In this document: positions 1 through 64,000 of the stretch, one piece after another
Layout: each line of letters begins with the position of its first letter
How positions within the stretch are numbered: the stretch's first letter is position 1
Assembly (NCBI GenBank): GCA_046757025.1
Contig: JBHHXN010000006.1
Location: forward strand, 1-64,000
Source: a bacterium
Lineage (GTDB): Bacteria > Zhuqueibacterota > Zhuqueibacteria > Oceanimicrobiales > Oceanimicrobiaceae
Length of the DNA: 64,000 bases
Direction of reading: 5' to 3'
The notes under the pieces: model-generated
What the model was told of the DNA's origin: nothing
Databases searched by the model: none
What the model saw: the letters and a program-made list of their open reading frames with translations, nothing else
Position numbers and translations under genes: made by a program

Positions 1-2
1 TG

Positions 3-2402
3 GTGGTTTTGGGTTCCAGGACCGCCCGCACCGCCATTGAAACGCCGGTGCCGGTGGATGTGATTTCCGCTGTTGAAGTCCGACAGTCGCCACAATTAGA
101 AATCAACCAGGCATTAGCCTATTTAGCGCCTTCATTCAATGCTTCCCACCAGACTATTTCAGATGGAACGGATCACGTGAACCCGGCCAGTTTACGTGGA
201 TTGGGACCGGATCAAGTGCTGGTTTTAATCAATGGGAAAAGACGTCATTCCAGCGCTCTGGTACACATCAATGGCACATTCGGACGTGGAACGGTGGGCG
301 TGGATTTGAATTCCATTCCTAAATCAGCCATTGAACGGATTGAGGTTCTGCGAGACGGCGCCTCCGCGCAATACGGCTCCGATGCCATCGCCGGTGTGAT
401 CAATATCGTGCTTAAAGAGCAAACCCAAAATATTGAAATCAATAGTATGGCGGGTACCACAGGTGAAGGCGATGGCGATCAAATTGATCTCGATGTCAAT
501 TATGGATTTAATATTGGAGATAGAGGTTATTTTAACGTGACCGGCCAATACTATGATCGAGGTCGAACCAACCGATCGGGTGAATGGACCCGGGATATCT
601 TCCCTGGTATCTCTGGCGAAGCGGCAACCAATGCCGAGTTGTCCAGATTGGGTTTGACGCGTAAGGATTTCTCGATGATCACCGGCCAGGGTAAAGCGAC
701 CGTCGGCATGTCGTTTTTCAATGCGTCATATACGCTTTCTGAAAACGCAGAACTTTATGGCTCTGGTGGTATCTCCTATCGCAAAGGCATGGCCTCTGGA
801 TTTTTTAGATTGCCTAATTCCGAAGCCCGAGTGGTTCCAGAAATCTATCCATTTGGTTTTTTACCAGAGATACATACCGAGATAATCGACCGCTCTTTTA
901 CTGCTGGATTGCGCGGTAACCGAAACGGCTGGGATATCGATTTAAGTTTGACTCATGGCGGCAATAGTTTTCAATTTAACATCGAAAACACTAATAATGC
1001 TTCTATGGGCACCGATAGTCCGACCTCTTTTGATGCGGGCCGGTTAAAATATAATCAAACCACCGGTAGCCTTGACATTGTTCGCCCCATTAATACGCAG
1101 GGCGCAGTCAATTCGCTTTCGATTGCATTTGGTGGCGAGTTCAGAATAGAGAATTACCAGCAAATTGCAGGTGATGACGCTTCCTGGATGCTCGGTAACG
1201 GAGGAGATCAGCCGGGAGTCGATTTTGACACCACCTCCACCGGCGCTCCTAAAGCTGCCGGCTCTCAGGTTTTTCCAGGATTTCAACCATCTAATGAATT
1301 GAATCGCTATCGGAACAGCATAAGTATTTACGGTGGAGTTGAAGCCGAAATAAGCGATCAGCTGCTGATCGACATTGGCGGCAGGTTTGAAAATTACAAT
1401 GATTTCGGCAAAACCGCTACTGGAAAAATAGCTGCGCGATTTGAAGTTGTTGAAGACTTCGCACTTCGTGGTGCTGTTAGTACCGGTTTTCGCGCTCCAT
1501 CCTTGCAACAGGTTTGGTTCAGCAAAGTCAGTACACAATTTGTCTTGAATGAAAATAATGTGCTGGTGCCGGCGCAAGTACTGAATGCAAACAGCAAAAG
1601 TTCAGTAACACAGGCATTTGGCATCCCGCAGCTTGACGAAGAAACTTCCGTCAATATCAGCGCGGGTTTTACTGCCAGACCTCATCCCAAATTTTCAATC
1701 ACGGCAGACGCTTATTTCATCACAATCGATGACCGCATTGTACTGACCAGTCGATTTACGAGCAGTAACCCGACTTTTGCTAGAATATTAGAACCCTTTA
1801 AGGATGCCGGCGTAAGTCAGGCACAATTCTTTTCCAATGCCGTCGATACCGAAACCAAGGGTTTAGATATCGTTGCTGCTTACTTCACGAAAATTGGGCA
1901 GGGTAAATTGGATATCACTGCGGCTGCGAATTTTACCAATACCGACGTTACCTCCATCAACGTGCCTGCTGCGTTGCGTGATCAGGTGCTGCCTGGTGAA
2001 TCGCTGGAAGCAGTTGAAGCCACCCTGTTCAACCGCGAAGAGAGAAACCGCCTGGAAGATGCTCTGCCGAGACAAAAAGCAAACCTGGCAGTGAGATATT
2101 CTCAGGGCCTTTTCAGCATTGGTGCCCGGGCCTCGTTCTTTGGTGAAATTGAATATAAACCAGTAAACGATGAAAATGATGAAACATTTGGCGCAAAAAC
2201 TCTATTGGATGTTGACATTTCTTATGAATTGTTTAATGGAGCCACTTTCACCATTGGCGCCAATAATATTTTCAATACTTTTCCGGATGAGCACCAAAAT
2301 CCAAATAACCGAAGTGGTGAAAGATTTATCTACAGCCGTCGTGTTACGCAGTTTGGTACCAATGGCGGATTTTATTACGGAAGAGTTTCTTTAGATTTAT
2401 AA
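3..2402 (+). CDS. TonB-dependent outer-membrane receptor (5' end lies outside the window)
   Basis: Plug motifs LRGLGPDQVLVLINGKRRH and IERIEVLRDGASAQYGSDAIAGVINIVLK; barrel motif STGFRAPSL; C-terminal GANNIFN...YYGRVSLDL. Confidence 0.95.
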   Translation: MVLGSRTARTAIETPVPVDVISAVEVRQSPQLEINQALAYLAPSFNASHQTISDGTDHVNPASLRGLGPDQVLVLINGKRRHSSALVHINGTFGRGTVGVDLNSIPKSAIERIEVLRDGASAQYGSDAIAGVINIVLKEQTQNIEINSMAGTTGEGDGDQIDLDVNYGFNIGDRGYFNVTGQYYDRGRTNRSGEWTRDIFPGISGEAATNAELSRLGLTRKDFSMITGQGKATVGMSFFNASYTLSENAELYGSGGISYRKGMASGFFRLPNSEARVVPEIYPFGFLPEIHTEIIDRSFTAGLRGNRNGWDIDLSLTHGGNSFQFNIENTNNASMGTDSPTSFDAGRLKYNQTTGSLDIVRPINTQGAVNSLSIAFGGEFRIENYQQIAGDDASWMLGNGGDQPGVDFDTTSTGAPKAAGSQVFPGFQPSNELNRYRNSISIYGGVEAEISDQLLIDIGGRFENYNDFGKTATGKIAARFEVVEDFALRGAVSTGFRAPSLQQVWFSKVSTQFVLNENNVLVPAQVLNANSKSSVTQAFGIPQLDEETSVNISAGFTARPHPKFSITADAYFITIDDRIVLTSRFTSSNPTFARILEPFKDAGVSQAQFFSNAVDTETKGLDIVAAYFTKIGQGKLDITAAANFTNTDVTSINVPAALRDQVLPGESLEAVEATLFNREERNRLEDALPRQKANLAVRYSQGLFSIGARASFFGEIEYKPVNDENDETFGAKTLLDVDISYELFNGATFTIGANNIFNTFPDEHQNPNNRSGERFIYSRRVTQFGTNGGFYYGRVSLDL

Positions 2403-2447
2403 TTTGCAGAACTCGTATTTTTAATTAAACTTATTTCGCTAACGTCT

Positions 2448-2490
2448 AAAAAGAAAACCCTCACAGAAAAGTCTGTGAGGGTTTTTTTTG
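2448..2490. terminator. Bidirectional intrinsic terminator
   Basis: Stem AAAACCCTCACAGA / TCTGTGAGGGTTTT with A- and T-tracts, between convergent genes. Confidence 0.9.
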
Positions 2491-2508
2491 CATTTAGTCA
2501 ATGGGAAA

Positions 2509-4512
2509 TTATTGCGGGCTTTTTTGTTGCAAATGCAGTAACCGGTTTCGTATCTGATCAATTTCCTCTAAAACCTGTGGATTAGCTAAGGCATTGCGAT
2601 TGGCCACATTTTTCCCTGCCAGGATGGCTTTAACACTGAGCTCAACCGTTTTGCCACTGCGTGTGATGGGTATTTCTGATATTTGGAAAATATGCTTTGG
2701 TACGTGTCGGGGTGAACATTTTTCTCGAATGGTTTGACGAAGCATTTTGCGGATGGCTTCGTTGATTGTTAGACTTTTGGATAAGACTACCAGCAAAACG
2801 ATGACTTCATCAGACTGATTTGGCGGTGTCCAGCCCACCACCACCGCGCCCAGAAGATTCGGAATGGGCTCGATTGCCGAGTAAATCTCCGCACTGCCGA
2901 TGCGCACGCCGCCGGGATTCAACGTGGAGTCGCTGCGTCCCAAGACAATTGCCCCACCGTCGGGTGTGAATTGCACATAATCGCCGTGCCGCCAGACGCC
3001 CGGATAATCCTCAAAATAGGCTTTACGATATTTTTTCCCGTCGGGATCGTTGAGGAACTGTATCGGCATGCTGGGCAAGGGTTTGCGACATACCAGCTCA
3101 CCCGGTTGGTTTACCACGATTTTGCCGCGCGCGTCATAGGCCTCGACGTCCACGGCTAAGCCCTTACATTGAATTTCGCCAGCCACCACCGGCAGGTTGG
3201 GATTCCCCAGAATAAAACAGGACACGATATCCGTGCCGCCGCTGATGCCGGCTAGGTGGACTTCTTTTTTGATGGTGTCATAAATCCAGCGAAAGCCGTT
3301 GGCTGAAAGGGGAGAGCCTGTGTAGAGCACGCTTTTTAAAGAGGATAATTCACCTATTTGTTTGGCGGTGAAAGCAGCTTTGCTTTTCATGCAGCTTTCG
3401 ATGAAACGGCCGCTGGTGCCAAAATGCGTGATGCCGGTTTTATCCACAAATCGCCAGATTGCCGACAAGTCTGGATAGCCCGGATTGCCATCGTAGAGTA
3501 CGATGGTCGTCCCAAGCGACAGCGCACTCAACTGCCAATTCCACATCATCCAGCCGCAGGTGGTGAAATAAAACAAAGTGTCGTCTTTGGTTAGATTGCA
3601 ATGCAATTGATGCTCTTTGCGATGCTGCATCAGGGTTCCGCCGGTGCCGTGCACCATGCATTTGGGCGCGCCGGTGGTGCCAGATGAAAACAGGATGAAT
3701 AAAGGGTGTTCAAAAGACACCGGTTCAAATTTAATTTCAGAGGTATCTGCCTCAGATAAAAACGCCTGCCAGGTGACGTCGCCATCTACATTAGCCGGCC
3801 CAACAGGGTAGGGCACAGAAACGATTTTTTCGAGGGAGGGAATTTTCCGCGGAAGTTCCTTCACCACCGCGTCCGTATGGAACGTTTTACCGCCATAACG
3901 ATAGTGCGTACTGGCAAAAATGAGTTTGGGCTGGATTTGCTGCATCCGATCACAGAGCGCAGTCAGTCCAAAATCCGGTGAAGCGCTGCTCCAGGTGGCG
4001 CCGATGCTGGCACATGCCAGGCAGGCGATGATGGCCTCCGGTACGTTCGCCAGGTAGCCAGCCACACGATCTCCCGTTTGCACACCAGATTGTTTCAGGG
4101 CGCTGGCACATTTCGCTACTTGAATTTTCAGCTCATCAAAATCAATGCAGCCTGAATATCTGTCTCCTTCCCCGACTTCTTCATCGGATGGTTCGATTTG
4201 ATAGATGATCGCCGGCCCCTGAAAGTTTCGACCCAAAATGTTTTCAGTAAAATTCAGCTTCATGCCCGAAAACCACCTTGCCTCCGGCATGTTTTGGGTG
4301 TTCAAAACCTGCTGATGCGGCTGGCGGTAGATGATACTGGTGTATTCTAAAAAATACTCCCAGAACACTTCAATATTTTCAACACTCCACTGGTGTAAAG
4401 AAGCGTAATCCGGAAAAGGCAATTTTGTTTTTTGAGTCAGATAATTGCTGAAGGCGGTCATGTTGGTGGATTGCACAAATACCGGGTCCGGTTTCCAGAG
4501 AATTTCGGACAT
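2509..4512 (-). CDS. Acetoacetate--CoA ligase (AMP-binding family)
   Basis: ILFSSGTTGAPKCMVHG, FTTCGWMMWNW, ISGGTDIVSCF, GRSDSTLNPGGVRIG; start placed at MSEILWKP (ORF track extends to 4554). Confidence 0.9.
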   Translation of the reverse strand: MSEILWKPDPVFVQSTNMTAFSNYLTQKTKLPFPDYASLHQWSVENIEVFWEYFLEYTSIIYRQPHQQVLNTQNMPEARWFSGMKLNFTENILGRNFQGPAIIYQIEPSDEEVGEGDRYSGCIDFDELKIQVAKCASALKQSGVQTGDRVAGYLANVPEAIIACLACASIGATWSSASPDFGLTALCDRMQQIQPKLIFASTHYRYGGKTFHTDAVVKELPRKIPSLEKIVSVPYPVGPANVDGDVTWQAFLSEADTSEIKFEPVSFEHPLFILFSSGTTGAPKCMVHGTGGTLMQHRKEHQLHCNLTKDDTLFYFTTCGWMMWNWQLSALSLGTTIVLYDGNPGYPDLSAIWRFVDKTGITHFGTSGRFIESCMKSKAAFTAKQIGELSSLKSVLYTGSPLSANGFRWIYDTIKKEVHLAGISGGTDIVSCFILGNPNLPVVAGEIQCKGLAVDVEAYDARGKIVVNQPGELVCRKPLPSMPIQFLNDPDGKKYRKAYFEDYPGVWRHGDYVQFTPDGGAIVLGRSDSTLNPGGVRIGSAEIYSAIEPIPNLLGAVVVGWTPPNQSDEVIVLLVVLSKSLTINEAIRKMLRQTIREKCSPRHVPKHIFQISEIPITRSGKTVELSVKAILAGKNVANRNALANPQVLEEIDQIRNRLLHLQQKSPQ

Positions 4513-4532
4513 GGCTTGCCTCCCGCGATGGA

Positions 4533-5831
4533 TCATTGATGCAGCCAATCGCACAAGTGGTCGATGGCTGTGATCAGCCTGCCACAGTGTTTTCTTAGAA
4601 AATCAAGTTCACGGCCTTTACCCATGGGAATCTGCTGTGCTGCATGCAAAGCATTTTCACCATCAAAATCCACATAAGCGATGCGGGCGGTGAGCTCTTC
4701 TGGTTGGCGGCCAAAAACCACGCCAGGTAGAACGGCCACGCCGGTGTCGTTCAGCAGCCGCCGGCATAATTCAGCGCTGGTGGTGATTCCACGTGCATGC
4801 AATCGATCCCGAAAGGGGCTGAAATCGGGGAACAAATAAAAGGCGCCCTTGGGCTCTGGTACGATCACGCCGGCTTCGGTTAATCGCTGCGCCAGAAAGC
4901 GTCCAAGCCATTTCAAAATACGTCGCGAATGAGTTAAATACTCAGTAATTTCATCACCGCCTTCAAACGCGCGAATAGCCGCATACTGAATGGGTGCCGA
5001 GGTGGCGGTGAAGGTTTCGCTGGCCACCGCCGCCATGGCGTCTCGAAGCCAGTGCAGGGAAGGTGGAAAAAGGAAGGTGCCCAAACGCCAGCCGCCGGCG
5101 CCGCACCATTTGCTCAAGCCGCTACTAATAATCGTGCCTTCCGGGTAGAAGCGAGCGATGGAAATGTGCTGTCCGTTATGATGCAATTCCCCGTAGATTT
5201 CGTCTGAGAGCAGAATGACACGATGTTTACGAGCAATTTGCGCCAGCGCTTTCAGCTCCTCCAGGCGGTAGGTGCCACCAGTAGGGTTGTTGGGATAGTT
5301 GAGAATGATGATGCGCGGCCGATCTGGGTCCGACTTGCAAATATTGGCGATTTCTTCCGGCGTCAAGCGCCAGCCATGCCCAAGATGCGTCATCAACCAG
5401 CGAATGTGCCTGCCAATGATTTCTGCCTGTGGGGCGTAAGATACCCAACTCGGCGTGGGAATCACCAGGTCTCCGTAATAGACAAGCTGCAGAAGGAACA
5501 TCAGCTCCTTAGACCCCGGGCCAATCAATACATCGTTTGCGTTGCAGTGAATGCCCTGACCGCGACAGTGATACTGCGCCACCGCTTCCCTGAGTTTGCT
5601 CAGTCCTTTAACAGGCAGATAGTCTTTTTGGTGGGCGTGCGTTTTGAGGGCTTCCACCACGGGGAGTGGAATTGGAAATGGCGACTGCCCCAATCCCAAT
5701 TTAAACACTTCACGACCTTCTTTGACGAGCCGGTCGCTCCTTTCATTGATTTCCAGCGTGGCCGATTGCGGCATACCGCGAACGTTCAAATTTAAGTTGA
5801 TATCCGGGGTGTAGTTTTTATTTGGTTTCAT
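4533..5831 (-). CDS. PLP-dependent aminotransferase class I/II (aspartate aminotransferase-like)
   Basis: NYPNNPTG, SDEIY, SGLSKWCGAGGWRLG (PLP lysine), PKGAFYLF. Confidence 0.9.
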   Translation of the reverse strand: MKPNKNYTPDINLNLNVRGMPQSATLEINERSDRLVKEGREVFKLGLGQSPFPIPLPVVEALKTHAHQKDYLPVKGLSKLREAVAQYHCRGQGIHCNANDVLIGPGSKELMFLLQLVYYGDLVIPTPSWVSYAPQAEIIGRHIRWLMTHLGHGWRLTPEEIANICKSDPDRPRIIILNYPNNPTGGTYRLEELKALAQIARKHRVILLSDEIYGELHHNGQHISIARFYPEGTIISSGLSKWCGAGGWRLGTFLFPPSLHWLRDAMAAVASETFTATSAPIQYAAIRAFEGGDEITEYLTHSRRILKWLGRFLAQRLTEAGVIVPEPKGAFYLFPDFSPFRDRLHARGITTSAELCRRLLNDTGVAVLPGVVFGRQPEELTARIAYVDFDGENALHAAQQIPMGKGRELDFLRKHCGRLITAIDHLCDWLHQ

Positions 5832-6288
5832 TTATAGATGGGTTTTTAGTAGCGACCTTGGGATTAAAATTCCAGACTTAACTATTAAGAAAATATATAA
5901 CACCAATGCTACAAAAATGAGTAATGATTGTCAAGAAAATGTTGATAATTTCTGAAAAATACTAAAATTATTTCAATAAAATAATAAACACGATACCTAC
6001 CTAAAAAACTTCCCAGTTTTTTTGAGTTATAGGGTTATGGCAAAATGAAATCGACAAATTTGATCGCAAATGGATTTTATTGCAAATTCAAACAATACTG
6101 GAAAAAATCTTTTGTGGTTTGATTAAAGTGGTGTAAAAAGACGCAAGCCAGCTACCTCGCCAACTGCTGGCTGGCGATGAGAGGAGGGAAGTCCATTGCT
6201 AATCAAAAAAGTGGAGATGAAAATCACGACTTTTTTTAATACAGCAAGCGCTTAGTCTGCCGTAAATTATGTTAGCTAAGAAAACCAG

Positions 6289-7218
6289 TTACGGATTATG
6301 GCGCTCAATGTGTGCTTCGGTTAATGAGACCGGCGTTTCTACCACCGTGAAACTGCGCGAAGCTTCCGACGTAGTTCCAGTCACATCATCCTGGACATGT
6401 ACTGTGAGGATGTATTCTCCACCACTAAAATTTTCAAGCGGAATCCGCAGACTGTGCGCTGAAGTATGACCGGGCTTGATATTCGTACGCTTAAACCGGG
6501 TGTTTTTGTCATCCTTGAGATTTTGAAAAGTGTAGTATGAGGTGTATGTGGAATTTTTATTTTCAGCTTCGATATTTAAATTGTACACTTCAAAATAAAT
6601 GAAGATGTGTTTGGACAATCCTGGCGTAAAAATTCTTCCGGCATTAGGTTCGATGTATCGCTGATTTTTAACGTACGGTTCGCCTTCTTTGGCTGGAACG
6701 ATTTTCTGGCTCAGCTGGATGTCGCTAATATGCAAACCGTCTGAGGCAAAGTTTTTCACTACTGTGTGCTCCGATAGGATGGCAGTATGTAGGGTCTCCA
6801 GATCTTTTACGACGACGTTCAGTTTGTATTCGCCCGGCTGCAATGAATATGCTAATAGCATGGTACGGGCTTTCTTTCTCGAGTTGGTTTCGCGATAGGA
6901 TTCCACTTCAACCACATCGCGATTTTCATACTGCTCAACGACCCGACCGGTTAAATCTTGTAATGAAAACGATATCTCGTACTCTGCGCGAAATCGGCCT
7001 CTATGTCTAATAAACTGCAGAGCATCGTAGCTGATCTGAACATAAAATTCAACATAGGTCTGCCCATCAATGCCCTGGAAGTTGGAGTAGTCCAGACAGA
7101 AATTCGGACCGTCGCCAATGGATCTCAACGGTGCAACAAGGTGATTTTTTGCGAACAGCGGTGGGAAAAGAAAAAACGGCAACAAAAAAATTGCCACGAA
7201 TGCAATCCTTGCTTTCAT
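6289..7218 (-). CDS. Exported hypothetical protein resembling the N-terminal beta-sandwich region of GWxTD-domain proteins, with no GWxTD motif
   Basis: Signal peptide MKARIAFVAIFLLPFFLFPPLFA; TYVEFYVQI, LQPGEYKL, LHISDIQLS, IYFEVYNL, GEYILTVHVQD segments; good RBS (GGAGGA). Confidence 0.5.
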   Translation of the reverse strand: MKARIAFVAIFLLPFFLFPPLFAKNHLVAPLRSIGDGPNFCLDYSNFQGIDGQTYVEFYVQISYDALQFIRHRGRFRAEYEISFSLQDLTGRVVEQYENRDVVEVESYRETNSRKKARTMLLAYSLQPGEYKLNVVVKDLETLHTAILSEHTVVKNFASDGLHISDIQLSQKIVPAKEGEPYVKNQRYIEPNAGRIFTPGLSKHIFIYFEVYNLNIEAENKNSTYTSYYTFQNLKDDKNTRFKRTNIKPGHTSAHSLRIPLENFSGGEYILTVHVQDDVTGTTSEASRSFTVVETPVSLTEAHIERHNP

Positions 7219-7490
7219 AATTCCTCCGTGAATTAGAAAATGTAAACTGCGGATGAACCTATTAATTGATTAGAATATTTATCGGTAATTACCTGCAAAT
7301 TGTGATGACAAAGTAAAAGAAAGTTGTGAAATAAATGCAATAAATCGTTTAATTTTTACTTTCAAATCTTGAGAGAATGATATATCGTGTACGGTTATCC
7401 AGTTAACTCAGTCATCTTCTAATAGGGTCATTTCTCGGAGAATTTTTATGCTGAAGTAATTTGAAAGGTATTCTGAATTAAGTGATGATA

Positions 7491-9275
7491 TTAGGGAAGG
7501 AGTAGTAATTTCTTGATTTGACTTGTTTTGGCTGTAGATATGCGGTAAAAATACATCCCGACGGGCAAATGATGTACCGACCATTTGGGTGCGTGATAGC
7601 CGGCAGACATTTGATGATTTATGAGAACATCCAATCTCTGACCTTTCAGGTTGAACAACTCGATTCGAACACGCGCCGCTGTTTCCAACCGAAAGGGGAG
7701 GGTCACCTCTGTGTTCAAAATCTGGTTCGATTTAATGAACGGATTGGGGTAGCTTTGTAAGAGCGCTATTTTGGTAGGCAGCGTCTGCGGGTGGGTATTT
7801 TTCACCGCGGTGGTGTGGCTGTTGGTAAACAAGAACAACAAATCATCCAGCTCATCGATGCCGGTGATGTCGAGATCGCCGTCCTGGTCGCGATCGTGGA
7901 GTACTGCACAGGATCCCGCTCGGCGCGCCTGCAGCGTTTGGGGATTCACAAAACGTCCGCTGCCGTCATTTTCATAGAGGGTCCAGTCAGCGGAATCGAA
8001 ATTGCTGGTAACGACGTCTAAATCTCCATCGCCATCCAAATCGCCTAAATCGATAGCCAGGGGAAATACACCGGTAGGGTAGATTTCGGCCGGGCGTAAA
8101 TTCCCCTGGCCATCGCCGCGCAATACCGAGAAATGATTTTGTGGCCCGTTGGCGGACACGACATCCACATGGCCGTCGTTATCCACATCTCCCACTGCGA
8201 TCATCCAGGCCGCACCGCCGGCGTCTGCTTTTGATTTCTTGGCTAAATTGCCATTGCCATCACTTAAAAGCACGGCGATTTCCTGGCTGTCGAATCCGCC
8301 GATATAAACATCCAGCAGGCCATCCTCGTTGGCGTCGGCAGATGCACAAGAGGTTTCACTACCCACGCCTGCCTCCATATACTGACTCCGCTGAAAAGTG
8401 CCATCTCCCATGTTCAACAGCAGGGAAATGTTGCTGCTTGCACGGTTTGCGGTCACAATATCCGTTGCCCCATCGCCATTTAAATCGAGCACGGTCAAAC
8501 CTCGTGTGCCTCTGCCTGCTGAGTAGGTGCGGGCATTAACGAGTAAGCCGGAGCCAGAACCTTCAAACACGGTTACCGAGTTGCCATTAATATTTCCCAC
8601 TGCGAAGTCGATTAAACCGTCGCCATTGAAATCAGCCCCTTCATTTGTACTCGGTTTAACATTGCCTGCTAATTGATAAATCGAAAAGTCACGATAATGG
8701 CCTGCACCGTCATTGAGAAATATCCTGATATCACTGGCATCCTCATTGGGAACCGTGAAATCATGAAATCCGTCGCCGTTTAAATCGCCTGCGTAGGCGC
8801 CGTATGTGCGAATTCCGCTTTCGCCGGCTCGACGAACTGGTATTACTTGAGTTTCGGTGAATTCCAGCCGTCCCACTTCTGCCTTTGTCCAGAAATTCCA
8901 GGAATATCCCGTTGACATGGGTTGCCCGGATGCACTCAGTATGTTTTTTGATAAAGTGACTGTCACCCACTCGCCCGCCGAAATGGTTTTTTGCGGGATA
9001 AATCGCACCTGATGCCGATTCTCTTCAAACAACACCTTTCCGGCACAAACGCCCGTCCAGCGGCCAAAGACCGAAAAGGAATGGGCGTCCACGCTCAGGG
9101 TGTCGATGGGCGAGTCAAAGCCGACAACGATTTCCAGATCGTTACGGTCGATCATAGTTTGCGGTTGGGGATGTACAAACGTCACCGGCGGGGTGTGCTG
9201 TTTTGTCCGGGCAATGGGGCTGAAACTGCATATCAAAATTAACGCAGCACAAAAGAAATGTTTGGATGTTATCAT
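7491..9275 (-). CDS. Secreted FG-GAP/VCBS-repeat protein with N-terminal Ig-like domain and C-terminal Por/T9SS-like sorting domain
   Basis: Repeated GDLNGDG/ADFNGDG/GDLDGDGDLD motifs; C-terminal LLQSYPNPF...IELFNLKGQ...GMYFYRI...KKLLLLP; start at MITSKH is inferred. Confidence 0.85.
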   Translation of the reverse strand: MITSKHFFCAALILICSFSPIARTKQHTPPVTFVHPQPQTMIDRNDLEIVVGFDSPIDTLSVDAHSFSVFGRWTGVCAGKVLFEENRHQVRFIPQKTISAGEWVTVTLSKNILSASGQPMSTGYSWNFWTKAEVGRLEFTETQVIPVRRAGESGIRTYGAYAGDLNGDGFHDFTVPNEDASDIRIFLNDGAGHYRDFSIYQLAGNVKPSTNEGADFNGDGLIDFAVGNINGNSVTVFEGSGSGLLVNARTYSAGRGTRGLTVLDLNGDGATDIVTANRASSNISLLLNMGDGTFQRSQYMEAGVGSETSCASADANEDGLLDVYIGGFDSQEIAVLLSDGNGNLAKKSKADAGGAAWMIAVGDVDNDGHVDVVSANGPQNHFSVLRGDGQGNLRPAEIYPTGVFPLAIDLGDLDGDGDLDVVTSNFDSADWTLYENDGSGRFVNPQTLQARRAGSCAVLHDRDQDGDLDITGIDELDDLLFLFTNSHTTAVKNTHPQTLPTKIALLQSYPNPFIKSNQILNTEVTLPFRLETAARVRIELFNLKGQRLDVLINHQMSAGYHAPKWSVHHLPVGMYFYRISTAKTSQIKKLLLLP

Positions 9276-9319
9276 AAATTCAAAATTTAAACAACTGAGG
9301 AACGGACACGAAGCGCCGA

Positions 9320-10435
9320 TCAAAGTGAGAATGCCCGCGTCTCAAATTGCAGCTCATTTTCCACCTCGCCCGTAAGAAACAATTGGTCTTCCAGCCAGGC
9401 GGCGCTGCGGCACCATGGGGGAACATCCGCAAGTACCACCTGCCATTTTGAGTTTTTTAGCAGCAGGATTTTACCTGCCGGTTCGCCGGGCATCAGCACC
9501 AGCGGGGTGGCATCATTCGCGGTTTTAACCAGACGCGGCGTTCTCACGAAACTCCCATCTTTGGTGGCGTGCAGCAAAACTTGCGGCTCGCTTGCGCTGT
9601 CTGAAATGGCTAACAAACGCATTTCATCCGTGGAGCCATCCAACCAGAGCGTCCAATCCTGGTACGCGATGGGACCCAGCGACGGGCAGCCTGTAATTTC
9701 CCACAGCGCCGGACCCAATTGTTTGGGCTCGCTAAAATCCCTGGCAGAAATCTGCGTTATTTTGAAGATGTCTCTAAATCCCGCAGGCATGCTATTTCTA
9801 AATACAACCTGAATAGCGCCGTTATTTCCACGACTGATATACGGGCGGCAACAACCGCAGACGCTGCTTGCCTGTTGGGCAGTGAGGTTGCGTTCCTGGA
9901 AACGACCATTTTGGCCAAAAGCATAATAAAGATCCGCGGGTTCTTCATGCCCTGGTTTAGCGGGTCGGGGGTCAAGCCAAACACAGTGCAAGCCGCCTGC
10001 CTGGTCAAAGGATGCTGTGACAAACGATTGCATGGCGCGAGTGGTGTCCTGGTTCAATTTAACAGACGGCGCAAAGCTTCTGCCGAAATCTTTGCTGACG
10101 GCTGCCCGCACATCCCAATTGCGGTCGGTCCAGGCGACAGCAATGAGTCCATCAGGTCCGGTGGCGATACTGGCGCGCATCTCTTCGAAATTGTTGGAAT
10201 TGACTACGCCGGGTGCTTGATTCACCCGCACCGGTTCGGAAAAGTTTTGACCCATTCTCCATTTCGCAATAAACAGGTCCGAAGATTTTCCAGACGTCTG
10301 ACGCCAGAGGAGGAGCAGGCTGCCATCCGATGCCACTGCCAATTGCGGATGGTAAATATTTTGACTGTTAAACTTCTTTTCACAAGCAGTAAAAAACAGA
10401 CTTATTTGCAGAATAATAATCATGAAAGTTTTCAT
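9320..10435 (-). CDS. BNR/sialidase-like beta-propeller lipoprotein with CxCC motif
   Basis: Lipobox FFTAC after MKTFMII; Asp-box SKDFGRSF; VCGCC and ITGCPSLGP motifs. Confidence 0.65.
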   Translation of the reverse strand: MKTFMIIILQISLFFTACEKKFNSQNIYHPQLAVASDGSLLLLWRQTSGKSSDLFIAKWRMGQNFSEPVRVNQAPGVVNSNNFEEMRASIATGPDGLIAVAWTDRNWDVRAAVSKDFGRSFAPSVKLNQDTTRAMQSFVTASFDQAGGLHCVWLDPRPAKPGHEEPADLYYAFGQNGRFQERNLTAQQASSVCGCCRPYISRGNNGAIQVVFRNSMPAGFRDIFKITQISARDFSEPKQLGPALWEITGCPSLGPIAYQDWTLWLDGSTDEMRLLAISDSASEPQVLLHATKDGSFVRTPRLVKTANDATPLVLMPGEPAGKILLLKNSKWQVVLADVPPWCRSAAWLEDQLFLTGEVENELQFETRAFSL

Positions 10436-10650
10436 GGCAGGATTAATTGGTCTGTATGGTGATTTCTTTTTAGTTATGATACGAAATGTGCTGTTTTCAG
10501 CATGAGAAACGATTGAATGCATTCGATTCTTTTTTAACGCCTATCTCGCTTGTGTTCATCAACATGACTCCTTACCTGCTGAAAAAAATCAGATATTTTT
10601 GTAGATTTGATTTTGAGAAAAGGATCAACTAATTTACAAATGGATGAAAG

Positions 10651-12129
10651 TTAATTTAATTGAAATTCCGGCAGTCGGATCAATTGGATGAGAAATTCCG
10701 TCACTTGTCTTTCTGCACCTGGGTAGTGCAGAGACCAATCATCCGGGTCGGCGCTGCCCACCAGCACCGACAACAAAAACTCAAAGGTTTCGTTGTCAAT
10801 TGGCATGCGCAACAGGTGGCTAACCATGGCCTGCGCCAGTTCGGGAGCGCGGCTGATGCCAAATTCACTGCCAAATTTCATGGCATTGAATTTGATGGGG
10901 GTACGTCTGCTGTCAGGATTTTTATATAATCCGCCATGAAGGTAGCTCTCGGTGAAAGTATTTCGAGTGACGTAGGTGGTGGGGGAAATCCACGACCTTT
11001 GCCCCGGCCAGCCTGCGACATTTGGTGGATTAAACAATTCCTGATTCAAAGCTTTCGTGGCATTCAAAACATAATTCAGGTCCAGCTTTTCCACCGCAAA
11101 CAGCCGGGCGTTGCTGACGGCCATTTCCACTGGCGATTTGATCAAGGCAGCCAAAGCCTTATCGCTGTAAAAATGTGCGCTGTTGAACAATTTTCGTAGT
11201 ACTGGTTTGATCTCATATTCCTGGCTGCGAAAAGTCTCTGCCAGCTCCGCTACAAAATCCTCGTCCAATTCACGGCTGATAAAAAATTTGTACAGCTTGC
11301 GGCAAATATGCACCGCGGTTTGTGGCTGCTGCAACACGATGTCGATGATGTCGTCGCTGTTCCAGTTGCCGCTGCGGCCCAAGAAAGTTTTTCGGCCGCT
11401 GTCAAACCTTCTGGGATTTAGAAATGAGGTTAAGGTTTTCGAGTCGATCTGCCAGCCTGTGAATGCGCGCGCGGCTTCTTTGATATCGTTTTCGGTGTAA
11501 TTGCCGATGCCCATAGTAAATAGTTCCAGCAGCTCTCTGGCAAAATTTTCGTTGGGTTGTTTGGATTTGTTTTGCACGCCGTTTAAGTACAAAAGCATGG
11601 CCGGATCTTTATAAATGGCTTTCAGAAAATGACCAAAGTTTCCCAAAGCGTGGCGCCTTAACGTGTGGTTCTGAATGTAGAGATACTGCGCAAGTTGGAC
11701 GCTTTTTTCATTAGAGGTAAAATGCCCGTGCCAGTAAAACGTCATTTTTTCGCGCAGGTTCAAAACTGAGCTCATCATCCGCTGCAGCCACCAGCCGCGC
11801 AGCTCTTTCACGCGCTTTCGGTTTTGCTGACGCCAGGCCTTCTGCTGATCTTTGGATAAGGCGCGAAAGGCTTGCCGATCAAATGGCTCGGCTACCCAGT
11901 CCCCCGGCGGCTCCGGCAAATCGTCTTCAAAGAGAAGTTTTTCAACGATCTCGGTTAAAGCAAATGGCTGCAGTTCTTTAATCTCAGCAACCGTGGCGCC
12001 AAAACTGGCTCGGTTGAGTAGATGTTGTAGTTTATTCTGCTGGCTTCGAAACATTCGCCGAGGTTGCCTGCTTCTCGTTTTCGAATTTTTGGATTGATGA
12101 GACCGCATTTTGTTAATTTTAGTGTTCAT
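10651..12129 (-). CDS. DUF1800 family protein
   Basis: HLLNRASFG, LREKMTFYWHGHF, DPAMLLYLN, PNENFARELLELFTMG, PPNVAGW; start at MNTKINK behind GGAG (ORF track extends to 12183). Confidence 0.9.
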   Translation of the reverse strand: MNTKINKMRSHQSKNSKTRSRQPRRMFRSQQNKLQHLLNRASFGATVAEIKELQPFALTEIVEKLLFEDDLPEPPGDWVAEPFDRQAFRALSKDQQKAWRQQNRKRVKELRGWWLQRMMSSVLNLREKMTFYWHGHFTSNEKSVQLAQYLYIQNHTLRRHALGNFGHFLKAIYKDPAMLLYLNGVQNKSKQPNENFARELLELFTMGIGNYTENDIKEAARAFTGWQIDSKTLTSFLNPRRFDSGRKTFLGRSGNWNSDDIIDIVLQQPQTAVHICRKLYKFFISRELDEDFVAELAETFRSQEYEIKPVLRKLFNSAHFYSDKALAALIKSPVEMAVSNARLFAVEKLDLNYVLNATKALNQELFNPPNVAGWPGQRSWISPTTYVTRNTFTESYLHGGLYKNPDSRRTPIKFNAMKFGSEFGISRAPELAQAMVSHLLRMPIDNETFEFLLSVLVGSADPDDWSLHYPGAERQVTEFLIQLIRLPEFQLN

Positions 12130-12179
12130 GGTTCCACTCCGAAACTGACTTATTTCTAAGTGAGATTCCTGATGGGAAA

Positions 12180-13715
12180 TCATTTGACCAGCATCATACG
12201 CCGCGTCTGTTGAAATTCCCCTGCTTGAATCTTTAAAAAATAGACGCCGCTGGCATGACCATTTGCCTGCCAGACGATCTCGTGTCGGCCAGCATTTTGT
12301 GTTTCATCCACCAGCACAGACACCTGCTGTCCCAAACTATTGTGAATGACCAGTTTCACGTGTGCAGTTCGTGCCAAACCATATTTTATGGTGGTTTGCG
12401 GATTAAACGGATTGGGGTAATTTTGCTGGAGATAATGGTCCTTCGGAGCGGCGGCGGTTTCGCGGACGGAGGTGGTTTGATCGATTAAATTCAATTGCGT
12501 GAAGCTGCTGCCGAGAATGGCGGCGGCGTCACCAACTAGCCACTGCTCGATGAGCGAGGCGTAAATTTGCCGGAAATCCACCAGGAATTTCAGGTCGCCG
12601 TCGTCCAGATCCGTGAGACTGGGATGCGGATTGTGCACGCCGGCGATCACCGGTTTGCCAAAAAAGAACATGGGAGCGGCGGTGCCGTGATCGGTGCCCT
12701 GGCTGGCGTTTTGCTTGACGCGTCGGCCAAATTCAGAAAAGCAAAAGCCGGCCACGCGCTCGGCCAGCCCAAATTGTTCGATGTCTTTTTGAAATGTGTG
12801 CACCGCCTGAGTCAGTTGCTCCAGAAGACCGCGCTGGGTGTTAGCCTGAAAAGCGTGCGTGTCAAATCCCCGTAAGCTCACAATATAAATGCGCGTGCTC
12901 AAACCGCCGGCGATCAATCGCGCCACAATCGCTAATTGCTGCGACAGAGAGTCGTTTTGATAGGGTACCTTATTTTCATTTTTTTCATAAGCTTCCACAA
13001 TTTCACCGGCAAATTGAAACGCCGCGGCTTCGGTTTCTCGTAGAAATTCCAGTTCGCGTTCCGCAGGTGTGGTGGGTTCAATGATGGGCAGCGGTTCATG
13101 ATCGCTTCCCAATCGTCTTGCCAGGTTATAAAATTGTACAGGATTTTGCAGGGCAATGCCTTTTTGTTCGCGCCCCAGCAGCGCCAAAGAAGAAGTGAGC
13201 CCAATCTGGATGGCCGGCGGTCCCAGAGTGCCGCATTCCTCGCCTTCCGGGCACACCAAATCAAAATACCGGCCCAGCCAGCCGGTATCGACAACTTCCT
13301 CTGAGCTGGAACCGGTGAGCCAGATATCGGTTGAGCGAAAGTGCGAGCGGTTGGGCTGCGGGTAACCCACACCCTGCACGATGCCCAGACTGCCTTCGTT
13401 CAGTAAGGTTTTAAATTTGGCCATGGCCGGGTGAAGTCCAATTTCCTGATCCAGGGTGATGACTTCGTTTTTGGGAATGGCCAGTTGCGGCCGCTGCTGG
13501 TAGTAAATGTCGTTTTGAAAGGGAATGACGGTGTTCATACCATCGTTCCCGCCAGCAAGCTGCACCAGCACTAAAACGCGGCCGTCATCCGGAAAATTTT
13601 GCAGGCCATGCGACCGACCAAATTTTTTCAGCGGTTTGGAAAATGACCACATTGGCCACACCAGCGGCAGACCCGCTATCGGCATCATGATTTGTATAAA
13701 TTCTCGACGTTTCAT
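12180..13715 (-). CDS. DUF1501 family protein with twin-arginine-like signal and C-terminal Por/T9SS-like domain
   Basis: MKRREFIQ; QLAGGNDGMNTVIP, SHFRSTDIW, GFDTH, SEFGRR, GTDHG; C-terminal LQQNYPNPFNP...SGVYFLKI...RRMMLVK. Confidence 0.9.
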   Translation of the reverse strand: MKRREFIQIMMPIAGLPLVWPMWSFSKPLKKFGRSHGLQNFPDDGRVLVLVQLAGGNDGMNTVIPFQNDIYYQQRPQLAIPKNEVITLDQEIGLHPAMAKFKTLLNEGSLGIVQGVGYPQPNRSHFRSTDIWLTGSSSEEVVDTGWLGRYFDLVCPEGEECGTLGPPAIQIGLTSSLALLGREQKGIALQNPVQFYNLARRLGSDHEPLPIIEPTTPAERELEFLRETEAAAFQFAGEIVEAYEKNENKVPYQNDSLSQQLAIVARLIAGGLSTRIYIVSLRGFDTHAFQANTQRGLLEQLTQAVHTFQKDIEQFGLAERVAGFCFSEFGRRVKQNASQGTDHGTAAPMFFFGKPVIAGVHNPHPSLTDLDDGDLKFLVDFRQIYASLIEQWLVGDAAAILGSSFTQLNLIDQTTSVRETAAAPKDHYLQQNYPNPFNPQTTIKYGLARTAHVKLVIHNSLGQQVSVLVDETQNAGRHEIVWQANGHASGVYFLKIQAGEFQQTRRMMLVK

Positions 13716-13789
13716 CGTACTATCCTTTCAAAAACAGATTTATTATTTAAACGTGGTAGATGGCAAATTATTGTGTTCATGCACCCGAG

Positions 13790-15442
13790 TTAGGTAAGAT
13801 GGTATTCCGGCAGACGCAATATTTGAATAACGAATTCGGTGACCAGGCGATCGGCGCCCGGATAATCCAGCGACCAGTCGTTTGGGGCGGCGGTTCCGAC
13901 CAAAGTCTGCAGCAAAAACTCGGACGTAACCTCATCCAACGGCCGGCTGACCAGGTAATTGATGATGGCGTTCGCCAACTCGGGAGCAGTTGGAATGCCA
14001 AAGCTGCGGGCAAATTTCATGGGATTAAATTCAATCACGGGCTGGTTCGTTACCGGATCGCGCACGAGATTTTCATTGACAAATATTTCAGATACGGTGT
14101 TGCGGAGAACATAGGTGGTGGGCGAAATCCACGCCCTCTGGCCCGGCCAGCCCGCCACATTCGGCGGATTTAGCAATTCCTGATCGAGAATAGCTGCCAC
14201 CGTCAACAAAAAGTAAACATCGGCCTTTTCCACAGAAAGTTTCCTGGCATTACCGACCACCAGCTCGATGGGAGATTTGATGAGAGAAGCCCTGACGTTT
14301 GCGTTATAAAAATGCTCGCTGGTGAACAGACTTCGCAGCACGGGTTTGATTTCATAGTTGTTTGCTCGAAAAACCGCAGCCAGGTCCTGAACGTACTCCT
14401 CATCCACTTCACGACTGATGAAAAACTCGTAAAATTTTCTACAAATAAACGTGGCGGTTTGCGGTTGTTTCAGAATGAGGTCGATGATATCGTCACCGTC
14501 AAAATTGCCTCGTTCACCTAAAAATGATTTAACGCCATAGTCGTGTAAATTCGGATTGAAGAAAGAAGTCAAATTGTAGGGATCAATCTCCCAACCCGTG
14601 AAGGCGCGTGCGGCTTCTTTGATGTCGTCTTCTGTATAATTCCCAATGCCCATGGTGAACAGCTCCATCAGCTCCCGGGCAAAATTTTCATTGGGAGCTG
14701 TCACCACGTTTTGCGCCCCGTTGAGGTAGAGCAGCATGCCGGGATCTTTGTACACGTTTTTGAGAAAATCTCCGAAATTGCCCAAAGCGTGCTTGCGATA
14801 GGTGTCATTTTGTTTGAACAAAAACTGCGCGAGCTCGGCTGAGCTGATGTCGGTGGTGAAGTGTCCGTGCCAGAAAAAGGTCATCTTCTCGCGTAGATTT
14901 ATTGCCGAACTCATCATCAATTCTAACATCCAAACCCGTAAATCATTGATGCGTTCGATATTTTGTACGAAATAGGCTTGCTTTTCGGACTCGGTCCATT
15001 TGAGGTACTGTTGCAGGTCAAAGGGCTCCGTCACCCATTCGCCTGGCGGCGTAGGCAGGGCCGGCTCGGTTAGCAATTCCTCCACAATTTCCGCGATGGA
15101 GTTGGACTCCAATTCTTTTAGTTCGGCGAAGGTGGCGCCAAAACCGGCGCGTGCCAGTAAATGCTTAACTTGCTCTGAATGAGACGAAGCGGAGCTGCTT
15201 GTCTGAGCAAGGTCGTTTAACGTTTGCCAATCGTGATGGCGCTCCATATTTTCTGAATTCTGAAAGTCCTTTTCAGGCCTCGCGGTGTGCTGAAAATTTC
15301 TCTGCCATTTTTGATAGTTGGTTGCGTCGATCAAATGATTCAGTGCGGTGGTGGGTAAGATCGGTAAATAGGTGGCCGGTTTCTTGCGAGACGATTCTCG
15401 TTTGTACCGGGCAAAAACGGATGTTTGATTCGGATATTTCAT
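13790..15442 (-). CDS. DUF1800 family protein (second paralog)
   Basis: HLLARAGFG, LREKMTFFWHGHF, PNENFARELMELFTMG, PPNVAGW. Confidence 0.9.
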   Translation of the reverse strand: MKYPNQTSVFARYKRESSRKKPATYLPILPTTALNHLIDATNYQKWQRNFQHTARPEKDFQNSENMERHHDWQTLNDLAQTSSSASSHSEQVKHLLARAGFGATFAELKELESNSIAEIVEELLTEPALPTPPGEWVTEPFDLQQYLKWTESEKQAYFVQNIERINDLRVWMLELMMSSAINLREKMTFFWHGHFTTDISSAELAQFLFKQNDTYRKHALGNFGDFLKNVYKDPGMLLYLNGAQNVVTAPNENFARELMELFTMGIGNYTEDDIKEAARAFTGWEIDPYNLTSFFNPNLHDYGVKSFLGERGNFDGDDIIDLILKQPQTATFICRKFYEFFISREVDEEYVQDLAAVFRANNYEIKPVLRSLFTSEHFYNANVRASLIKSPIELVVGNARKLSVEKADVYFLLTVAAILDQELLNPPNVAGWPGQRAWISPTTYVLRNTVSEIFVNENLVRDPVTNQPVIEFNPMKFARSFGIPTAPELANAIINYLVSRPLDEVTSEFLLQTLVGTAAPNDWSLDYPGADRLVTEFVIQILRLPEYHLT

Positions 15443-15913
15443 ACAACACTCCTTTGACCGTGCGTGAGTTTTTAATTAAAGGAAAGAAATCTAAGGTGTT
15501 TAATTGAGAAGTGCAGTGACTATATGTATAAAAATAATTTTTCTCACATTCAAGGAGTTTTTTTGTTTTCTAAGAAATTCTTAAAAAGAAGAGGTGCAAC
15601 TTTCAGGTTGCAGAGGTCTGAAGCCCGACCACCCCTCCGCATTGTTTTTGTAAAAGCCGGATTTTCTGTAAAAATCAGGAACCACATAAAACGGTGATTT
15701 GATCATCTGCGTTTGTTAGGGGGGCAATAACTCGAGAAAGACGGTTAGCTTGCATATTATCCAGTGGGGGAAAATCGCCGAAGGCATTTATATTTTAACC
15801 AGACTAATTCATTGACAATTATATCAAGAATTTTTATTTTTCTACACGGGCATTTCACATCTCTGTTCAATTAATTCAAATTATCCGATTAAAAACAAAT
15901 TCTTTGTAAAATA

Positions 15914-17503
15914 GTGAAAGTTTTTGAACTTTTCATGAGCAAAGGCAATACCATGAAGATTAAAAACCGAGTCATTGGTGGAAATGCGTTCGTTATTGGA
16001 AGCTTGTTGGCGATTTTTGTACTTGGCAGGCATTCAACTGTCCTGGGGCAACAAAGCAGCGAAAAAATACGAATAGCGGTGGCACGATTCTCCCATGAAA
16101 CCTGCACCTTTTGCCCGAAACCCACAACCGTTGCCGATTGGGAATATTACGGCCCTCCAACTCGCGAGATACTCAATTCCAATCGCGGATACATCGGCGG
16201 CTTCAAATCATTTTGTGATGAGATGGGCGGAGTGGAGCTGGTGCCCATCCTTTCGCCACGTGGTGCCAGAGGCGGCTCTTCTGGAAGCTGGATAACAAAA
16301 AAGGCGTTTGACAAATATACGGGCTTGATCGCAGAAGATATCCAGGCAGCGGGTGAGCTCGATGGCGTGTTTCTATCCTTGCACGGTGCCATGGCCGTCA
16401 CCGACGTTCCAAAGCCGGAAGCCGAAATCGTACGCCGGGTGCGCAAAGTGGTGGGAGATATTCCCATCATGATAACACTGGATTTACACGCAAATGAAGA
16501 CCACGAGCTTTCCGATGCCGCCGATGCGGTATTTATTGTGAAACGCTACCCGCACTACGACGCCACGTTACAGGGGGAGCGGGCGGCCCGGGTCATGCTC
16601 AAAACCATCCGCGGCACGTACAAACCGGTGATGGCCACTCGCAAGCCAGGAGTGATTACCCCCAGTGTGTTTCAGGGCACCGGTGTGTCCCCGGCCATGG
16701 ATATCATGGAACGGGCGCGCCGATGGGAATGCCGGGAGAGAGATGTGTACGTTTCGGTCGCTTTCGGATTTGCCTACGCCGATGTGCCGGAAGTCGGGGC
16801 CACGGTCATGGTGGTGGCCAACGACTCGCTGAAGCTGGCGGAAAAAATTGCCGACGACATGTCAGACTACATCTGGCGGATGCGCAAGGAGTTTGCCGGC
16901 AAAAAACTGCCCAAACCCCGAGAGGGTGTGGCACGAGCGCTGAGTGCGGTAAAAGCGGGTCGAGCGCCAGTGGTCATCGCCGATCACAGCGATCGCACCG
17001 GCGGCTCTACGCATATTTTGCAGGAGCTCATCCAGCAAGGGGCCAGGAATTTTTGCATCGCCACTTTGCGTGATGAAAAAGCCATCGAAAAATTGCAAGC
17101 CACCGCAAAAGTGGGTCACAAGGTCAGCCTTGCACTCGGTGGCTATTCGGATAAATTTGCTGGAAATCCAGTGCAGGTTGAAGGTACCCTGACCTATCTT
17201 GGACAATACGGCCGGGATGCCACGGCCGTACTCAAGATTGGTGAAAATAATTATGTCATTCTAACCGAGCATTTGCGGCAGGTTACCGACACCAACATTT
17301 TTGCACCTTTAGGCATTGATTTCGAAAAACTGGAATTGATCGTACTGAAATCGCGTGTGCATTTTCGCCGAGGATATCATGAAACCGGCATCGCCGGAGC
17401 CATTATAGAAATTGACGCACCTGGATGGGGTCCAGCCGATCTGACTACTCTGCCTTTTAAAAATATTCCAAAAGATATTTATCCGGTTTACGTTACAAAA
17501 TAG
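15914..17503 (+). CDS. M81 family metallopeptidase (MlrC-like), exported
   Basis: HETCTF, LSLHGAM, LDLHAN, RYPHYD, ADHSDRTGG, LKSRVHFR; N-terminal hydrophobic signal. Confidence 0.9.
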   Translation: MKVFELFMSKGNTMKIKNRVIGGNAFVIGSLLAIFVLGRHSTVLGQQSSEKIRIAVARFSHETCTFCPKPTTVADWEYYGPPTREILNSNRGYIGGFKSFCDEMGGVELVPILSPRGARGGSSGSWITKKAFDKYTGLIAEDIQAAGELDGVFLSLHGAMAVTDVPKPEAEIVRRVRKVVGDIPIMITLDLHANEDHELSDAADAVFIVKRYPHYDATLQGERAARVMLKTIRGTYKPVMATRKPGVITPSVFQGTGVSPAMDIMERARRWECRERDVYVSVAFGFAYADVPEVGATVMVVANDSLKLAEKIADDMSDYIWRMRKEFAGKKLPKPREGVARALSAVKAGRAPVVIADHSDRTGGSTHILQELIQQGARNFCIATLRDEKAIEKLQATAKVGHKVSLALGGYSDKFAGNPVQVEGTLTYLGQYGRDATAVLKIGENNYVILTEHLRQVTDTNIFAPLGIDFEKLELIVLKSRVHFRRGYHETGIAGAIIEIDAPGWGPADLTTLPFKNIPKDIYPVYVTK

Positions 17504-17712
17504 CACCTAACGATCTTAAAATTCAACTATCCATTTCAAAAAGAAAAAGAGCTTTTACATTGAGAGATCTTGATTTCACCCACAGTTGAACGTTGACTTC
17601 GTCGAAGAATCTTGCGATTTGGATATAGCTTAGGCAGAGAAGGAAAAGCGACTTAATTTTGTAAGAGATGTGTTTCTATAGAACAAATCAGAAAACGGCT
17701 GCGTAAATTAAC

Positions 17713-17871
17713 TAGTGAATGACCGATAACGACCCGGTCTTCCCGAAGGCCTCCTGGCCGAGGTTGAATTCCTGCATGGCTCGGCGGGGCTTGTCCTGAA
17801 CTTTGTCGATGGGACGCCTTCGCGAAGAGGTTTTTAAATCGCGCATTTTTCTAGTTTCCGTTCAGACCCTG
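17713..17871 (+). repeat. Dispersed MITE-like repeat, family A copy 1
   Basis: Core TCTTCCCGAAGGCCTCCTGGCCGAGG...CTCGGC...CCTTCGCGAAGA shared with 35557-35691 and 48843-48977. Confidence 0.8.
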
Positions 17872-17985
17872 ACTAAAACCAAATTAAGCGATTTGGCGTT
17901 GAATTGTCTGATCATGGAGTTTAAGTGTTCAGAATAATGGGTGTTCACGCCTCAAGCGTGTTTTTCCCTCAACCCAGCAAACTGA

Positions 17986-18166
17986 AGAGACTGTGTGAAA
18001 AAGTGATATCGTGGCGAAAAATCCAATGCGCCATTATTGTCATCCCGCAACTGCGGGATATTTTTAATAAACAACACTTTACTTCAAAACAAAAAAGATT
18101 CCTCCTGCTTGTCCTACAATGCGGGGAAAGATAAAAGCCCGGAAGTTGACTTTTCACACAGGCTCT
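17986..18166. mobile_element. MITE-like element, family B copy 1
   Basis: Ends AGAGACTGTGTGAAAA / TTTTCACACAGGCTCT; same ends as 28030-28186; no transposase. Confidence 0.65.
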
Positions 18167-18262
18167 GAAGCTTTTACATTGTTCCCATTCGGTCAGGAAT
18201 CGCGCCTTTTAGGTAAAAGGATTTTTTTCGTTTGAATTGATTCACGCTAAAATTCATAAAAC

Positions 18263-18667
18263 ATGCAAAAACATTTTAAAAGAGACCTCAAATCACTGGA
18301 AAAGATCTTTACCTTCATCGATGCTTTTTGTGATCAGAATCAGATCGACGAATCGGTTTCGTTTACGCTCAAATTAGTCGTTGAAGAGTTGTTCACAAAT
18401 ATGGTTAAATACAATGACGTGAGTCAACATGCCATACTATTAGAACTCAGCAAGCAAGACCAAAATCTGATTATCCGATTAACCGATCCGGATGCGGAGG
18501 CATTTGACATCACCAAAACAAAAGATGTGAAAGTAGATAAGCACCTGCAAGATCGAAAAGTGGGCGGGCTGGGAATTCATTTAGTAAAAAAATTTGTGGA
18601 TCAGATTGATTACGAATATGAAAATCGAAAAAGCCAAATTACGTTAACCAAACATCTGGAGAAATAA
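18263..18667 (+). CDS. RsbW/SpoIIAB-like anti-sigma Ser kinase (HATPase_c-like)
   Basis: N-box VVEELFTNMVKY, G-box GGLGIHLVKKFVD. Confidence 0.9.
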   Translation: MQKHFKRDLKSLEKIFTFIDAFCDQNQIDESVSFTLKLVVEELFTNMVKYNDVSQHAILLELSKQDQNLIIRLTDPDAEAFDITKTKDVKVDKHLQDRKVGGLGIHLVKKFVDQIDYEYENRKSQITLTKHLEK

Positions 18668-18668
18668 A

Positions 18669-18953
18669 ATGTTCGACATTAAAATTGCTGAAAATGGTGA
18701 TATTTCCCTGTCGGGCCGATGGGACGCTTCGCAAGTTGAAAAGGCGCAAGTTGTTTTCGATACCATTGAAAAATCCACCACCGTCAATTTTAAGGATTTG
18801 GAATACATTTCCAGTGCGGGCTTGAGCGTGTTGCTGGGAACCCAAAAACGATTGAGTGAAATCGATGCCAGCCTGAAATTGATCAATTTGAACAAATATG
18901 TTGGAGATGTTTTCCGCTACGCCGGTTTTGATGCCGTCTTTGATATTTCTTAA
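18669..18953 (+). CDS. STAS-domain anti-anti-sigma factor (RsbV/SpoIIAA-like)
   Basis: LSGRWDAS and phosphoacceptor motif LEYISSAGL. Confidence 0.9.
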   Translation: MFDIKIAENGDISLSGRWDASQVEKAQVVFDTIEKSTTVNFKDLEYISSAGLSVLLGTQKRLSEIDASLKLINLNKYVGDVFRYAGFDAVFDIS

Positions 18954-18968
18954 TAACCTAAATTTTGT

Positions 18969-18997
18969 TTGACATTAGAGCTTGCTGTACTTATATT
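18969..18997 (+). promoter_or_regulatory. Putative sigma70-type promoter about 390 nt upstream of the ECF sigma gene
   Basis: TTGACA-17 nt-TATATT. Confidence 0.5.
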
Positions 18998-19387
18998 GTG
19001 TCAAATGTTTAACAAAACAAGCGCCCTACTCTTGTTTAACACTTTGTTGTTTGAATTTCAAATACTCTGGGGTGTATTTTAAACGGTAGGTTGGTTCCAT
19101 TGTATTCTTATTTCCTTTCTAAATTGATATCAAATCTTATTCCTGAAACCTGTTTCGCAAATTCATGTGGATTGATGATTTTTCAGGTCTGTTAAAATTG
19201 TCATCAATTTAATAAATTCAACATTTCCTGAAATGTACGAGTAAACATTTGCATCCAATTGTGCATGCTGTGTTTAAAATAGCATTTATCATGAAGCAAG
19301 CATGGACTATTGGGGAATGGGTTGTAGTCTTTTTATTTAAAAACTATCGCAATTATTTACCAACTTTTAAAAAGATAAATTGTAATT

Positions 19388-19945
19388 ATGATTGAACCAT
19401 CAGATAATGACTTGGTGAAAGTGTGTTTGAAGGGTAAAATAGCGGCGTTCGAAACGTTGATCGAACGCTATCAAAAACCCATCTTCAATTTGGCATTTAG
19501 GATGCTCAATGATTACGAGGATGCACAGGATGTCGCACAAACTGTTTTTGTGAAAGCCTTTGAAAAACTGGCTACGTTTAACTTCCGTTTCAAATTTTTT
19601 AGTTGGATTTACCGAATCGCAGTAAATGAATCACTCAATGTTATTAATCAGAGACAGCAAATCGAACAGTTAGATCACAATCTCAATCTCATTTCTGAAG
19701 AAAAATCACCTGCAGAGCATTATCAAAATCGCGAATTAAATCGAAAAATTCAAATGGCTCTAATGAATCTTAAAATCGATTACCGTGCGGTTATTGTGCT
19801 CAGATATTTTGAAGAATTCTCCTATAATGAAATGAGCTATATCCTTGAGATTCCTGAAAAGACGGTGAAGTCTCGTTTGTTCTCAGCGAGGCAGCAATTA
19901 CGAAAGATTTTATTACTGAAAGGGTATATTGAAAATGATGGATGA
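19388..19945 (+). CDS. ECF RNA polymerase sigma factor
   Basis: Region 2 DAQDVAQTVFVKAF...FFSWIYRIAVN; region 4 SYNEMSYILEIPEKTVKSRLFSAR. Confidence 0.95.
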   Translation: MIEPSDNDLVKVCLKGKIAAFETLIERYQKPIFNLAFRMLNDYEDAQDVAQTVFVKAFEKLATFNFRFKFFSWIYRIAVNESLNVINQRQQIEQLDHNLNLISEEKSPAEHYQNRELNRKIQMALMNLKIDYRAVIVLRYFEEFSYNEMSYILEIPEKTVKSRLFSARQQLRKILLLKGYIENDG

Positions 19946-20711
19946 GAAACAGATTGCGCTAATCAATAAAGCCATGGATGGAGAAATCTCTGAAGATGAA
20001 CAAGCGGAAGTTGAAGAGTTATTGTCCAAAAACGAGGAAGCCAGAACTTATCATGATGAGCTGCAAAAACTAAAATCGATGTTTGATGAGGTGGCGGCGG
20101 TCGAACCGCCCGCCGATCTGAAAAAGAATATCTTAAATATCATCCCGACTCATAAATATCAACAAACGCCGCAGAAAGGATTGTTCAGATCTTTTTTTGA
20201 AAACTTTAGATTCGATTTTAATTTCAACTATGTTTATGCTTTTGCTTTTGGCCTGGTGTCCGGTATTTTTATCTTTACTTTTTCCAACAACGTCATTCCG
20301 CCGAGTACTCGCGACATAAGTGGTGCCCTGATTGGCGAAAACGCAATGGAAAAATTCAGCACTCTTGAACAGCAGAAATTCAAAGTTGCTGAATTAACCG
20401 GTACCGTTGAATTAAAGTGGCATCAGAATGTATGTTTGCTTGCAATTGAGCTGAGCTCGAAAACGGCTGTCGATTTGGTTGTGAATTTTGATGACCTCCT
20501 TGTTCGCTTCCTGGGATTCCTTCCTCAAAAAATCGAAAAAATGGATTTAGGCGTAACAGAAAATACAGTAAACCTTTCGCATGGCGGAGCTTTGCGATAT
20601 GCTTTGTTGTTTGAAGTTCGGAACGAGCCAGAATCTTTGTTCGAATTAACGATTCTCTCTGCTGAAGGGGAAGTGCTATTTATAAAGGAATATTCATCGC
20701 CCGAAAAGTAA
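19929..20711 (+). CDS. Putative membrane anti-sigma factor
   Basis: Overlaps sigma stop; degenerate anti-sigma domain (KAMDGEIS...ARTYHDEL) lacking the zinc-binding cysteines; one TM (YVYAFAFGLVSGIFIFTF); extracytoplasmic C-terminal domain. Confidence 0.75.
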   Translation: MKMMDEKQIALINKAMDGEISEDEQAEVEELLSKNEEARTYHDELQKLKSMFDEVAAVEPPADLKKNILNIIPTHKYQQTPQKGLFRSFFENFRFDFNFNYVYAFAFGLVSGIFIFTFSNNVIPPSTRDISGALIGENAMEKFSTLEQQKFKVAELTGTVELKWHQNVCLLAIELSSKTAVDLVVNFDDLLVRFLGFLPQKIEKMDLGVTENTVNLSHGGALRYALLFEVRNEPESLFELTILSAEGEVLFIKEYSSPEK

Positions 20712-20722
20712 TTTCTGTCAAT

Positions 20723-20844
20723 TTGAGACTGTTCAATAATTAGGTTTTGCCAACACAGACATACAATATATAGACATAGTATCCACGACACATGCAATAT
20801 ATCGTATCCGTTTTCAGGAATTTTGAATTATTGAACAGTCTCAA
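20723..20844. mobile_element. MITE-like element with perfect 19-bp terminal inverted repeat
   Basis: TTGAGACTGTTCAATAATT (20723-20741) / AATTATTGAACAGTCTCAA (20826-20844). Confidence 0.6.
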
Positions 20845-20955
20845 TTTATGTCTTTTTAATGAAACAATCCCAACCTGTTTCACTCAAGATGGTATTTCGA
20901 GTAAGCAGTGTTAAAAAAATATTAAAACCAATATTCATAATTAATGGAGGTAACT

Positions 20956-21933
20956 ATGACTGACCAAAGGCGCTCGGTATTAAGTACCGGTTTAGGCAAA
21001 TTGTTAATGGGCGTGGCAGCATTAATCGTGGTGGTGGTAGTTTATTTCGCATTTTTTGAACCGTGGCCGGGCGGTGAAGACCTGTCTGGCACCATCGGCG
21101 GCGTTCAAAAAGCCAAAAAAGAGATCGCTGAACAGATCAGCGATGAGGATGTCACAATTCAGGATGCGGAAATTCAAAGCGTCGTGCAGAGCGAGGTGTT
21201 TCAAAAATTGATCACCGACAGCGATTTCCAGCATATTTTGGCTCGCGAAGATTTTCAGATGATGTTAGCCCGAGAGGACTTCCAGAACTTGCTGGCGCGG
21301 GAAGATTTTCAGCTCATGTTAGCCCGGGATGATTTCCAGCATCTGCTGGCTCGCGAAGATTTCCAAAATCTCCTGAATCGGGAAGATTTTCAACTGATGA
21401 TGGCTCGGGAAGATTTCCAGCATCTGCTGGCTCGGGATGATTTCCGCAATCTATTAGCCCGGGAAGATTTTCAGCTCATGCTGGAACGAGAAGACTTTCG
21501 CAACATGCTGGCACGTGAAGATTTTCAGAAAGTCATGGCCAGAGAAGATTTCAGGAAAGTCATGGAACGCGAAGACTTTCAAAATTTGCTGGCCAGAGAA
21601 GATTTTCAACATTTATTGGCCCGGGAAGATTTCCAGAATATGTTGGCACGAGAGGATTTTAGGCACCTGTTGGCGAGAGAGGATTTTCGCCATCTTTTGG
21701 CCCGGGAAGATTTTCGCATGATGCTGGCCCGCGAGGACTTTCAGCATTTACTGGCACGGGAAGATTTTCGGCACTTGCTGGCGCGAGAGGATTTTCAACA
21801 CCTTCTGGCCCGGGAAGATTTTCGCTTAATGATGGCACGGGAAGATTTTCAAAAAGTCATGGCGCGTGAGGATTTTCAACGTATGCTTGAAAGAGAAGAT
21901 TTTCAAAAAATTGCCACATCGGATGTGAAGTAA
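20956..21933 (+). CDS. Membrane-anchored tandem-repeat protein with 25 copies of a 9-aa (Q/R)xxxAREDF-type unit
   Basis: GGAGG RBS 5 nt before ATG 20956; N-terminal TM LLMGVAALIVVVVVYFAFF; repeats at 21229-21903. Confidence 0.9.
   Translation: MTDQRRSVLSTGLGKLLMGVAALIVVVVVYFAFFEPWPGGEDLSGTIGGVQKAKKEIAEQISDEDVTIQDAEIQSVVQSEVFQKLITDSDFQHILAREDFQMMLAREDFQNLLAREDFQLMLARDDFQHLLAREDFQNLLNREDFQLMMAREDFQHLLARDDFRNLLAREDFQLMLEREDFRNMLAREDFQKVMAREDFRKVMEREDFQNLLAREDFQHLLAREDFQNMLAREDFRHLLAREDFRHLLAREDFRMMLAREDFQHLLAREDFRHLLAREDFQHLLAREDFRLMMAREDFQKVMAREDFQRMLEREDFQKIATSDVK
21229..21903 (+). repeat. 27-bp coding tandem repeat x25, synonymously diverged
   Basis: Recurring CGNGA(A/G/T)GA(T/C)TT(T/C)-like unit every 27 nt, with codon usage varying between copies. 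Confidence 0.95.
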
Positions 21934-22009
21934 CGAGCAAAGAAATGCTCATTTTTACGGGCGAAAAGCCCTCCTATCATTAATTGTTTTAATCCAAGCT
22001 AAAACAGAC

Positions 22010-22051
22010 GGAGATGTTGTAGCCTCTCTATGGCATCTCCTTCTTATTTTT
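22010..22051 (+). terminator. Putative intrinsic terminator or attenuating hairpin after the repeat-protein gene
   Basis: GGAGATGTTGTAG / CTATGGCATCTCC stem (with G-U pairs) followed by TTCTTATTTTT. Confidence 0.55.
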
Positions 22052-22193
22052 AAATAAAGGGATAGCTGAAAATTGAGTATCTTTCCTGAGATGCGTGCTC
22101 TCTTTTTAGGATTCCTTGCCGGTGAAACCACCTTCCGGTTTGAATTGAAAATTAGTAAACATTCTGTACTTGAATAAATCACAAAAAAAGACT

Positions 22194-25139
22194 ATGAGAA
22201 AGGTTGTAACTGTAAGCGGGTTATTATGGTATTGGCTGTTTATCGTTTCATCTTTATTCGGCCAAATAAACACTTTAGAAACCGAAAATTTACGACTGAT
22301 TTATTTTAGTAAGATTCATTCGTTTCTGGTACCGCATGTGGCGCGTTGCTTTGAAAATTCCTTGAAATTTCATCGTGAACTTTTTGATTACACTCCTTCC
22401 GAAAAAATCACGGTGATGCTGCATGATTTTAATGATTTCGGCAATGCCGGCGCCGATGCCGTCCCCCGAAACAATATCGTCGTCGGCATCGCCCCATATC
22501 GCTATGTTTACGAAACTTCGCCCGCGAATGAGCGAATGAATTCCACCATGAATCACGAGCTGGCACACGTGGTGGCTATGGATAAAGCCAACAGCGTGGA
22601 TGGCTTTTTTCGAAAAGTGTTCTGGGGTAAAGTTGCCATCACACCCGATAATCCCATTTCCATGTTTTACAGTTTCTTAACCACGCCCCGTAGATATTCA
22701 CCGCGCTGGTATCACGAAGGCCTGGCGGTTTTTCTGGAAACATGGATGGCCGGAGGCCTGGGTAGAGCGCTTGGAGCGTACGACGAAATGGTTTTCAGGA
22801 CACTTGTAAGAGACCAGGGACGCATTTATGATCTGGTAGGGCTGGAATCGGAAGGAGTGAAAATCGATTTTCAGGTTGGCGTTAATTCCTACCTCTATGG
22901 CACTCGTTTTATGAGCTACCTTGCCTATGAATTCGGTCCGAAAAGTTTGATCCAGTGGGCTGCACGTACTAACGGCAGCCGGGGATATTTTGCTTCGCAA
23001 TTTAAAAAAACGTACGGCCTGTCCCTGAATGACGCCTGGGCGCAGTGGATTCGATGGGAAAACCAGTTTCAGCAATCCAACTTAAAAGCGATTCGAACGA
23101 ATCCTACTACGCCGATTCGGGAGATCTTAAATCAAGCCCTGGGCTCGGTCTCGCAAGCTTTTTATGACTCATCAACAGCGAAGGTTTACACGGCCATGCG
23201 CTATCCGGGTCAAATTGCGTCGATTGTGGAAATTGATTTTACCAGCGGCCGGACGCAGAAAATATGCGACATCAAGGGCCCCGCTCTGTATTATGTGGCT
23301 TCGCTTACTTATGACCCGCAGAACGCCACCATTTTTTATACCACTGACAACAACGATTGGCGGGACCTGCGCTCGATGAATGTCAAGACCCATCGCGGGA
23401 AAACGCTGCTTAAAGATGTACGAACCGGCGATATAGTATTCAATCAGGCTGATGGCTCCATCTGGGGAGTACGGCATTATAATGGCCTGTCAACCATCGT
23501 GCGCATTCCACATCCGTACAAAGAGTGGAATCAAATCTATTCCTGGCCTTACGGTCAGGATGTTTACGACCTCGCTATCAGTCCGGATGGCAAACTTTTA
23601 ACCGTCTCTTTGATTGACGTAAGTGGAAAGCAGAAGTTGATCCTCCTGGAAATTTCGAAATTGATGAGTGGAGACGCCTCGTTTAAGGTGCTGTTTGATT
23701 TTGAACATAATTCACCGGAGAATTTTGTTTTTTCACCAAACGGTAAATACCTTTACGGGACTTCCTATTATTCTGGCGTCTCAAATGTCTTTCGTTTTGA
23801 TTTGGCTGAAAATGACCTGTCCGTTATCAGCAATTGCGAAACCGGCTTTTTCCGGCCAGTGCCCGTTTCTCAGGATTCCCTTTTGGTTTTTCGGTACACC
23901 AGCAAAGGCTTTGTGCCGGTCATGATCGCCAGTACCCCCATCGAAAATGTTAGCGCCATCAAATTTTTGGGTCAGGAAACTATAGACAAACATCCCTTGG
24001 TTAAAAATTGGATGGCCGGAACGCCAACATCCGTGAATATCGATTCCCTGACAATCTATTCAGGCGCTTATCACGGCCTCGCGAATATTGGACTGGCCTC
24101 GGCTTATCCCGTGGTGGAGGGCTATAAAGATTTCGCTGCTTTAGGAATGCGGTTCAATTTTTCCGGTCCAGTGGGGTTGCATAATTTAGCACTCACCGCT
24201 TCTTATTCCATTGATAATGATTCACCGGATGATGAAAAACTTCATTTGCAGCTCAGTTACGATTATTTAAATTGGGAGATTTCAGCAAGATACAACGCTT
24301 CAAATTTTTACGATTTGTTTGGGCCCACCAAATCCAGCCGCAAAGGTTATTCTTTGAGTTTGCGCTACAAAAAATCGCTGTTGTACGACGGGCCTAAGCG
24401 TATGGGTTACACCGTTCATCTGGCCGGATTTGGGAATTTAGAAACCCTTCCCGATTTTCAAAACATCAGCGCGCCGTTCGATAAATTTTTAACTTTCAAT
24501 GTGAATTATTACTACCAGGATATCCGCAAATCACTTGGCGCGGTTGACGATGAGAAGGGTTTTAAGTGGCAAATCGTCGCCAACAACAATTACGTGAACA
24601 AAAAGCTGTTTCCACGGGCTTTTACCACTTTAGATTTGGGAGTGCCACTACCTTTTGGGCACTCCTCCATCTGGCTTCGAAGCGCAGTGGGGCAGTCGGC
24701 CAGCAAGCGCAGTGACCGTCTGGTGCAATTTGGACAGTTTTTCTTCGGCGGTTTTGGCAATAATTGGGTGGACCATCTTGGCGAGAAAAGATATCGCGAA
24801 CATTACAGCTTTCCCGGACTCGAGCTCAATGAGGTAGGAGGGACCAATTTTGGTAAATTCATGTTGGAATGGAATCTGCCGCCGTTGAGATTTCGACGGG
24901 TGGGTTCGCCCTCGCTATATGCTACCTGGCTGCGTACCACGCTATTCGCCTCCGGCCTGACCACTAATTTCGATGACAAAAGCGTTCGGCGCGAGCTTTT
25001 TAATTTTGGTGGACAAATCGATGTGCGATTCAGCATGCTGTCACATTTGAAAGCGACTTTGTCGTTCGGCTACGCAGCCGCAATTGAACGACATCAGGAT
25101 GTTTCCAAAGAATTTATGGTCTCCTTGAAAATATTGTAA
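22194..25139 (+). CDS. Exported protein: gluzincin-like metallopeptidase domain + TolB/PD40-like beta-propeller + probable outer-membrane beta-barrel
   Basis: Signal peptide; NHELAH (HExxH) then PRWYHEGLA; propeller repeats LAISPDGK, FVFSPNGK; C-terminal alternating aromatic beta-strands; start at MRKVV inferred. Confidence 0.75.
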   Translation: MRKVVTVSGLLWYWLFIVSSLFGQINTLETENLRLIYFSKIHSFLVPHVARCFENSLKFHRELFDYTPSEKITVMLHDFNDFGNAGADAVPRNNIVVGIAPYRYVYETSPANERMNSTMNHELAHVVAMDKANSVDGFFRKVFWGKVAITPDNPISMFYSFLTTPRRYSPRWYHEGLAVFLETWMAGGLGRALGAYDEMVFRTLVRDQGRIYDLVGLESEGVKIDFQVGVNSYLYGTRFMSYLAYEFGPKSLIQWAARTNGSRGYFASQFKKTYGLSLNDAWAQWIRWENQFQQSNLKAIRTNPTTPIREILNQALGSVSQAFYDSSTAKVYTAMRYPGQIASIVEIDFTSGRTQKICDIKGPALYYVASLTYDPQNATIFYTTDNNDWRDLRSMNVKTHRGKTLLKDVRTGDIVFNQADGSIWGVRHYNGLSTIVRIPHPYKEWNQIYSWPYGQDVYDLAISPDGKLLTVSLIDVSGKQKLILLEISKLMSGDASFKVLFDFEHNSPENFVFSPNGKYLYGTSYYSGVSNVFRFDLAENDLSVISNCETGFFRPVPVSQDSLLVFRYTSKGFVPVMIASTPIENVSAIKFLGQETIDKHPLVKNWMAGTPTSVNIDSLTIYSGAYHGLANIGLASAYPVVEGYKDFAALGMRFNFSGPVGLHNLALTASYSIDNDSPDDEKLHLQLSYDYLNWEISARYNASNFYDLFGPTKSSRKGYSLSLRYKKSLLYDGPKRMGYTVHLAGFGNLETLPDFQNISAPFDKFLTFNVNYYYQDIRKSLGAVDDEKGFKWQIVANNNYVNKKLFPRAFTTLDLGVPLPFGHSSIWLRSAVGQSASKRSDRLVQFGQFFFGGFGNNWVDHLGEKRYREHYSFPGLELNEVGGTNFGKFMLEWNLPPLRFRRVGSPSLYATWLRTTLFASGLTTNFDDKSVRRELFNFGGQIDVRFSMLSHLKATLSFGYAAAIERHQDVSKEFMVSLKIL

Positions 25140-25153
25140 GAAGTGCCCCAAAG

Positions 25154-26158
25154 ATGACCGAATTTATGCGCATGGTTGTCAGCATCCTGCCGGTGTTTTT
25201 GTTTCTGGCGGCGCTGATCGTGTTCGACAGCTACAAACTTGTAAAATTGCAAACCGTGGTACTGACCATTCTGATAGGGTGTTTAGCCGCATTGATTTGT
25301 TTTTTAGTAAACAATCAATTGTACTCACAATTGGAGGTCGATTTCAAAACATTCATTCGATATGTTTCGCCGTTCACTGAGGAAAGTGTGAAATCGATTT
25401 ACATCATCTATTTGCTGAGAAAGCATAAAGTGGGTTTTCTGGTGGATTCAGCTATCTACGGTTTCGCTATCGGTACAGGTTTTGCTTTCATCGAAAACGT
25501 ATTTTATTTACATTCGGTACAAAATTCAAATTTTCTGATCTGGGTGGTACGCGGTTTCGGCACCGCCGTGATGCATGGAACGGCAACGGCATTTTTGGCG
25601 GTGTTTTCAAAAAGTTTGTCTGATTGGAACCAATCCGTAAAGTGGTTTCTGTTATTGCCCGGACTGCTGGCTGCGGTGTTCACGCATTCATTTTACAATC
25701 ACTTTTTTTTGCCACCGGCGGTCATCACGCTGGCCTTTGTTGTCTTGTTACCAATGGTTTTTGTGGCGCTCTTTGAAAGGAGTGAAAAGATAACTCGCAA
25801 GTGGTTGGGAGTGGGATTTGACACCGATGTGGAATTGCTTGAAATGATCGTTTCGGGTAAAATATCAGAAACCCGCATCGGCAAATACCTGGACAGTTTG
25901 AAAAACCACTTTCCCGGAGAAGTTGTTGCCGACTTGTTTTGTCTGCTGAGAATAAACTTGGAACTGGCTATTCGTGCAAAAGGCATTTTGCTGATGCGAC
26001 AATCGGGGTTTAAAGCCGCAGCGGCTCCTGACATAAAACAAAAATTGGAAGAATTACAGTACCTTGAAAAAAGTATAGGCAGAACCGGCAAACTCGCCAT
26101 CCTGCCGTTTTTACATACCAGTCATCGCGATCTCTGGCAGTTGTACATGGTCAAATAA
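25154..26158 (+). CDS. prsW: PrsW family intramembrane metalloprotease
   Basis: Multi-TM; PFTEESVK (EExxK), GFAFIENVFY (FxxxE), VMHGT, HSFYNH (HxxxN). Confidence 0.85.
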   Translation: MTEFMRMVVSILPVFLFLAALIVFDSYKLVKLQTVVLTILIGCLAALICFLVNNQLYSQLEVDFKTFIRYVSPFTEESVKSIYIIYLLRKHKVGFLVDSAIYGFAIGTGFAFIENVFYLHSVQNSNFLIWVVRGFGTAVMHGTATAFLAVFSKSLSDWNQSVKWFLLLPGLLAAVFTHSFYNHFFLPPAVITLAFVVLLPMVFVALFERSEKITRKWLGVGFDTDVELLEMIVSGKISETRIGKYLDSLKNHFPGEVVADLFCLLRINLELAIRAKGILLMRQSGFKAAAAPDIKQKLEELQYLEKSIGRTGKLAILPFLHTSHRDLWQLYMVK

Positions 26159-26299
26159 TCGTTGACAATATAGAGAAATATTCATAATTTTTTAACACCT
26201 CAACTGAGCGATTCATCATCGGGGGATTAGGGTGTTCAAGTTTTGCTTGAGGGAAGATATCAGACCACATTTTTTTCATTTTTAAAATGAGAGGAAACT

Positions 26300-27643
26300 T
26301 TGTTTACTTCGTCATCTGATCAGAAAGACCTGGCGGATAATGGCTTGACTACAGATGTTAAAAACATCATAGCAAAAAAAGACGATGAGATACAAAAACT
26401 TAAATCTGCGGTTGAAGAGTTAAGCGTATTAAACGATTTAGCTATTGATGCCAGCCTCTCCTTGGAAGTGGATCAGATGCTGGACATCATCGTGGAAAAA
26501 TCCATCAAGGCTGTGAAAGCAGAACAGGGCTCCATTTTGCTGGTTACGGAACAGGCTGATTCGCCATTAAAAACGCTCATTCGGCAGGCAGATGCAAGGA
26601 GCCGATTGCTCACTTACCGGGTGGGTACGCACATCACCGGCTGGGTGCTCAAAAATCAAAAACCGCTGATGATTGAAGATCTGGCAAACGACGACCGATT
26701 CCGGCCCACGGAGCAGGAAAGCAAAGAAATCCGTTCTGTTCTGTGTGTCCCCATCCGCTTAAAAGCCAAAATCATCGGTATTCTCATGGTGACCAACAAA
26801 AAGACCATGCAACCGTTTAGCGAAAGCGATTTGCGGCTGCTCTCCATCATCGCAGCGCAATCCGGCCAGCTCATTCGCAATTCACAACTGCAGCAGGAAG
26901 CCCTGGAAAAGAAACGATTGCAAGACGAATTAGCGGTGGCGCGCAAAATTCAACTTAGCTTACTGCCGAAAACCAGCCCGGAGATTGAGAATTTTGAAAT
27001 TGCCAATTACTTTAATCCGGCTACCGAGGTAGGCGGCGACTATTTCGACTATTTTCAGTTCGATGATTCACAATTTGGTCTTGTGCTGGCGGACGTCTCC
27101 GGACATGGGCCGTCTGCTGCCCTAGTGATGACGTTGGTTAAAGGTATTTTACACGCCATCACCCACAAATTCAGCTCTCCCGATACCTTGTTGGCGGAAA
27201 TGAATAAAATTCTCAGCGAGGTCATTCCCAAAGAGGTGTTTGTGACAATGGTGTTTTTAGTATTTGATCTGAAAGAAAACACACTGCGATTTTCCAATGC
27301 CGGGCATAATCCTATATTACACTATTCTCTCGATGGTAAGTCCTGTGGTAAAATAGAGCTCAAGGGCCCCGCACTCGGATTAACCAGTTTATCCGTGTAT
27401 CAGCAAATGGATATCCCCCTGTTTTCCGGGGACGTTATTTTAATTTACACCGACGGCGTGACCGAAGCTTTCAATCAAAAAGGTGACATGTTCGAAGAAG
27501 AGCGACTGCGGCAGGCTTTAAAACAGACCGCGTCGTACGACGCCCGCGCCATCATCGAAAATCTGCGAATGGCGCTTTATACATTTAAAGACGGCGCTCC
27601 GCAGGCTGATGACGAAGCCATGATCGCCGTAAAAATCAAGTAA
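26300..27643 (+). CDS. GAF + SpoIIE/PP2C phosphatase (RsbU-like)
   Basis: TTG start behind GAGAGG; GAF (SVLCVPI...NKK...FSESDLRLL); VGGDYFD, ADVSGHG, YTDGVTEA, QADDEA. Confidence 0.92.
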   Translation: MFTSSSDQKDLADNGLTTDVKNIIAKKDDEIQKLKSAVEELSVLNDLAIDASLSLEVDQMLDIIVEKSIKAVKAEQGSILLVTEQADSPLKTLIRQADARSRLLTYRVGTHITGWVLKNQKPLMIEDLANDDRFRPTEQESKEIRSVLCVPIRLKAKIIGILMVTNKKTMQPFSESDLRLLSIIAAQSGQLIRNSQLQQEALEKKRLQDELAVARKIQLSLLPKTSPEIENFEIANYFNPATEVGGDYFDYFQFDDSQFGLVLADVSGHGPSAALVMTLVKGILHAITHKFSSPDTLLAEMNKILSEVIPKEVFVTMVFLVFDLKENTLRFSNAGHNPILHYSLDGKSCGKIELKGPALGLTSLSVYQQMDIPLFSGDVILIYTDGVTEAFNQKGDMFEEERLRQALKQTASYDARAIIENLRMALYTFKDGAPQADDEAMIAVKIK

Positions 27644-28029
27644 TATCAAATCAGTTTGATTTTTTAGTGTTAGAACGAAAGTCCGTTTTTGTCATTCTAC
27701 AGAAAATACAACTACCGATTTATTCTCAAAGTTGTAAACAGATTATGCAAATCAAATAATTGTGAGCTATTTTTAAAAGAACATCCCAGAGTACAGATTA
27801 GGACCGATCTTATGAAATATTCTCAAAAAAAATTCAATGAAAACAGTCTATGCTTGCTTTTTTGCGAATTTGGTTTTCTCACTTCAAGCATATTCTAGTG
27901 ATTTGTCTTCTGCTGGGTAGGCACTACTGACTTTGAAGAGCGGTCAGAGGTTATAATGAAAAATTGGTGGCATGTCTTTTAAATATAAAATACAATGTAA
28001 AATTCTGTAAAAGAAGGTGTTCTACCTTT

Positions 28030-28186
28030 AGAGGCTGTGTGAAAACACGCAAACTACGCGTCTGTCATTCTGCAGGCATCTTTTTTGTTTTGACGTAAAG
28101 TGCTGTTTATTAAAAAGATTTATCCAGAATGACATTGACGGTGAAATTGGTTATAAGTTGACATTTCGATTTTTCACACAGCCTCT
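28030..28186. mobile_element. MITE-like element, family B copy 2
   Basis: Perfect 16-bp TIR AGAGGCTGTGTGAAAA / TTTTCACACAGCCTCT; internal GTCATTCTG...CAGAATGAC palindrome. Confidence 0.7.
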
Positions 28187-28283
28187 TTAGGCGGCAGCAG
28201 GCCGAAGCTTGATCAACTCTCCACAAGTTCATTTTGCAGATGTCTAAAAAAAGCAATTATCATCGATAAAAGGAGCGTTTCCT

Positions 28284-29600
28284 TTGATAGAAATCAAAAA
28301 TTCAAAAAACCATGAAATAGCCAAGCTTACCGACGAAAACAACCGGCTAAAGAAATCCATTGAAGACCTGAAAATTATCAATGAACTGGCAAAAATTATC
28401 AGCTCAACCATTCCCGTGGAGCAGATTTTAAATAAAGTCACCACCGTGTCGGTTAGAGCCATTGGCGCGGAGCAGGGTACCATTTCATTGTTGAATGAAC
28501 AGGAAGAAGAGGATGAATTCAAAACGTTGATTCGAAAGGTCGATGCCTCAAAAGTGACCAACAAATATCGACTGGATGATGATTTGAGCGGCTGGATGAT
28601 TAAATATCGTAAACCGTTGATGATCACTAACTTTAATCAGGACCGTACCTTCAAAAGGCAATACGAAAATTCGGAGAAAATTCGCTCAATATTGAGTGTA
28701 CCGTTGGTATGCAAAGGCAAACTCATCGGCGTTTTGAATCTATTCAATAAAAAACAGGATGGCCAGTTTACGCTTGATGATCAACGCCTGTTATCCATCA
28801 TTGCATCGCAGTCGGCACAGGTGATTGAAAATGCCCGGTTATATGAAGAAGAGGAGCAGCTGCGTCTCATTGAGCAAGAGCTGAAAACGGCCCATGCCAT
28901 TCAGGTGGGACTGCTGCCGAAAGAGAGTCCGCGAATTAGCGGATTTGATGTGGCCGGCCGAAGTTATCCGGCCACAGAGGTAGGCGGCGACTATTTTGAT
29001 TTTATTGAACTGGATGACCACCTCTGGGGCATTGCGTTGGGCGATGTTTCGGGCAAAGGCATTCCGGCCGCGTTGCTGATGTCCAATTTACAGGCTACGC
29101 TGCGGAATCAGGCCTTGCACAACGCTTCTCTGGTTGAATGCATAGAAAAGGCTAATCAATTTTTGTGTTACAACACTGAATCCACCAAATTCGTCACGCT
29201 TTTTTGTGGAAAACTAAATTCAGAAAAGCGAACTTTTCAATTTGTCAATGCTGGACACAATTTTCCATTTTACCTTAACACCAAAGGGGAATTTGAAACG
29301 TTGGAAATCGGCGGGGTGGTACTCGGCATGATTCCCGAGTTTACCTTTGATCAAGGCGAGGTGCATTTGCAGCCTGGAGAAATTATTGTGGTTTATTCCG
29401 ACGGAGTGACCGAAGCAGAAAACGAACTAGAGGAATTGCTCGGTGAGGAACGGTTAAAAAACATTATTTTGGATAATCGTCATTTAAGTGCTCAGGAACT
29501 GGTTGAAATTATTTATCAAAAAGTGAAAGAATTTAGCGGTGCGGCGAAACAGGACGATGACATCACCATCGTCGTATTGAAAGCAGAAAACGCTCATTAA
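28284..29600 (+). CDS. GAF + SpoIIE/PP2C phosphatase (RsbU-like), second paralog
   Basis: TTG start behind AAGGAG; SILSVPL...NKK; VGGDYFD, GDVSGKG, YSDGVTEA, QDDDIT. Confidence 0.92.
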   Translation: MIEIKNSKNHEIAKLTDENNRLKKSIEDLKIINELAKIISSTIPVEQILNKVTTVSVRAIGAEQGTISLLNEQEEEDEFKTLIRKVDASKVTNKYRLDDDLSGWMIKYRKPLMITNFNQDRTFKRQYENSEKIRSILSVPLVCKGKLIGVLNLFNKKQDGQFTLDDQRLLSIIASQSAQVIENARLYEEEEQLRLIEQELKTAHAIQVGLLPKESPRISGFDVAGRSYPATEVGGDYFDFIELDDHLWGIALGDVSGKGIPAALLMSNLQATLRNQALHNASLVECIEKANQFLCYNTESTKFVTLFCGKLNSEKRTFQFVNAGHNFPFYLNTKGEFETLEIGGVVLGMIPEFTFDQGEVHLQPGEIIVVYSDGVTEAENELEELLGEERLKNIILDNRHLSAQELVEIIYQKVKEFSGAAKQDDDITIVVLKAENAH

Positions 29601-29639
29601 TAACGGATTCGGATAGCAAAAAGTCATTTGTCGAGTTGT

Positions 29640-30017
29640 ATGAAGATCATCTGTTTCCGGCTAATCTCAGGCATTTTTTGCACCCTCCTTCTGATCATGT
29701 TTAGTTGTAAAAACCGGCCTCCCGAAGATATCACCGATCCCGGACAATTGCTATATCTGGGCTATGTCAAAAAAAAAGTGAATTGTTCAAAATGTCACGG
29801 ACCGGACGGTCAGGGTGGATTGGACGCACCTGATATTCGGCCGGCTTTTAAGAAATTTGGCGAAAAAAAAATTGTCACGTTTATCCTGGAAGGCAAAGGC
29901 AAAGGTAAAAATGCCATGCCGCCGTTTGCCGATGAGATCACTTCTCTGGAGCTGGAGCAATTGATGCGCTTTCTGGAGACGCTTAAACCGCTTCCCGACA
30001 GCTTACAACCGGAGTAA
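29640..30017 (+). CDS. Monoheme cytochrome c lipoprotein
   Basis: Lipobox-like MFSC; heme motif CSKCH; distal Met in NAMPPF. Confidence 0.85.
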   Translation: MKIICFRLISGIFCTLLLIMFSCKNRPPEDITDPGQLLYLGYVKKKVNCSKCHGPDGQGGLDAPDIRPAFKKFGEKKIVTFILEGKGKGKNAMPPFADEITSLELEQLMRFLETLKPLPDSLQPE

Positions 30018-30019
30018 GT

Positions 30020-30060
30020 AAAAAAAGCGGCTATTCAATATCAAGAACAGCCGCTTTTCT
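30020..30060. terminator. Bidirectional intrinsic terminator
   Basis: AAAAGCGGCT...AGCCGCTTTT between the cytochrome c gene and the convergent kinase/peptide unit. Confidence 0.75.
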
Positions 30061-30158
30061 AATTGATCAAACCCTTCGCCTTTCACTGAAGGCAACAGTC
30101 GTCCTTCCCTGACAACAGAAAAGTCAATTTAATTTTGGGCATCAATCGAAAACATCAT

Positions 30159-30329
30159 CTATGGTGGTGGTTCCGTTGGATCGGCCAAAGATGCTGGGGG
30201 GGGTTCATTCGGATCTGCTTGAGCTGACGCCGGCGGTGGTTCGTTGGGATCCGCTTTTCCTTTTGAAAAAAGTCGAGACTTTAAACTCGACCACTTCCCC
30301 ATTTTCTCTTCGGCAGTTTTTTTATCCAT
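30159..30329 (-). CDS. 56-aa repeat peptide absent from the ORF track: MDKKTAEEKMGKWSSLKSRLFSKGKADPNEPPPASAQADPNEPPPASLADPTEPPP
   Basis: Hand translation; near-perfect Shine-Dalgarno AAAGGAGGTGA just upstream; starts 18 nt after the kinase stop; three ADP(N/T)EPPP repeats with different codons. Confidence 0.85.
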   Translation of the reverse strand: MDKKTAEEKMGKWSSLKSRLFSKGKADPNEPPPASAQADPNEPPPASLADPTEPPP

Positions 30330-30347
30330 GAAATTCACCTCCTTTCA

Positions 30348-33113
30348 TTACTTTTTAGAGTTCGCTGGCAAATTTGAAATTTTATTATTTAAAAATGCAA
30401 CTTTTTGTAAATTACCATCCGCTCCGGCCCAAAAATCAAGAGCTAAGCGGTAGGTGTGAAAAGCCTCTTCCGGCGCGTTATCTTTTTCATAAGCCTCTGC
30501 TAATCCTAACAGCGCATAGACATTCTGTGGATTGAATTGCAAGGCTAATTTATACGTTTCAATGGCATTCTGAAGTTGACCAGCTTGTGAATAACCATCC
30601 GCTAATGCTTTCAAATAGAATGACCGGTTCAATGGAAACAAATCCAGAGCCTTTTTAAAAGAGACCTCAGCTTCATCATAATCTTCTGCAAACAAGGAGA
30701 CCATCCCTTGCAAATGATGCAAAAACCACCTTCCTTCCAGCTCTCCCAACGACGCGAAGGATCGCTCAAGAATGGCGATTTCGTGGAAAATTTCTTGTCG
30801 GTTGCCATTTTCCAGCAAGATTAAACCACGCAGCCAGTGCGCTTCCAGATTGTTGGGATTAGTAATGATGGCATCATCAATGGTCGTTTCCGCAACTGGC
30901 AGGTTGCCCGTTCTTAAATGCACCATGGCCAGATTGGTATAACCCATGGATTTAAAATAATTACCGGCAGAAGTATTGACATACTTCGTTAAAACTTTTT
31001 CTGCTTGCGAGTATTTTCCCTGACCCGACAACGCCTGCGCAAGTCGAATGGGTACGTATTTAAAATCCGGCTGCAAGGCGAGAATGCGGTCACAAATAGT
31101 CACGGCTTCTTCATATTCGCCGATGAGTACCAGGATTTCCGCCATGGAGTCGAGCGGATTGACGTCGGTGGGATTCAACTGCATTAACTTATCCATCATG
31201 GCCAGGGCTTTTTCCTTTTCACCTTTGGCCAGAAAAGCATAACCAAGCGTGTTGTAGGCAAGCACGTAGGTCGAATCCAGCTCGATGGACTTTTGAATTT
31301 CCGAAATGCCCGCATCGATTTGACGAAATTTTCGGTATTGCGTCCAGCCATATTTATAATGCGTAGAGGCTTTAAAGGGGTTGATTTTGAGCAACCTTTT
31401 CTGATGAGATGCATACTCCTGCCAGCGATGTTCAATCCGGGCTTCATTACTTAAGTATTCCAATCTCATTTCAAGAGAAAGATTTTCAATATACGGTTTA
31501 CCGCTTGATAACACTTGTTTGGCTTTGTTTCGATTCCCGATGAGGGAATATTGCCACGCCAGGTAATAATACGGTTCGATGAATGTGGAATCCAGGGAGA
31601 TTGCTTTATTCAAGAGGGCAATGCTCTCCTTGTGCCGCAGATCCAGTGCAGCATCCTTGCCTTCTACGTAATAGCGAAATGCGTCCAGGGAGGAAGTGGT
31701 CAAAGACGCCACGCTGCTTTCTACCACATTTTCAGCAGCTTCAAAATTCAACACCCCGACCAATTGCGAAGTAAACTCATCGACGAGATTATAAAGCTGG
31801 CTGATATTGCTCTCCAGGGGTTTCAATGACGCAACAGACGTGCCTTTACGGCTGTCTAAAATCTCCGCCTCCACCTGAATGGTTTCGTTTTGTTTGTTGA
31901 GTTTACCGACAATGACCTTTTGGGCATTGGCTTTTTGCGCAATTCGAATAGCTTCTTCCCGTGTGACGTTTTTGTTTTGGATGCCTAAATTCTGCATGAT
32001 CTGATTCCTCTGTTCCGCGCTCAAAACGCGTATGGTGGAATCCTGGGACAAATCGGTATTCAATAAATCCATAAAAGCACCACTCAGCCACGACCAGTCT
32101 TCATCGACATTGTCCAGATAAAAAGGCATAATGGCGATAGCCGTACCCACCTCGTGCATTTTGCTTTCCGGCCTTAGTATGGCAAACAAAACGATGAGCA
32201 GAAGACCTAAAGAAAGACCGCCGAGTGTCGCAAACATTCGTTTTCGACTGAATTTTGGTTTTGGCTTGGGGGAAGTCTGCGCGGTTTTTGTTGCCCTTTC
32301 ATCGAGCAACTCTTTCAATGTTAACTCAATTTCTCTGGCGTTTTGAATTCGGACCTCCAAGTCTTTTGCCAGAGCTTTGGTCACTAACTGTTGGTATTTA
32401 TCAGATATCTCAGGTCGGATGCTGCAAATGGCTTCGGGTTCCTCATTGATGATGGCATAACCGATGGCCGCGCTGTATTCGCCTTGAAACGGTTGTCTGC
32501 CAGTACCGAGCTCGTACAAAACCGTACCCAGCGAAAAGATATCGCTGCGGTGATCGACTGGCAATCCCTGTAATTGCTCGGGAGACATGTAAGCCGCGGT
32601 GCCGATAACGCTTTCCTGCCGGGTGATTTGCGTCAGGTTTGCGACCTTTGCCAAACCGAAATCGAGAATCTTGACTTGACCGTCTTTCGTTAAGATGATA
32701 TTGCCCGGCTTGATATCCCTGTGAATGATGCCCTTTTGGTGCGCTTCTGCCAATCCCCGGGCAATTTGCACACCGATGGCATAAACTTTATCTATAGGGA
32801 TTTCAGATTTAAGCAGAAGGCTTTGCAGCGTATCGCCAGGGTAGTAGCCCATGCTGATAAACATGTAATCGTCGGATTCGTCGATTTCATACACCATGGC
32901 AATGTTTGGATGCTCCAAAGCAGAAATGGCTTTCGCTTCTTGAACGAATCTCTGACGAAACTCTGAGTCAGCAAGAAATTCTTTGTTTAGAAATTTCAGA
33001 GCAACCAGCCGGTCCAGTTTTAAGTCCTTTGCCTTATAAACGACACCCATGCCGCCGCTGCCAATTTCTTCAAGTATTTTATAATGAGATAACTGTCGTC
33101 CGACCAAGTTCAT
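30348..33113 (-). CDS. Membrane Hanks-type Ser/Thr protein kinase with C-terminal TolB-N-like domain and TPR repeats
   Basis: IGSGGMGVVY, VALKFL, HRDIKPGN, DFGLAK, YMSPEQ; TM LGGLSLGLLLIVLFAIL; IAIMPF domain; many TPR-like units. Confidence 0.95.
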   Translation of the reverse strand: MNLVGRQLSHYKILEEIGSGGMGVVYKAKDLKLDRLVALKFLNKEFLADSEFRQRFVQEAKAISALEHPNIAMVYEIDESDDYMFISMGYYPGDTLQSLLLKSEIPIDKVYAIGVQIARGLAEAHQKGIIHRDIKPGNIILTKDGQVKILDFGLAKVANLTQITRQESVIGTAAYMSPEQLQGLPVDHRSDIFSLGTVLYELGTGRQPFQGEYSAAIGYAIINEEPEAICSIRPEISDKYQQLVTKALAKDLEVRIQNAREIELTLKELLDERATKTAQTSPKPKPKFSRKRMFATLGGLSLGLLLIVLFAILRPESKMHEVGTAIAIMPFYLDNVDEDWSWLSGAFMDLLNTDLSQDSTIRVLSAEQRNQIMQNLGIQNKNVTREEAIRIAQKANAQKVIVGKLNKQNETIQVEAEILDSRKGTSVASLKPLESNISQLYNLVDEFTSQLVGVLNFEAAENVVESSVASLTTSSLDAFRYYVEGKDAALDLRHKESIALLNKAISLDSTFIEPYYYLAWQYSLIGNRNKAKQVLSSGKPYIENLSLEMRLEYLSNEARIEHRWQEYASHQKRLLKINPFKASTHYKYGWTQYRKFRQIDAGISEIQKSIELDSTYVLAYNTLGYAFLAKGEKEKALAMMDKLMQLNPTDVNPLDSMAEILVLIGEYEEAVTICDRILALQPDFKYVPIRLAQALSGQGKYSQAEKVLTKYVNTSAGNYFKSMGYTNLAMVHLRTGNLPVAETTIDDAIITNPNNLEAHWLRGLILLENGNRQEIFHEIAILERSFASLGELEGRWFLHHLQGMVSLFAEDYDEAEVSFKKALDLFPLNRSFYLKALADGYSQAGQLQNAIETYKLALQFNPQNVYALLGLAEAYEKDNAPEEAFHTYRLALDFWAGADGNLQKVAFLNNKISNLPANSKK

Positions 33114-33380
33114 GCGATAAATCTTGTATAAGGGTAAAAAAAAACGCTCCCCTACATCCAGAACGCTTTAAGATTTGTAAAAGTGATTTTGAATAATAAC
33201 CCAATGGCGAGTACCAGGATGCAACCTCAGTATCTATGATAACAATAAATTTACTTGAAGTCAAGGGAAAATTGATAATTACACATGTTTATCCTTTTCC
33301 AAATTTTTTGTTAATTATTCTAAAATACTCCAAACAATCAAGGAAGTTGGCGTCATTTTGAAAAATTATTAAAAAAGAAC

Positions 33381-33425
33381 TTGACAATTACTAAATTATT
33401 AATTATGTTACTAACAAATTAGTAA
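33381..33425 (+). promoter_or_regulatory. sigma70-type promoter with palindromic operator, probably bound by the BlaI-like repressor
   Basis: TTGACA-17 nt-TATGTT; palindrome TTACTAA-CAAA-TTAGTAA at 33408-33425 and a degenerate copy at 33388-33405. Confidence 0.7.
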
Positions 33426-33448
33426 TTAAAAATAAATAGGAGGTCGCA

Positions 33449-33829
33449 TTGAAAAATCGAAAAAAATTAGCCGATGCCGAATGGGAAATTATGAACGGCA
33501 TCTGGCACTTCAAAAAGCCCGTCACCGTCCGCGAAATGCACGCTCATCTTTATCCGAAAGGGGAGAAAGCCTATACGACGGTGCAAACCATCATGAATAT
33601 TTTAGTCGAAAAAAAATTTTTAAGGAAAGATAAAATCGGTATGGTCAATTTTTACTTTCCCATTGTGGCGTATGAAGATTTCACCAGGCAGGAGACCCGA
33701 ACCCTGGTTTCGCGCATTTTTGACGGCTCTTTTGGCGCGTTGGCAACTTATCTGGTGGATTCGGGAGAGCTTTCGCAAGAAGAGTTAATTCAACTGAAAG
33801 CGCTCATCAATTCAAAAAAGAAAGAATAA
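33449..33829 (+). CDS. BlaI/MecI/CopY family repressor
   Basis: LADAEWEIMNGIW, AYTTVQTIMNILVEKKFL, RIFDGS; TTG start behind AGGAGG. Confidence 0.92.
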   Translation: MKNRKKLADAEWEIMNGIWHFKKPVTVREMHAHLYPKGEKAYTTVQTIMNILVEKKFLRKDKIGMVNFYFPIVAYEDFTRQETRTLVSRIFDGSFGALATYLVDSGELSQEELIQLKALINSKKKE

Positions 33830-33843
33830 TAGCGAGGCAAATC

Positions 33844-35559
33844 ATGAATGTGATTCATCAATTTGCAGAAACCTGGATGAGATTCTATGTGATTCATTTG
33901 CTTGAAATGTCACTTTTCATTATACTCATCTGGTTTACTGATAAATTCTTACGACTTCAAACCTGGTCACGCTATCTGCTCTGGATTCTGGCGTTGGTGA
34001 AAATCTTTGTTCCACCCGTTTTTACGTTTCCTTCAACCAGGCCATCGCTGGTTACCGGACCGATGATTTATCTGCCTACTGTTTCACCATCTCCCTTGGC
34101 TGGGCCGCAAACTTTGCAGGCGATTTTTCCACTTCTGTTGTTTGGGTTGTGGATTTCCTGGGTTGGTTCGATGACGTATTTTATGGTGGTTAAAAATAGA
34201 AATTTTCAAAGACGCTTGCTAGACGCAAAACCCATTTCGAACCTGACTGAAACAAAGCTGAGTACCTGCTTGCCAATTTATGTTTCAAGTCAAATCCAAT
34301 CCCCCGTTCTTTTTGGCGCGTGGAAACAGAAATTGTATTTGCCTATTGAATGGCAAAACTGGTCAGACAAGGAGCTAAAAAGCATCGTAGCCCACGAAAC
34401 CGCCCATTTTCATAAACGGGATATTTGGGTGTTGATTTTACAACATCTGGCCATTGTCTTGTTTGGGGTCAATCCATTAATCTGGTTAGTACATAATCGA
34501 TTGAATTATGTGCGTGAATTGAATTGTGATGAAATGGCCATCCAGCACTCTGGCATAAAACCTGTAGAGTACAGCCAGCTCATCTACTCGTTTATTGAGA
34601 AACAGGCACAACCGCCCGGTCTCGTAATCATGGGCAAATCGTTTTTCAACAACGATCAATCTTTAATTAAGCGTATGAATAATATTCTTAAATTCGAGGA
34701 GTCTAACATGAAAATCAAATCAATTTGGCAAGTCATTTTATCGATTTTTTTGGCGGTTTTGATTTTACCGTTTTCCTGGAAGTGTGCTGAAAAGCCGTCT
34801 GATCAGAGCCTTGGTAAAGAGTTTACTCCCGGCCTTGTCCAGCCACAAACGGACATTTCATCAGAAAAATCTGAGAAATTTCAGCCCTTTAATGAACCTC
34901 CCAAACCCATCGGGGGATTTCAAGCGATTCAAGCAAATATTCATTATCCGGAGATAGCAAGAAAAGCCGGTATGGAAGAAACGGTTATCGTGCAAGTTTA
35001 TGTTGATGAACACGGCGAAGTGGCGGATGCCACCGTTTTGAGGACGAAAAATGGCGGCGAGCCGGGCTTCAAAGAAGCGGCCCTTGCCGCGGTCAAAAAA
35101 GTGAAGTGGCAACCTGCGCTTTGGAAAGGCAAACCCGTGGCGGTGCAGGTGGCGATTCCAGTGATTTTTCAATTGGCCAGCGATGGAGTCTCGTCTCCGG
35201 ATAAAGAGCCTAAAGTATTCCAATTTTCTATACCCAATAATAAAGTGAAATTTCAGCCATTCGATGAAGCTCCGCAACCGGTGGGCGGATTCACAGCTAT
35301 CCAGAAAAACCTGCAGTATCCGGTGATTGCGCGCAAAGCGGGCATCGAAGGGCGGGTTGTCATCAATATTTTGGTATCAGCACAAGGAGAAATTGCCGAT
35401 GCGGTAGTGATGAAATCGTTAGGGCATAGCGGCTGTGATGAAGCGGCAATCAATGCACTCAAGAGTGTTAAGTGGCGGCCGGCGAAAAATAAAGGCCAGG
35501 CGGTGGAGATGTGGGTCGCGATTCCCGTTGAGTTTAAATTATCCGAAACGGTTAAATAG
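33844..35559 (+). CDS. BlaR1-like M56 metallopeptidase fused to two TonB C-terminal domains
   Basis: AHETAH, NPLIW, RELNCD; two copies of YP(E/V)IARKAG...V...G..AD...AA...KW.PA..KG..V...IPV.F.L. Confidence 0.9.
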   Translation: MNVIHQFAETWMRFYVIHLLEMSLFIILIWFTDKFLRLQTWSRYLLWILALVKIFVPPVFTFPSTRPSLVTGPMIYLPTVSPSPLAGPQTLQAIFPLLLFGLWISWVGSMTYFMVVKNRNFQRRLLDAKPISNLTETKLSTCLPIYVSSQIQSPVLFGAWKQKLYLPIEWQNWSDKELKSIVAHETAHFHKRDIWVLILQHLAIVLFGVNPLIWLVHNRLNYVRELNCDEMAIQHSGIKPVEYSQLIYSFIEKQAQPPGLVIMGKSFFNNDQSLIKRMNNILKFEESNMKIKSIWQVILSIFLAVLILPFSWKCAEKPSDQSLGKEFTPGLVQPQTDISSEKSEKFQPFNEPPKPIGGFQAIQANIHYPEIARKAGMEETVIVQVYVDEHGEVADATVLRTKNGGEPGFKEAALAAVKKVKWQPALWKGKPVAVQVAIPVIFQLASDGVSSPDKEPKVFQFSIPNNKVKFQPFDEAPQPVGGFTAIQKNLQYPVIARKAGIEGRVVINILVSAQGEIADAVVMKSLGHSGCDEAAINALKSVKWRPAKNKGQAVEMWVAIPVEFKLSETVK

Positions 35560-35691
35560 TGTTGGAACGAAAACGATTCTATCTTCCCGAAGGCCTCCTG
35601 GCCGAGGGTTGATTCCTGCCTGGCTCGGCGGGGACGCCTTGGCGAGGAGGTTTAGAAATTGCGCATTTCTCGAGTTTTCGTTCAGACTCTA
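35557..35691 (+). repeat. Dispersed MITE-like repeat, family A copy 2
   Basis: Ends TAGTGTTGGAACGAAAAC / GTTTTCGTTCAGACTCTA; same internal core as 17713 and 48843 copies. Confidence 0.8.
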
Positions 35692-35971
35692 AATAGTGTT
35701 TGTCCGAAAATTTCACTTCTGTTCACTCTTGAGGGTATAAAAATGGAGTAGGGCTTTTTCCCCCTTGAGGGGGATAAAGGGGATGTTTGTTCAGCGGGCA
35801 TGCTGCGAGCTTATTTTACGACTCATCGCCGCGGCGAAAGCGCAGCGCGCTCGCTGCGTGAGCCGCCCGCAACCCCGTTCATTCTCCACTCAGCGGTTGT
35901 TCTTACGCCGGGCGTGTTCATACCTCGGCGCGCTGAGAAAGTGCTTTTCGCTCAAACGCCCATGAGTAGGG

Positions 35972-37417
35972 CTATTCCTGCAGCACCAGCTCTCCCCAGA
36001 TGTACGGATTGGCTTTGGCAAACATGGAGCTGTCTGACGCCCAGTACCATTCACATTTTTTGCCGGGGTTCAGGATGATGTTGAAAAGACAGCGGGTGCC
36101 GTTTTTCATCTCTAAAAACTCCAGGGCTCCGGTGGTAATTTTCAGAAACAGGACGCGGGCATCATTTGATTTCAGCAATTGTGCCTGCACCTTTTGTGAT
36201 CCTTTTTTATCTTGCGGGTAGATTTGCTGCAATTGCAACTGCCCATCGGCTGCCACGATATCCCAGATAAAAGCGCCGGGTTGGGAGGTAACTGAACGTT
36301 GGTTTTTCATACCGAACATGATGTTTGCCACTATGTGCTTTTTCTTGGCGTTTGTTGATGTTGGATTATTGGGGACAGTCAAAATGAAGCCATCAGTAAA
36401 CCAGCCGATTTTTACCAGCGGCATATCGCAATCGCTTCTTTTCACGGCAGCGAAACCGGGCTTTTTTAGCGATAATTGATTTGGAAGCGCATTCAAAGTT
36501 AACTTTTGGAGTTGTGTTTCGTTTATTTTCTTCACGCTTACCGTTGGCAGAGGTGGTAAAAATGCGCGGTGATTATCGAAATAGGACTCTGGCAGGCGAT
36601 AAATTTCAGCTTGTTCGTTGGTGAAAACAATATCTGAGCCGTCGAAGCAAATGCCTTCACTCTGGCGTCCTTCAAGCAAAATTTTCTTATGAGGACCTGC
36701 CAAATAATTGTCGCTATCCTTGGGCTTTTCAAACAAGTAGATGTATTCGTAGCAAAGAATGGCGAGACGGCTGCCATTGGGGGAGACGTCAGCCGCCGTG
36801 ACCATGCCATCGATTTCGAACTCACCAATTTTACTCAAAATCTGCTTTTGATTATCTACCAGTTGGTTGAATCGGTATAATTTTGTTCGATGGTTGCTGC
36901 GGTGTTTTGTGAGCAAATACAGATGGCCATTCGCCCAGAAGGCTGCTTCGCAGTCAAAATTCATATTTTGTGGATTGGGAAATTGCTTCTGATCTGGGTA
37001 GCTGAAGGGAATGCGCTTGCTCACACGGGCCACTTTGGCCTTGGACGGATCGGGTTCCTCGATCACATAAATGGCGAGGTCCTGGCGATCATTAGCGTTG
37101 TTGCCAAAATCCCCGATGATAAGGTGTCCCGAATCGTCCACTGCGATATCCTCCCAGTCGATATTTTCCGCATCCTCAATTCGAATATTGCCGATAAACT
37201 CACCGGTTTGCGTGGTAGCAAATATACGGGAATCGTTGCCGGAATCATTGTGGGTCCAAAAGACATTTTTAAATTGCCGGCTTTTAACTAAACCAGACGA
37301 TTCTTTGATTTCAGGGTTTTCGAAACGGGCAACAGGTTGCCAGGCTATATCCGTATTGGACTTGCAGGTAAGGAGAGTCGCGACAGCACAGAGCCAAAAC
37401 CAGAGATTTATTTTCAT
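35972..37417 (-). CDS. Hypothetical lipoprotein with beta-propeller-like domain
   Basis: Lipobox-like LLTC; ESSGL...WTHNDSG, DWEDIA, IGDFGNN, DCEA, QSEGICF. Confidence 0.65.
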   Translation of the reverse strand: MKINLWFWLCAVATLLTCKSNTDIAWQPVARFENPEIKESSGLVKSRQFKNVFWTHNDSGNDSRIFATTQTGEFIGNIRIEDAENIDWEDIAVDDSGHLIIGDFGNNANDRQDLAIYVIEEPDPSKAKVARVSKRIPFSYPDQKQFPNPQNMNFDCEAAFWANGHLYLLTKHRSNHRTKLYRFNQLVDNQKQILSKIGEFEIDGMVTAADVSPNGSRLAILCYEYIYLFEKPKDSDNYLAGPHKKILLEGRQSEGICFDGSDIVFTNEQAEIYRLPESYFDNHRAFLPPLPTVSVKKINETQLQKLTLNALPNQLSLKKPGFAAVKRSDCDMPLVKIGWFTDGFILTVPNNPTSTNAKKKHIVANIMFGMKNQRSVTSQPGAFIWDIVAADGQLQLQQIYPQDKKGSQKVQAQLLKSNDARVLFLKITTGALEFLEMKNGTRCLFNIILNPGKKCEWYWASDSSMFAKANPYIWGELVLQE

Positions 37418-37585
37418 TACGTCGCTTTCTAAATTGGGGTTCATCTGAAACAGGTAGAACAAACTAATTGCGCAAGCCGCGCATTCAAATCACCTTATGT
37501 TCAAATTGCTTTTGAGAGAAAACGCAAACCAGCTTTAAATGGAAGACAACACTATTTATCTATTTGCGATGCTTGCCAGCATCGT

Positions 37586-38830
37586 TTAATACCTTTTCAA
37601 AACAATACTGGCATTGGTTCCGCCAAAGCCAAAAGAATTTGACAGGCAAACATCAATTTTGGCTTTTCTCGGCTCGTTCGGCACATAGTCCAGATCGCAT
37701 TCCGGGTCAGGCGTTTCATAATTGATGGTGGGGGGGAGAATTTGATTTTCAATGGCCTTGATACAATAAATCGCTTCGATGGCCCCCGCAGCGCCCAGCA
37801 AATGACCGGTCATGGATTTGGTGGAGCTCATGGCGAGTCGGTACGCATGCTCTCTAAAAACATCTTTCACTGCTTTGGTTTCCGTGACGTCGTTCAACGG
37901 TGTGGAAGTGCCATGGGCGTTGATGTAATCCACCTCCTCAGGGTGAATGGCTGCATTTTTCAGAGCGTTTTGCATGCAAAGTCTGGGACCGCGACCCTGG
38001 GGATCGGGCGCGGTAATGTGAAATGCGTCAGTGCTCATTCCGAACCCGATGACTTCCGCATAGATGTTGGCATTGCGTTTTTTAGCGTATTCTAGCTCTT
38101 CGAGGATGATCACGCCCGCCCCTTCGCTGGACACAAATCCATCTCGGTGCAGATCAAACGGCCGGCAGGCTTTCTCGGGTTCGTGGTTCCGCAACGAAAG
38201 CGCGCGGGCATTGGCAAAACCGGCCATAGCCACCGGCACCAGAGTAGCTTCGGCGCCGCCCACGATCATGGCTTCTGCTTCGCCGCGGACGATGGTGTAG
38301 TAGCCATCTGCGATGGCGTGCACGCCAGTGGAGCAGGCTGAAACGACGCCGTAACTGGGTCCGCGGATTTGGTATTTGATGGCAATCTGCCCGGAGGCTA
38401 AATTGATGATGGCCGATGGGATAAAAAATGGTGAAATGCGGTTGCTTTGTCCGTTGTACGCTTTGATCGTATTTTGTTCGATGACCGTAATGCCTCCCTG
38501 TCCCGAACCGATGATCACTCCCACGCGTTCGGTGTTGGACTCATCGATCAATAATCTCGCATCCGTCATGGCTTCCGCTGTTGCGGCAATGGCGTACTGA
38601 ATGAACGGATCCATTTTTTTTACTTCTTTTTTGTCGATAAAATCTTCAGGATGGAAGTCTTTGACTTCACCTGCAATTTTAACTGGAATTTCAGCAATAT
38701 CAAATTTCGTCAGGGGGCCGATACCGGATTCCCCGTTTAAAATGTTGCTCCAGTTTTCTTTTACCGTTAAACCGACCGGCGTAACCATACCCATGCCGGT
38801 CACTACGACACGACGTTTCCTTTCATCCAT
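37586..38830 (-). CDS. fabF: Beta-ketoacyl-ACP synthase II
   Basis: VVSACSTG, INAHGTST, KSMTGHLLGAAG, SNSFGFGGTN. Confidence 0.95.
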   Translation of the reverse strand: MDERKRRVVVTGMGMVTPVGLTVKENWSNILNGESGIGPLTKFDIAEIPVKIAGEVKDFHPEDFIDKKEVKKMDPFIQYAIAATAEAMTDARLLIDESNTERVGVIIGSGQGGITVIEQNTIKAYNGQSNRISPFFIPSAIINLASGQIAIKYQIRGPSYGVVSACSTGVHAIADGYYTIVRGEAEAMIVGGAEATLVPVAMAGFANARALSLRNHEPEKACRPFDLHRDGFVSSEGAGVIILEELEYAKKRNANIYAEVIGFGMSTDAFHITAPDPQGRGPRLCMQNALKNAAIHPEEVDYINAHGTSTPLNDVTETKAVKDVFREHAYRLAMSSTKSMTGHLLGAAGAIEAIYCIKAIENQILPPTINYETPDPECDLDYVPNEPRKAKIDVCLSNSFGFGGTNASIVLKRY

Positions 38831-38884
38831 ACTTCAGGCATTCCTTTTCAAAGTTGATTCATCTGCTAACTGTTTATCAAAGAA

Positions 38885-39235
38885 TTATGCTGATTCTGCT
38901 TGAATTTCCTCAATGGCGTTAAACGCATATCGCAAATGAGGAATGACGATGGAACCGCCTACGATCAATGCGATATTCATAGCCTCGTGCAATTCTTCGG
39001 TGGTGGCGCCTTCGGCGATTGAACGATCCAGATGGTAGAAAATACAGTCGTTGCAACGCAATACCATGGACGCCACCAATCCCATTAATTCCTTCATTTT
39101 AGCTGGCAAGGCGCCGTCGATATAGGCTTTATGATCCAGTGCGAAGAATTTTTTAAAATCTTGAAAACCGCTGTTCAGGATTTTCTCATTCATATCCGCA
39201 CGATATTTTCTTGTTTCAGAAGTAGTGATTTTCAT
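38885..39235 (-). CDS. Carboxymuconolactone decarboxylase/AhpD family protein
   Basis: DGALPAKMKELMGLVASMVLRCNDCIFYH (CxxC). Confidence 0.85.
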   Translation of the reverse strand: MKITTSETRKYRADMNEKILNSGFQDFKKFFALDHKAYIDGALPAKMKELMGLVASMVLRCNDCIFYHLDRSIAEGATTEELHEAMNIALIVGGSIVIPHLRYAFNAIEEIQAESA

Positions 39236-39314
39236 GTTTATCCGGCTAGTTCAATATAAAATAAACTGATTTTATAAATAATAAATTCCTCTCACAAAAG
39301 CATCTCTGAAGTAC

Positions 39315-40070
39315 TCAGCGGTCACCGCCAATAATATCGCCTAAAATGCCCAGCGAACCGCCTCTTTTCACTTCACCGACGTTGCTTCGAATCGCAGAAG
39401 AAACCCGATCTGCCAGGCGGGAGAATGGCAGGGTTTGCAGGTAAACTTTGCCTGGCCCTTTTAGTTTGGCAAAGAACAAACCCTCACCTCCAAAAAACGC
39501 GGTTTTGATTCCCCCAACAAATTGTATGTCGTAATCCACGGATTCTTCAATGGCCACCAGGCAGCCAGTGTCCACCTTCAAGGACTCTTCGGCTGACAAT
39601 TGTCTTTCTATGATGGCGCCGCCGGCATGGACAAAGGCCAGTCCGTCACCCTGTAATTTTTGCAAGATGAATCCCTCACCGCCAAAAAATCCCGCCCCCA
39701 ATCTTTTTGTAAACGCAATGGAAATGTCGATGCCGTAAGCTGAGCACAGGTAGGCATCTCTTTGACAGAGCATCGAGCCCGATGCATTTAAGTCCAGAGG
39801 AATAATTTTGCCAGGGTAGGGTGCGGCAAATGCGACTTTGCCTTGTCCGCTACCAGAATACTGGAAAGTGGTGATAAAAAAAGATTCACCCGTCAGGATT
39901 CTTTTGACGCCTTTAAGCAGACCGCCACCGGTGCCGGTATTCATATTCACACCGTCAGTCATGTACATCATGGCGCCGGCTTCGGCTTGTACCATTTCGC
40001 CGGAGTCGAGCGTGATGATCACGGCCTGCATGTCATCGCCCACGAGTTCATAATCAATTTGATGAGCCAT
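39315..40070 (-). CDS. TIGR00266/AIM24 family protein
   Basis: AEAGAMMYM, TGESFF, FAAPYPGKI, FFGGEGFILQ, QTLPFSRLA. Confidence 0.9.
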   Translation of the reverse strand: MAHQIDYELVGDDMQAVIITLDSGEMVQAEAGAMMYMTDGVNMNTGTGGGLLKGVKRILTGESFFITTFQYSGSGQGKVAFAAPYPGKIIPLDLNASGSMLCQRDAYLCSAYGIDISIAFTKRLGAGFFGGEGFILQKLQGDGLAFVHAGGAIIERQLSAEESLKVDTGCLVAIEESVDYDIQFVGGIKTAFFGGEGLFFAKLKGPGKVYLQTLPFSRLADRVSSAIRSNVGEVKRGGSLGILGDIIGGDR

Positions 40071-40270
40071 TATTCGCCTTTTTTAGAATCTGGAATATTT
40101 ATGTTATGAAATTGTTAAAAATGAAATTTAAATCCAAAGAAGTTAAAAGTCAAGATTTAAAAATCGCCGATTCTTTTTTTCTTGCTTTTTCCACTTCAAA
40201 AGATTAATTTTTTCATTCAAACTGTCGTTAATCGAACGGCAGTTTGAGTGGAATGCGAAAGGGAGAATAT

Positions 40271-42064
40271 ATGGACATTGAGACGCTGAGCCGGTTGTTT
40301 TGTCATAATGTTTCGCAATTTAATAAATCTGATTTAATGGTTTACCGCGGAAAGGCAGGCGCTTTCTATAAGATCTCCAGCAATGAATTCAAAGACCGGG
40401 TGATCAATTTTGCACTGGGATTGAAAAAGCTGGGTATCAAGCCGGAATCAAAAGTCATTCTGCTTTCAGAAAATCGTCCTGAATGGCACATTGCCGATTT
40501 TGCCTGCCACCTTTTAAATGCGGTGGTAGTACCGATTTTTCCCACGCTCATCGCCGAACAAATTCAATATATTGTTCAGAATAGCGACAGCGAAGCGATC
40601 ATCCTTTCCAACAAGCAGCAGGCTGGTAAGATCCATCAAATTAAGCCAGAGTTGAAAAAAGTTAAAACGATTGTCACCATGGAGCCGGAAGCGGCTCTGG
40701 AAGAGGATTTGTGTTTCGAAAAAGTCATCGAATGCGGTCGCGAACAGGACGATGCCGGATTTTTTGAGAAAGCCGTTCAATCCGCAGATGCGGACACCGT
40801 GGCCACGATCATCTACACATCTGGCACCACCGGCGCGCCCAAAGGGGTCATGCTTACTCACAAAAATATTGTTGCGAACGTAATGGGGTGTTCAAAAGTC
40901 ATCGATATCACCTCCAGCGATCGGGGATTGTCATTTCTACCGCTTTCACACGCATTCGAACGAACGGTGGATTATTTATATTTTTATCGAGGCGCCACGG
41001 TAATTTATTCGAGCATTGACCGCGTTGCGGAGGACATGCTGGAAACTCAGCCTACCATCATGGCTTCGGTACCGCGGTTCTACGAAAAAGTCAAATCAAA
41101 AATTGAATCCAATGTTCAACAGAGCGGTTTTATAAAACAAAAGCTGTTTCACTGGGCGATTCAGATTGGTCGCCAAAAATTTCAAACGGACATGAATTCG
41201 CACAAACGAGGGCTGAAATTGAGTTTGTTTTTTGGAATAGCTAACAAATTGGTTTTATCGAAAATACGAGCCCGCACGGGCGATAGAATAAAGTATTTTA
41301 TTTCTGGCGGCGCGCCGCTTTCAAGCGACGTTGCACAATTTTTTTTCGCCACCGGCTTGAAGATTTTAGAGGGGTACGGTTTAACCGAAACCGCACCGGT
41401 CATCACGGTGAATCGTCCTCAAAAACCCAAAATTGGCACCGTCGGGCAATTACTGCCGGGCAACGAAGTCAAAATTGCTGAAGATGGAGAAATCCTGACC
41501 CGAGGCCCAAATGTCATGAAAGGTTACTACAAATTGCCGGCTGAGACGGCGGAAGTCATGGTGGATGAGTGGTTTCATACCGGCGACATCGGTTCATTGG
41601 ATGAGGAAGGCTTTCTCTCCATCACCGATCGCAAAAAACAATTGATTGTGACTTCCGTCGGCAAAAAGGTCGCACCCCAGGCCATCGAAAAGGAAGTGGA
41701 GAACAGTCCGTATATTGAACAGGTTTTGCTCATCGGCGAAAAGCGCAACTTCATCAGCGCTTTGATCGTTCCGGATTTTGAAGCCCTGGAAATTTTTGCG
41801 AAAAAAAATAAACTCCGTTACCAAAATCGGTCTGACTTGCTCCGGCAAGCTGCTATTTTGGATTTGATTCAGAAAGAAGTCGATGCCCGGCAGTCTATAT
41901 TTTCAAATTACGAAAAAATTCGAAAATTCCAGCTTTTGACCGAACCTTTCACCATTGAAAATGATCAGTTAACACCCACCCTGAAAATAAAAAGGCGGGT
42001 GGTGGAAAAAAAATATGCGGATTTGATCGAAAGCCTGTACCAGGAGAAACCAGACAATAAATAA
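40271..42064 (+). CDS. Long-chain fatty acid--CoA ligase
   Basis: IIYTSGTTGAPKGVMLTH, EGYGLTET, WFHTGDIG, ITDRKK, LTPTLKIKR; start at MDIET inferred. Confidence 0.92.
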   Translation: MDIETLSRLFCHNVSQFNKSDLMVYRGKAGAFYKISSNEFKDRVINFALGLKKLGIKPESKVILLSENRPEWHIADFACHLLNAVVVPIFPTLIAEQIQYIVQNSDSEAIILSNKQQAGKIHQIKPELKKVKTIVTMEPEAALEEDLCFEKVIECGREQDDAGFFEKAVQSADADTVATIIYTSGTTGAPKGVMLTHKNIVANVMGCSKVIDITSSDRGLSFLPLSHAFERTVDYLYFYRGATVIYSSIDRVAEDMLETQPTIMASVPRFYEKVKSKIESNVQQSGFIKQKLFHWAIQIGRQKFQTDMNSHKRGLKLSLFFGIANKLVLSKIRARTGDRIKYFISGGAPLSSDVAQFFFATGLKILEGYGLTETAPVITVNRPQKPKIGTVGQLLPGNEVKIAEDGEILTRGPNVMKGYYKLPAETAEVMVDEWFHTGDIGSLDEEGFLSITDRKKQLIVTSVGKKVAPQAIEKEVENSPYIEQVLLIGEKRNFISALIVPDFEALEIFAKKNKLRYQNRSDLLRQAAILDLIQKEVDARQSIFSNYEKIRKFQLLTEPFTIENDQLTPTLKIKRRVVEKKYADLIESLYQEKPDNK

Positions 42065-42129
42065 AATATCATTTGCATTTTAATTATCGAATTTCTATAT
42101 TCGGTGAATTAAAATAGAGAAATCAAATT

Positions 42130-42240
42130 ATGTTTAAAAATTCATCAGCCAATCAGCTTCATATACCTTTTCATCATCACCATCATGTATTCTTGATGGT
42201 GAGTTGTGTGATTGCGCACAGGTACCGGTTGATGAAATAG
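42130..42240 (+). CDS. hisL: his operon leader peptide, 36 aa: MFKNSSANQLHIPFHHHHHVFLMVSCVIAHRYRLMK
   Basis: Five consecutive His codons upstream of hisG, followed by a terminator. Confidence 0.85.
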   Translation: MFKNSSANQLHIPFHHHHHVFLMVSCVIAHRYRLMK

Positions 42241-42308
42241 AATAATCCATACTTCGTAATAAATCACATAACCCGCTATCAAGTTTCGGTAGCGGGTTTT
42301 TTGTTTTA
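42177..42308 (+). promoter_or_regulatory. Histidine transcription attenuator
   Basis: Hairpin TCACCATCA/TGATGGTGA over the His codons; antiterminator GTTGTGTGATT/AATCACATAAC; terminator AACCCGCTATC/GGTAGCGGGTT plus T-run. Confidence 0.8.
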
Positions 42309-42322
42309 ATTAGAAAAGGGAA

Positions 42323-43204
42323 GTGACTTTTACCATGAATCTGAAAATTGGTTTACCAAAAGGCAGTCTTCAGGAAGCGACTTTAAATTTGATGCGAAAA
42401 GCCGGCTTCAATTTTTCCATTCGCGATCGCTCTTATTTTCCTGCCAGCGATGATGACGAGTTAGAAGCCATTCTCATCCGGGCGCAGGAAATCGCTCGTT
42501 ACGTTTACGACGGCGTGCTCGATGTGGGCATCACCGGCAAAGATTGGATCCTTGAAAGCGGGAAGGAAGTGGTTGAAGTGACTGAGCTTATTTACTCAAA
42601 AGCGAGTTTTCGTCCAGTGCGCTGGGTTGTGGCGGTGCCGGAAAATTCAATCATTAAAACCATTGAAGAGTTAAATGGGAAAAGAATCGCCACCGAAGCC
42701 GTGAGCATCACCAAAAAATATCTGGCGCAGAAAAATATTCAGGCAGAAGTGGAGTTTTCATGGGGCGCCACCGAAGCCAAAACCCCGGAGCTGGTGGATG
42801 CTATCGTGGAAATCACCGAGTCGGGCGCCTCCTTGCGGGCGAATAATTTACGTATTCTGGACACGGTTTTAACGTCCACGGTCAGGCTCATCGCCAACAA
42901 AAATAGCTTTGAGGAGCCCTGGAAAAAAGAAAAAATCCAGAGCATCGCCTTGCTCATGCATGGCGCGATTCAGGCAAGCGGTAAAGTCGGCCTAAAACTC
43001 AATTTAAAAAAATCGGATATCGATAAAGTCCGGTCTATTTTGCCGGCTATGAAACGACCCACCATCTCGCCGCTGTTAGGAAACGAATGGGTGGCGCTGG
43101 AGACCATCGTCGATGAAAAAGTGGTGCGTACCATCATCCCATTGCTTAAAAAAGCCGGCGCAGAAGACATTATTGAATATCCTTTAAATAAAGTGATAAA
43201 GTGA
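42323..43204 (+). CDS. hisG: ATP phosphoribosyltransferase, long form
   Basis: [32 protein letters not shown]-terminal PTISPL...GAEDIIE. Confidence 0.95.
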
Positions 43205-43207
43205 AAA

Positions 43208-44479
43208 ATGCTAAAACTTTTTAATTCACCTGAATCTTTCTTGCAGGTGCAATCCACCAAAATGGACACCGACGAGGCGGTAGCTGAACAAGTGCGCAAA
43301 ATCATCGTAAAAGTGCAATCCGAAGGGGATGCCGCTTTGCGTTTTTACACGCATAAATTCGATGGTGTCGCTGTACAGAATTTCAGAACCCCGCAAGAGA
43401 AAATCACGGCGGCAGGAAATAGTCTGCCTGATGAGCTTCGGCAGATTTTTAGCGAAGCCGTGGACAATGTGCATGCGTTTCATCAAAAACAGCTGCCGGT
43501 ATCCTGGAATGACAAAAGCGAAGATGGTACCGAGCTGGGACTGCGTTTTACCCCCATAGCGAGTGTGGGGATTTACGTACCTGGTGGAACCGCCGCCTAT
43601 CCATCCACGGTGATCATGACGGCGGTGCCAGCGCAAATCGCCGCAGTACCGCAGATTGCGTTGGTTTCGCCACCGGATCGAAACGGTTGCGTGAATCCGC
43701 TGGTTCTGGCGGTGGCCAATCTGCTGGGCATTCGAGACGTTTTCGCCGTCGGCGGCGCCCAGGCCATCGCTGCCCTGACTTACGGCACGGACACGATCCC
43801 AAAAGTCGATAAAATTATCGGGCCGGGCAATGCATTCGTAAACGAAGCGAAAAGACAGGTCTTCGGTCTGGTGGGAATCGATGCCCTGGCCGGTCCAACG
43901 GAGCTGGTGATTCTTGCGGATGAAAGCGCGCCACCAGAATGGGTCGTTCGAGATCTGTGTGCGCAGGCTGAGCATGACGTTGCGGCGCGGGTGATCTTGA
44001 TTTCCACGTCCAGATTGTTAATTCAGGAAGTCAACAATATTTTGCAAGCGTACATCAGCAAGGTTAAACGGAATGATATTTTACAGCAATCGTTGCGCGA
44101 TCACGGGGCGGCTATTGTACTGAAGGAAATCCAGGAAGCTTACGAGCTAATTAATAAAATCGCTCCCGAGCATCTTGAAATCATGACAAAAAATCCCGAA
44201 CACAATTTTTCCCACATTCAAAATGCCGGCGCTATTTTTCTGGGCAAATACTCGCCAGCAGTGGTGGGAGATTATTTTGCCGGCAGTAACCACGTTTTGC
44301 CCACCGGCCGCAACGCGAGATTTGAATCGCCACTAAGCGTGTGGGATTTTATGAAATTCTCTTCCATCGTCAAATACTCGAAATCACGATTCAAAAAAGA
44401 CGTTAGGAAAATTGCACGTTTTGCTGAATTGGAAAATCTCTTTAACCATCAGGCTGCTATGGAGTGTCGAAATGAATAG
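43208..44479 (+). CDS. hisD: Histidinol dehydrogenase
   Basis: GIYVPGG, GPGNAFV, AGPTE, QAEHD, APEHLE, GSNHVLPT. Confidence 0.95.
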   Translation: MLKLFNSPESFLQVQSTKMDTDEAVAEQVRKIIVKVQSEGDAALRFYTHKFDGVAVQNFRTPQEKITAAGNSLPDELRQIFSEAVDNVHAFHQKQLPVSWNDKSEDGTELGLRFTPIASVGIYVPGGTAAYPSTVIMTAVPAQIAAVPQIALVSPPDRNGCVNPLVLAVANLLGIRDVFAVGGAQAIAALTYGTDTIPKVDKIIGPGNAFVNEAKRQVFGLVGIDALAGPTELVILADESAPPEWVVRDLCAQAEHDVAARVILISTSRLLIQEVNNILQAYISKVKRNDILQQSLRDHGAAIVLKEIQEAYELINKIAPEHLEIMTKNPEHNFSHIQNAGAIFLGKYSPAVVGDYFAGSNHVLPTGRNARFESPLSVWDFMKFSSIVKYSKSRFKKDVRKIARFAELENLFNHQAAMECRNE

Positions 44480-45551
44480 TTATCTCAAAAACATCAAATC
44501 GTCTATCCGCGAGCTTACTCCCTACACATTGGTACAGCATGAGTTCAAGGTGAAAATAAATCAAAACGAAAGTCCGTTTGATCTGCCTGATTGGCTCAAG
44601 CAAGAAATTCTGGCGGAATGCCTACAACTTTCCTGGAATCGCTATCCGTCGTTCAATCCGAATCGGTTGCTGGAACGATTAGCTGCGTTGTTGAAAATTT
44701 CTTCAGAGCAGCTACTCGTGGGAAACGGCTCCAATGAGCTGTTGCAGCTTCTTATGACCGCTGTTTTAAATGAACAAAAAAAGCTGCTGCTTGTTCAACC
44801 AACTTTTTTGATCTATCAGAAAGTCTGTTCACTCACTGGCGCTGAACCCATCCGCCTGGAATTTGCTGCAGACTGGTCTTTTCCTGTTGAAGCAATTCTC
44901 GAGGTCATCGAAAAAAACAAGGTGGCTCTTTGTATTTTTTGTTCGCCGAACAATCCCACCGGCTCCACACTCAAAGCGAAGGATTTGCGGAAAATACTAG
45001 AGCGCACCTCCGGCCTGGTGTTAGTGGATGAAGCTTATCATGAATTTTCAAATGAGCGTTATTTGAATCTTCTCCCCCTGTATCAAAACTTGATATTGAC
45101 ACGAACGTTTTCCAAAGCCCTTGGGCTGGCCGGACTGCGTGTTGGTTATTTAATCGCGCATCCTGCTATCATCACCGAATTGCGCAAAGCCAAATTACCC
45201 TACAATTTGAATGCGTTCTCAGAAATTGTGGCTGCAAAATCGTTGCAGCATTTTGATTTAATCGAAATAAATATCCAGAAGATAAAAACAGAAAAGCGGC
45301 GCTTGGTACAGGCTCTCTCCGATATTCCAGAAAACACGGTTTATCCGTCGCAGGCAAATTTTTTCATGCTGGAAACGCCGGTTGCAGCGAAGGCACTTTT
45401 CGATTATTTAATCAAACGCGGAGTTTGGGTGCGAGACATTTCCCAACATCACCCACGCCTTCAAAACGTTTTGAGGATCACCGTGGGTAAAAAGTCGGAG
45501 AACGACCGCCTGTTTGAGCTGATTGAAAATTTTATTAGGAGTGAAATCTAA
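44472..45551 (+). CDS. hisC: Histidinol-phosphate aminotransferase
   Basis: NQNESP, GNGSNE, SPNNPTG, DEAY, RTFSKALGLAGLRVGY. Confidence 0.95.
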   Translation: MNSYLKNIKSSIRELTPYTLVQHEFKVKINQNESPFDLPDWLKQEILAECLQLSWNRYPSFNPNRLLERLAALLKISSEQLLVGNGSNELLQLLMTAVLNEQKKLLLVQPTFLIYQKVCSLTGAEPIRLEFAADWSFPVEAILEVIEKNKVALCIFCSPNNPTGSTLKAKDLRKILERTSGLVLVDEAYHEFSNERYLNLLPLYQNLILTRTFSKALGLAGLRVGYLIAHPAIITELRKAKLPYNLNAFSEIVAAKSLQHFDLIEINIQKIKTEKRRLVQALSDIPENTVYPSQANFFMLETPVAAKALFDYLIKRGVWVRDISQHHPRLQNVLRITVGKKSENDRLFELIENFIRSEI

Positions 45552-45623
45552 AAGACCTTTTTGCAAAAAAAAGCGGCAGTTTTAAAGTTCAATTAAAAAT
45601 ATTCACTAAATGAAAACAGGAAA

Positions 45624-46202
45624 ATGGCCAAAATAAAAAGAATCACCAAAGAGACGAACGTAGTACTTGAACTAACGTTAAGCGGTGAAGGTAAAAGTGA
45701 AATCGCAACGGGGATCGGATTTTTTGACCACCTGCTTGAGCTCTTGGCATTTCACGGCTGCTTCGATTTAAAAGTCCAGTGTGAAGGCGATTTGACCGTT
45801 TGTGGGCACCATTCCGTGGAAGACGTCGGCATGGTTTTGGGGCAGGCTTTCTTCCAGGAGTGGCAGGTCTCGAAAGATCTTCAGCGATTTGGACAGGCGC
45901 ACATTCCCATGGACGACGCCCTGGCAAGCGCGGTGGTGGACATTTCGGGTAGATCTTTTCTGGTGTTTCACGCTGAATTTAAAAGTCCCAAAGTGGGAGA
46001 TTTTGAAACCGAACTGGTTCGAGAGTTTTTTCAGGCCTTTGTGAGTCACGGCCGAATCAATTTGCATTTGCAGGTGCTTTATGGCGAGAATACCCACCAC
46101 CAGATTGAAGCTCTGTTTAAAGCGGCAGCGGTAGCTTTACGTCGCGCCCTCCGGCTGGATTCGGAGCGAAAAGGCGTGGCTTCCACTAAAGGAAAACTTT
46201 AA
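45624..46202 (+). CDS. hisB: Imidazoleglycerol-phosphate dehydratase, monofunctional
   Basis: TGIGFFDHLL, HHSVED, PMDDAL, NTHHQIEA, STKG. Confidence 0.95.
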   Translation: MAKIKRITKETNVVLELTLSGEGKSEIATGIGFFDHLLELLAFHGCFDLKVQCEGDLTVCGHHSVEDVGMVLGQAFFQEWQVSKDLQRFGQAHIPMDDALASAVVDISGRSFLVFHAEFKSPKVGDFETELVREFFQAFVSHGRINLHLQVLYGENTHHQIEALFKAAAVALRRALRLDSERKGVASTKGKL

Positions 46203-46225
46203 AGGATGCGAGTTTGGTGTAAAAT

Positions 46226-46828
46226 ATGAGAATTTCAATCGCTGACTATGGCGTGGGTAACCTGAAAAGTTTGCAAAACGCGTTTTGGTATTTAGGCGTA
46301 AAATCAAAAATTATTCGGACCCCGGAAGAGCTGCGGCGCGCAAGTAAGATCGTTCTGCCAGGAGTCGGGGCGTTTGGTTACGCCATGCGCAACATTCGAA
46401 GCCAGAACCTTGAAACCGCCATCAAAGAAACCGCGCAGCACGGAACGCCGATATTAGGCATTTGCCTGGGGATGCAGTTATTGCTGACCAAAAGCGATGA
46501 AGGCGGCTGCTTTTACGGGTTGGATTTGCTTCCGGGCTGCGTGAAAAAGATGCCGGTGAAATTGAAATTGCCACACATCGGTTGGAATCAAATCAAATCG
46601 GTGGCCCATTCACAACTTCTGGCCGATTTGCCTGATTCAAATTACGGTTATTTCGTGCATTCTTACTTTTGCGCGCTGGGCGATTCGCAATTCGTGCAGG
46701 CGACCACCAACTATGGATTTACTTTCACATCGGTTTTTGTAAAAGAAAATATTTTTGGTGTGCAGTTCCATCCGGAAAAAAGTCAGGAATTGGGATTGCG
46801 TATTTTACAGAATTTTGCGGAGATGTAA
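46226..46828 (+). CDS. hisH: Imidazole glycerol phosphate synthase glutaminase subunit
   Basis: LPGVGAF, GICLGMQ, PHIGWN, QFHPEKS. Confidence 0.95.
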   Translation: MRISIADYGVGNLKSLQNAFWYLGVKSKIIRTPEELRRASKIVLPGVGAFGYAMRNIRSQNLETAIKETAQHGTPILGICLGMQLLLTKSDEGGCFYGLDLLPGCVKKMPVKLKLPHIGWNQIKSVAHSQLLADLPDSNYGYFVHSYFCALGDSQFVQATTNYGFTFTSVFVKENIFGVQFHPEKSQELGLRILQNFAEM

Positions 46829-46830
46829 AA

Positions 46831-47544
46831 ATGCTCATCATTCCAGCCATCGACATCAAAGACGGCGCCTGTGTGCGGTTACAGCAGGGTGCATTTAACG
46901 CTAAAACGATCTACGCTCACGACCCCATTGAAATCGCTCAACATTTTAAATCATCTGGGGCTAAAAAATTACACGTGGTAGATTTGGACGGCGCCGAATC
47001 TGGCACTTCCCAAAATACCGATGTCATCAATAAAATGATCAATCAGGTGGCGCTCCCGATTCAGTTAGGCGGCGGAATACGCTCGCTAAACGCCATGAAA
47101 TTTTGGCTGGATGCCGGCGTGGAGAAGGTCATCGTAGGCTCGCTGGCAGCACACAATCCAGAGCAGTTGTTTGAAGCGCTGAATAAATATGAGCCCGAAC
47201 AAATCATTTTGGCAGTGGATGCCATAGGAGGCAGAGTGGCGGTTCGCGGCTGGCAGGAAAGCACGTCTATTACCGCCTTAGATATGATCTTAAAATTTAA
47301 ACCTGCGGGATTGCAGCGACTGCTTTATACCGACATTTTGAGGGATGGCATGCTCACCGGGCCGAACCTCCAAGCAACCAAACATATCGCACAAAGCTCC
47401 GGTTTGAAAGTCATCGCTTCGGGCGGCGTTTCGTCAAAGCAGGATTTGGATGATCTTAAAAAATTGCAAGATTACGGCGTGGACAGTGTGGTGGTGGGCA
47501 AAGCATTTTATGAACGCCTAATTTTACCCGAAGAGGTTCTTTAA
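46831..47544 (+). CDS. hisA: ProFAR isomerase
   Basis: MLIIPAIDI, LHVVDLDGA, GGGIR, TDILRDGML, ASGGV. Confidence 0.95.
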   Translation: MLIIPAIDIKDGACVRLQQGAFNAKTIYAHDPIEIAQHFKSSGAKKLHVVDLDGAESGTSQNTDVINKMINQVALPIQLGGGIRSLNAMKFWLDAGVEKVIVGSLAAHNPEQLFEALNKYEPEQIILAVDAIGGRVAVRGWQESTSITALDMILKFKPAGLQRLLYTDILRDGMLTGPNLQATKHIAQSSGLKVIASGGVSSKQDLDDLKKLQDYGVDSVVVGKAFYERLILPEEVL

Positions 47545-48302
47545 TGCTGGCCAAAAGAATCATTCCTTGCCTAGATGTGAAAGCCGGCCGAGTGGTCAAA
47601 GGGGTACAATTTCAGAATTTGAAAGACGCAGGAGATCCGGTCGAGCTGGCAAAACATTATGTACGGGAAAGGGCCGATGAGTTGGTGTTTTTGGATATCA
47701 CGGCCACCCAGGAGCAGCGGCCGCTTGTTTACAATCTGGTTGAACGGATCGCGGATCAAGTTTTTATTCCGTTCACTATCGGCGGCGGTTTAACTTCGGT
47801 ATCTGAAATTCGGGAGATTTTAACGCGCGGCGCCGACAAGATCGCACTGAACACCGCGGCTGTCTTAAATCCTGAGCTGATTAAACAAGCTGCAGAAAAT
47901 TTCGGTTCACAGTGCGTAGTGGTGGCAATGGATGTTAAAAGACAACCAAATGGGTGCTATCAGGTGTACACCCACGGCGGTAACCGAGCCACACATCTCG
48001 ATGCTCTGGAGTGGGCGCTGAAAGCAGAAGCATTGGGGGCAGGAGAAATCTTGCTTACCAGCATGGATCGCGATGGCAGCAACCGCGGCTTTGATTTGCA
48101 GATCACCTATAAAATTTCGACTTCGGTGAATATTCCCGTTATCGCCTCGGGCGGGGGCGGCAAACTCGACCATTTTGTAGAAGTGTTTGAACAGGGCAAA
48201 GCGGATGCCGCACTAGCTGCGTCCGTTTTTCATTTCAATAAATTTAACATAAAAGAAGTCAAAGCGCATTTAATGAATCATAACATCGTGGTGAGAAAAT
48301 GA
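47544..48302 (+). CDS. hisF: Imidazole glycerol phosphate synthase cyclase subunit
   Basis: [41 protein letters not shown]. Confidence 0.95.
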
Positions 48303-48625
48303 CCATAGAAAATTTACCTAAATTAAAATATGACCAGAATGGTTTCATACCTGCCATTGCACAAGATCATCAAACGAAAGAGATTTTGATGTTGGCCTAT
48401 ATGAATCGGGAAAGTCTGGAAATTACTTTGAAAGAAAAAAAAGCTTGTTATTTTTCTCGCTCCCGGAAAAAACTCTGGCGGAAAGGGGAGACCAGCGGCC
48501 ATTTTCAAATCATCAAATCCATAAAATACGACTGCGATGCCGATGCGCTGCTTTTACAGATCGAGCAGATTGGCGCTGCCTGTCACACAGGGCATCGCAG
48601 CTGCTTTTATCGTTCCCTTATATAA
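48299..48625 (+). CDS. hisI: Phosphoribosyl-AMP cyclohydrolase, monofunctional
   Basis: [30 protein letters not shown]. Confidence 0.95.
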
Positions 48626-48842
48626 TAAAGATTAGCAGCAACCACTCCGAGAAATTTTGACTGCATCGGACTTTTCATTGAAATTACTTGCCGGTTTCCT
48701 TTGCACAGGCTGTTGTTCAATGAATTCTTTTTGTAGCAGATAGAAACTTAACCTGCACACATTTTCTGCAATTTAATCCAATTGCGGTTGATTCTTTGCT
48801 TCTACTTTAATAAATTTAAAATCAGCAACAAATGCGACTGTT

Positions 48843-48977
48843 TAGTGTCTGAAAGGAAACTCGAGAAATGCGCGATTGGAGAGCCTCTTCGCGAAGGGGT
48901 TAACGCCGAGCTAAACAGGAATTCACCCTCGGCCAGGAGGCCTTCGAGAAGATAGGGTAGTTTTCGGTCAGACATTA
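48843..48977 (-). repeat. Dispersed MITE-like repeat, family A copy 3 (inverted)
   Basis: Ends TAGTGTCTGAAAGGAAACT / AGTTTTCGGTCAGACATTA; reverse complement contains TCTTCTCGAAGGCCTCCTGGCCGAGG core. Confidence 0.8.
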
Positions 48978-49114
48978 TTTCACACAATAATAAATCCGCA
49001 GAATCGACCGAAAATATAAGTGAGTGGAACAGCAAAACAGTAGCGGTTCAAATATACAATGCACCAGAAGGCGACATTCAATCCCATCGTAAACCGAGTA
49101 AATGAGAGAACAAC

Positions 49115-50347
49115 ATGACGAGGAACCGGAACATTCAGACCAAACAAATTCAAAATTTAGCAAACGATATCACAGATGAAATTATTAACCTGCGAAGATA
49201 TTTTCACCAGTACCCGGAGTTGAGCTGGAAGGAACATAAAACCGCCACGCACTTGCGAGAAATTTTAGTGGCTGAGGGTTTGCGGGTGAAATCCGGCATT
49301 TGCGGGACCGGCCTGGTAGCAGAGCTCAACGGTCAAGCGGCGGGTAAAACGCTGGCCATTCGTTCCGACATGGACGGCTTACCGATGTACGACGCAAAAG
49401 ACGTCTCCTTTGCTTCGAAAGTCACGGGCGTGATGCACGCCTGCGGCCACGATGCGCACATGGCCATGGCTGTGGGTGCCGCCCGTGTATTGAACCGACT
49501 CGGATTCGAGCTGTCGGGAAACGTGCGTTTCATTTTTCAGCCCTCGGAAGAAGCTGCACCTAGCGGCGCCAGCGAACTGGTGAAAGAAGGCGTTATGCAA
49601 GACGTGGACAGCATTGTGGCCTTCCATGTTGACCCGGAAATGCCAGTGGGCAAAATCGGATTGCGGGCTGGTATTTTGACCGCACACTGCAACGAGTTTA
49701 ATCTGACTATTTTGGGTAAGAGCGGTCACGCCGCACGTCCTCACCAGGCCATCGATACCATCCATCTCAGCAATCGTGTCATGAGTGCGCTTTACGAAAT
49801 TACCGCCAAACGCACACAGACTTTTTCCCCTGCGGTTTTGTCCATTGGTAAGATTGGGGGCGGAAGCAAAGCTAACATCATCCCCGAGCGCGTAGATATC
49901 CAGGGAACCATTCGCACGGTGGATGAGCAAAGCCAGAATGAAATCCTCAGTGCCATCGAAGAGTCGGTGCATGCAATCACGCGCTCCGCTGGCGGCACCT
50001 ACCAACTGGAATTTCTCTCGCCCGTGCCGTCGGTGGTCAACGATCCCCAGATCACGCAACTCATACGAGAGGCTGCCGCCTCGGTTCTGCAGGAGGACAA
50101 CATTGTCGAGATTCAAAATGTCAGTATGGGCGGGGAAGATTTTTCCTGGTATCTGAAAAATACTCCTGGCGCTCTGATTCGACTGGGCGTGCACAAAGAG
50201 GGAGAAGAAATTCGCTACCTGCACACCCACCATTTTGATATCGACGAGCAGGCCTTGCCCATTGGAGTCGCGCTCATGTGCCAGATCGTGCTGTATTATT
50301 TTTCGGATTCCAATCCTTTTGATGAACCCATTTTGCATGGTCGATAA
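49115..50347 (+). CDS. M20D family amidohydrolase
   Basis: HQYPELS, RSDMDGLP, MHACGHDAH, FQPSEE, GGEDF. Confidence 0.92.
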   Translation: MTRNRNIQTKQIQNLANDITDEIINLRRYFHQYPELSWKEHKTATHLREILVAEGLRVKSGICGTGLVAELNGQAAGKTLAIRSDMDGLPMYDAKDVSFASKVTGVMHACGHDAHMAMAVGAARVLNRLGFELSGNVRFIFQPSEEAAPSGASELVKEGVMQDVDSIVAFHVDPEMPVGKIGLRAGILTAHCNEFNLTILGKSGHAARPHQAIDTIHLSNRVMSALYEITAKRTQTFSPAVLSIGKIGGGSKANIIPERVDIQGTIRTVDEQSQNEILSAIEESVHAITRSAGGTYQLEFLSPVPSVVNDPQITQLIREAAASVLQEDNIVEIQNVSMGGEDFSWYLKNTPGALIRLGVHKEGEEIRYLHTHHFDIDEQALPIGVALMCQIVLYYFSDSNPFDEPILHGR

Positions 50348-51725
50348 ATTTAAAAAACATCTCGAGCAAAATCGTTTCTTTACCGTTGGAGATAAAATTC
50401 TGCTGGCGGTGTCCGGTGGCATGGACTCGGTGGCCATGCTGCATCTGTTTTATCGATTGAAGAACCAATTGCAGTTGCAATTTAGCATCGTACATGTGCA
50501 TCACGGCATCAGAGGGGCGGAGGCGGACGAGGATCTGGAATTTGTAAGGAAATTGGCCGAAAACTACCAAATGCCGTTTTATTTTCGCAAGGTGGATGCG
50601 GTAAAGTATGCCTCCATAAACCGGCTATCTCTCGAAGAAGGCGCGCGGGAATTGCGCTATCAGGCCTATGCAGAAGTGTTGAGGGAAAGTGGCAGCCTGA
50701 AAGTGGCGACAGCCCACAACGCGAACGATCAAGCAGAGACCGTTTTAGATCGCCTGCTGCGCGGTAGCGGAATTTCTGGGTTGTGTGGAATTCCAGCAGT
50801 GCGGGGGCGGTATTTTCGACCGCTGTTGATTTTTGATCGCACTGAAATCGAAAATTATGTGCAGCAACTAAATCTAAGTTACCGGCAAGATTCAAGCAAT
50901 CGCGATTTGCGCTTCAAACGAAATCGTATCAGGAATACGTTAATGCCATATTTAACTGCTAATTTCAATCCCAATTTGGTTGCAACGCTTTGCCGTATGG
51001 GGAAGATTTTTACTGAAAATGAACGTTATCTTCGCGTCCAGTCTAAACAGGCCTTTAAATCCTTAGTTTTGTTACACAAAAAAAATGAAATAGTTCTTGA
51101 TATTGTTGGATTTTTAAATTATTTTGAAATAATACAAAAATATATTTTAATTGAGGCATGTGAAGCCCTAAATATAAAAAAAATTGCTCTTACTTTTGAT
51201 AAATTAGAAAGCATTGTTACGCTCATAAAAAATCGCAACATTGGAAAAAAAGTCGCCATAAATAAACAATTTCAGCTCAGTATTGACCACGACGGGATTG
51301 TCATAAACCAGAGCAAAGAAAAGCCGTCGGTACTCAAATTAAACTTACTAAAAGAGACATCCTGCAATTATCAGAATTATGAACTTCATTGGAAGATTTA
51401 CAAAAGAACCTCAAAATTACAATTAAACCAAATAAAAAACGCGGAAGTAGTCGATTTTGATAAAGCTGGCAGTCGATTATTGTTGAGAACATTGCAACCA
51501 GGAGATAGATTTATTCCGCTAAATTTTACCGGACATAAAAAGGTTTCTGACTATTTTTCCGATCAAAAAATACCTCATCATTTACGAACAGAAATTCCTA
51601 TTTTAGAAGCACCCACTGGCATTATTTGGATATGTGGTCATTGCATTGATGATCGCTTTAAGGTGACCAGTGAAACATCAAAAATACTTAAATTGGAGTT
51701 AGTGGAACCCATCAATGCAGAATGA
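50337..51725 (+). CDS. tilS: tRNA(Ile)-lysidine synthetase
   Basis: AVSGGMDS, TAHNANDQAET, RPLL, RNRIR; precedes hpt-ftsH. Confidence 0.95.
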   Translation: MVDKFKKHLEQNRFFTVGDKILLAVSGGMDSVAMLHLFYRLKNQLQLQFSIVHVHHGIRGAEADEDLEFVRKLAENYQMPFYFRKVDAVKYASINRLSLEEGARELRYQAYAEVLRESGSLKVATAHNANDQAETVLDRLLRGSGISGLCGIPAVRGRYFRPLLIFDRTEIENYVQQLNLSYRQDSSNRDLRFKRNRIRNTLMPYLTANFNPNLVATLCRMGKIFTENERYLRVQSKQAFKSLVLLHKKNEIVLDIVGFLNYFEIIQKYILIEACEALNIKKIALTFDKLESIVTLIKNRNIGKKVAINKQFQLSIDHDGIVINQSKEKPSVLKLNLLKETSCNYQNYELHWKIYKRTSKLQLNQIKNAEVVDFDKAGSRLLLRTLQPGDRFIPLNFTGHKKVSDYFSDQKIPHHLRTEIPILEAPTGIIWICGHCIDDRFKVTSETSKILKLELVEPINAE

Positions 51726-52263
51726 AGAAACCCAAAAATTTTTTAAAAGCAATAATTATGAAATCCTGCTGACTCGGGCACAGATTGAAGCGAAAGTCAA
51801 AGAGCTGGGGGAGCAAATATCCCGGGATTATGAGGGTAAATGTCCTATTTTGATCGGGGTTTTGAACGGTAGTTTCATTTTCTGTGCGGATCTCTTTCGC
51901 GAAATCTCCATCGATTGTGAAGTGGATTTTATTAAAATCTCAAGTTATGGCGATAAAACCGAAACATCTGGTGTGGTAAAGTTGTTGAAAGATATTGACG
52001 CTCATTTAAAGGACAGACACGTCGTGGTTGTGGAAGATATCGTCGATTCCGGATACTCTGTGCAATATTTAGAAAATAGAATGAAAATGGCGAATCCCAA
52101 ATCGTTAAAATTCGTTTCATTATTGGTTAAAGAAGGCGGTAAGCAGGTTCCGTACGAAATAGATTACATCGGATTCAAAATACCGAATCGATTTGTGGTC
52201 GGATATGGGTTGGATTATGCACAAAAATTCCGAAATTTACGAGATATTTATTTAATGGATTAG
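51715..52263 (+). CDS. hpt: Hypoxanthine phosphoribosyltransferase
   Basis: VVVEDIVDSG, FVVGYGLDY. Confidence 0.95.
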   Translation: MQNEETQKFFKSNNYEILLTRAQIEAKVKELGEQISRDYEGKCPILIGVLNGSFIFCADLFREISIDCEVDFIKISSYGDKTETSGVVKLLKDIDAHLKDRHVVVVEDIVDSGYSVQYLENRMKMANPKSLKFVSLLVKEGGKQVPYEIDYIGFKIPNRFVVGYGLDYAQKFRNLRDIYLMD

Positions 52264-52297
52264 CAACAAAATCAACGTTAACAAGGAATAGAAGATT

Positions 52298-54310
52298 TTG
52301 AATAAAAAAGAAAGCAGAAATCAACATTCGCCCAACCGAAAGAATCAGAAAAAGGATGAAAATTTTCAATGGAAGAAAGCCACTCGCACCTTGACATTTT
52401 GGTTGATCATCATCTTTCTCTCGATATTTTTATCTCAAACCTGGAATTTCAATGAACGCGGTGAAGTTGAGATCTCTTATTCACAATTCATGGAGCATCT
52501 CAAAAATAATCAGATTATTGACGCCATCGTTGAAAACAAGGAATTTCATGGCAAGTTAGCCAGCGAAGCCAGTCATGATTTCAATGGAAAAAGAGAAATC
52601 TACACCAAATTTAAGACCACTTTGCCAGAAGCTCCTACCGAAGAGACGGCTCAGCTTTGGTTAGAAGAATATCATCTGACCCTAAAATTTAAAGAAATCT
52701 CCAACGATTGGTGGAGTTATCTGCTCAATCTCTTGCCCTGGGTGCTGTTCGGGGTGTTCTGGATTTTTTTATTGCGGCGAATGCAAGGCGGAGGAGCCAA
52801 AGGTATTTTTACTTTTGGCAAGTCAAAAGCAAAACTGCTCACGGAAAATCAGGCCCGGGTGACGTTTGAACATGTCGCAGGTGCGGATGAAGCTAAACAA
52901 GAATTGCGGGAAATCATCGAATTTCTGAAGGAACCGGAAAAATTTCAAAAGCTGGGCGGTAAAATTCCAAAGGGCGCCTTGTTGTTGGGACCGCCCGGAA
53001 CGGGAAAAACGCTGTTGGCCAAAGCCGTGGCTGGCGAAGCTGGCGTGCCGTTTTTTAGTATGTCCGGCGCTGATTTTGTCGAAATGTTTGTGGGAGTGGG
53101 TGCTTCGCGCGTGCGCGACCTGTTTGAGCAGGGGAAGAAAAATGCCCCTTGCATCATCTTCATCGATGAAGTGGATGCCGTTGGCCGACATCGCGGAGCT
53201 GGTTTGGGCGGGGGACACGACGAACGCGAGCAGACGCTGAATCAGCTTTTAGTAGAAATGGATGGTTTTGATTCCAACGAAGGTGTTATTTTGATTGCGG
53301 CCACTAACCGGCCGGATGTGTTGGATCACGCACTGCTGCGGCCGGGTCGATTTGACCGACGTATTGTGGTGGATTGGCCGGACTTGCGCGGCAGAGAGGG
53401 CATTTTACGAGTGCATTCAAAAAATATTCCACTATCAAAAGATGTCAACCTGCCCAATCTGGCCAAAGGCACGCCGGGATTTTCGGGTGCGGATCTGGCC
53501 AATTTGGTTAACGAAGCGGCGCTTGCGGCTGCCCGCCAGAACAAAGACTTCGTTGAAATGAGGGATCTGGAGGAAGCCAAAGATAAAGTGATGATGGGCG
53601 CCGAACGCCGAAGCATGCTTATCAGTGATTATGAAAAAAAGGTCACGGCTTATCATGAAGCCGGGCACGTGTTGGTGGCGAAATATTCGCCCAGCTCGGA
53701 CCCGGTTTACAAGGTCACCATAATTCCGAGAGGCCGTGCGCTCGGTCTGATGACCTCATTGCCCGAAGATGAGAAGCACAGTTATTCCAAAGCCTATTGG
53801 GAATCTCGCATTGCCATTGCCCTGGGCGGTCGCGCTGCTGAAAAGCTGGTCATGAACGAGCTTACTACCGGCGCAGGCAATGATTTAGAAAAAGCATCGG
53901 ATATTGCCAGAAAAATGGTGTGTGAATGGGGGATGAGTGAAAAATTAGGCCCCCTGACTTTTGGCAAAAAAGAAGAAGAGATCTTTCTTGGAAGAGAAAT
54001 TGCCAAGCATCGTGATTACAGCGAAAATACCGCGCAGATTATCGATGCGGAAGTGACCCGGATTGTCACAACCGCAGAAAGACAGGCCGAAGGCATTCTC
54101 AATAAACATATCGACAAACTGCACGCTTTGTCGAAAGCGTTGCTTGAACGGGAAGTTCTGGACGGCGATGAAATCAATCAGGTGCTCAACGGCCAAACTT
54201 TGAAACCCATGAAAAGTAAAAACGAGCCTAAAAAAGCCAAATCACGAAAAAAAAAACGAAGTGGTCAGCGACTTGAATTAGATGCGCAACCTTTGGAGAA
54301 AAAAATGTAA
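52298..54310 (+). CDS. ftsH: ATP-dependent zinc metalloprotease FtsH
   Basis: [26 protein letters not shown]; two N-terminal TMs. Confidence 0.98.
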
Positions 54311-54313
54311 CAA

Positions 54314-55921
54314 ATGCTTTCAACCCCTTTGAACATACCGGACGCGCTGCTTATCTTTATAGTCTTGGGTGTATTTTGTGGAATCACCGTCTGGTATTTA
54401 TTGAAATTCTTAAAAATAAAAAACAGAATGAGGTACACAGCAGTTGGCTTGCTTACGCTCATTCTGTTTTTTTTTGTTTTATTCCATCCTTTAACTGAAA
54501 AGTTCGCGACAAAGGCTCCTCAAAGATTTGCTGTTTTCCCCTTTTTAAAAATTTCAAATGGTAAAAGCGTGTGGTCATGGGAAAGTCTGGCCTTGGCAGA
54601 TTTACCAATCAGGATGCTGCAACCGTTGGAATCAGAAAAAAGATTATTTTACGAACCGATGGCCATTGCGCATGCAGCCATACTCGACTCCCTGGAATTC
54701 CCTTTTTACGCGAAAGATTTTGCAGAACGTGTCAATCTCGACCTGGCGGTGTTCGGTCGTTTCCGTCAGCGTGGGACTGAATTAACGGTGGAATATCAAA
54801 TCTACGATGTAAAACAACAAATAGAATGCTCTAATCGAAAAACTATAATCGATGAAAACGGCCTTTTCAAATACGGCAGACGTTTGAGCGAAGATTTGCT
54901 CAAATTCATTGTGCAAGGGCCTAATTCAGTTTCTTATCAAATTGTGGAAACGAATTATTTGGCTGAGGCTAATTATTACAATTCTTTGTTGTACGAGCTA
55001 AATGGGCAGCTTGACAGGGCGTTACAATTGGCGCAGGAAGCGGTTAAAATGGATAGCTTGCCGGTTTATTTGAATCGCTACGCTGAATTGCTGCTGAACA
55101 CGGCTGAGCGCCGAAAAAATTCTGGCGGGGAGCCGGTTGCCGAATTTAAGAGGATTCGCGATGTACTGCAGCGATCACTGGCCATCGACGAAAACAACAG
55201 CAAAACCCTGCGCTTAAAGGGGGAGCTTTATCTGGCCAATGAACGATGGAGCCAGGCTGAAACCGCGCTAAAACTCAGTCATCAGCATAACCCATTCGAT
55301 GCACGAACTTACCTGGATTTCACGCGTTTGCATAAAACCCGATATGCCGGGCTTGGATATAAAAATGAAGGCGCCTTGCTCGAACGTGCAATTCACCTGG
55401 ATCCGTATTTTACATTAGGCTATTTGAATCTGGCTAATTTTTACACATCAAAAAATCGTCTGCATCTCGCTTTGCACACGCTGCAAAAACTTTTGAGAAT
55501 CAATCCCATTTCCGTGGACGGCCTGATGGCCTTGGGGCAAGTGTATCTGTCCCAAAACGATTTATTAAATGTGTTAGAAACCTATCAAAAAGTGGTGGAA
55601 TTAACGCCTGAAAACAGCGATGTTTATTACAACATCGGCATTGTGTATTATCATCAAAAAGACTACGAAAATGCCATTAAATATTTTAAATACGCCATTG
55701 AATTAGACGATCACCTTGATTCTCATTTATATCTTGCTTATATTTATGAAATAAAGGGCGATTTCGACCGTGCGATTCCTTTGCTGCAATCACGAATCCG
55801 TAAACGCCGGGGAGAGGACGATACATTCGCTGAAGAAGCTCGAAAACACCTTTACAAAATCATGCAGGAACGCGGAGTCATCGATTCTCTGCAATCTGAT
55901 CATAAACGTTCAATCCAATAG
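54314..55921 (+). CDS. Membrane-anchored TPR protein
   Basis: Two N-terminal TMs; FAVFPF domain; TPRs such as DVYYNIGIVYYHQKDYENAIKYFKYAIELD. Confidence 0.8.
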   Translation: MLSTPLNIPDALLIFIVLGVFCGITVWYLLKFLKIKNRMRYTAVGLLTLILFFFVLFHPLTEKFATKAPQRFAVFPFLKISNGKSVWSWESLALADLPIRMLQPLESEKRLFYEPMAIAHAAILDSLEFPFYAKDFAERVNLDLAVFGRFRQRGTELTVEYQIYDVKQQIECSNRKTIIDENGLFKYGRRLSEDLLKFIVQGPNSVSYQIVETNYLAEANYYNSLLYELNGQLDRALQLAQEAVKMDSLPVYLNRYAELLLNTAERRKNSGGEPVAEFKRIRDVLQRSLAIDENNSKTLRLKGELYLANERWSQAETALKLSHQHNPFDARTYLDFTRLHKTRYAGLGYKNEGALLERAIHLDPYFTLGYLNLANFYTSKNRLHLALHTLQKLLRINPISVDGLMALGQVYLSQNDLLNVLETYQKVVELTPENSDVYYNIGIVYYHQKDYENAIKYFKYAIELDDHLDSHLYLAYIYEIKGDFDRAIPLLQSRIRKRRGEDDTFAEEARKHLYKIMQERGVIDSLQSDHKRSIQ

Positions 55922-56782
55922 ATGTCTGACCATTGTAAACTGAATTGTGGCGGGAAAGAGCTGAATTTAGGCAGCCGCACACACTTGATGGGCATCGTAA
56001 ATTGTACGCCGGATTCCTTTTACTCAGCCAGCCGGCATACATCTGTCCGAAGTGCCGTGAAAGCCGGCGTAGAAATGGTTAAAGCCGGAGCGGATTTTCT
56101 CGATATCGGCGGAGAATCGACGCGGCCAGGAGCAAAAAAAGTTTCAGCAGAAGAGGAAATTCGAAGAGTGGTTCCCGTGATCAAAGAACTCAGTTCCGTG
56201 GTGGATGTACCTCTGTCTGTGGATACATATAAGTCAAAGGTGGCCCGACTGGTGCTTGAAGCGGGTGCGAGCATGATCAACGATATCAGTGCTTTGCAAT
56301 TTGACCCGGAGATGGCAGCGGTAGCGGCGGAATTTGAAGTGCCGGTGGTGCTCATGCACATCAAAGGTACACCGCAAAATATGCAGAACCATCCTGAATA
56401 TGAAAATGTCATCGATGAAATTGTTTCTTACTTCGAACGAAGAATAGAATTTGCTTTAAGTCAAGGGATTAAATTTGAAAATATCATATTAGATCCGGGC
56501 ATTGGCTTTGGGAAACGCTTGCAGGATAATTATCAAATACTCCGAGAATTGGCTGTTTTCAAAAAAATGTCGCGTCCGATTTTAGTGGGCATTTCTCGCA
56601 AATCATTTATCGGGCGGGTGCTTGGCAAGCCACCCGAAGAATCGCTTGCGGGTTCCATGGCGGCATCCACGCTGGCGATCTTGAATAGCGCTGACATTTT
56701 GCGTGTGCACGATGTCAAGCCAATGAAAGAAGTTGTCACTATCGCAGATCAATTTGTTCACAAAATGAATCATGTGAATTGA
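55922..56782 (+). CDS. folP: Dihydropteroate synthase
   Basis: MGIVNCTPDSF, DIGGESTRPG, DPGIGFGK, SRKSF, RVHDV. Confidence 0.95.
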   Translation: MSDHCKLNCGGKELNLGSRTHLMGIVNCTPDSFYSASRHTSVRSAVKAGVEMVKAGADFLDIGGESTRPGAKKVSAEEEIRRVVPVIKELSSVVDVPLSVDTYKSKVARLVLEAGASMINDISALQFDPEMAAVAAEFEVPVVLMHIKGTPQNMQNHPEYENVIDEIVSYFERRIEFALSQGIKFENIILDPGIGFGKRLQDNYQILRELAVFKKMSRPILVGISRKSFIGRVLGKPPEESLAGSMAASTLAILNSADILRVHDVKPMKEVVTIADQFVHKMNHVN

Positions 56783-56783
56783 T

Positions 56784-57587
56784 ATGAGCGGTCAGCTAAC
56801 CATTTATAAAATCGGCTTTATCAAAATAACCGTCTTTGATCTTCTCGATATTTTTGTCATTTTTTACATTCTCTATAAATTGTACTGCTTTATGCGGGGC
56901 TCCCGCGCCGCGCAAATGTTAGTAGGACTGGTTTTAATCCTCATCATTTCTTTGCTGGCGCGTTTGTTCAACATGAGCGGCATGAGCTGGATTTTTGATA
57001 ATTTGAAAACCGTCTGGTTAATTGCCTTTGTGATTATTTTTCAGCCCGAGCTGCGACGCATGCTGATTTTTATCGGGCAGAGTCGAATTATCCGATATTT
57101 CATCAAAGTGTCCAGCAGCAAAACATTTGAGGAAGTGATCAAAGCTGCCGTTGAATTATCAAAGCGCCGGTATGGTGGCTTGATCGTGCTGACTCGCGAC
57201 ACCGGCATCAAATCCATCACGGAAACCGGCATAAAAATTCAGGCGGAAGTGTCGGCTCAGCTCATCGTCTCCCTGTTTAACACGCGCTCCCCGCTGCACG
57301 ACGGAGCGATAATTATTCAAAACGACATCATCGAAGCGGCGAAATGTATATTGCCGTTGAGCCAGGAGCAAAATATCGATCCGCACCTGGGAACCCGGCA
57401 TCGCGCTGCTCTGGGCATGGCGGAAGAGTCGGACGCGGTCGTGCTGGTCGTCTCTGAAGAAACCGGTAACATTTCTGTGGCTTTGGATGGGCGATTAATT
57501 CCGGATTTAGAAGAAGACGCCGTGCGAAATGTCCTGGAAAATGCCTTTAAATATTCAGCGGAAAAATCTTCCGTAAAAATGGAATAA
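56784..57587 (+). CDS. cdaA: Diadenylate cyclase CdaA/DacA
   Basis: Three TMs; FQPELRR, PLHDGA, LGTRHRAA, VSEETG. Confidence 0.93.
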   Translation: MSGQLTIYKIGFIKITVFDLLDIFVIFYILYKLYCFMRGSRAAQMLVGLVLILIISLLARLFNMSGMSWIFDNLKTVWLIAFVIIFQPELRRMLIFIGQSRIIRYFIKVSSSKTFEEVIKAAVELSKRRYGGLIVLTRDTGIKSITETGIKIQAEVSAQLIVSLFNTRSPLHDGAIIIQNDIIEAAKCILPLSQEQNIDPHLGTRHRAALGMAEESDAVVLVVSEETGNISVALDGRLIPDLEEDAVRNVLENAFKYSAEKSSVKME

Positions 57588-57669
57588 AGTTATTCACTGC
57601 AGTGAGGCCATTTACGCCATTCAAATATTCCAATTCCCAATCACCGTTTTTAGCATTCAAATCATTTAG

Positions 57670-58803
57670 ATGAAAAATTTCGAACTTAGTTTGATTAATA
57701 TAGCGATTTGTAAACGATTACTTGTAATTGCCATTGTACTGAGCACTATTTTGTTCAAATATTCGCTGGCCAGAGCGCACGATCTCAATTCCAGCTACAC
57801 GAGCATTGAAATTCAGGATAAGGCGCTAAAATGTCGGTTGATTTTTGATAAAACCGATCTGGAAAAGTTGTTCGATTTGGATGAGAATGGCGACGAGATT
57901 GTGACTAACGATGAATTGCTGATAAATGTGGCTGAATGCTACCAGTTTTTTGAAAACAAAATTTCCATCGTCATCGCGGGTAAAAAATTGTTCTTAGCAA
58001 GAGGAGACGGCTCCATTGTAGAAGATGGGCAGGGAAATATTTTTATGCAGCTTGATTTTACTAGTGAGCTGAAATTTCAACCGTGGAAAATAACTTTGAT
58101 TTTGGATTTTCTCGAGGAGTTTGGATTTCAGCACAAAAATTTGATCAAAGTGGTGCATCATTCGGAAATTCAGCAAGCGGTGTTAACCAGCGGTTATAAT
58201 AAAGAAACATTTGGTTTTGAGGGTCGCGATGTAAGGCTAAGCCAACAGGTCAAACAATTTGTTTGGCTGGGGATGGAACATATTTTTATCGGCTACGATC
58301 ATATTTTGTTTCTATTGGGTTTAATTGTCATCGGAGGGAGTTTCAAAAATCTCATTAAAATTGTCTCGTCGTTTACCGTTGCTCACAGCATCACCCTGGC
58401 GCTTGCGGCTTTGCAAATTGTTCAAATTCCGGGCAAAGTAGTGGAATCGGTCATCGCGTTGAGTATTGTGTACATTGCCGCGGAGAATTTTCTGATCAAA
58501 AACAGCGATCAGCGCTGGTTAATCACGTTTATTTTCGGACTCATGCACGGCTTCGGATTCGCCGGCGTGTTGACGGAGCTGGGACTTCCCACCAGCGGAC
58601 TGGTGGTGTCGCTCTTTTCATTCAATCTGGGCGTGGAATTCGGTCAAATCATGATCGTTTCTCTCACATTTCCTGTCATTGTTTTTTTTACCCGCACTCG
58701 GTGGCAAAAGCAGATCGTATTCGGGCTTTCTTCAATTATTCTGATTTTTGGATTGATCTGGTTTATCGAGCGCGTGTTTGAGTTCAATATTCCGCTCGTT
58801 TAA
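57670..58803 (+). CDS. HupE/UreJ-like membrane protein
   Basis: GMEHIFIGYDHILF, FTVAHSITL, FGLMHGFGFA, FNLGVEFGQ. Confidence 0.88.
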   Translation: MKNFELSLINIAICKRLLVIAIVLSTILFKYSLARAHDLNSSYTSIEIQDKALKCRLIFDKTDLEKLFDLDENGDEIVTNDELLINVAECYQFFENKISIVIAGKKLFLARGDGSIVEDGQGNIFMQLDFTSELKFQPWKITLILDFLEEFGFQHKNLIKVVHHSEIQQAVLTSGYNKETFGFEGRDVRLSQQVKQFVWLGMEHIFIGYDHILFLLGLIVIGGSFKNLIKIVSSFTVAHSITLALAALQIVQIPGKVVESVIALSIVYIAAENFLIKNSDQRWLITFIFGLMHGFGFAGVLTELGLPTSGLVVSLFSFNLGVEFGQIMIVSLTFPVIVFFTRTRWQKQIVFGLSSIILIFGLIWFIERVFEFNIPLV

Positions 58804-58866
58804 TCGGAATTCTTTGAAGACCAAAAGGGGTACTTAAAATATCCACCAGTTTTCCGACTTATTTTT

Positions 58867-59427
58867 TCACTTTTTCCAAAAGATATCTGTCACATCGTTT
58901 ACATGATTTTCATAGCGGGCAAATACGAACAATGCATCGGAAAGGCGATTCAGATAGGACAAAATCAGCGGGTTGATTTTTTCTGATTTGGATAACGTGA
59001 CGGTGTAGCGTTCCGCGCGCCGGCAGATGCAGCGTGCCTGATGCAGAACCGCGGCACACTGAGTGCCGCCGGGGAGAATGAAGTCCTGTAAAGGCGGTAA
59101 CTGGTGGTTGAATTTGTCGATGAGTTTTTCGAGAAAGGACTCGTGATCTGCGGTAACGCCCTCCACCGCGATTTTCTTTTTGTCTTCATCCAGCACGCAT
59201 AAGTCGCCGCCCAGTGTGAACAACTGATTCTGAATGGTTCTAAGGGCCTGATGGATTTCAGAGCACGGATGGAACGTCATGGCCAGTCCGATGACAGAAT
59301 TGAGTTCATCCACGGTGCCGTAGGCCTGAATGCGTGTGGCGTCTTTTGCGATTTTTTGTCCACCACCCAGGCGCGTTTCGCCGTCATCGCCCTGCTTAGT
59401 ATAAACTTTCGTTATTCGGTATTTCAT
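58867..59427 (-). CDS. ATP:cob(I)alamin adenosyltransferase (PduO type)
   Basis: YTKQGDDGET, YGTVDELNS, FILPGG, CRRAER, YLNRLSD. Confidence 0.93.
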   Translation of the reverse strand: MKYRITKVYTKQGDDGETRLGGGQKIAKDATRIQAYGTVDELNSVIGLAMTFHPCSEIHQALRTIQNQLFTLGGDLCVLDEDKKKIAVEGVTADHESFLEKLIDKFNHQLPPLQDFILPGGTQCAAVLHQARCICRRAERYTVTLSKSEKINPLILSYLNRLSDALFVFARYENHVNDVTDIFWKK

Positions 59428-59430
59428 GTT

Positions 59431-59610
59431 TTACTCCACCAGATTGGGTTTGATATCGCCGTAACCGACCGTCACGTTGTCGAGCGTGAAGAAATACGGT
59501 TCGCTCCAGCCGCGTTCGTGGCAGGCATGGTACTGGATTTGAAAATTACTTTCCTTGAGAAATAACTCGCACAGTGCTTGAATCGACCGGAGATTTCTTT
59601 TGGAAGCATT
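59431..59610 (-). pseudogene. Possible gene remnant without a start codon
   Basis: Open frame ...LCELFLKESNFQIQYHACHERGWSEPYFFTLDNVTVGYGDIKPNLVE* ends 3 nt before the adenosyltransferase start; upstream in-frame TGA and no ATG. Confidence 0.35.
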
Positions 59611-59733
59611 TATGTTTACATCATTCTTCCTTTTTCAAAATACCGCATAACCGCTATCTCATTTTGAAATTGAAGTTAGAACTATTAAACTCGTAACTTA
59701 AATCGTTTTTTCTAAAGGTAGCATAAAGCTATT

Positions 59734-59856
59734 TAGTGTCCATCCGTAAAGAGCTTTTTTTGTCATTCCCGCATCTTTAAGCGGGAATCCATTGGTGAGT
59801 TATGCACGAGATTCCCGATAACGGCACTCGGGAATGACGATTACGGATGGACACTA
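59734..59856. mobile_element. MITE-like element enclosing REP-like palindromes
   Basis: Perfect 16-bp TIR TAGTGTCCATCCGTAA / TTACGGATGGACACTA; inside GTCATTCCCGC...GCGGGAATC and GATTCCCGA...TCGGGAATGAC. Confidence 0.7.
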
Positions 59857-60048
59857 TTTAATGCCCGCAAAGTTGGAGATAAAATAGGGTTCATCCGGAT
59901 AATGTGTACTTTCGTCTCTTTTGTTGCGATAAGATATGCTCTATTACGGACAGAATAAAGGCGACCTCCGAAAGTATTCGTTTTGGCGTCAACCTAAAAT
60001 TAATGACCAATTTCAGCCATGTGTTTACCGAAAACCAAGCACCTTCTG

Positions 60049-60166
60049 GTTCCAAAATTTCTATTTTGGAACGCAAGTATGGAGAAACCCAATTTCGGAA
60101 GACTCCTTTAATAGCAGAAACAAAGTTTCTTGAGAAAGTTTGTTCCCAAACTGGAGTTTGGGAACA
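60049..60166. repeat. REP-like palindrome doublet
   Basis: GTTCCAAAAT-TTCT-ATTTTGGAAC and TGTTCCCAAACT-GG-AGTTTGGGAACA. Confidence 0.6.
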
Positions 60167-60455
60167 AGGATTTTTTCTTAGGTTGACGCGAATTCGAAAG
60201 TATCCGGGACTCGCAGAGAAACGACCGGCCTTGATTTGGGTCTTCACTTTGCATGCCGTTCGTCAATACAAAAGAAAGAGAAAGAATCAAAAAACCATTT
60301 CATGTTTTTTGAGCAGTCTTTACACAGCGCGTCAAAAGTACGCATTTTTCGGATGAGAATAAAATAGCATGAATATAAACTGAAATCAAGCAAAATGTCT
60401 TGACATTTAGTTGTGGACGTATTATTTTAAAAACTGCGAAACAGGAGAGGAGAGC

Positions 60456-61760
60456 ATGGTTAAAACGATTTTTTTCATTATTTTATTTTCGGCGTGTGTG
60501 GGTAAACGAGTCCGGGCTGAGGATACCGAAATCGAGAGACCTAAAATCGATCACCACCAAATTCAGCGCGACCGCATCAATAAACTTCTTCCGCAAATCA
60601 TGCAAGAGCAAAATGTGGAAATGTGGCTGGTGTTCACGCGTGAAAACTCCGAAGATCCCATCCTGCCCATCATAGGCATCAAACACATCGTGGCCCGCGG
60701 CGCGTTTATTTTTTCATTCAAAAATGGCAAGTACAAAAAAGTGGCCATCGCAGCCAGCTACGACGTCTCAGCCATTAAGGCGACGGGTTTATTTGATGAG
60801 GTGGTTTCCTACAAAACCGAAGGCGTTAAACCGCATTTGAAATCATGGCTCGAAAAGCTCGATCCCAAAAATATCGCTATCAACTTTTCCAGAGACGTCA
60901 CCATCGCCGACGGCTTAACCCTGGGCATGAAAAAATATCTGGAAGAAGCCCTGGGCTCGGCGATTTCAAAGAAATTTATTTCTGCCGAAAGGTTAATCGT
61001 GTCACTCATCGGCAAAAAGCTGCCCATGGAAATTGCCGCCTTGAAGACGGCGGTACTGGCGACCCAGAAAATCATCTCAGAGGCCCTGACTGCCGAGCAA
61101 ATTGAAATCGGTGTGACCACGGAAAATGACCTCGGTGCGTTTATGACAACAAGAACCGAAGAGCTGGGAATGTCGGTGGCGTTCATGAGCATTGTGGTGG
61201 GTCCCACCAGAGGCCATTCCGAGCCCACGGATCGCGCCATCGAGGCCGGCGATTTGCTCCGAATCGACTTCGGCGTGCGCTATGAAGGCTACGCAGCCGA
61301 TATCCAGCGCACGGCGTATGTTCTCAAACCGGACGAAGAGCAGGCGCCTGCGGAGATTGTGAAAATGTGGCAGGTGGCGCTGCAAGCCAATCAGGCCTGT
61401 GTGCGGGCGATCCGGCCCGGAGTGACCGGCAACGATATCGATAAAATCGGACGTCAGACTTTAGTAGCCGCTGGCTACAAAGGCTACCCGCACGGCGCCG
61501 GACATGCCATCGGATTGAAAGTGCACGACGTAGGCGCCATCCTGGGTCCCGATTGGAAAGAACGCTACGGCAACACGGTATTTTTCCCACTGGAAATCGA
61601 CCAGGTTTATGCAGTGGAACCGCTTTTGTACGCTCCGGATCCCCGCAATGGCCAGGAAATCAACATCGGCCTGGAGGAAGATGTTCTGGTGACGGCCAAA
61701 GGCGCAGAATACATCGGGCAGCCCCAGACGGAACTCATTGTGATCGATTGTGGCTGCTGA
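60456..61760 (+). CDS. M24 family (Xaa-Pro) aminopeptidase, probable lipoprotein
   Basis: RBS GGAGAG then MVKTIFFIILFSAC; IDFG...ADIQRT, HGAGHAIG...VHD, AVEP, GLEED. Confidence 0.88.
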   Translation: MVKTIFFIILFSACVGKRVRAEDTEIERPKIDHHQIQRDRINKLLPQIMQEQNVEMWLVFTRENSEDPILPIIGIKHIVARGAFIFSFKNGKYKKVAIAASYDVSAIKATGLFDEVVSYKTEGVKPHLKSWLEKLDPKNIAINFSRDVTIADGLTLGMKKYLEEALGSAISKKFISAERLIVSLIGKKLPMEIAALKTAVLATQKIISEALTAEQIEIGVTTENDLGAFMTTRTEELGMSVAFMSIVVGPTRGHSEPTDRAIEAGDLLRIDFGVRYEGYAADIQRTAYVLKPDEEQAPAEIVKMWQVALQANQACVRAIRPGVTGNDIDKIGRQTLVAAGYKGYPHGAGHAIGLKVHDVGAILGPDWKERYGNTVFFPLEIDQVYAVEPLLYAPDPRNGQEINIGLEEDVLVTAKGAEYIGQPQTELIVIDCGC

Positions 61761-61852
61761 TTCCTTGTTGTACATTTAAAAAACTGTATTCTCTCTCCAT
61801 TTTTATCTGCTGTTATTTACTGATATTGGCTTATTTCACAATTAGCTGAAAG

Positions 61853-63307
61853 TTGATGAAAACTTTTCATAAGCAATTAATCATCGCGTTAATATTTTTT
61901 GTGATCGTATTCGGAACTTCGGTTTTTTTTTCGTATCGGGGATTGCACGCAGTATTGGACAATTTTGCTGAACAGACCGCCAAATTGGTCGTACCGCATC
62001 TAAAATCTACTCTCAAAAGCGGCATGAGTAAATTAACAGCTAAAAACACTTTTACCAGAGCACAAGAAAATCGAATACGACAGCAGCTCATCCAGGAAAC
62101 CACACAGCATCAAATAATCGAAGATTTGTATTTAATCGATGGAAAAGGCCAAATCCTTTTTTCTTTAATACCGACAAGCGAAGGCAATCCTTACTCAGAA
62201 ATTGAAATATTAAAGAACGGCATTCTAAAGAATCGTCAGGAATTCGAAATGCAAAGACTCGGTGGCGCCGGCGAATTTGATATCATCTGGTTAAGTGACA
62301 GCAAACGAAAAATATATAGCGTACTCCGGTTAAATGCCAAAGCGGGTAAGCTCAAGCCGGTTCTGCACAACCTGCAAATCACATTTTATTTCATCGGATT
62401 CGGAGGCATCGTAGCGGTCATCGTTTTCTCTCTCATTTACAGTCGCACTTTGAACTCGCCCATCAAGCAAGTGGAAAAAGCCATGAGCATGATCGATAAG
62501 CGTAAATACGGCTTTCGAATCAAGTGGAAGGAGGGAGATGAATACGCGCCAACTTTTAAAAGGGTCAATGCGGCTTTACAGCGTTTGGAACAGTTGGATG
62601 TGGCGCAGAGAAAAGCTGCACACAGCCATCAAACCATTCGAAATGAGCTGCGCACGTTTTCGCGTTTCCTCGATATCATGTCGCACGAGATAAAAAATCC
62701 GCTGCACGCTCTGGGCATCAATATCGACCTTCTCAAATCCAAGATCAAAAAAAATCAGTCCAAAGAAACCATGCTGAAGAACGCGGAAATTCTTGAAAAC
62801 GAAATCGAGCACATGGAGGAAGTAATTCAGGGCTTTCTCAGCTATGTGCGGCCGGGCAAACCCAAAAGAGAGCGCGTGCCAATTAACAAAATTATCAAAG
62901 ACACCTGCCAGGGGGTGTCAGCCGAAGCTGAAAAATCGAAGATCCGCATCGAATCGCGTTTGAGCCGAAGTGTGCAGCATGTCCTGATCGATAAAGGACA
63001 TCTGCAGCAAGCCCTGCTGAATATCATCATCAACGCCATCCATGCTACTCGTGCCGGTGGCAAGATCAACGTTCGTTCCTGGACGAAAAAGAAAAAGATC
63101 TTTGTTTCCGTAAAAGATACCGGAGCTGGTATTTCTAAAGAGCAGCTAAAAAAAATATTTGACCTTTATTATACCACCAAAAAAAATGGCTCGGGACTGG
63201 GTTTACCGGTCACCAAACGATTGATCGAAGCCAATGGTGGACAAATGCAATTGGAAAGCAAATTGGAGAAAGGCACCCAAGTAACGTTCTCGTTCCCAGC
63301 AGCCTAA
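61853..63307 (+). CDS. Sensor histidine kinase
   Basis: Two TMs, HAMP-like region, MSHEIKNPL, NIIINAIHA, DTGAGI, GSGLGL. Confidence 0.93.
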   Translation: MMKTFHKQLIIALIFFVIVFGTSVFFSYRGLHAVLDNFAEQTAKLVVPHLKSTLKSGMSKLTAKNTFTRAQENRIRQQLIQETTQHQIIEDLYLIDGKGQILFSLIPTSEGNPYSEIEILKNGILKNRQEFEMQRLGGAGEFDIIWLSDSKRKIYSVLRLNAKAGKLKPVLHNLQITFYFIGFGGIVAVIVFSLIYSRTLNSPIKQVEKAMSMIDKRKYGFRIKWKEGDEYAPTFKRVNAALQRLEQLDVAQRKAAHSHQTIRNELRTFSRFLDIMSHEIKNPLHALGINIDLLKSKIKKNQSKETMLKNAEILENEIEHMEEVIQGFLSYVRPGKPKRERVPINKIIKDTCQGVSAEAEKSKIRIESRLSRSVQHVLIDKGHLQQALLNIIINAIHATRAGGKINVRSWTKKKKIFVSVKDTGAGISKEQLKKIFDLYYTTKKNGSGLGLPVTKRLIEANGGQMQLESKLEKGTQVTFSFPAA

Positions 63308-63324
63308 ACAGGTAAGTTGAAAAA

Positions 63325-64000
63325 ATGAAAAACGCATCTCAAAGCAAAATTCTCATTGTCGATGACGAACCCGCTATCACCGAAGGATTGTCTGAACTAC
63401 TAAATTTAGAAGGCTACACCACCGCAGCCGTGGACGACGGTTTGAAAGCGCTGCAGCTTTTGGAAAGCCAGAATTTTCATTTGGTTCTGGTGGATTTGAT
63501 GATACCCGGCTTGAACGGCATTCAGCTTTTGGAAAAGATCAAGAAAAAAGGACTGATGACCGAAGTGATCATCATCACTGGCAAGGGCACCATTTCCACG
63601 GCCGTGGACGCCATGAAAGCCGGCGCCTATGATTATTTGACCAAGCCCGTGAAACCGCATCGGCTAAAATCGATCATTCCGAAAGCACTGGAACATCAAA
63701 ATTTGATTGTGAAAAATCTTCAGCTTGAAGAAACCATCAAGCAAATGACGCATTACGAGGACATTGTCGGTCAGGATGAAAAGATGCGTCACATATATCA
63801 ATTGCTCGATGCCGTTGCAGATACCACCGCCAATGTGCTCATTACGGGTGAGAGCGGCACCGGCAAGGAGTTGGTGGCACGGGCCATTCACAACAAAAGC
63901 AGCCGCGCTCTGCAACCGTTTGTGGCCATCAATTGTTCGGCTTTTCCACGCGATATTCTGGAAAACGAGCTATTTGGCCATGAAAAAGGCGCCTTTACAG
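63325..64000 (+). CDS. Sigma54-dependent NtrC-family response regulator (truncated by window end; absent from ORF track)
   Basis: Hand translation: [50 protein letters not shown]. Confidence 0.93.

Follow-up and report, generated by a model that had tools for sequence, protein, structure and literature searches.

The locus presented here shares features with several described systems. In the sigma-W/RsiW/PrsW/RasP pathway of B. subtilis, PrsW is required for site 1, and trimming is required before site 2 (Paget 2015, PMC4598750). An 'AND' logic of two signals, described in the same source, serves as our comparison for the sigma-E type. PrsW proteins fused to PilZ, cNMP-binding, FHA, or Zn-ribbon domains are described as 'signaling peptidases' (Zhang et al. 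2012, PMC3482391). Finally, the Omp85/TpsB superfamily contains a 'WD40-Omp85' cluster, which is read as a BamA-BamB-like fusion (Heinz and Lithgow 2014, PMC4104836); neither 'peptidase' nor 'PrsW' occurs in the main text of that paper.

The window, i.e., the whole 64,000-nucleotide stretch of bacterial DNA that was analyzed, carries a conserved unit of eight genes (P, W, V, S, A, R, B, and X) at 18263-27643. They encode an RsbW-like kinase, a STAS protein, an ECF sigma, an anti-sigma, a repeat protein (R), an Omp85-type zincin/propeller protein (B), PrsW, and one GAF-PP2C phosphatase (Table 1). The first-pass annotation had treated 18263-33113 as one unit; all genes it listed are present, with matching ORFs and domains, and its outline holds up to 27643, but the conserved unit is smaller. 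The cytochrome c (without a match in any fetched locus), the second GAF-SpoIIE phosphatase, and the repeat peptide proved to be local neighbors only, and the Ser/Thr kinase-TPR gene adjoins the cassette occasionally at most. P itself is the cassette ortholog (460-609 bits against the phosphatases of other cassettes). Taken as a whole, the earlier interpretation keeps its conserved unit, its idea that the ECF sigma drives R, and its remark that the combination was not recognized as a named system (no description as a named system was found in the literature searched), but loses export together with these three neighbors.

Table 1. Coordinates of the cassette and its neighbors in the window.
Feature	Position	Strand	Basis or remark
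RsbW-like serine kinase, anti-sigma type (W)	18263-18667	+	Pfam HATPase_c_2, 65.7 bits
STAS anti-anti-sigma-type protein (V)	18669-18953	+	Pfam STAS_2/STAS
P1, ECF-type promoter motif CCAACTTTT-N12-TTGTAATT	19359-19390	+	last three bases are the ATG of S
ECF sigma (S)	19388-19945	+	Sigma70_r2 and r4_2
Membrane anti-sigma (A)	19929/19938-20711	+	weak NCBIfam anti-sigma match, residues 18-81
P2, weaker copy of the P1 motif	20869-20900	+	upstream of the R gene; regex match
Repeat protein (R)	20944-21933	+	25 nonapeptide repeats AREDFQxLL
Terminator-like hairpin	22010-22050	+	13 pairs and T-run, between R and B
B, 989/981 aa	22170/22194-25139	+	signal peptide, peptidase, propeller, barrel
PrsW-family intramembrane protease (X)	25154-26158	+	Pfam PrsW-protease, 74.3 bits
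GAF-PP2C, SpoIIE-type phosphatase (P)	26300-27643	+	SpoIIE, 161.8 bits, and GAF
Second GAF-SpoIIE	28284-29600		local paralog, outside the unit
Cytochrome c	29628-30017		outside the unit
59-aa ORF with ADPNEPPPAS-like repeats	30159-30338	-	ORF only
Ser/Thr kinase-TPR gene	30348-33113	-	convergent to the cassette

We hold, with moderate confidence, that the cassette would be a self-contained and horizontally spread system in which one dedicated ECF sigma is controlled by regulated proteolysis across the whole envelope. Herein, R, an unusual short-repeat membrane protein, appears to be a second anti-sigma-like partner of the switch. The mechanistic steps of this explanation rest on gene order, motifs, and fusions.

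With the B. subtilis sigma-W system, the cassette shares an ECF sigma (best NCBIfam match SigW), a single-pass anti-sigma, a PrsW that retains the acidic and histidine residues invariant in the family, and M50 site-2 proteases present in the genome. In contrast to that system, it encodes PrsW itself, with a conserved cytoplasmic domain, its anti-sigma has no zinc motif, its host is diderm, and its sigma and PrsW score under the equivalog cut-offs. Further additions are a peptidase in the outer membrane, a repeat protein that carries the same juxtamembrane motif as the anti-sigma, and a partner switch. As in the FecA/FecR/FecI type and in the sigma-E/RseA/RseB/DegS/RseP system of E. coli, an outer-membrane barrel with a putatively periplasmic domain, an inner-membrane anti-sigma, and an ECF sigma are combined in one unit, and the anti-sigma may gain protection from an additional periplasmic partner comparable to RseB. 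However, B joins a zincin and a propeller to an Omp85-type barrel and is no TonB-dependent transducer, a DegS-like PDZ protease is absent from the cassette, and R is membrane-anchored, repetitive, and unrelated to RseB. The co-encoded sensor-domain PP2C, HATPase_c_2 kinase, and STAS protein with its conserved serine recall the switches of sigma-B (RsbU/RsbP-RsbV-RsbW) and sigma-F (SpoIIE-SpoIIAA-SpoIIAB), although the only nearby sigma is an ECF (group 4), the kinase has an atypical G1 box (DxDVxxFD in 26 cassette homologs), and in split cassettes the module goes with PrsW, not with sigma. By architecture, B resembles the 'WD40-Omp85' cluster, where a propeller, most TolB-like, likewise precedes an Omp85 barrel (Heinz and Lithgow 2014, PMC4104836). 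Like the 'signaling peptidases', X combines a PrsW core with a cytoplasmic domain, an arrangement taken to let an intracellular signal gate cleavage (Zhang et al. 2012, PMC3482391). The C-terminal domain of X, however, matches no Pfam family, and it would have a separate RsbW/STAS pair as its partner.

The cassette recurs in KSB1-like, Calditrichia, Bacteroidota-labeled, and Gammaproteobacteria genomes, and the same gene order is kept in four differently labeled phyla and 80 metagenome loci. Because this order recurs across phyla, the association lies far beyond chance. A search of the fetched and metagenome loci for homologs that are scattered or lack their partners left the unit standing, and the gene order that recurs in these loci of several phyla bears out the earlier view of a real conserved unit. 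Within its own phylum, B is patchily distributed (54 of 167 genomes). Among assessable non-redundant loci, B has R upstream in 38 of 40 and A in 28 of 33, three of the five misses being fusions; the remaining genes follow with S in 29/31, X in 19/23, W and V each in 18/22, and P in 13/19. Metagenome loci seeded on R (n = 80) have B following R in 30 of 31, and, judged by neighborhood, R-B is the tightest pair of the cassette. All four loci without X are also without W and V.

S scores 101.5 bits against TIGR02937 (cut-off 42.9), and its best equivalog, SigW, reaches 129 bits, under its cut-off of 209. A, for which no Pfam family matched, consists of an N-terminal anti-sigma domain without a Cys/His zinc motif, one TM helix, and a periplasmic domain of about 140 aa. 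The sole invariant residue in an alignment of 25 homologs is G129, within hxG[TAS][IML], a median of 15 residues past the TM helix. Scored with a matrix of 40 sites from other genomes, P1 is the top match in the whole 5.96-Mb genome (29.0 bits; runner-up 24.3; reversed-genome null 24.9), and the site is found in 23 of the 25 loci from its own phylum and in 26 of the 37 from metagenomes. The window's P2 reaches only 12.6 bits against this matrix; its spacing equals that in 10 other loci (regex), and strong P2 sites are present in 20/32 own-phylum and 41/72 metagenome R loci. In the sigma-less loci L084, L085, L086, and L092, no promoter site of at least 12 bits was found. As a predicted site, one ECF-type promoter motif thus occurs both at the S gene and ahead of R, and the loci that lack sigma lack it too. 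The earlier proposal that the ECF sigma drives the repeat protein fits this conserved motif. By the usual ECF geometry, transcription from P1 would start a few bases past the A of the S ATG, which is a puzzle.

R comprises a short cytoplasmic N-terminus, a TM helix, a conserved juxtamembrane domain (GTIGGV...), and 25 exact-period 9-aa units anchored on [ED]DF (27-nt period by TRF), for each of which AlphaFold2 models one helix of 7-8 residues (pLDDT 70-80 across the array). The repeats are old and under purifying selection (identity 0.69 at the amino-acid level, 0.44 at third codon positions). Downstream of R, the hairpin with its T-run ranks first among the terminator-like sites of 17500-30400, and the R-B gap holds a hairpin of <=-9 kcal/mol with a T-run in 30/39 loci versus 158/780 shuffles. 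R and A have in common an h-x-G-T-[ILM]-G motif that lies in the juxtamembrane region, 10-15 residues beyond the membrane, and its G is invariant (25/25 A and 25/25 R sequences). The anti-sigma N-domain is found on 22 of the best 150 representatives of the R juxtamembrane family, and the periplasmic domain of A on none of these 150. Loci L048, L051, and L052 have no separate A (it is fused to R), and six metagenome loci are ordered S-[A~R]-B. On sequence grounds, the cytoplasmic sigma-binding domain of A is repeatedly fused onto the membrane helix, juxtamembrane domain, and repeats of R. Owing to these recurrent fusions, R would be an anti-sigma-like sensor or substrate and not cargo, and the suggestion that it is exported finds no support.

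B combines a gluzincin-like peptidase domain (HELAH ... WYHEG, HExxH invariant), a six-bladed TolB-like propeller (Z 23, 239 aligned, rmsd 2.8), and a 16-stranded Omp85-type barrel (DSSP on an AlphaFold2 model, pLDDT 82.5). The latter aligns with D. radiodurans BamA (8xnb_B) at Z 19.6 with 293 aligned. The peptidase and propeller of B may or may not face the periplasm: in Omp85 proteins of type Vd, the N-terminal domain is exported.

X is the only PrsW in the genome, and E76, E77, E114, N115, H141, H178, and N182 are invariant in 40 homologs. In the same 40, its cytoplasmic C-terminal domain (~130 aa) is more conserved than the membrane core (0.60 versus 0.47); an Atlas search with this domain returned only weak helical-bundle look-alikes (TM <0.5). 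At nine further PrsW loci in the phylum, neither partner genes nor a match to the domain was seen. In W, E42, N46, D82, R98, G101, and G104 are invariant among 26 cassette homologs. V scores slightly below the TIGR00377 cut-off (50.2 versus 53.45 bits) and has the motif YISSxG[LI] in 26/26, with both serines invariant. X-W-V-P is detached from the cassette in G157 and G166, X adjoins W in L031, L032, L038, L040, L041, L065, and L094, and four loci have X-V-W with R-B without S-A. As far as gene order tells, rearranged cassettes always keep PrsW and its conserved cytoplasmic domain together with RsbW/STAS/PP2C, an argument drawn from a small number of lineages (family f15, two genomes of f1, and a single sediment clade). 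The partner switch had been proposed as a second input: the switch is conserved, and since split cassettes keep it with PrsW such an input is plausible, but what it accompanies there is PrsW, not sigma.

In the mechanism that we favor, A (or an A-R fusion) would hold sigma at the inner membrane, and PrsW would cleave A and R at or near their shared G-T motif (site 1). R's long ectodomain of helical repeats would be bound or trimmed by the outer-membrane-anchored B, so that the switch responds to conditions in the outer membrane or periplasm. Sigma would next be released by a site-2 protease of the M50 type, and the freed sigma would yield more sigma and A, much R, and less B and PrsW, with R possibly providing feedback as a competing substrate or shield. 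GAF-PP2C/RsbW/STAS would bring in a cytoplasmic signal, most likely via the cytoplasmic domain of PrsW. The proposed site 1 differs from that in B. subtilis, where PrsW cuts RsiW far from the membrane. R is probably sigma-induced and likely abundant, which fits an effector equally with a feedback element.

The partner switch might instead target sigma, which we regard as possible but doubtful. RsbW would then be a second, cytoplasmic anti-sigma of the ECF sigma, freed by unphosphorylated STAS, and sigma would integrate an envelope signal (A proteolysis) and the cytoplasmic GAF-PP2C signal. In the commonest order W-V immediately precede S, so gene order also fits direct action on sigma, and the N-box and G2 box of W and both STAS serines are invariant. 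RsbW-type kinases are known anti-sigma factors of group 3 sigma factors, but it is also for group 3 that this source describes partner switching (Paget 2015, PMC4598750), and the sole RsbW/STAS-type link to an ECF that we found is a STAS neighbor of ECF19 subgroups (Casas-Pastor 2021 supplement). Split or sigma-less cassettes, moreover, keep W-V-(P) with PrsW and not with S-A. ECF sigma factors are not known to have the region 3 that SpoIIAB contacts in sigma F, and this too counts against direct action.

It is rather improbable that R, B, and PrsW are the output, with sigma inducing R under stress as an abundant helical-repeat envelope protein that PrsW cuts loose from the inner membrane and that is processed, anchored, or exported by B to build a protective or spacing structure. 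This reading corresponds to the export idea of the first-pass annotation. P2 upstream of R and the hairpin after it would yield plenty of R but little B and X, as expected for a structural subunit made along with its machinery. In line with such an output, locus L025 has a duplication confined to the R-B pair, the repeats are under purifying selection, no clear further sigma target emerged from the genome-wide matrix scan, and protein translocators are found among Omp85 relatives (Heinz and Lithgow 2014, PMC4104836). However, the recurrent fusion of a sigma-binding domain to R suits a sensor or degron and hardly exported cargo, the juxtamembrane motif of R recurs in the anti-sigma, R is membrane-anchored and has no secretion domain, and no POTRA domain was seen in the B model.

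Very unlikely is a polyprotein, in which the zincin of B would cut R into lineage-specific nonapeptide copies that are released through the barrel as a signal, the autoregulated sigma giving positive feedback. The exact period, the lineage-specific sequence under purifying selection, and the dedicated peptidase encoded beside R would suit it, but the period varies across lineages (9, 11, or 12 residues), the copies in a single protein diverge from one another at 3-4 of 9 positions, the repeats of some relatives (L018) are degenerate, and conservation extends to a helical pattern rather than to a peptide. No receptor is evident, and the anti-sigma domain fusions suggest a signaling ectodomain. 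That the genes are neighbors by chance or local operon shuffling, without a common function, is hardly credible: the cytochrome c, second phosphatase, and repeat-peptide ORF do behave as such neighbors, but four differently labeled phyla and the 80 metagenome loci share order, promoters, and gene fusions.

The eight genes at 18263-27643 form a conserved cassette. We regard it as a genuine variant of ECF regulated-proteolysis signalling that has several unusual parts and has apparently not been described. The first-pass annotation had read this region and the genes after it as an envelope signalling or export system, and its gene list was borne out by an ORF listing and by Pfam and NCBIfam scans. 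The genes are referred to here by the letters in the table, where P1 and P2 denote the promoter motif at the sigma gene and its copy before the repeat gene, respectively.

Features of the cassette and its surroundings in the window
Feature	Position	Strand	Basis
RsbW-like HATPase_c_2 protein (W)	18263-18667	+	ORF, Pfam/NCBIfam
STAS protein (V)	18669-18953	+	ORF, Pfam/NCBIfam
STAS-sigma gap	18954-19387
Sigma-70-type promoter sequence in that gap	18969-18997
Promoter motif P1	19359-19390
ECF sigma factor (S)	19388-19945	+	ORF, Pfam/NCBIfam
Single-pass anti-sigma factor (A)	19938-20711	+	ORF, Pfam/NCBIfam
Inverted repeat, two arms	20720-20741 and 20826-20847
Promoter motif P2	20869-20900
Membrane-anchored repeat protein (R), 25 exact nonapeptide repeats AREDFQxLL	20944-21933	+
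Hairpin between R and B	22010-22040
Secreted 981-aa protein (B)	22194-25139	+
PrsW protease (X)	25154-26158	+	Pfam
GAF-SpoIIE phosphatase, first (P)	26300-27643	+
GAF-SpoIIE phosphatase, second	28284-29600	+
c-type cytochrome	29628-30017	+
59-aa ORF	30159-30338	-	ORF
Ser/Thr kinase-TPR gene, convergent	30348-33113	-
BlaI-type repressor and BlaR1 (M56) protein	33449-35559

Relatives of B are numerous: of 8000 candidates scored, at least 4979 proteins reach E up to 0.001. The best 120 (leaving out the window's own record, P0001) are 55-64% identical, and all names given to the listed relatives are 'hypothetical'. A scan taking one genome per species yielded 17 B loci, labelled KSB1/Zhuqueibacter, Calditrichia, Cytophagia/Bacteroidales/Sphingobacteriia and Gammaproteobacteria/Woeseiaceae, and the gene order P-W-V-S-A-R-B-X was repeated at every one of them for which flanks were available. 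Within the window's own phylum, B was found in 54 of 167 genomes (a tally that includes the unpublished G162) and in 32 of the 105 of good quality, a patchy, accessory-like spread. The gene context was read at 40 of these own-phylum places. In 48 non-redundant orthologous loci, with denominators that follow the flank available, R adjoins B in 38 of 40 assessable cases, and S was found in 29/31, A in 28/33 (three of the five misses being A-R fusions), X in 19/23, W and V in 18/22 each, and P in 13/19. Independently of this, 80 metagenome loci were collected with R, not B, as the seed; B comes after R in 30 of the 31 that could be assessed, and the orders are the same. Five of the 40 own-phylum places (L054-L058, in genomes G068, G057, G116, G083 and G094) hold a full-length B paralogue, 31-34% identical, with no R, PrsW, sigma factor, switch or any other partner. 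Second copies also occur as an R-B pair alone (L025, G008:C154) and as B alone (L053, G154:C20), each in a genome with a single cassette-type PrsW.

The cassette is smaller than first proposed. The cytochrome c gene recurs in none of the compared loci and the second GAF-SpoIIE phosphatase is only a local paralogue; the first one gives matches of 460-609 bits to the phosphatases of other cassettes. The kinase-TPR gene, likewise proposed as a member, does stand near some cassettes, but it is no constant feature. Genes whose similarity to it goes past the kinase domain were seen in the vicinity of 4 of about 23 well-flanked loci (L004, L020, L034 and L049) and of metagenome loci L067-L069, where chance would place a kinase neighbour at about 7 in 100 loci (26 kinase ORFs in 6 Mb). 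This excess over chance is suggestive only. Such a Ser/Thr kinase, with its membrane helix and TPR ectodomain, stands near some cassettes of different families and may be a facultative accessory sensor.

Protein B combines three folds in its AlphaFold2 model, which was built from 29 homologues (pLDDT 82.5, pTM 0.82). The mainly helical domain bears an invariant HExxH and a later invariant glutamate: H121, E122, H125 and E175 (in WYHEG) are the same in all 29 sequences, and the gluzincin family model Peptidase_MA_2 matches weakly, in 8 of the 29 members with a best E of 0.0013. The propeller is six-bladed and most like TolB (Z 23.0, 239 aligned, rmsd 2.8; Foldseek E 5e-10), and it dominates fold searches with the whole model. 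By sequence, a PDB profile search found no solved relative of B, giving two weak propeller matches (E 0.046 and 0.16). The modelled barrel (residues 633-980) has 16 strands and is of the Omp85 type: it aligns to Deinococcus radiodurans BamA (8xnb_B) with Z 19.6, 293 aligned and rmsd 4.2, and Pfam Omp85_2 is found in 10/29 members at E up to 0.1. Between propeller and barrel, the model has only about 40 residues of short helices, and the B family has no POTRA match in Pfam. This architecture fits the 'WD40-Omp85' cluster, which is catalogued but unstudied (Heinz and Lithgow 2014, PMC4104836); the main text of that paper mentions neither a peptidase nor PrsW. The cassette resembles FecA-type surface signalling in having an outer-membrane barrel protein, yet it is not a member by the defining features, as B has no TonB-dependent receptor domain and is no FecA-type transducer.

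In all R proteins, a short N-terminal stretch in the cytoplasm is followed by one membrane helix, a juxtamembrane domain of ~50 residues (consensus GTIGGVKKAEKYRxEQ...DVxL...IQxLLQ) and repeats that keep a helical pattern in lineage-specific sequences, such as AREDFQxLL, AFLANDQMR, LAKPEVAAL, ASDSFRNAL and FGALFGDAR. The repeat period is 9, 11 or 12 residues, and R proteins are 228 to 725 residues long. The 25 units of the window share 69% identity as protein vs 44% at third codon positions, and identical residues share a codon in only 47% of pairs; the array is thus old and held by selection, not the product of fresh slippage. AlphaFold2 predicts one helix of 7-8 residues per unit, with pTM 0.48 and a pLDDT of 70-80 along the array. 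A Foldseek search of the PDB with this model found nothing within E 0.001; its closest look-alikes, at TM 0.31 or less, were designed helical repeats and TAL effectors. Searching 1.84 billion proteins with a profile of the juxtamembrane domain gave 1088 representative clusters within E 0.001. Two irregularities were seen in the repeats. At window position 21811, a contig of run X3 is without exactly 27 nt (one R unit). This is a hint only, as the contig is from short reads; the samples may differ in copy number, or the assembly may be the cause. Frame changes inside the repeats break the R gene of a Calditrichia locus (L004:8547-9597), and many stops appear where the frame is read on. The repeats may have been misassembled there, or the gene may be a pseudogene.

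R has a short motif in common with the anti-sigma factor. The N-domain of the window's anti-sigma factor has no Cys or His pair, and no Cys/His column is conserved across 25 homologues, so it is not a zinc-binding (ZAS) anti-sigma factor of the RsiW type. The sole invariant residue of the 25 A sequences is a glycine in the motif [ST][DN][LF]xG[TAS][IML]G, at a median of 15 residues past the membrane helix. Likewise, the sole invariant residue of 25 R N-terminal regions (start Met aside) is the glycine of the same short motif, [ED][DE][LV]xGT[IVL][GA][GP], at a median of 10 residues past the helix. Moreover, the two proteins can be joined. Three loci of one genus (L048, L051 and L052) are without a separate A, and A's sigma-binding N-domain runs straight into the helix, juxtamembrane domain and repeats of R; in a sister genome (L033), A and R are separate genes. 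The anti-sigma N-domain is present on 22 of the 150 best R-family representatives, with differing junctions, and A's periplasmic domain is found on none. Fusions also make up 9/80 metagenome loci, and six of the nine have a visible context, which reads S-[A~R]-B (A~R being the fused gene). These recurrent fusions imply that the membrane and periplasmic part of R can serve as an anti-sigma ectodomain, which favours a role as sensor or substrate. The earlier proposal that R is exported as cargo fits poorly with this, as the fusions argue against mere cargo.

The sigma factor contains sigma-2 and sigma-4 domains only and is of the ECF (group 4) type (Sigma70_r2 53 bits, r4_2 50.3 bits; TIGR02937 101.5 bits for a cut-off of 42.9), and it stays below the SigW equivalogs (NF007223, 129.2 vs 209; TIGR02948, 113 vs 243). 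A conserved motif, xCCAACTTTT-N12-TTGTAxTT (AAC-N17-GTA), occupies the gap upstream of R in 11/11 loci of the first set, and with leave-one-out matrices another copy came to light right at the sigma gene. P1 was found in 23 of the 25 own-phylum loci having S and P2 in 20 of the 32 having R, the 12 misses including 3 fusions and several loci with R at a contig edge; for the metagenome set, the counts are 26/37 and 41/72, respectively. Four loci without S and A (L084, L085, L086 and L092), an expected control, have no site of at least 12 bits. When the window's genome (5.96 Mb) was scanned in full with a matrix from 40 sites of other genomes, P1 came out as the top site at 29.0 bits (next 24.3; best in the reversed genome 24.9) and P2 as a weak copy of 12.6 bits. 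In view of this, targets of the sigma factor beyond the cassette seem to be few, if there are any. A first, small matrix had suggested C144:3002 as an extra regulon member; it was discarded because, with the better matrix, P1 alone exceeds the reversed-genome null.

The position of P1 is peculiar in itself. Its 32-mer ends exactly in the ATG of the sigma gene in 9/11, 17/23 and 19/26 cases of the three locus sets, the register being fixed in most loci, with the ATG 3 nt after the conserved TTGTAnTT block, and homology places the start of the sigma protein at that ATG. With the usual ECF promoter geometry, transcription would start ~4-6 bases past the A of this ATG. The fixed register may reflect either a leaderless sigma mRNA or an unusual start geometry. 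The STAS-sigma gap of the window (435 nt, AT-rich) is unusual; at other loci, these two genes are separated by less than about 100 nt. Inside the gap is a promoter sequence of the sigma-70 type close to consensus, TTGACA-17-TATATT. Between the anti-sigma gene and P2 lies a 22-nt inverted repeat (95% complementary, arms 84 nt apart), both arms of which recur on another contig in three runs with 73 different letters between them; it looks like a small MITE-like element. Sequencing runs listed for this DNA are four DNA runs of one hydrothermal vent metagenome study, of which one may be the source, and no RNA run.

X belongs to the PrsW family (PF13367, 74.3 bits vs 23.5) and falls below the NCBIfam PrsW equivalog (32.3 vs 225). 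E76, E77, E114, N115, H141, H178 and N182 are invariant in 40 sequences, so that the Glu, Asn and His residues typical of the family, with the acidic and histidine motifs of its membrane core, are kept. It is the sole PrsW of the genome, where M50 proteases are also encoded. Its cytoplasmic C-terminal domain (~130 residues) is more conserved than the core (over 40 sequences, the mean identity to the residue of the window is 0.60 vs 0.47); it matches no Pfam family, and all that an Atlas search returned for it was PrsW clusters, plus helical bundles at TM below 0.5. None of nine further PrsW loci in the phylum, which are of shorter or different types, has partner genes or a match to this domain. 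The switch proteins look functional as judged from their motifs. The STAS motif YISSxG[LI] occurs in 26/26 sequences with both serines invariant, among them the one at the phosphorylatable position of SpoIIAA/RsbV; W has an invariant N-box (E42, N46) and G2 box (G101, G104) and an atypical G1 box (DxDVxxFD in most sequences, not DxGxxFD); and the SpoIIE and GAF domains of P are complete.

In the commonest order, W-V abut S, as would suit a partner switch acting on the sigma factor directly, but splits and sigma-less variants leave W-V with PrsW. The four loci without X are also without W and V, and in two of these genomes (G157 and G166) X-W-V-P lie together, 8.5 kb off or on another contig. 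X adjoins W in L031, L032, L038, L040, L041, L065 and L094, and W-V kept with S-A while X is missing was seen in none of the 48 loci. The four sediment loci L084, L085, L086 and L092 have R-B and then a convergent X-V-W, with no sigma or anti-sigma factor; a divergent Trans_reg_C-TM-TPR (ToxR/CadC-like) regulator replaces S/A (L085:4374-6521, minus strand). In our own reading, the post-membrane segment of this regulator resembles that of the window's kinase-TPR protein. These rearrangements come from few lineages and gene order remains an ambiguous guide, and a predicted complex of two W copies with S, scoring 0.24 against a mark of 0.32 without controls, weighs neither way. On the whole, the rearranged orders favour PrsW over sigma, and with modest confidence we suggest that PrsW is the target of the partner switch. 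The same gene orders show sub-modules of the cassette, namely S-A-R-B, R-B and X-W-V-P.

The strongest terminator-like hairpin of the region sits between R and B. In 30/39 loci, the R-B gap has a hairpin at least as stable as -9 kcal/mol with a T-run after it (vs 158/780 shuffles), and in 23/39 loci the hairpin reaches -15 kcal/mol or beyond; R is thus probably made in excess over B and X. The stem sequence is kept in the KSB1-like lineage (GGAGATGCCAT...ATGGCATCTCC) and, in another form, in Gammaproteobacteria (GGATACAACGG...CCGTTGTATCC), the stem-conserved gaps being those of the window and of L007, L008, L011, L014, L017, L009 and L022-L025. Such conservation at the level of lineages exceeds the need of a plain terminator. 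Rfam has no match in 17500-30400 at E up to 1.

From these parts we infer the following mechanism. A, or the A-R fusion, would keep the sigma factor at the inner membrane. PrsW would cut at or near the G-T motif, and B, anchored in the outer membrane, would bind or trim the repeat ectodomain; in Bacillus subtilis, trimming is required ahead of site-2 cleavage, according to the account of Paget (2015). An M50 protease would then finish the release of sigma, which would raise S-A from P1 as well as R (much) and B and X (little) from P2. R may feed back as a competing substrate or shield, and the GAF-PP2C/RsbW/STAS switch would supply a cytoplasmic input. A bolder scheme, which we consider rather unlikely, is a trans-envelope AND gate. 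Here, the switch would gate PrsW via its cytoplasmic domain, not sigma, while the Omp85-anchored zincin would read or shorten R as a fast-evolving helical-repeat 'fuse' spanning the periplasm; only when both agree would the shared G-T site of R and the anti-sigma factor be cut and sigma freed. The same protease core might couple to other membrane-tethered regulators, for example the Trans_reg_C-TM-TPR protein of the sigma-less variants.

Among known systems, the cassette works most like sigma-W/RsiW/PrsW/RasP, of which it is not a member by score or defining features, and cleavage of its anti-sigma factor by PrsW and M50 is predicted from the parts list. RsiW is a zinc-binding (ZAS) anti-sigma factor in the account of Paget (2015). 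PrsW fused to cytoplasmic signalling domains has been proposed by Zhang et al. (2012, PMC3482391) to act as a signal-gated peptidase. In the main text of the paper that re-classified ECF sigma factors (Casas-Pastor 2021), the terms PrsW, STAS, HATPase and Omp85 do not occur; the part of its supplement covered gives PrsW for Firmicutes groups only and STAS for ECF19 only, and a matching ECF group may stand elsewhere in that supplement. Full-text searches for PrsW with Omp85, PrsW with RsbW, and Omp85 with anti-sigma, ECF and propeller returned nothing relevant. The first-pass annotation did not recognise the combination as a named system, which agrees with the literature searched, where no description was found.

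ECF sigma factors are a major route of envelope sensing in bacteria, and few of their activation mechanisms are known in detail. New with respect to the sigma-W and sigma-E schemes are a protease-bearing Omp85 protein of the outer membrane, a repeat protein able to replace the anti-sigma ectodomain, a PrsW with a conserved cytoplasmic domain and a sigma-B-type partner switch beside an ECF sigma factor, in a cassette that is widespread in mostly uncultured lineages and annotated as 'hypothetical' throughout. If the switch gates PrsW, this would add a new class of target for partner switching and a function for PrsW in diderms, in which little is known of its role. Directly testable handles are offered by the natural fusions of A with R, by the G-T motif common to both proteins and by the two promoters.

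Some neighbours beyond the cassette deserve mention. The 59-aa sequence downstream of the kinase gene, seen as an open reading frame only, contains three ADPNEPPPAS-like repeats. Further along, a BlaI-type repressor gene is followed by that of a BlaR1 (M56) protein with two TonB_C domains, another membrane-protease signalling pair, and the same BlaI/BlaR1 gene pair comes after B-X-P in L024.

Follow-up and report, generated by a model that had tools for sequence, protein, structure and literature searches.

A membrane-anchored nonapeptide-repeat protein as a possible extracytoplasmic arm of a protease-linked sigma factor switch

Main finding

We analysed a 64,000-nucleotide stretch of bacterial DNA (hereafter the window) that encodes a single-pass membrane protein with 25 tandem nonapeptides. 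Its gene lies near an ECF sigma factor gene, in the order ECF sigma factor, anti-sigma factor, repeat protein, 989-aa HExxH peptidase and PrsW. Based on gene context and sequence, our preferred reading, which we hold at about even confidence, is that a sigma switch based on regulated proteolysis uses the repeat protein as its extracytoplasmic arm, either as sensor or as substrate. Because the family sits beside two proteases and is often fused to an anti-sigma domain, it looks like part of a stress-signalling switch and not like a peptide factory.

Few signalling devices are more common in bacteria than ECF sigma factors, and to our knowledge, for most of these factors neither the signal nor the anti-sigma factor's way of sensing it is known. 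The five-gene module, which occurs in uncultured lineages of several phyla, offers a way to test how proteolysis could follow from a signal in the envelope. Its wiring differs by lineage, with an ECF sigma factor, a fused anti-sigma factor, or a ToxR-like regulator. Here, we describe the repeat protein and its relatives, and then use the module's gene order and putative promoters to weigh what the protein may do.

The repeat protein and its 25-unit array

The gene and the segments of its product are laid out as follows, with residue numbers referring to the 329-aa version of the protein.

20956..21933, + strand: repeat protein gene, 325 aa from the likely start; alternative ATG at 20944
20946..20950, + strand: Shine-Dalgarno GGAGG, read from the sequence, 5 nt ahead of the ATG at 20956
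20998..21057, + strand: signal-anchor or transmembrane (TM) segment KLLMGVAALIVVVVVYFAFF, residues 19-38, preceded by basic residues (N-in)
21085..21228, + strand: conserved juxtamembrane linker (SGTIGGVQKAKK...DV.I...IQ..VQ...FQ.LI), two degenerate units included
21229..21903, + strand: 25 tandem nonapeptides, consensus Q-H/N-L/M-L-A-R-E-D-F, residues 96-320, in register

With the upstream ATG included, the open reading frame spans 20944..21933 (+) and encodes 329 aa. Since the Shine-Dalgarno sequence is placed for the second ATG, the start is most likely 20956, where the original prediction had put it. In orthologs, the GGAGGT before the Met likewise reads 'EV[VT]M'. The N-terminus is a basic tail of about 15 residues ahead of the membrane segment, and the AlphaFold2 model has a helix at residues 17-37, at the TM position. 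The linker contains GTIGGVQKAKK, and the two degenerate units ahead of the array are QSVVQSEVF and QKLITDSDF. The layout first described for this protein, a single TM followed by a linker, two degenerate units and 25 uninterrupted 9-residue units, holds throughout the sequence. The repeat protein is a type-II (N-in) single-pass protein, and its outer part consists of a conserved juxtamembrane handle and, after it, a row of amphipathic two-turn helices.

Within the array, R6, D8 and F9 are each present in 25/25 units, as had been claimed, followed by E7 (23/25), A5 (21/25) and L4 (20/25). No unit contains Gly, and the units (QxLLAREDF) do not conform to the RTX consensus GGxGxDxUx. Tandem Repeats Finder detected repeats (scores 104-297) at periods of 27, 54, 81 and 108 nt, and the periodicity is far beyond chance. 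The copies also differ in their codons, in agreement with the original prediction: five different Arg codons are in use, same-residue positions in unit pairs have unlike codons in 992 of 1850 codon pairs (54%), and mean nucleotide identity among units is 68%.

The longest exact repeat within the array is only 23 nt, which makes assembly collapse unlikely. On the possibility of an assembly artefact, raised at the outset, Logan contigs from four runs of one study cover this stretch, and two of the four runs (possible sources of this DNA) carry it in one unbroken piece. A third sample has an in-frame 27-nt deletion at 21811, and hence one unit fewer. Separately, contigs from the fourth run (X4) are broken up inside the array.

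Predicted structure of the array

AlphaFold2 modeled the repeat protein as an extended run of mini-helices, with one 7-residue helix per nonapeptide and 2-residue breaks every 9 residues (array pLDDT 75-88). In 43 related arrays, an N-cap residue (S/T/D/N) occupies one fixed unit position in 76%, and Pro occurs only at the position after the N-cap (16% there, 0% elsewhere), a pattern that agrees with the predicted 7-residue helices. The template derived from these 43 arrays is [S/N/D]-[P/x]-[A/E]-hydrophobic-[R/Q]-x-[A/hydrophobic]-hydrophobic-x. The window unit REDFQHLLA fits template positions 4-9, with Arg in place of the usual S/N/D. In 99/127 arrays, a set biased by the query's own repeats, the best lag is a multiple of 9, as it is in 18/24 loci retrieved by the linker alone. 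The array sequence changes freely from species to species and is made uniform within each, yet a helix cap recurs every nine residues. Provided that the model is right, the array unit is among the shortest helical repeat units known to us.

The original prediction had offered two alternatives, a peptide precursor or a short-helix solenoid or fibre exported through the adjacent barrel. From the second of these, the short-helix solenoid is supported by the AlphaFold2 model and the N-cap pattern; the exported fibre is not.

Foldseek with the repeat model returned nothing at E<=1e-3 (best E 0.029, TM<=0.38), the best hit of a VIA wide search had a Z of 6.7 and was to designed repeats, and a sequence search of the PDB found no match; none of these results makes the fold a new one. 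No STI1 or Hop structure is among the Foldseek and VIA rows, and the array may still adopt that fold. Any resemblance to the model in either search is confined to de novo designed helical repeat proteins, which consist of 2-helix units of about 40-50 residues. The scores lie in a range common for helical models and so establish no fold relationship.

Relatives and conservation of the linker

An exhaustive HMMER search with the repeat protein yielded 956 relatives at E<=1e-3, including 260 at <=1e-10. A word-indexed protein search with the whole protein found nothing at E<=1e-3, and the same kind of search with a linker profile gave four matches with uninformative names. No model in Pfam or NCBIfam covers the family or gives a confident match to the repeat protein, so the check for an already characterised family came back empty, and the literature that we searched for the family or for such repeats contained no description of it and nothing relevant. 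The main text of an ECF classification (PMC7826278) does not mention PrsW, TolB, WD40 or these phyla. In part of its supplement, PrsW is given only for Firmicutes groups and the ECF21-ECF27 part is without such a module; the remaining supplement could hold a group matching the module.

A comparison of homologs based on the linker, as initially proposed, showed that the TM and linker are shared and that the unit sequence differs among orthologs. Among the best 150 of the 956 relatives, 107 match the TM + linker (residues 15-95) at E<=1e-3. In an alignment of the window protein with 15 relatives, G39, T40, Q54 and Q72 are invariant. The family linker, G-T-I-G-(G-V)-x-K-A-x-K-Y...Q...D-V-x-L...I-Q..L-Q.D.F-Q.L, is present in the window protein, which reads KKEIAEQ where relatives usually have KYRAEQ. 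Orthologs at the same locus carry other units (LLRNAEFQS, AFLANDQMR, ALANPELRS, the 11-mer KLEPAALQAVS, and an 18-mer), and many relatives have degenerate arrays with lag-9 identities of 0.12-0.25. Conservation in the family is highest in the juxtamembrane linker and not in the array. The outer part, counted from GTIGG to the C-terminus, measures 172-675 residues (n=23, median 351), and a conserved C-terminal docking domain of the repeat protein is absent outside Acidobacteriota.

Several matches were set aside. Giant eukaryote-like proteins among the HMMER top matches (e.g., 4738, 564 and 1013 aa) match only through the periodic array and lack the linker. For the window protein, the Pfam match to YfeC-like (22.9 bits, no passing stretch) and the NCBIfam match to TcpK (25.7 bits vs. 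a cut-off of 45) were judged to be repeat or composition artefacts, and we judged the relatives' matches to Plasmodium_HRP, DTP-pb9, RPN13_C, Ribos_L4_asso_C, ZNHIT3_C and others in the same way.

The conserved module

The genes and elements around the repeat gene are listed below.

18263..18667, + strand: RsbW-like HATPase_c_2 gene (Pfam HATPase_c_2, 5.2e-18)
18669..18953, + strand: STAS gene (Pfam STAS_2, 4.4e-08)
19388..19945, + strand: ECF sigma factor, 185 aa (Pfam Sigma70_r2, 2.9e-14; Sigma70_r4_2, 1.8e-13)
19929..20711, + strand: single-pass anti-sigma factor, 260 aa (NCBIfam 'antisigma', 3.3e-05)
20720..20847, no strand assigned: element with a 22-nt inverted repeat at its ends, between the anti-sigma and repeat genes
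22010..22050, + strand: terminator-like hairpin (13-bp stem + T-rich tail) from a consensus scan, between the repeat and peptidase genes
22170..25139, + strand: 989-aa secreted peptidase-propeller-barrel protein (AlphaFold2 pLDDT 73.9)
25154..26158, + strand: PrsW-family intramembrane protease (Pfam PrsW-protease, 1.2e-20)
26300..27643, + strand: GAF-SpoIIE (PP2C) phosphatase (Pfam SpoIIE, 2.3e-47; GAF, 2.1e-17)
28284..29600, + strand: second GAF-SpoIIE (PP2C) phosphatase (NCBIfam matches)

The best NCBIfam models for the ECF sigma factor are SigW and RpoE types, all under their equivalog cut-offs. In the anti-sigma factor, an N-terminal anti-sigma domain is followed by a TM and by a beta-rich outer domain of its own. 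The HATPase_c_2 and STAS genes, of the partner-switching type, lie directly upstream of the sigma gene. The arms of the inverted-repeat element are 95% complementary, its fold z-score is -4.3, and a second copy with 88% identity occurs on another contig of the same genome; Rfam had no match on 18900-26400, this element included. Hairpins of the kind found at 22010..22050 were not more numerous in the region than the shuffled expectation.

A peptidase ortholog lies immediately downstream of the repeat gene in all 22 loci having downstream sequence, and PrsW is within the locus in 19 of these 22. In four further Gemmatimonadota loci (4/4), the repeat gene is directly upstream of the peptidase. 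Of 12 genomes with a close peptidase ortholog, 11 have the linker, against none of 28 genomes without one. The loci are labelled as KSB1, Bacteroidota/Ignavibacteria/Chlorobi-type, Calditrichaceae, Acidobacteriota and Gemmatimonadaceae, and judging by these assignments the module is kept across at least five phylum-level groups.

In some lineages, the repeat protein is itself part of the anti-sigma factor. Among the best 150 relatives, 21 start with a domain that matches the N-domain of the window's anti-sigma factor (E 1.5e-10 to 3e-4). In the Gemmatimonadota loci (5/5), which lack a separate anti-sigma gene, the sigma factor is followed by a fusion of anti-sigma domain + TM + linker + 9-mers, and then by the peptidase, PrsW and PP2C. 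The window repeat protein has no cytoplasmic anti-sigma domain; the separate upstream gene holds it. In Acidobacteriota, a sigma or anti-sigma gene was not found within 7 kb in 8/9 loci, and the three loci examined in detail have a Trans_reg_C+TPR regulator instead of the sigma factor. This indicates that the core trio does not need an adjacent sigma factor.

Two candidate proteases

The 989-aa protein has an N-terminal helix (signal peptide or anchor), an HExxH peptidase at about residues 33-310, a TolB-like beta-propeller at 326-587 and a C-terminal beta-barrel at 630-988, with long strands in the AlphaFold2 model. H129, E130 and H133 of the HExxH motif are invariant in 22/22 orthologs, and the propeller matches TolB (Foldseek, E 1.2e-09). 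Pfam matches among the 22 orthologs are all weak: PD40 in 18, Omp85_2 in 10 (best E 0.005) and Peptidase_MA_2 in 7. The initial description of this neighbour as a metallopeptidase with a barrel was broadly right, and the propeller can now be added.

PrsW carries the EExxK, H and HxxxN motifs, with E76, E77, K80, H141, H178 and N182 invariant in 20/20 orthologs, and has a conserved cytoplasmic tail of roughly 130 aa. Judged from their sequences, both the 989-aa peptidase and PrsW look active.

A predicted complex of PrsW with the TM/linker scored 0.36, and the best of three controls scored 0.15. In these runs, at least 82% of contacts agree and partner pLDDT is at least 57. Of 157 solved complexes, 116 reached the mark for a complex, as did 2 of 215 mismatched pairs; those that passed with a score of 0.60 or lower comprise only 18 of the 157 and both mismatches. 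The prediction weakly suggests that PrsW may bind the TM + linker, given that passes this low are wrong in more cases than not, except where the pairing is likely beforehand.

Putative sigma-dependent promoter motifs

Two similar motifs precede the sigma and repeat genes.

19360..19386, + strand: putative promoter motif P1 (CCAACTTTT-N12-TGTAAT), abutting the sigma start codon
20870..20896, + strand: putative promoter motif P2 (CCAACCTGTTTCACTCAAGATGGTATT), upstream of the repeat gene

Their shared pattern is CCAAC-N15-17-[TGA]GTA. P1 is at the same place in 12/14 related loci holding the sigma gene, and P2 in 10/14 related loci with a separate anti-sigma gene. Several orthologous loci have a STAS-like C-terminus that ends directly ahead of the sigma promoter motif. 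We infer that P1 acts as a promoter. The pattern is not enriched across the window (4 matches vs. 4.7 in shuffles), so its weight comes from positional conservation only.

Proposed role in envelope signalling

The functional steps of the model draw on gene order, fusions and motifs, from which each was inferred. The helix array would be the exposed sensor part, either protease-sensitive or ligand-binding, and the propeller-gated metallopeptidase would process it. PrsW may recognise or cut the juxtamembrane handle in a site-1-type cleavage. In the fused lineages, degradation of the arm would free the sigma factor directly. In this genome, where the arm is a separate gene, it could act as a co-sensor or competing substrate beside the anti-sigma factor, and the sigma factor itself would switch on the repeat gene via the second copy of its promoter motif.

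The arm may, in this genome, be only an output of the regulon, since its cytoplasmic tail has about 15 residues and a complete anti-sigma factor with its own outer domain is encoded upstream. A bolder version of the proposal, which we consider unlikely, is that the array is a new architecture: an alpha-solenoid rod with one two-turn helix per nine residues, tethered to the inner membrane and marginally stable, meltable or client-binding. As a physical sensor, its unfolding or occupancy would be read by the propeller-gated outer-membrane metallopeptidase and PrsW, and its destruction would activate the ECF sigma factor (FCB-group, Gemmatimonadota) or the ToxR-like regulator (Acidobacteriota). 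If true, such a rod would be a principle of trans-envelope signalling not described before, in at least five phyla.

Alternative explanations

The strongest competitor, which we regard as possible and still well short of probable, places the protein outside signalling as an effector of the regulon. It would be an abundant, membrane-tethered periplasmic protein, induced by the sigma factor, whose amphipathic mini-helices take up exposed hydrophobic segments like a holdase or sponge, as STI1/DP domains do, or serve the envelope as scaffold or spacer, with the peptidase and PrsW as co-induced quality control. A highly expressed first gene would fit with the repeat gene's own copy of the sigma-type motif and the strong terminator-like hairpin after it, and the persistence of the trio in Acidobacteriota without an adjacent sigma factor also favours an effector, whereas the fused anti-sigma forms show that the module can itself be the sensing part of a switch. 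The conservation of the linker over the array is likewise easier to reconcile with a handle for a membrane partner than with client binding.

The link to STI1 is itself two-sided. STI1-HOP_DP is the Pfam family with the largest number of matching members (17/108 at E<=0.01), orthologs with NPELRxALA units reach 45-61 bits vs. the STI1-HOP_DP cut-off of 29.1, and in the nearest Atlas clusters, which we treat as leads only, STI1-HOP_DP occurs in 23-25% of members and UBQLN1 in 33%. However, the STI1 scores are sums of sub-threshold partial matches in which no single stretch passes, the matches cover only profile positions 2-31 of 55, and the window protein has no STI1 match at E<=0.01. The hydrophobic groove of STI1 domains binds hydrophobic sequences, according to parts of PMC11257586 and PMC8010706.

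It is quite improbable, in our view, that the solenoid is a ruler or tether that spans the periplasm from the inner membrane to the outer-membrane peptidase and reports envelope geometry. This would make sense of the inner-membrane anchor, the strict co-occurrence with the partner, and the partner's C-terminal beta-barrel and TolB-like propeller. Against it, the outer length varies about four-fold among relatives, from 172 to 675 residues, and unit number varies within the sampled population, where one variant is a unit shorter, both of which argue against a fixed-length role; docking domains at the C-terminus are, moreover, confined to Acidobacteriota.

The two roles suggested in the original prediction are the least probable, and we consider each very doubtful. 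In the first, the adjacent metallopeptidase would release a nonapeptide library from the protein as a multi-core precursor, as the 25 near-identical units adjoining two conserved proteases and the protein-level selection on R, D and F could suggest; the reading is not supported, because units differ among orthologs and many arrays are degenerate, which leaves no conserved peptide product, because there is no leader-type region and no radical-SAM, YcaO or lanthipeptide-like (maturase-type) family among the 9+6 neighbours scanned, and because the N-terminus is a membrane anchor that an anti-sigma domain precedes in many relatives, making the array the outer part of an anti-sigma factor there.

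In the second, a fibre or solenoid subunit would be exported by way of the adjacent barrel. Some Omp85-dependent export systems typically carry repetitive passengers, and the neighbour's C-terminal domain has weak Omp85-type matches (the 10/22 orthologs with Omp85_2, plus Atlas leads), but secretion is not borne out: the 20-residue hydrophobic stretch is a signal-anchor without an AxA-type site and no cleavable signal peptide is present, Pfam and NCBIfam detect no TPS-type or other secretion domain, and the fused relatives depend on the segment to cross the membrane.

Comparison with known systems

The proposed signalling arm is best set beside SigW/RsiW/PrsW of B. subtilis, in which PrsW performs site-1 cleavage of RsiW. 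As in that system, an ECF sigma factor, a single-pass anti-sigma factor and a motif-intact PrsW are encoded in one locus. Here, in contrast, the organism is of the diderm type, PrsW has a long cytoplasmic tail, and an outer-membrane HExxH peptidase carrying a propeller is the obligatory partner. RsiW has no counterpart to the nonapeptide array that forms the candidate substrate's outer domain, and in this genome a separate gene encodes that domain.

The B. subtilis sigM-yhdL-yhdK locus also combines a sigma factor, an anti-sigma factor and a further membrane protein, which together control the sigma factor (PMC6827917); there is no sequence relationship, YhdK is without a repeat array, and the locus is not described in the abstract of that paper as encoding protease partners. 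Similarly, FecA-FecR-FecI joins an outer-membrane barrel, an anti-sigma factor with a periplasmic arm and an ECF sigma factor (PMC5411451 and PMC2729926, in part). The outer-membrane partner in our module is a peptidase-propeller-barrel protein and not a TonB-dependent receptor, and Pfam finds no FecR-type domain.

The STI1/HOP DP and ubiquilin STI1 domains (PF17830, PF23195) share amphipathic helices that start with N-cap-Pro, [D/N]-P-x-h-x-x-h-h. The UBQLN1 model scores 30-41 bits vs. 27 on NPELRxALA-type orthologs, and three orthologous arrays lie above the whole-protein cut-off of STI1-HOP_DP with 0 passing stretches. DP domains are compact, with 5-6 helices in about 55-70 residues, and belong to cytosolic eukaryotic co-chaperones, whereas the present arrays have 25 or more units of identical length in a bacterial envelope protein. 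Lastly, RTX nonapeptides are also tandem 9-residue units of bacterial extracytoplasmic proteins (PMC6891781, in part), but they form a Gly/Asp-rich Ca-binding beta-roll, whereas the array described here is Ala/Leu/Arg/Glu-rich and predicted to be helical.

Repeat gene and neighboring genes

The repeat gene is an ORF of 329 residues on the + strand (20944..21933). A Shine-Dalgarno-like GGAGG (20946-20950) lies five bases 5' of its second ATG, and orthologs have a matching arrangement, read as 'EV[VT]M'. Thus, the start at 20956 (325 aa) given in the original prediction is probably right. The surrounding genes were assigned with Pfam and NCBIfam.

Parts of the repeat protein (329-aa numbering) and genes around it
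N-terminus: short basic tail
Residues 19-38: 20-residue hydrophobic segment (TM)
After the hydrophobic segment: acidic exit containing Pro/Gly
After the acidic exit: linker with GTIGGVQKAKK
Between linker and array: two degenerate units
Residues 96-320 (21229-21903, +): 25 nonapeptides in perfect register
C-terminus: 9-residue tail
18263-18667: RsbW-like HATPase_c_2
18669-18953: STAS
19388-19945: ECF sigma
19929-20711: anti-sigma
20956-21933 (+): repeat protein
22170-25139: 989-aa protein
25154-26158: PrsW
26300-27643: GAF-PP2C
28284-29600: second GAF-PP2C

The array is as first described, with 25 in-register units after two degenerate ones and R6, D8, and F9 invariant (25/25), followed by E7 (23/25), A5 (21/25), and L4 (20/25). 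Tandem Repeats Finder reports periods of 27, 54, 81, and 108 nt. Mean nucleotide identity between units is 68%, and 992 of 1850 same-residue codon pairs differ, so conservation acts at the protein level and the copies are old, in agreement with the protein-level selection originally proposed from codon differences. Four runs of a single hydrothermal vent metagenome study have Logan contigs covering the array. Two of these, possibly the source of the window's DNA, span the whole array in one piece; a third sample (run X3) has an in-frame 27-nt deletion at 21811, exactly one nonapeptide fewer. The longest exact repeat inside the array is 23 nt, so assembly collapse is unlikely. The contigs show that the array is real and that its copy number varies in nature. 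Run X4 carries clustered substitutions at 21417-21438.

The downstream 989-aa protein (hereafter, the peptidase) has an HExxH motif that is invariant in 22/22 orthologs. Its AlphaFold2 model (pLDDT 73.9) consists of an N-terminal helix, a peptidase-like domain, a beta-propeller that matches TolB (E 1.2e-09), and a long-strand C-terminal beta-barrel, consistent with the metallopeptidase and barrel originally placed next to the repeat gene. Pfam matches among the 22 orthologs are all weak (PD40 in 18, Omp85_2 in 10, Peptidase_MA_2 in 7), and Atlas leads agree with them. In PrsW, the residues EExxK, H, and HxxxN are kept in 20/20 orthologs. A conserved cytoplasmic C-terminal extension of ~130 residues (about 205-334) lies outside the PrsW Pfam model, with many positions invariant in the 20 orthologs (e.g. 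E211, R215, W217, D225, W328).

A family with a conserved linker and genome-specific repeats

Pfam and NCBIfam gave only artefactual sub-threshold matches to the repeat protein, and a word-indexed search gave no relatives. An exhaustive HMMER search against 1.84 billion cluster representatives yielded 956 relatives at E<=1e-3 (260 at <=1e-10); giant proteins among the top matches, aligned only over their periodic part, were set aside. Residues 15-95, which hold the TM and linker, are matched at E<=1e-3 by 107 of the best 150 among the 956. The core that they share has a hydrophobic segment and, after it, G-T-I-G-(G-V)-x-K-A-x-K-Y-x-x-x-Q...D-V-x-L...I-Q..L-Q.D.F-Q.L. The repeat protein belongs to a large unnamed family, and no Pfam or NCBIfam model covers it. 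We found no description of the family or module in a literature search, nor in the ECF reclassification paper together with part of its supplement. The family is present in 44/167 genomes of the window's phylum (a tally including two genomes flagged unpublished), and the gene is single-copy in the window's own genome.

Comparison of repeat sequences in homologs, as originally proposed, shows that the linker is kept and the repeat unit is genome-specific. Orthologs reached through the neighboring 989-aa gene have units such as LLRNAEFQS, DESFRNFLS, AFLANDQMR, SEAFRLALQ, ELMADARFQ, EALTSEAMR, and ALANPELRS, an 18-mer (LMAREDVRQALANRSFAT), an 11-mer (KLEPAALQAVS), and a 13-mer. The best lag is a multiple of 9 in 99/127 arrays, a set biased by the query's own repeats, and in 18/24 loci retrieved by linker alone; many arrays are degenerate (lag-9 identity 0.12-0.25). 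Acidobacterial members (L024-L034) share a C-terminal cap after the array, G-[AS]-L-Q-Q-A-L-A-S-Q-A-F-C/R-Q-A-L...A-F-N-R, which is absent from the window's group.

Predicted structure of the units

For a position-by-position profile, 43 clearly 9-periodic arrays were set in one register and pooled. Position 1 is S/T/D/N (76%), position 4 hydrophobic (88%), position 5 K/R/H (53%) or Q/N (25%), position 7 Ala (58%) or hydrophobic (34%), and position 8 hydrophobic (81%); all Pro falls at position 2 (16%, and 0.00 at every other position). An N-cap, then Pro/Glu, then hydrophobics at i, i+3, and i+4 is the signature of a fresh helix start in each unit. Independently of this pattern, a single-sequence AlphaFold2 model gives the same picture: helices of 7 residues (DFQxhLA) and, between them, breaks of 2 residues (RE), with pLDDT 75-88 in the array and an overall mean of 67.6.

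The array model resembles no solved natural structure: Foldseek returned nothing at E<=1e-3 (best rows designed repeats, TM<=0.38), the best VIA wide Z was 6.7, within the range that the tool calls common for helical models, and PDB searches by sequence returned none. By sequence pattern, the units come closest to STI1/HOP DP domains with their [D/N]-P helix-start motif, and no other Pfam family is matched by as many family members as STI1-HOP_DP (17/108). Orthologs with NPELRxALA units reach 45-61 bits (cut-off 29.1), but no single stretch passes, coverage is confined to the profile's first half, and the repeat protein of the window does not match at all; we read the likeness as resemblance rather than membership. 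Pfam, NCBIfam, and structure searches gave no confident match to a characterised repeat family; such a match was what the original prediction had named as counting against it.

Anti-sigma fusions and a conserved trio

The key clue is a set of anti-sigma fusions. Among the best 150 of the 956 relatives, 21 carry an N-terminal domain like that of the window's own anti-sigma (E 1.5e-10 to 3e-4), followed by TM, linker, and repeats. The family occurs in 5/101 Gemmatimonadota genomes searched, and 5/5 of these loci encode sigma, the fusion (anti-sigma domain, TM, linker, and 9-mers), peptidase, PrsW, and PP2C (L049-L052 among them), with no separate anti-sigma gene. The fusions show that the TM-linker-array module, or arm, can itself form the membrane and outer portion of an anti-sigma factor. 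The arm has a gene of its own in the window's lineage, where the anti-sigma comes with a separate TM and a beta-rich outer domain.

A linker-based scan, with one genome per species, yielded 25 loci labelled KSB1/Zhuqueibacter, Cytophagia/Bacteroidota, Ignavibacteriaceae, Chlorobiaceae, Calditrichaceae, Acidobacteriota, and Gemmatimonadaceae. A peptidase ortholog directly follows the repeat gene in all 22 loci with downstream sequence, and PrsW lies within 19 of these 22. The linker was found in 11/12 genomes with a close peptidase ortholog (the exception is 80% complete and holds only a fragment) and in 0/28 without one; several linker-scan loci are from genomes also in the 989-aa ortholog set, so the two sets are not independent. 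Non-acidobacterial loci have sigma and anti-sigma genes 5' of the repeat gene, whereas 8/9 acidobacterial loci have neither within 7 kb. In 3/3 acidobacterial loci analysed in detail (L024, L030, L032), a divergent gene for a Trans_reg_C+TPR (ToxR-like) regulator of roughly 700 aa lies upstream, and an RsbW-like gene adjoins PrsW in two (L030, L032). Because Gemmatimonadota, the window's lineage, and Acidobacteriota pair arm, peptidase, and PrsW with differing regulators, this trio is the invariant core, with regulators varying by lineage. RND efflux genes occur further upstream in 2/3 of these acidobacterial loci.

Partner-switching genes accompany the module in the window: RsbW-like HATPase_c_2 and STAS (18263-18953) and GAF-SpoIIE PP2C phosphatases (26300-29600). 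Their association with the module suggests that the same switch is also regulated in the cytoplasm.

Promoter-like motifs

The motif CCAACTTTT-N11-12-TGTA[AT]T occurs directly 5' of the sigma gene in the window (19360) and in 12/14 loci holding this gene. A second copy precedes the repeat gene in the window (20870, GGTATT) and in 10/14 loci with a separate anti-sigma. The pattern is not enriched across the window (4 vs 4.7 in shuffles); its weight lies in positional conservation. ECF sigma factors commonly autoregulate, and with the second copy in place we infer that the arm gene heads a second sigma-dependent unit. A terminator-like 13-bp hairpin (22010-22040) lies 3' of it. The first motif (19360-19390) ends two bases 5' of the sigma ATG, a spacing kept in orthologs, so either the sigma mRNA may be leaderless or nearly so, or the promoter geometry may be unusual.

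Possible roles of the repeat protein

We see about an even chance that the repeat protein serves a regulated-proteolysis switch as its extracytoplasmic arm. The juxtamembrane linker with GTIGG, which is conserved, would be a handle recognised or cut by membrane-embedded PrsW. The mini-helix array would be the exposed part, acting as sensor or substrate, and the propeller-gated peptidase would handle it. Loss of a fused arm would free the sigma factor; a split arm, as in the window, would act beside the anti-sigma and itself be induced. For PrsW and the TM plus linker, complex prediction scored a weak 0.36 (best of 3 controls, 0.15); at least 82% of contacts agreed between runs, and partner pLDDT was at least 57. 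The mark for such predictions is reached by 116/157 solved complexes and 2/215 mismatches; passes at 0.60 or under comprise only 18 of the 157 and both passing mismatches.

In the main rival, which we regard as possible though rather unlikely, the arm would be an induced effector: its STI1-like amphipathic helices would form a tethered holdase or sponge, or it would be a scaffold. A strict periplasmic ruler is improbable, given outer lengths of 172-675 residues and the one-unit deletion in another sample. Very improbable is the precursor of a nonapeptide library cut by the adjacent metallopeptidase, as originally suggested, because the unit is conserved nowhere across the family, no maturase was found among the neighboring proteins scanned, and the protein has a membrane anchor and anti-sigma fusions. 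The original alternative of a short-helix solenoid or fibre exported through the adjacent barrel survives in its short helix per unit (AlphaFold2, N-cap pattern), but an exported fibre is just as doubtful as the library because no secretion signal or secretion domain was found.

The signalling logic of the proposed proteolytic switch would be a variant of known ECF/anti-sigma/PrsW proteolysis and of trans-envelope signalling. What is new to it is the repeat domain and the peptidase partner.

Other elements near the module

A distant paralog of the 989-aa protein, about 1000-1050 aa long with about 20-23% identity, is also present in most genomes of the class. It comes without a repeat gene and may be a housekeeping relative. 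Upstream of the module is an M81/MlrC-type metallopeptidase gene (15914-17503; DUF1485 7.7e-71, MlrC_C 1.2e-28) whose product has an N-terminal hydrophobic segment. A 128-nt element (20720-20847) lies between the anti-sigma and repeat genes, just upstream of the second promoter-like motif. It had no match in Rfam, may be a small mobile or structured element, and is bounded by a 22-nt inverted repeat (arms 95% complementary) with an RNA fold z-score of -4.3. Contigs of three runs share the arms and differ in the letters between, and a second copy (88% identity) lies on another contig of the window's genome (G000:C1:134057-134174).

Follow-up and report, generated by a model that had tools for sequence, protein, structure and literature searches.

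A polyproline-ended micro-protein gene directly behind a TPR-bearing Hanks-type kinase gene in one bacterial order

Directly behind the gene of a Hanks-type Ser/Thr kinase we find a small gene of 56 codons plus TAG (30159 to 30329, minus strand), apparently the final cistron of the kinase transcript, which is kept at 16 of 19 orthologous loci. All positions given here are those of the window, by which we mean the whole stretch of 64,000 nucleotides that was analysed. Judged by the sequence comparisons laid out below, the small gene is real and is functionally tied to the orthologous kinase, and it stands for a new, order-restricted micro-protein family that is attached to a single orthogroup of Hanks kinases.

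Read directly from the minus strand, the open reading frame (ORF) runs from an ATG at 30329-30327 to a TAG at 30161-30159, and its start lies 18 nt past the TAA that ends the kinase gene (30350-30348). Ahead of the start is an extended Shine–Dalgarno (SD) sequence, AAAGGAGGTGA (30335 to 30345, minus strand), in which the end of the GGAGG core is 8 nt from the ATG. This 11-mer occurs 17 times in the 5.96-Mb genome, and the shorter AGGAGGTGA occurs 46 times, in some cases ahead of ordinary long ORFs; the SD of the small ORF is thus best taken as a strong but normal ribosome-binding site and not as a special element, and it appears to rank among the strongest in the genome. The encoded peptide is sharply divided in charge, with a net +5 in residues 1-25 and -6 in the remainder. 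Within the basic part, residues 9-23 (30261 to 30305, minus strand) fit the N-terminal motif of the long family members described below (as defined by the alignment together with the proteins P0009, P0011, P0016 and P0017), and their hydrophobic periodicity suggests that they form a basic amphipathic helix. Three cores follow on the same strand: ADPNEPPP at residues 26-33 (30231 to 30254), ADPNEPPP again at residues 38-45 (30195 to 30218), and ADPTEPPP at residues 49-56 (30162 to 30185), the last of which forms the C-terminus and is the counterpart of the one [DE]-P-x-x-(P/G)-P-P core that the orthologues carry at their own C-terminal end. A preliminary description of this DNA had reported the 56-aa ORF with its three ADP(N/T)EPPP cores, the third of them ending the protein, as well as the basic leader of 25 residues, the near-perfect SD and the distance of 18 nt between the ORF and the kinase stop, and each of these features is borne out here. 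The same description had called the gene hidden, which it is not, since public protein collections already include the identical 56-aa protein as well as five relatives. Four DNA sequencing runs, all from one study, carry the locus, with no RNA run among those listed, and the single variant within the ORF (run X4) is a C>G change at 30186 that turns TTG into TTC; the resulting Leu48Phe falls in a spacer, and one difference is too few to infer selection.

The kinase gene itself (30348 to 33113, minus strand) encodes a protein of 921 aa that matches Pfam Pkinase (4.1e-54) and many TPR families. Its kinase domain spans residues 11-257 (184 bits for Pkinase, against a Pfam cut-off of 31.7), and K40, H131-R132-D133, N138 and D151-F152-G153 are invariant across 11 kinase orthologues. 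The only hydrophobic segment of the protein lies at residues ~291-317 (windows starting at 291-299), with a Lys/Arg-rich stretch ahead of it. This putative transmembrane (TM) helix is followed by a domain of about 150 aa without assignment, and then by a solenoid of some 13 TPR repeats (residues ~475-921, with Pfam TPR matches at ~600-900); no HTH domain was found in the kinase with Pfam. Because a single TM helix stands behind the cytoplasmic catalytic domain, the ~600 residues that follow, TPR solenoid included, are predicted to be periplasmic. An AlphaFold2 model of residues 460-921 (pLDDT 92.7, 26 helices) has among its listed Foldseek matches O-GlcNAc transferase, SPINDLY, APC/C subunits, TTC7B, the SKI complex and Tom71, with TM-scores of 0.3-0.58 for the listed long TPR superhelices. 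There is no RRNPP receptor among the listed matches for the TPR region, which is weak evidence given that TPR folds are generic. Co-folding of the full-length kinase alignment with the peptide alignment gave a score of 0.02 and a mark of 0.32, which weighs neither for nor against an interaction. The genome contains at least 24 kinase matches, and a paralogue of the window kinase lies on contig C53 (locus L113).

The arrangement of the locus places the small gene in the kinase mRNA as its last cistron, co-transcribed with the kinase. Downstream of the small gene lies a bidirectional intrinsic terminator (30018 to 30060, both strands) that would be common to the small gene and to a convergent cytochrome c gene (29628 to 30017, plus strand). 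It consists of a 16-bp hairpin (30060-30021) and a U-run, with a folding energy of -23.6 kcal/mol and a z of -6.2, a value equalled by none of 200 shuffles; the preliminary description had likewise seen a terminator about 100 nt downstream, and had seen it correctly. Between the TAG and this hairpin is a structured 3' UTR (30061 to 30158, minus strand; the fold of 30158-30018 reaches -48.3 kcal/mol, z -5.4), which carries the motif GAT[CT]GATGCCCAA at 30135-30147. The motif occurs once in the genome, and it is found at an equal relative place at loci L109 and L114. A search of Rfam gave only a sub-threshold match to an L20-leader, with 18.7 bits where the gathering score is 58.7 (E 0.83). At nine of 14 loci, a hairpin with T-run of -13 kcal/mol or lower lies 84-157 nt past the stop of the small ORF, and for the remaining five the terminator scan, a simple one, gave weaker candidates in three and none in two.

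Two other readings of the transcript were set aside. A terminator-like hairpin lies within the small ORF itself (30292-30271; -13.8 kcal/mol, z -3.65), and was rejected as a terminator because in this region such sites occur at the level of the shuffles (5 found, 5.1 expected); inspecting the orthologous sequences by eye, we saw no counterpart of it. Read-through from the kinase gene, by which the ORF would be a C-terminal extension of the kinase, was rejected because the frame of the ORF with respect to the kinase gene differs between loci (0, 1 or 2).

The kinase was searched for in 41 genomes, namely its own and 40 relatives. Full-length matches at 42-47% identity were obtained in ten other genomes, with matches cut by contig ends in two more, and the TPR half, used as a query, gave matches at E <= 1e-60 in 12 of the 21 genomes of the family. 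A metagenome scan yielded nine further loci, of which three duplicate genome loci and one ends within the kinase. All counts of conservation are based on the 19 distinct loci that contain the 3' end of the kinase gene together with downstream DNA. Running the check that the preliminary description had proposed, a search for small ORFs behind homologous kinase genes, we found a strong SD, an ATG and a short ORF behind the kinase stop at 16 of these 19 loci. The start of the ORF lies 3-36 nt past the kinase stop, the ATG lies 7-9 nt past GGAGG, and the exact AAAGGAGGTGA is present at 14 of the 16. Two of the ORFs are cut by the contig end (after 5 and 12 codons), and the 14 complete ones have lengths of 9, 10, 13, 16, 19, 22, 22, 40, 42, 44, 49, 50, 56 and 57 aa. 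The ORF is absent at two loci of the kinase orthogroup, the paralogue L113 in the same genome and L118, and is ambiguous at one more, L122, which contains Ns.

Two controls bear on how often such an arrangement arises by chance. The first covers the 2979 long open frames of the same genome that leave 300 nt or more of sequence behind them: GGAGG and a start come next in 154 cases, 32 of these starts open an ORF of 8-70 aa, and only two of those carry PP[PGD] or GPP, one of them being the window locus itself. The second covers other kinases, with 86 loci (paralogues and distant kinases) drawn from a contig scan with the full kinase alignment; these are generic catalytic-loop matches and include no orthologues. 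In 54 of them a stop is present and is followed by 150 nt or more; among these 54, an SD and a start are seen at four loci, a small ORF at one, and the proline motif at none.

The peptides of this family can be described by two modules, which we defined on a seven-member alignment together with four small proteins from a profile search. Module A, found in nine long forms, is the lysine-flanked N-terminal motif K-K-x-G-[LIMF]-W-x-R-[IL]...[FL]-S-K-K, whose hydrophobic residues are spaced i, i+1, i+4, i+5, i+8, the pattern of an amphipathic helix; the hydrophobic moment of the N-terminal helix is moderate (0.42-0.75). The FtsY encoded in the same genome begins with a basic amphipathic stretch that is loosely comparable, a similarity that is no more than a lead, and a true MinD with which to compare the helix was not found in the genome (best match 80.5 bits, against a cut-off of 212.9). 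Module B, found in nearly all members, is the C-terminal [DE]-P-x-x-(P/G)-P-P-(P/D/G), often with Gly or acidic residues after it; the window peptide has three copies, the G004 peptide two, and the others one. Counted by eye over 18 complete peptides, PP is present in 17 and PPP in 13. The last PP lies 0-7 residues from the C-terminus in all 17 PP-bearing peptides, and a Ser or Thr stands within 3 residues of the proline run in 15 of them. The exception is the G011 peptide, which has no PP and keeps only T-P-G-G-G. Seven short orthologues of 9-22 aa lack the leader altogether and, G011 aside, are scarcely more than Met and module B. The kinase tree is star-like, with two of 16 inner branches well supported, and transitions from long to short forms are not countable on it.

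Over the same pairs, the identity of the peptides follows that of the C-terminal (TPR) domains of the kinases, the values being 0.57 versus 0.59, 0.46 versus 0.54, 0.44 versus 0.58, and 0.30 versus 0.42. An unconstrained stretch of 150 nt would not be alignable at such divergence, and we therefore conclude from these alignments that the product of the small gene, or at least its nascent chain, is under selection. Among the 10 peptides that were scored, none has a hydrophobic stretch or a signal peptide (the highest 15-residue Kyte-Doolittle mean is 0.53), just as the preliminary description had remarked on the lack of a hydrophobic signal peptide.

A word-based protein search returned six proteins of the family, nameless or labelled 'hypothetical protein', and a Pfam search gave no match for the window peptide. 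A hidden Markov model (HMM) of the seven members, run against 1.84 billion representatives, gave 16 matches at E <= 0.001: ten are small proteins of 40-60 aa, and six are long proteins matched via short stretches, two of which were inspected and owe their signal to an unrelated repeat. The ESM Atlas contains the window peptide, and a usable neighbour was not found there; nor did we find a printed description of the peptide family in the open-access full-text literature. By these comparisons the small gene is restricted to one lineage, a single order.

We also compared gene neighbourhoods across 11 regions of up to 22 kb each. A GAF-SpoIIE (PP2C-type) phosphatase gene and a cytochrome c gene are convergent on the operon in five of the 11 regions; the gene next in line points towards the operon in the window and in four other regions. 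The genes of a BlaI-like repressor and a BlaR1(M56)-TonB_C protein lie divergently upstream in four of the regions, and a C1-type peptidase gene comes after the operon in two. No exporter, transporter or dedicated processing protease is conserved across the 11 neighbourhoods.

As to what the peptide does, our tentative preference is that this micro-protein serves the kinase from the cytoplasm, close to the membrane, be it as a substrate, a pseudosubstrate or an adaptor. The product of the small gene would remain in the cytoplasm, and would act on, or be acted on by, the catalytic side of the kinase. In the long forms, the basic amphipathic helix of module A would hold the protein against the inner membrane face or dock it on the kinase, and a flexible charged linker would present one to three acidic, Ser/Thr-flanked polyproline modules at the extreme C-terminus. 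Module B, which on such an account may be described as protease-resistant, would be the working part of the molecule, whether as phospho-acceptor, pseudosubstrate or adaptor motif; avidity would be tuned by the number of copies, at three in the window, two in G004 and one elsewhere, and the short forms of 9-22 aa would consist of the module alone. The two GAF-PP2C (SpoIIE-type) phosphatase genes that are convergent in several genomes would provide candidate erasers, reversing the phosphorylation. The mode of action would be like that of AfsS with AfsR, or of PKI with PKA, a likeness of working principle that implies no kinship with either.

We favour a cytoplasmic partner because, of the parts of the kinase, only the kinase domain is predicted to share its side of the membrane with a peptide that has no hydrophobic segment, and because of the conservation of the gene, the selection on its product, the terminal polyproline with Ser or Thr nearby, the lack of an exporter in the vicinity, and the precedent of AfsS. 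The preliminary description had held a cytoplasmic substrate in reserve as a caveat to its own proposal of a TPR ligand; we judge it the better reading of the two, with the role of substrate being just one of the options that we infer. Several points count against a cytoplasmic partner. To our knowledge, no bacterial Hanks kinase prefers proline-flanked acceptors. The position of the Ser or Thr varies among the peptides, and two of them have none nearby; an enrichment of Ser and Thr in a disordered tail is in any case weak evidence, and the peptides are related to one another and not independent. The hydrophobic moment of the helix, at 0.42-0.75, is no more than moderate. The loci L113 and L118, which have no ORF, imply that the kinase can do without the peptide. 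Finally, the feature that is common to all forms, a strong SD with polyproline near the stop, equally suits a purely translational device.

Such a device, which we regard as rather unlikely though well worth considering, would be an SD-loaded mini-ORF whose polyproline (PPP, DPP, PPG, PPD) stalls ribosomes unless EF-P is active, with translation or stalling being the function in itself. It could set the stability of the mRNA, tether the mRNA to the membrane through the nascent amphipathic helix, or report on proline or EF-P status. In its favour, nothing except the extended SD and a proline run 0-7 codons before the stop is common to all forms, including those of 9-19 aa, and the length of the ORF varies six-fold while the motif stays. 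The genome also contains efp, above the family cut-off. According to the accessible portion of PMC4176338, PPP stalls ribosomes and EF-P rescues them, and short ORFs with proline-based arrest motifs appear as known regulators in the accessible portions of PMC12992588 and PMC8092293. A translational device at this place would, however, have nothing downstream to regulate, as a clear terminator follows at nine of 14 loci and the next gene is convergent in five of 11 regions. Furthermore, the helix is conserved as amino acids in the nine long forms, where it stands about 19-35 residues from the proline run, a variable distance that speaks in favour of a product rather than of a ruler within the exit tunnel. 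The G011 orthologue without any PP also speaks against stalling as the function, as does the observation that PPP is not rare in the proteome, where it is present in 153 of 3191 long frames (a background of 1.4e-4 per residue in the long frames of the genome).

The preliminary description had proposed instead that the peptide is a ligand of the kinase TPR domain, by a mechanism like that of the RRNPP systems. We find this unsupported: no exporter is kept in the neighbourhood, and seven orthologues of 9-22 aa have no leader. With the TPR region predicted to be periplasmic and a peptide that carries no export signal, a mechanism of the RRNPP kind fits poorly. It is improbable, in our view, that the peptide is exported by a non-Sec route, is processed to its C-terminal core or cores, and is then recognised by the TPR solenoid on the periplasmic side of the kinase. 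We would put no higher the chance that it is a leaderless or amphipathic-leader pheromone with an unrecognised export route, whose acidic polyproline core would be read by the periplasmic TPR superhelix in an autocrine or quorum circuit; the three-, two- and one-core variants, together with the fast-changing core, would then act as 'pherotypes'. What speaks for an exported ligand is the tight genetic linkage of the small gene to a sensor that has no ligand-binding region other than a superhelix of ~13 TPR repeats. The TPRs of O-GlcNAc transferase, of the APC/C and of Tom71 bind extended peptides or C-terminal tails, and the core of the window family lies at the extreme C-terminus, three times over in the window peptide and twice in that of G004. 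A strong SD would suit a product made in excess. RRNPPA propeptides with tandemly duplicated pheromone cores exist, according to the accessible text of PMC11343458, as do leaderless 8-aa signals in Firmicutes, according to that of PMC10518010. Against an exported ligand, neither a signal peptide nor a hydrophobic stretch is present in the peptides (highest 15-residue mean, as given above, 0.53), the 11 neighbourhoods share no transporter and no dedicated protease, and no RRNPP receptor stands among the fold matches listed. Furthermore, known leaderless signals are hydrophobic, whereas the peptides of the window family are charged.

We consider it similarly doubtful that the gene encodes a real small protein whose function is unrelated to the kinase, and which merely shares its transcript. 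In favour of this, the ORF is missing in two members of the kinase orthogroup, and a promoter-like site (TTTACA, 16 nt, AATAAT) at 30411-30384, within the 3' end of the kinase gene, could drive the ORF independently. Yet the HMM finds the family nowhere else in the 23 genomes of the order, with all six matches at E <= 1e-8 lying directly behind an orthologous kinase gene; no second copy of the small gene was found in its own genome; and the ORF stays 3-36 nt past the kinase stop although the flanking genes change. That the ORF is spurious, with its SD and proline codons present by chance or for a non-coding reason, is very improbable: it is small and of low complexity, but the controls gave two of 2979 frames in its own genome and none of 54 other kinase loci, and 14 complete ORFs keep the start, the open frame and the motif in frame-independent positions behind kinases that are only 42-59% identical.

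Uncultured bacterial lineages are rich in Hanks-type kinases that bear large TPR sensors outside the cytoplasm, and the ligands, substrates and regulators of such kinases are almost unstudied. A dedicated micro-protein with a minimal, readily synthesised motif would offer a direct experimental handle on one such kinase. Any of the mechanisms considered above, be it a cytoplasmic partner acting through a SLiM, a polyproline stalling device at the 3' end or an exported ligand, would if true be new for such kinases, and a pheromone, if that is what the peptide is, would mean peptide signalling via a eukaryote-like kinase in a diderm bacterium. The locus also illustrates how ORFs of as few as 9 codons can be recognised as genes through the combination of synteny, a strong SD and a motif.

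Several known systems resemble the window locus in part. In the RRNPP(A) systems (Rap-Phr, NprR, PlcR-PapR, PrgX, AimR-AimP, Rgg-SHP), as in the window, the gene of a TPR-type receptor adjoins a small peptide gene, and the active core of the propeptide is C-terminal, in some cases with tandem cores (accessible portions of PMC10075063, PMC9765709 and PMC11343458). However, the receptors of RRNPP systems work inside the cell and are fused to an HTH or a phosphatase domain, whereas the window TPR region is predicted to be periplasmic and is fused to a Hanks kinase; RRNPP propeptides carry export signals, and the window peptide does not; and RRNPP systems are those of Firmicutes and of the mobile elements of Firmicutes. 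As the location of the receptor, its architecture and the export signal of the propeptide all differ, we conclude that the locus, as predicted from its sequence, is not a member of the RRNPP group.

The window ORF likewise shares with proline-arrest and leader mini-ORFs (polyproline/EF-P-dependent ORFs and RAPP-type arrest peptides) its shortness, the consecutive prolines near its end and an expected dependence on EF-P (PMC4176338 and PMC12992588, accessible portions). Arrest and leader ORFs sit upstream of the gene that they regulate, whereas the window ORF is the last cistron before a terminator, and the lack of a downstream target argues against its being a classical ORF of this kind. Unlike proline-arrest mini-ORFs, the family has long forms with a conserved N-terminal helix.

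Small proteins that modulate kinases offer another comparison. PKI, which acts on PKA, has an amphipathic helix alongside a pseudosubstrate stretch of extended form, and MgrB and SafA, which act on PhoQ, are small kinase modulators that are integral membrane proteins. KbpA is described in the accessible text of PMC10832544 as a small protein modulator of AfsK. These four resemble the window peptide, as we read it, in that a small protein binds or regulates one kinase; they have no homology to it, and none is based on polyproline or is the 3' cistron of a Hanks kinase gene.

The closest likeness is to AfsS (AfsR2) of Streptomyces, a protein of 63-87 aa encoded directly downstream of the TPR protein AfsR. 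AfsS is poorly conserved, always has 2-5 short repeats, and binds AfsR through these repeats in a dose-dependent manner; like the window pair, it thus places a small gene directly behind a TPR-bearing signalling gene in a Ser/Thr-kinase pathway (PMC10832544, in its accessible portion). The differences are considerable. AfsR is a cytoplasmic SARP-NOD-TPR transcription factor, whereas the partner in the window is a membrane kinase; afsS is driven by a separate promoter that depends on AfsR, the repeats of AfsS are of a kind other than polyproline, and Streptomyces is in a different phylum. Every AfsS has 2-5 repeats, whereas the window family has three in the window, two in G004 and a single core elsewhere. 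The likeness is one of described features, and the HMM search of 1.84 billion representatives returned, among small proteins, only the window family. By analogy, then, the window peptide would work most like a small repeat-bearing partner of a signalling protein.

Just behind the stop codon of the small ORF, on the minus strand, lies a 13-nt motif, GAT[CT]GATGCCCAA (window 30135-30147), which occurs only once in the entire 5.96-Mb genome. The same motif is found 13-20 nt 3' of the small ORFs at two loci of orthologous kinases, L109 and L114, and the kinases of the three motif-bearing loci are merely ~45% identical to one another. It is absent from the remaining 11 small-ORF loci, and a search of Rfam returned no family matching the motif region. 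The 3' UTR of the small ORF in the window is itself strongly structured (z -5.4).

Two further minus-strand sites lie in the 3' end of the kinase gene and in the small ORF itself. Within the final 65 nt of the kinase gene, a promoter-like site (TTTACA, a 16-nt spacer, and AATAAT; window 30384-30411) matches the consensus at 10 of 12 positions; going by this consensus match only, the putative promoter could drive separate transcription of the small ORF. Inside the small ORF, a hairpin with a 7-bp stem and a trailing T-run (window 30271-30292; -13.8 kcal/mol, z -3.65) covers the codons of the amphipathic helix, and inspection by eye of the orthologous small ORFs revealed no counterpart. The peptide also varies between sequencing runs: in run X4, one of the four covering the locus, a C>G change at window 30186 converts Leu48, in the spacer ahead of the third core, to Phe. 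Five more differences fall within the 2 kb compared.

The kinase operon is faced convergently by two tandem GAF-SpoIIE (PP2C-type) phosphatase genes (window 26300-27643 and 28284-29600, plus strand) and a small cytochrome c gene (window 29628-30017, plus strand). In 5 of 11 regions the phosphatase and cytochrome pair is likewise a neighbour of the orthologous kinase gene, and the phosphatases may work together with the kinase. Upstream of the kinase, and divergent from it, are genes for a BlaI-type repressor (window 33449-33829, plus strand) and for BlaR1 (peptidase M56) fused to a TonB C-terminal domain (window 33844-35559, plus strand), a pair kept in this position in 4 of 11 regions. In two related genomes, G013 and G002, both of which encode short-form peptides, the small ORF and its terminator are succeeded by a co-oriented gene for an aminopeptidase C-like peptidase of the C1 family (L139:8224-9525 and L144:6339-7481, respectively).

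Hanks-type kinase genes are very numerous in this group, with at least 24 matches in the window's own genome; each of the 40 related genomes searched has between 9 and 29, and many of the encoded proteins are ~800-1000 aa long. The window's own genome carries a second kinase of the same orthogroup (contig C53:2999-5716, locus L113), 45% identical to the window kinase over its full length, and behind its gene neither a Shine-Dalgarno sequence nor a small ORF is present. The two kinases constitute a natural pair, with and without the small ORF, in one cell.
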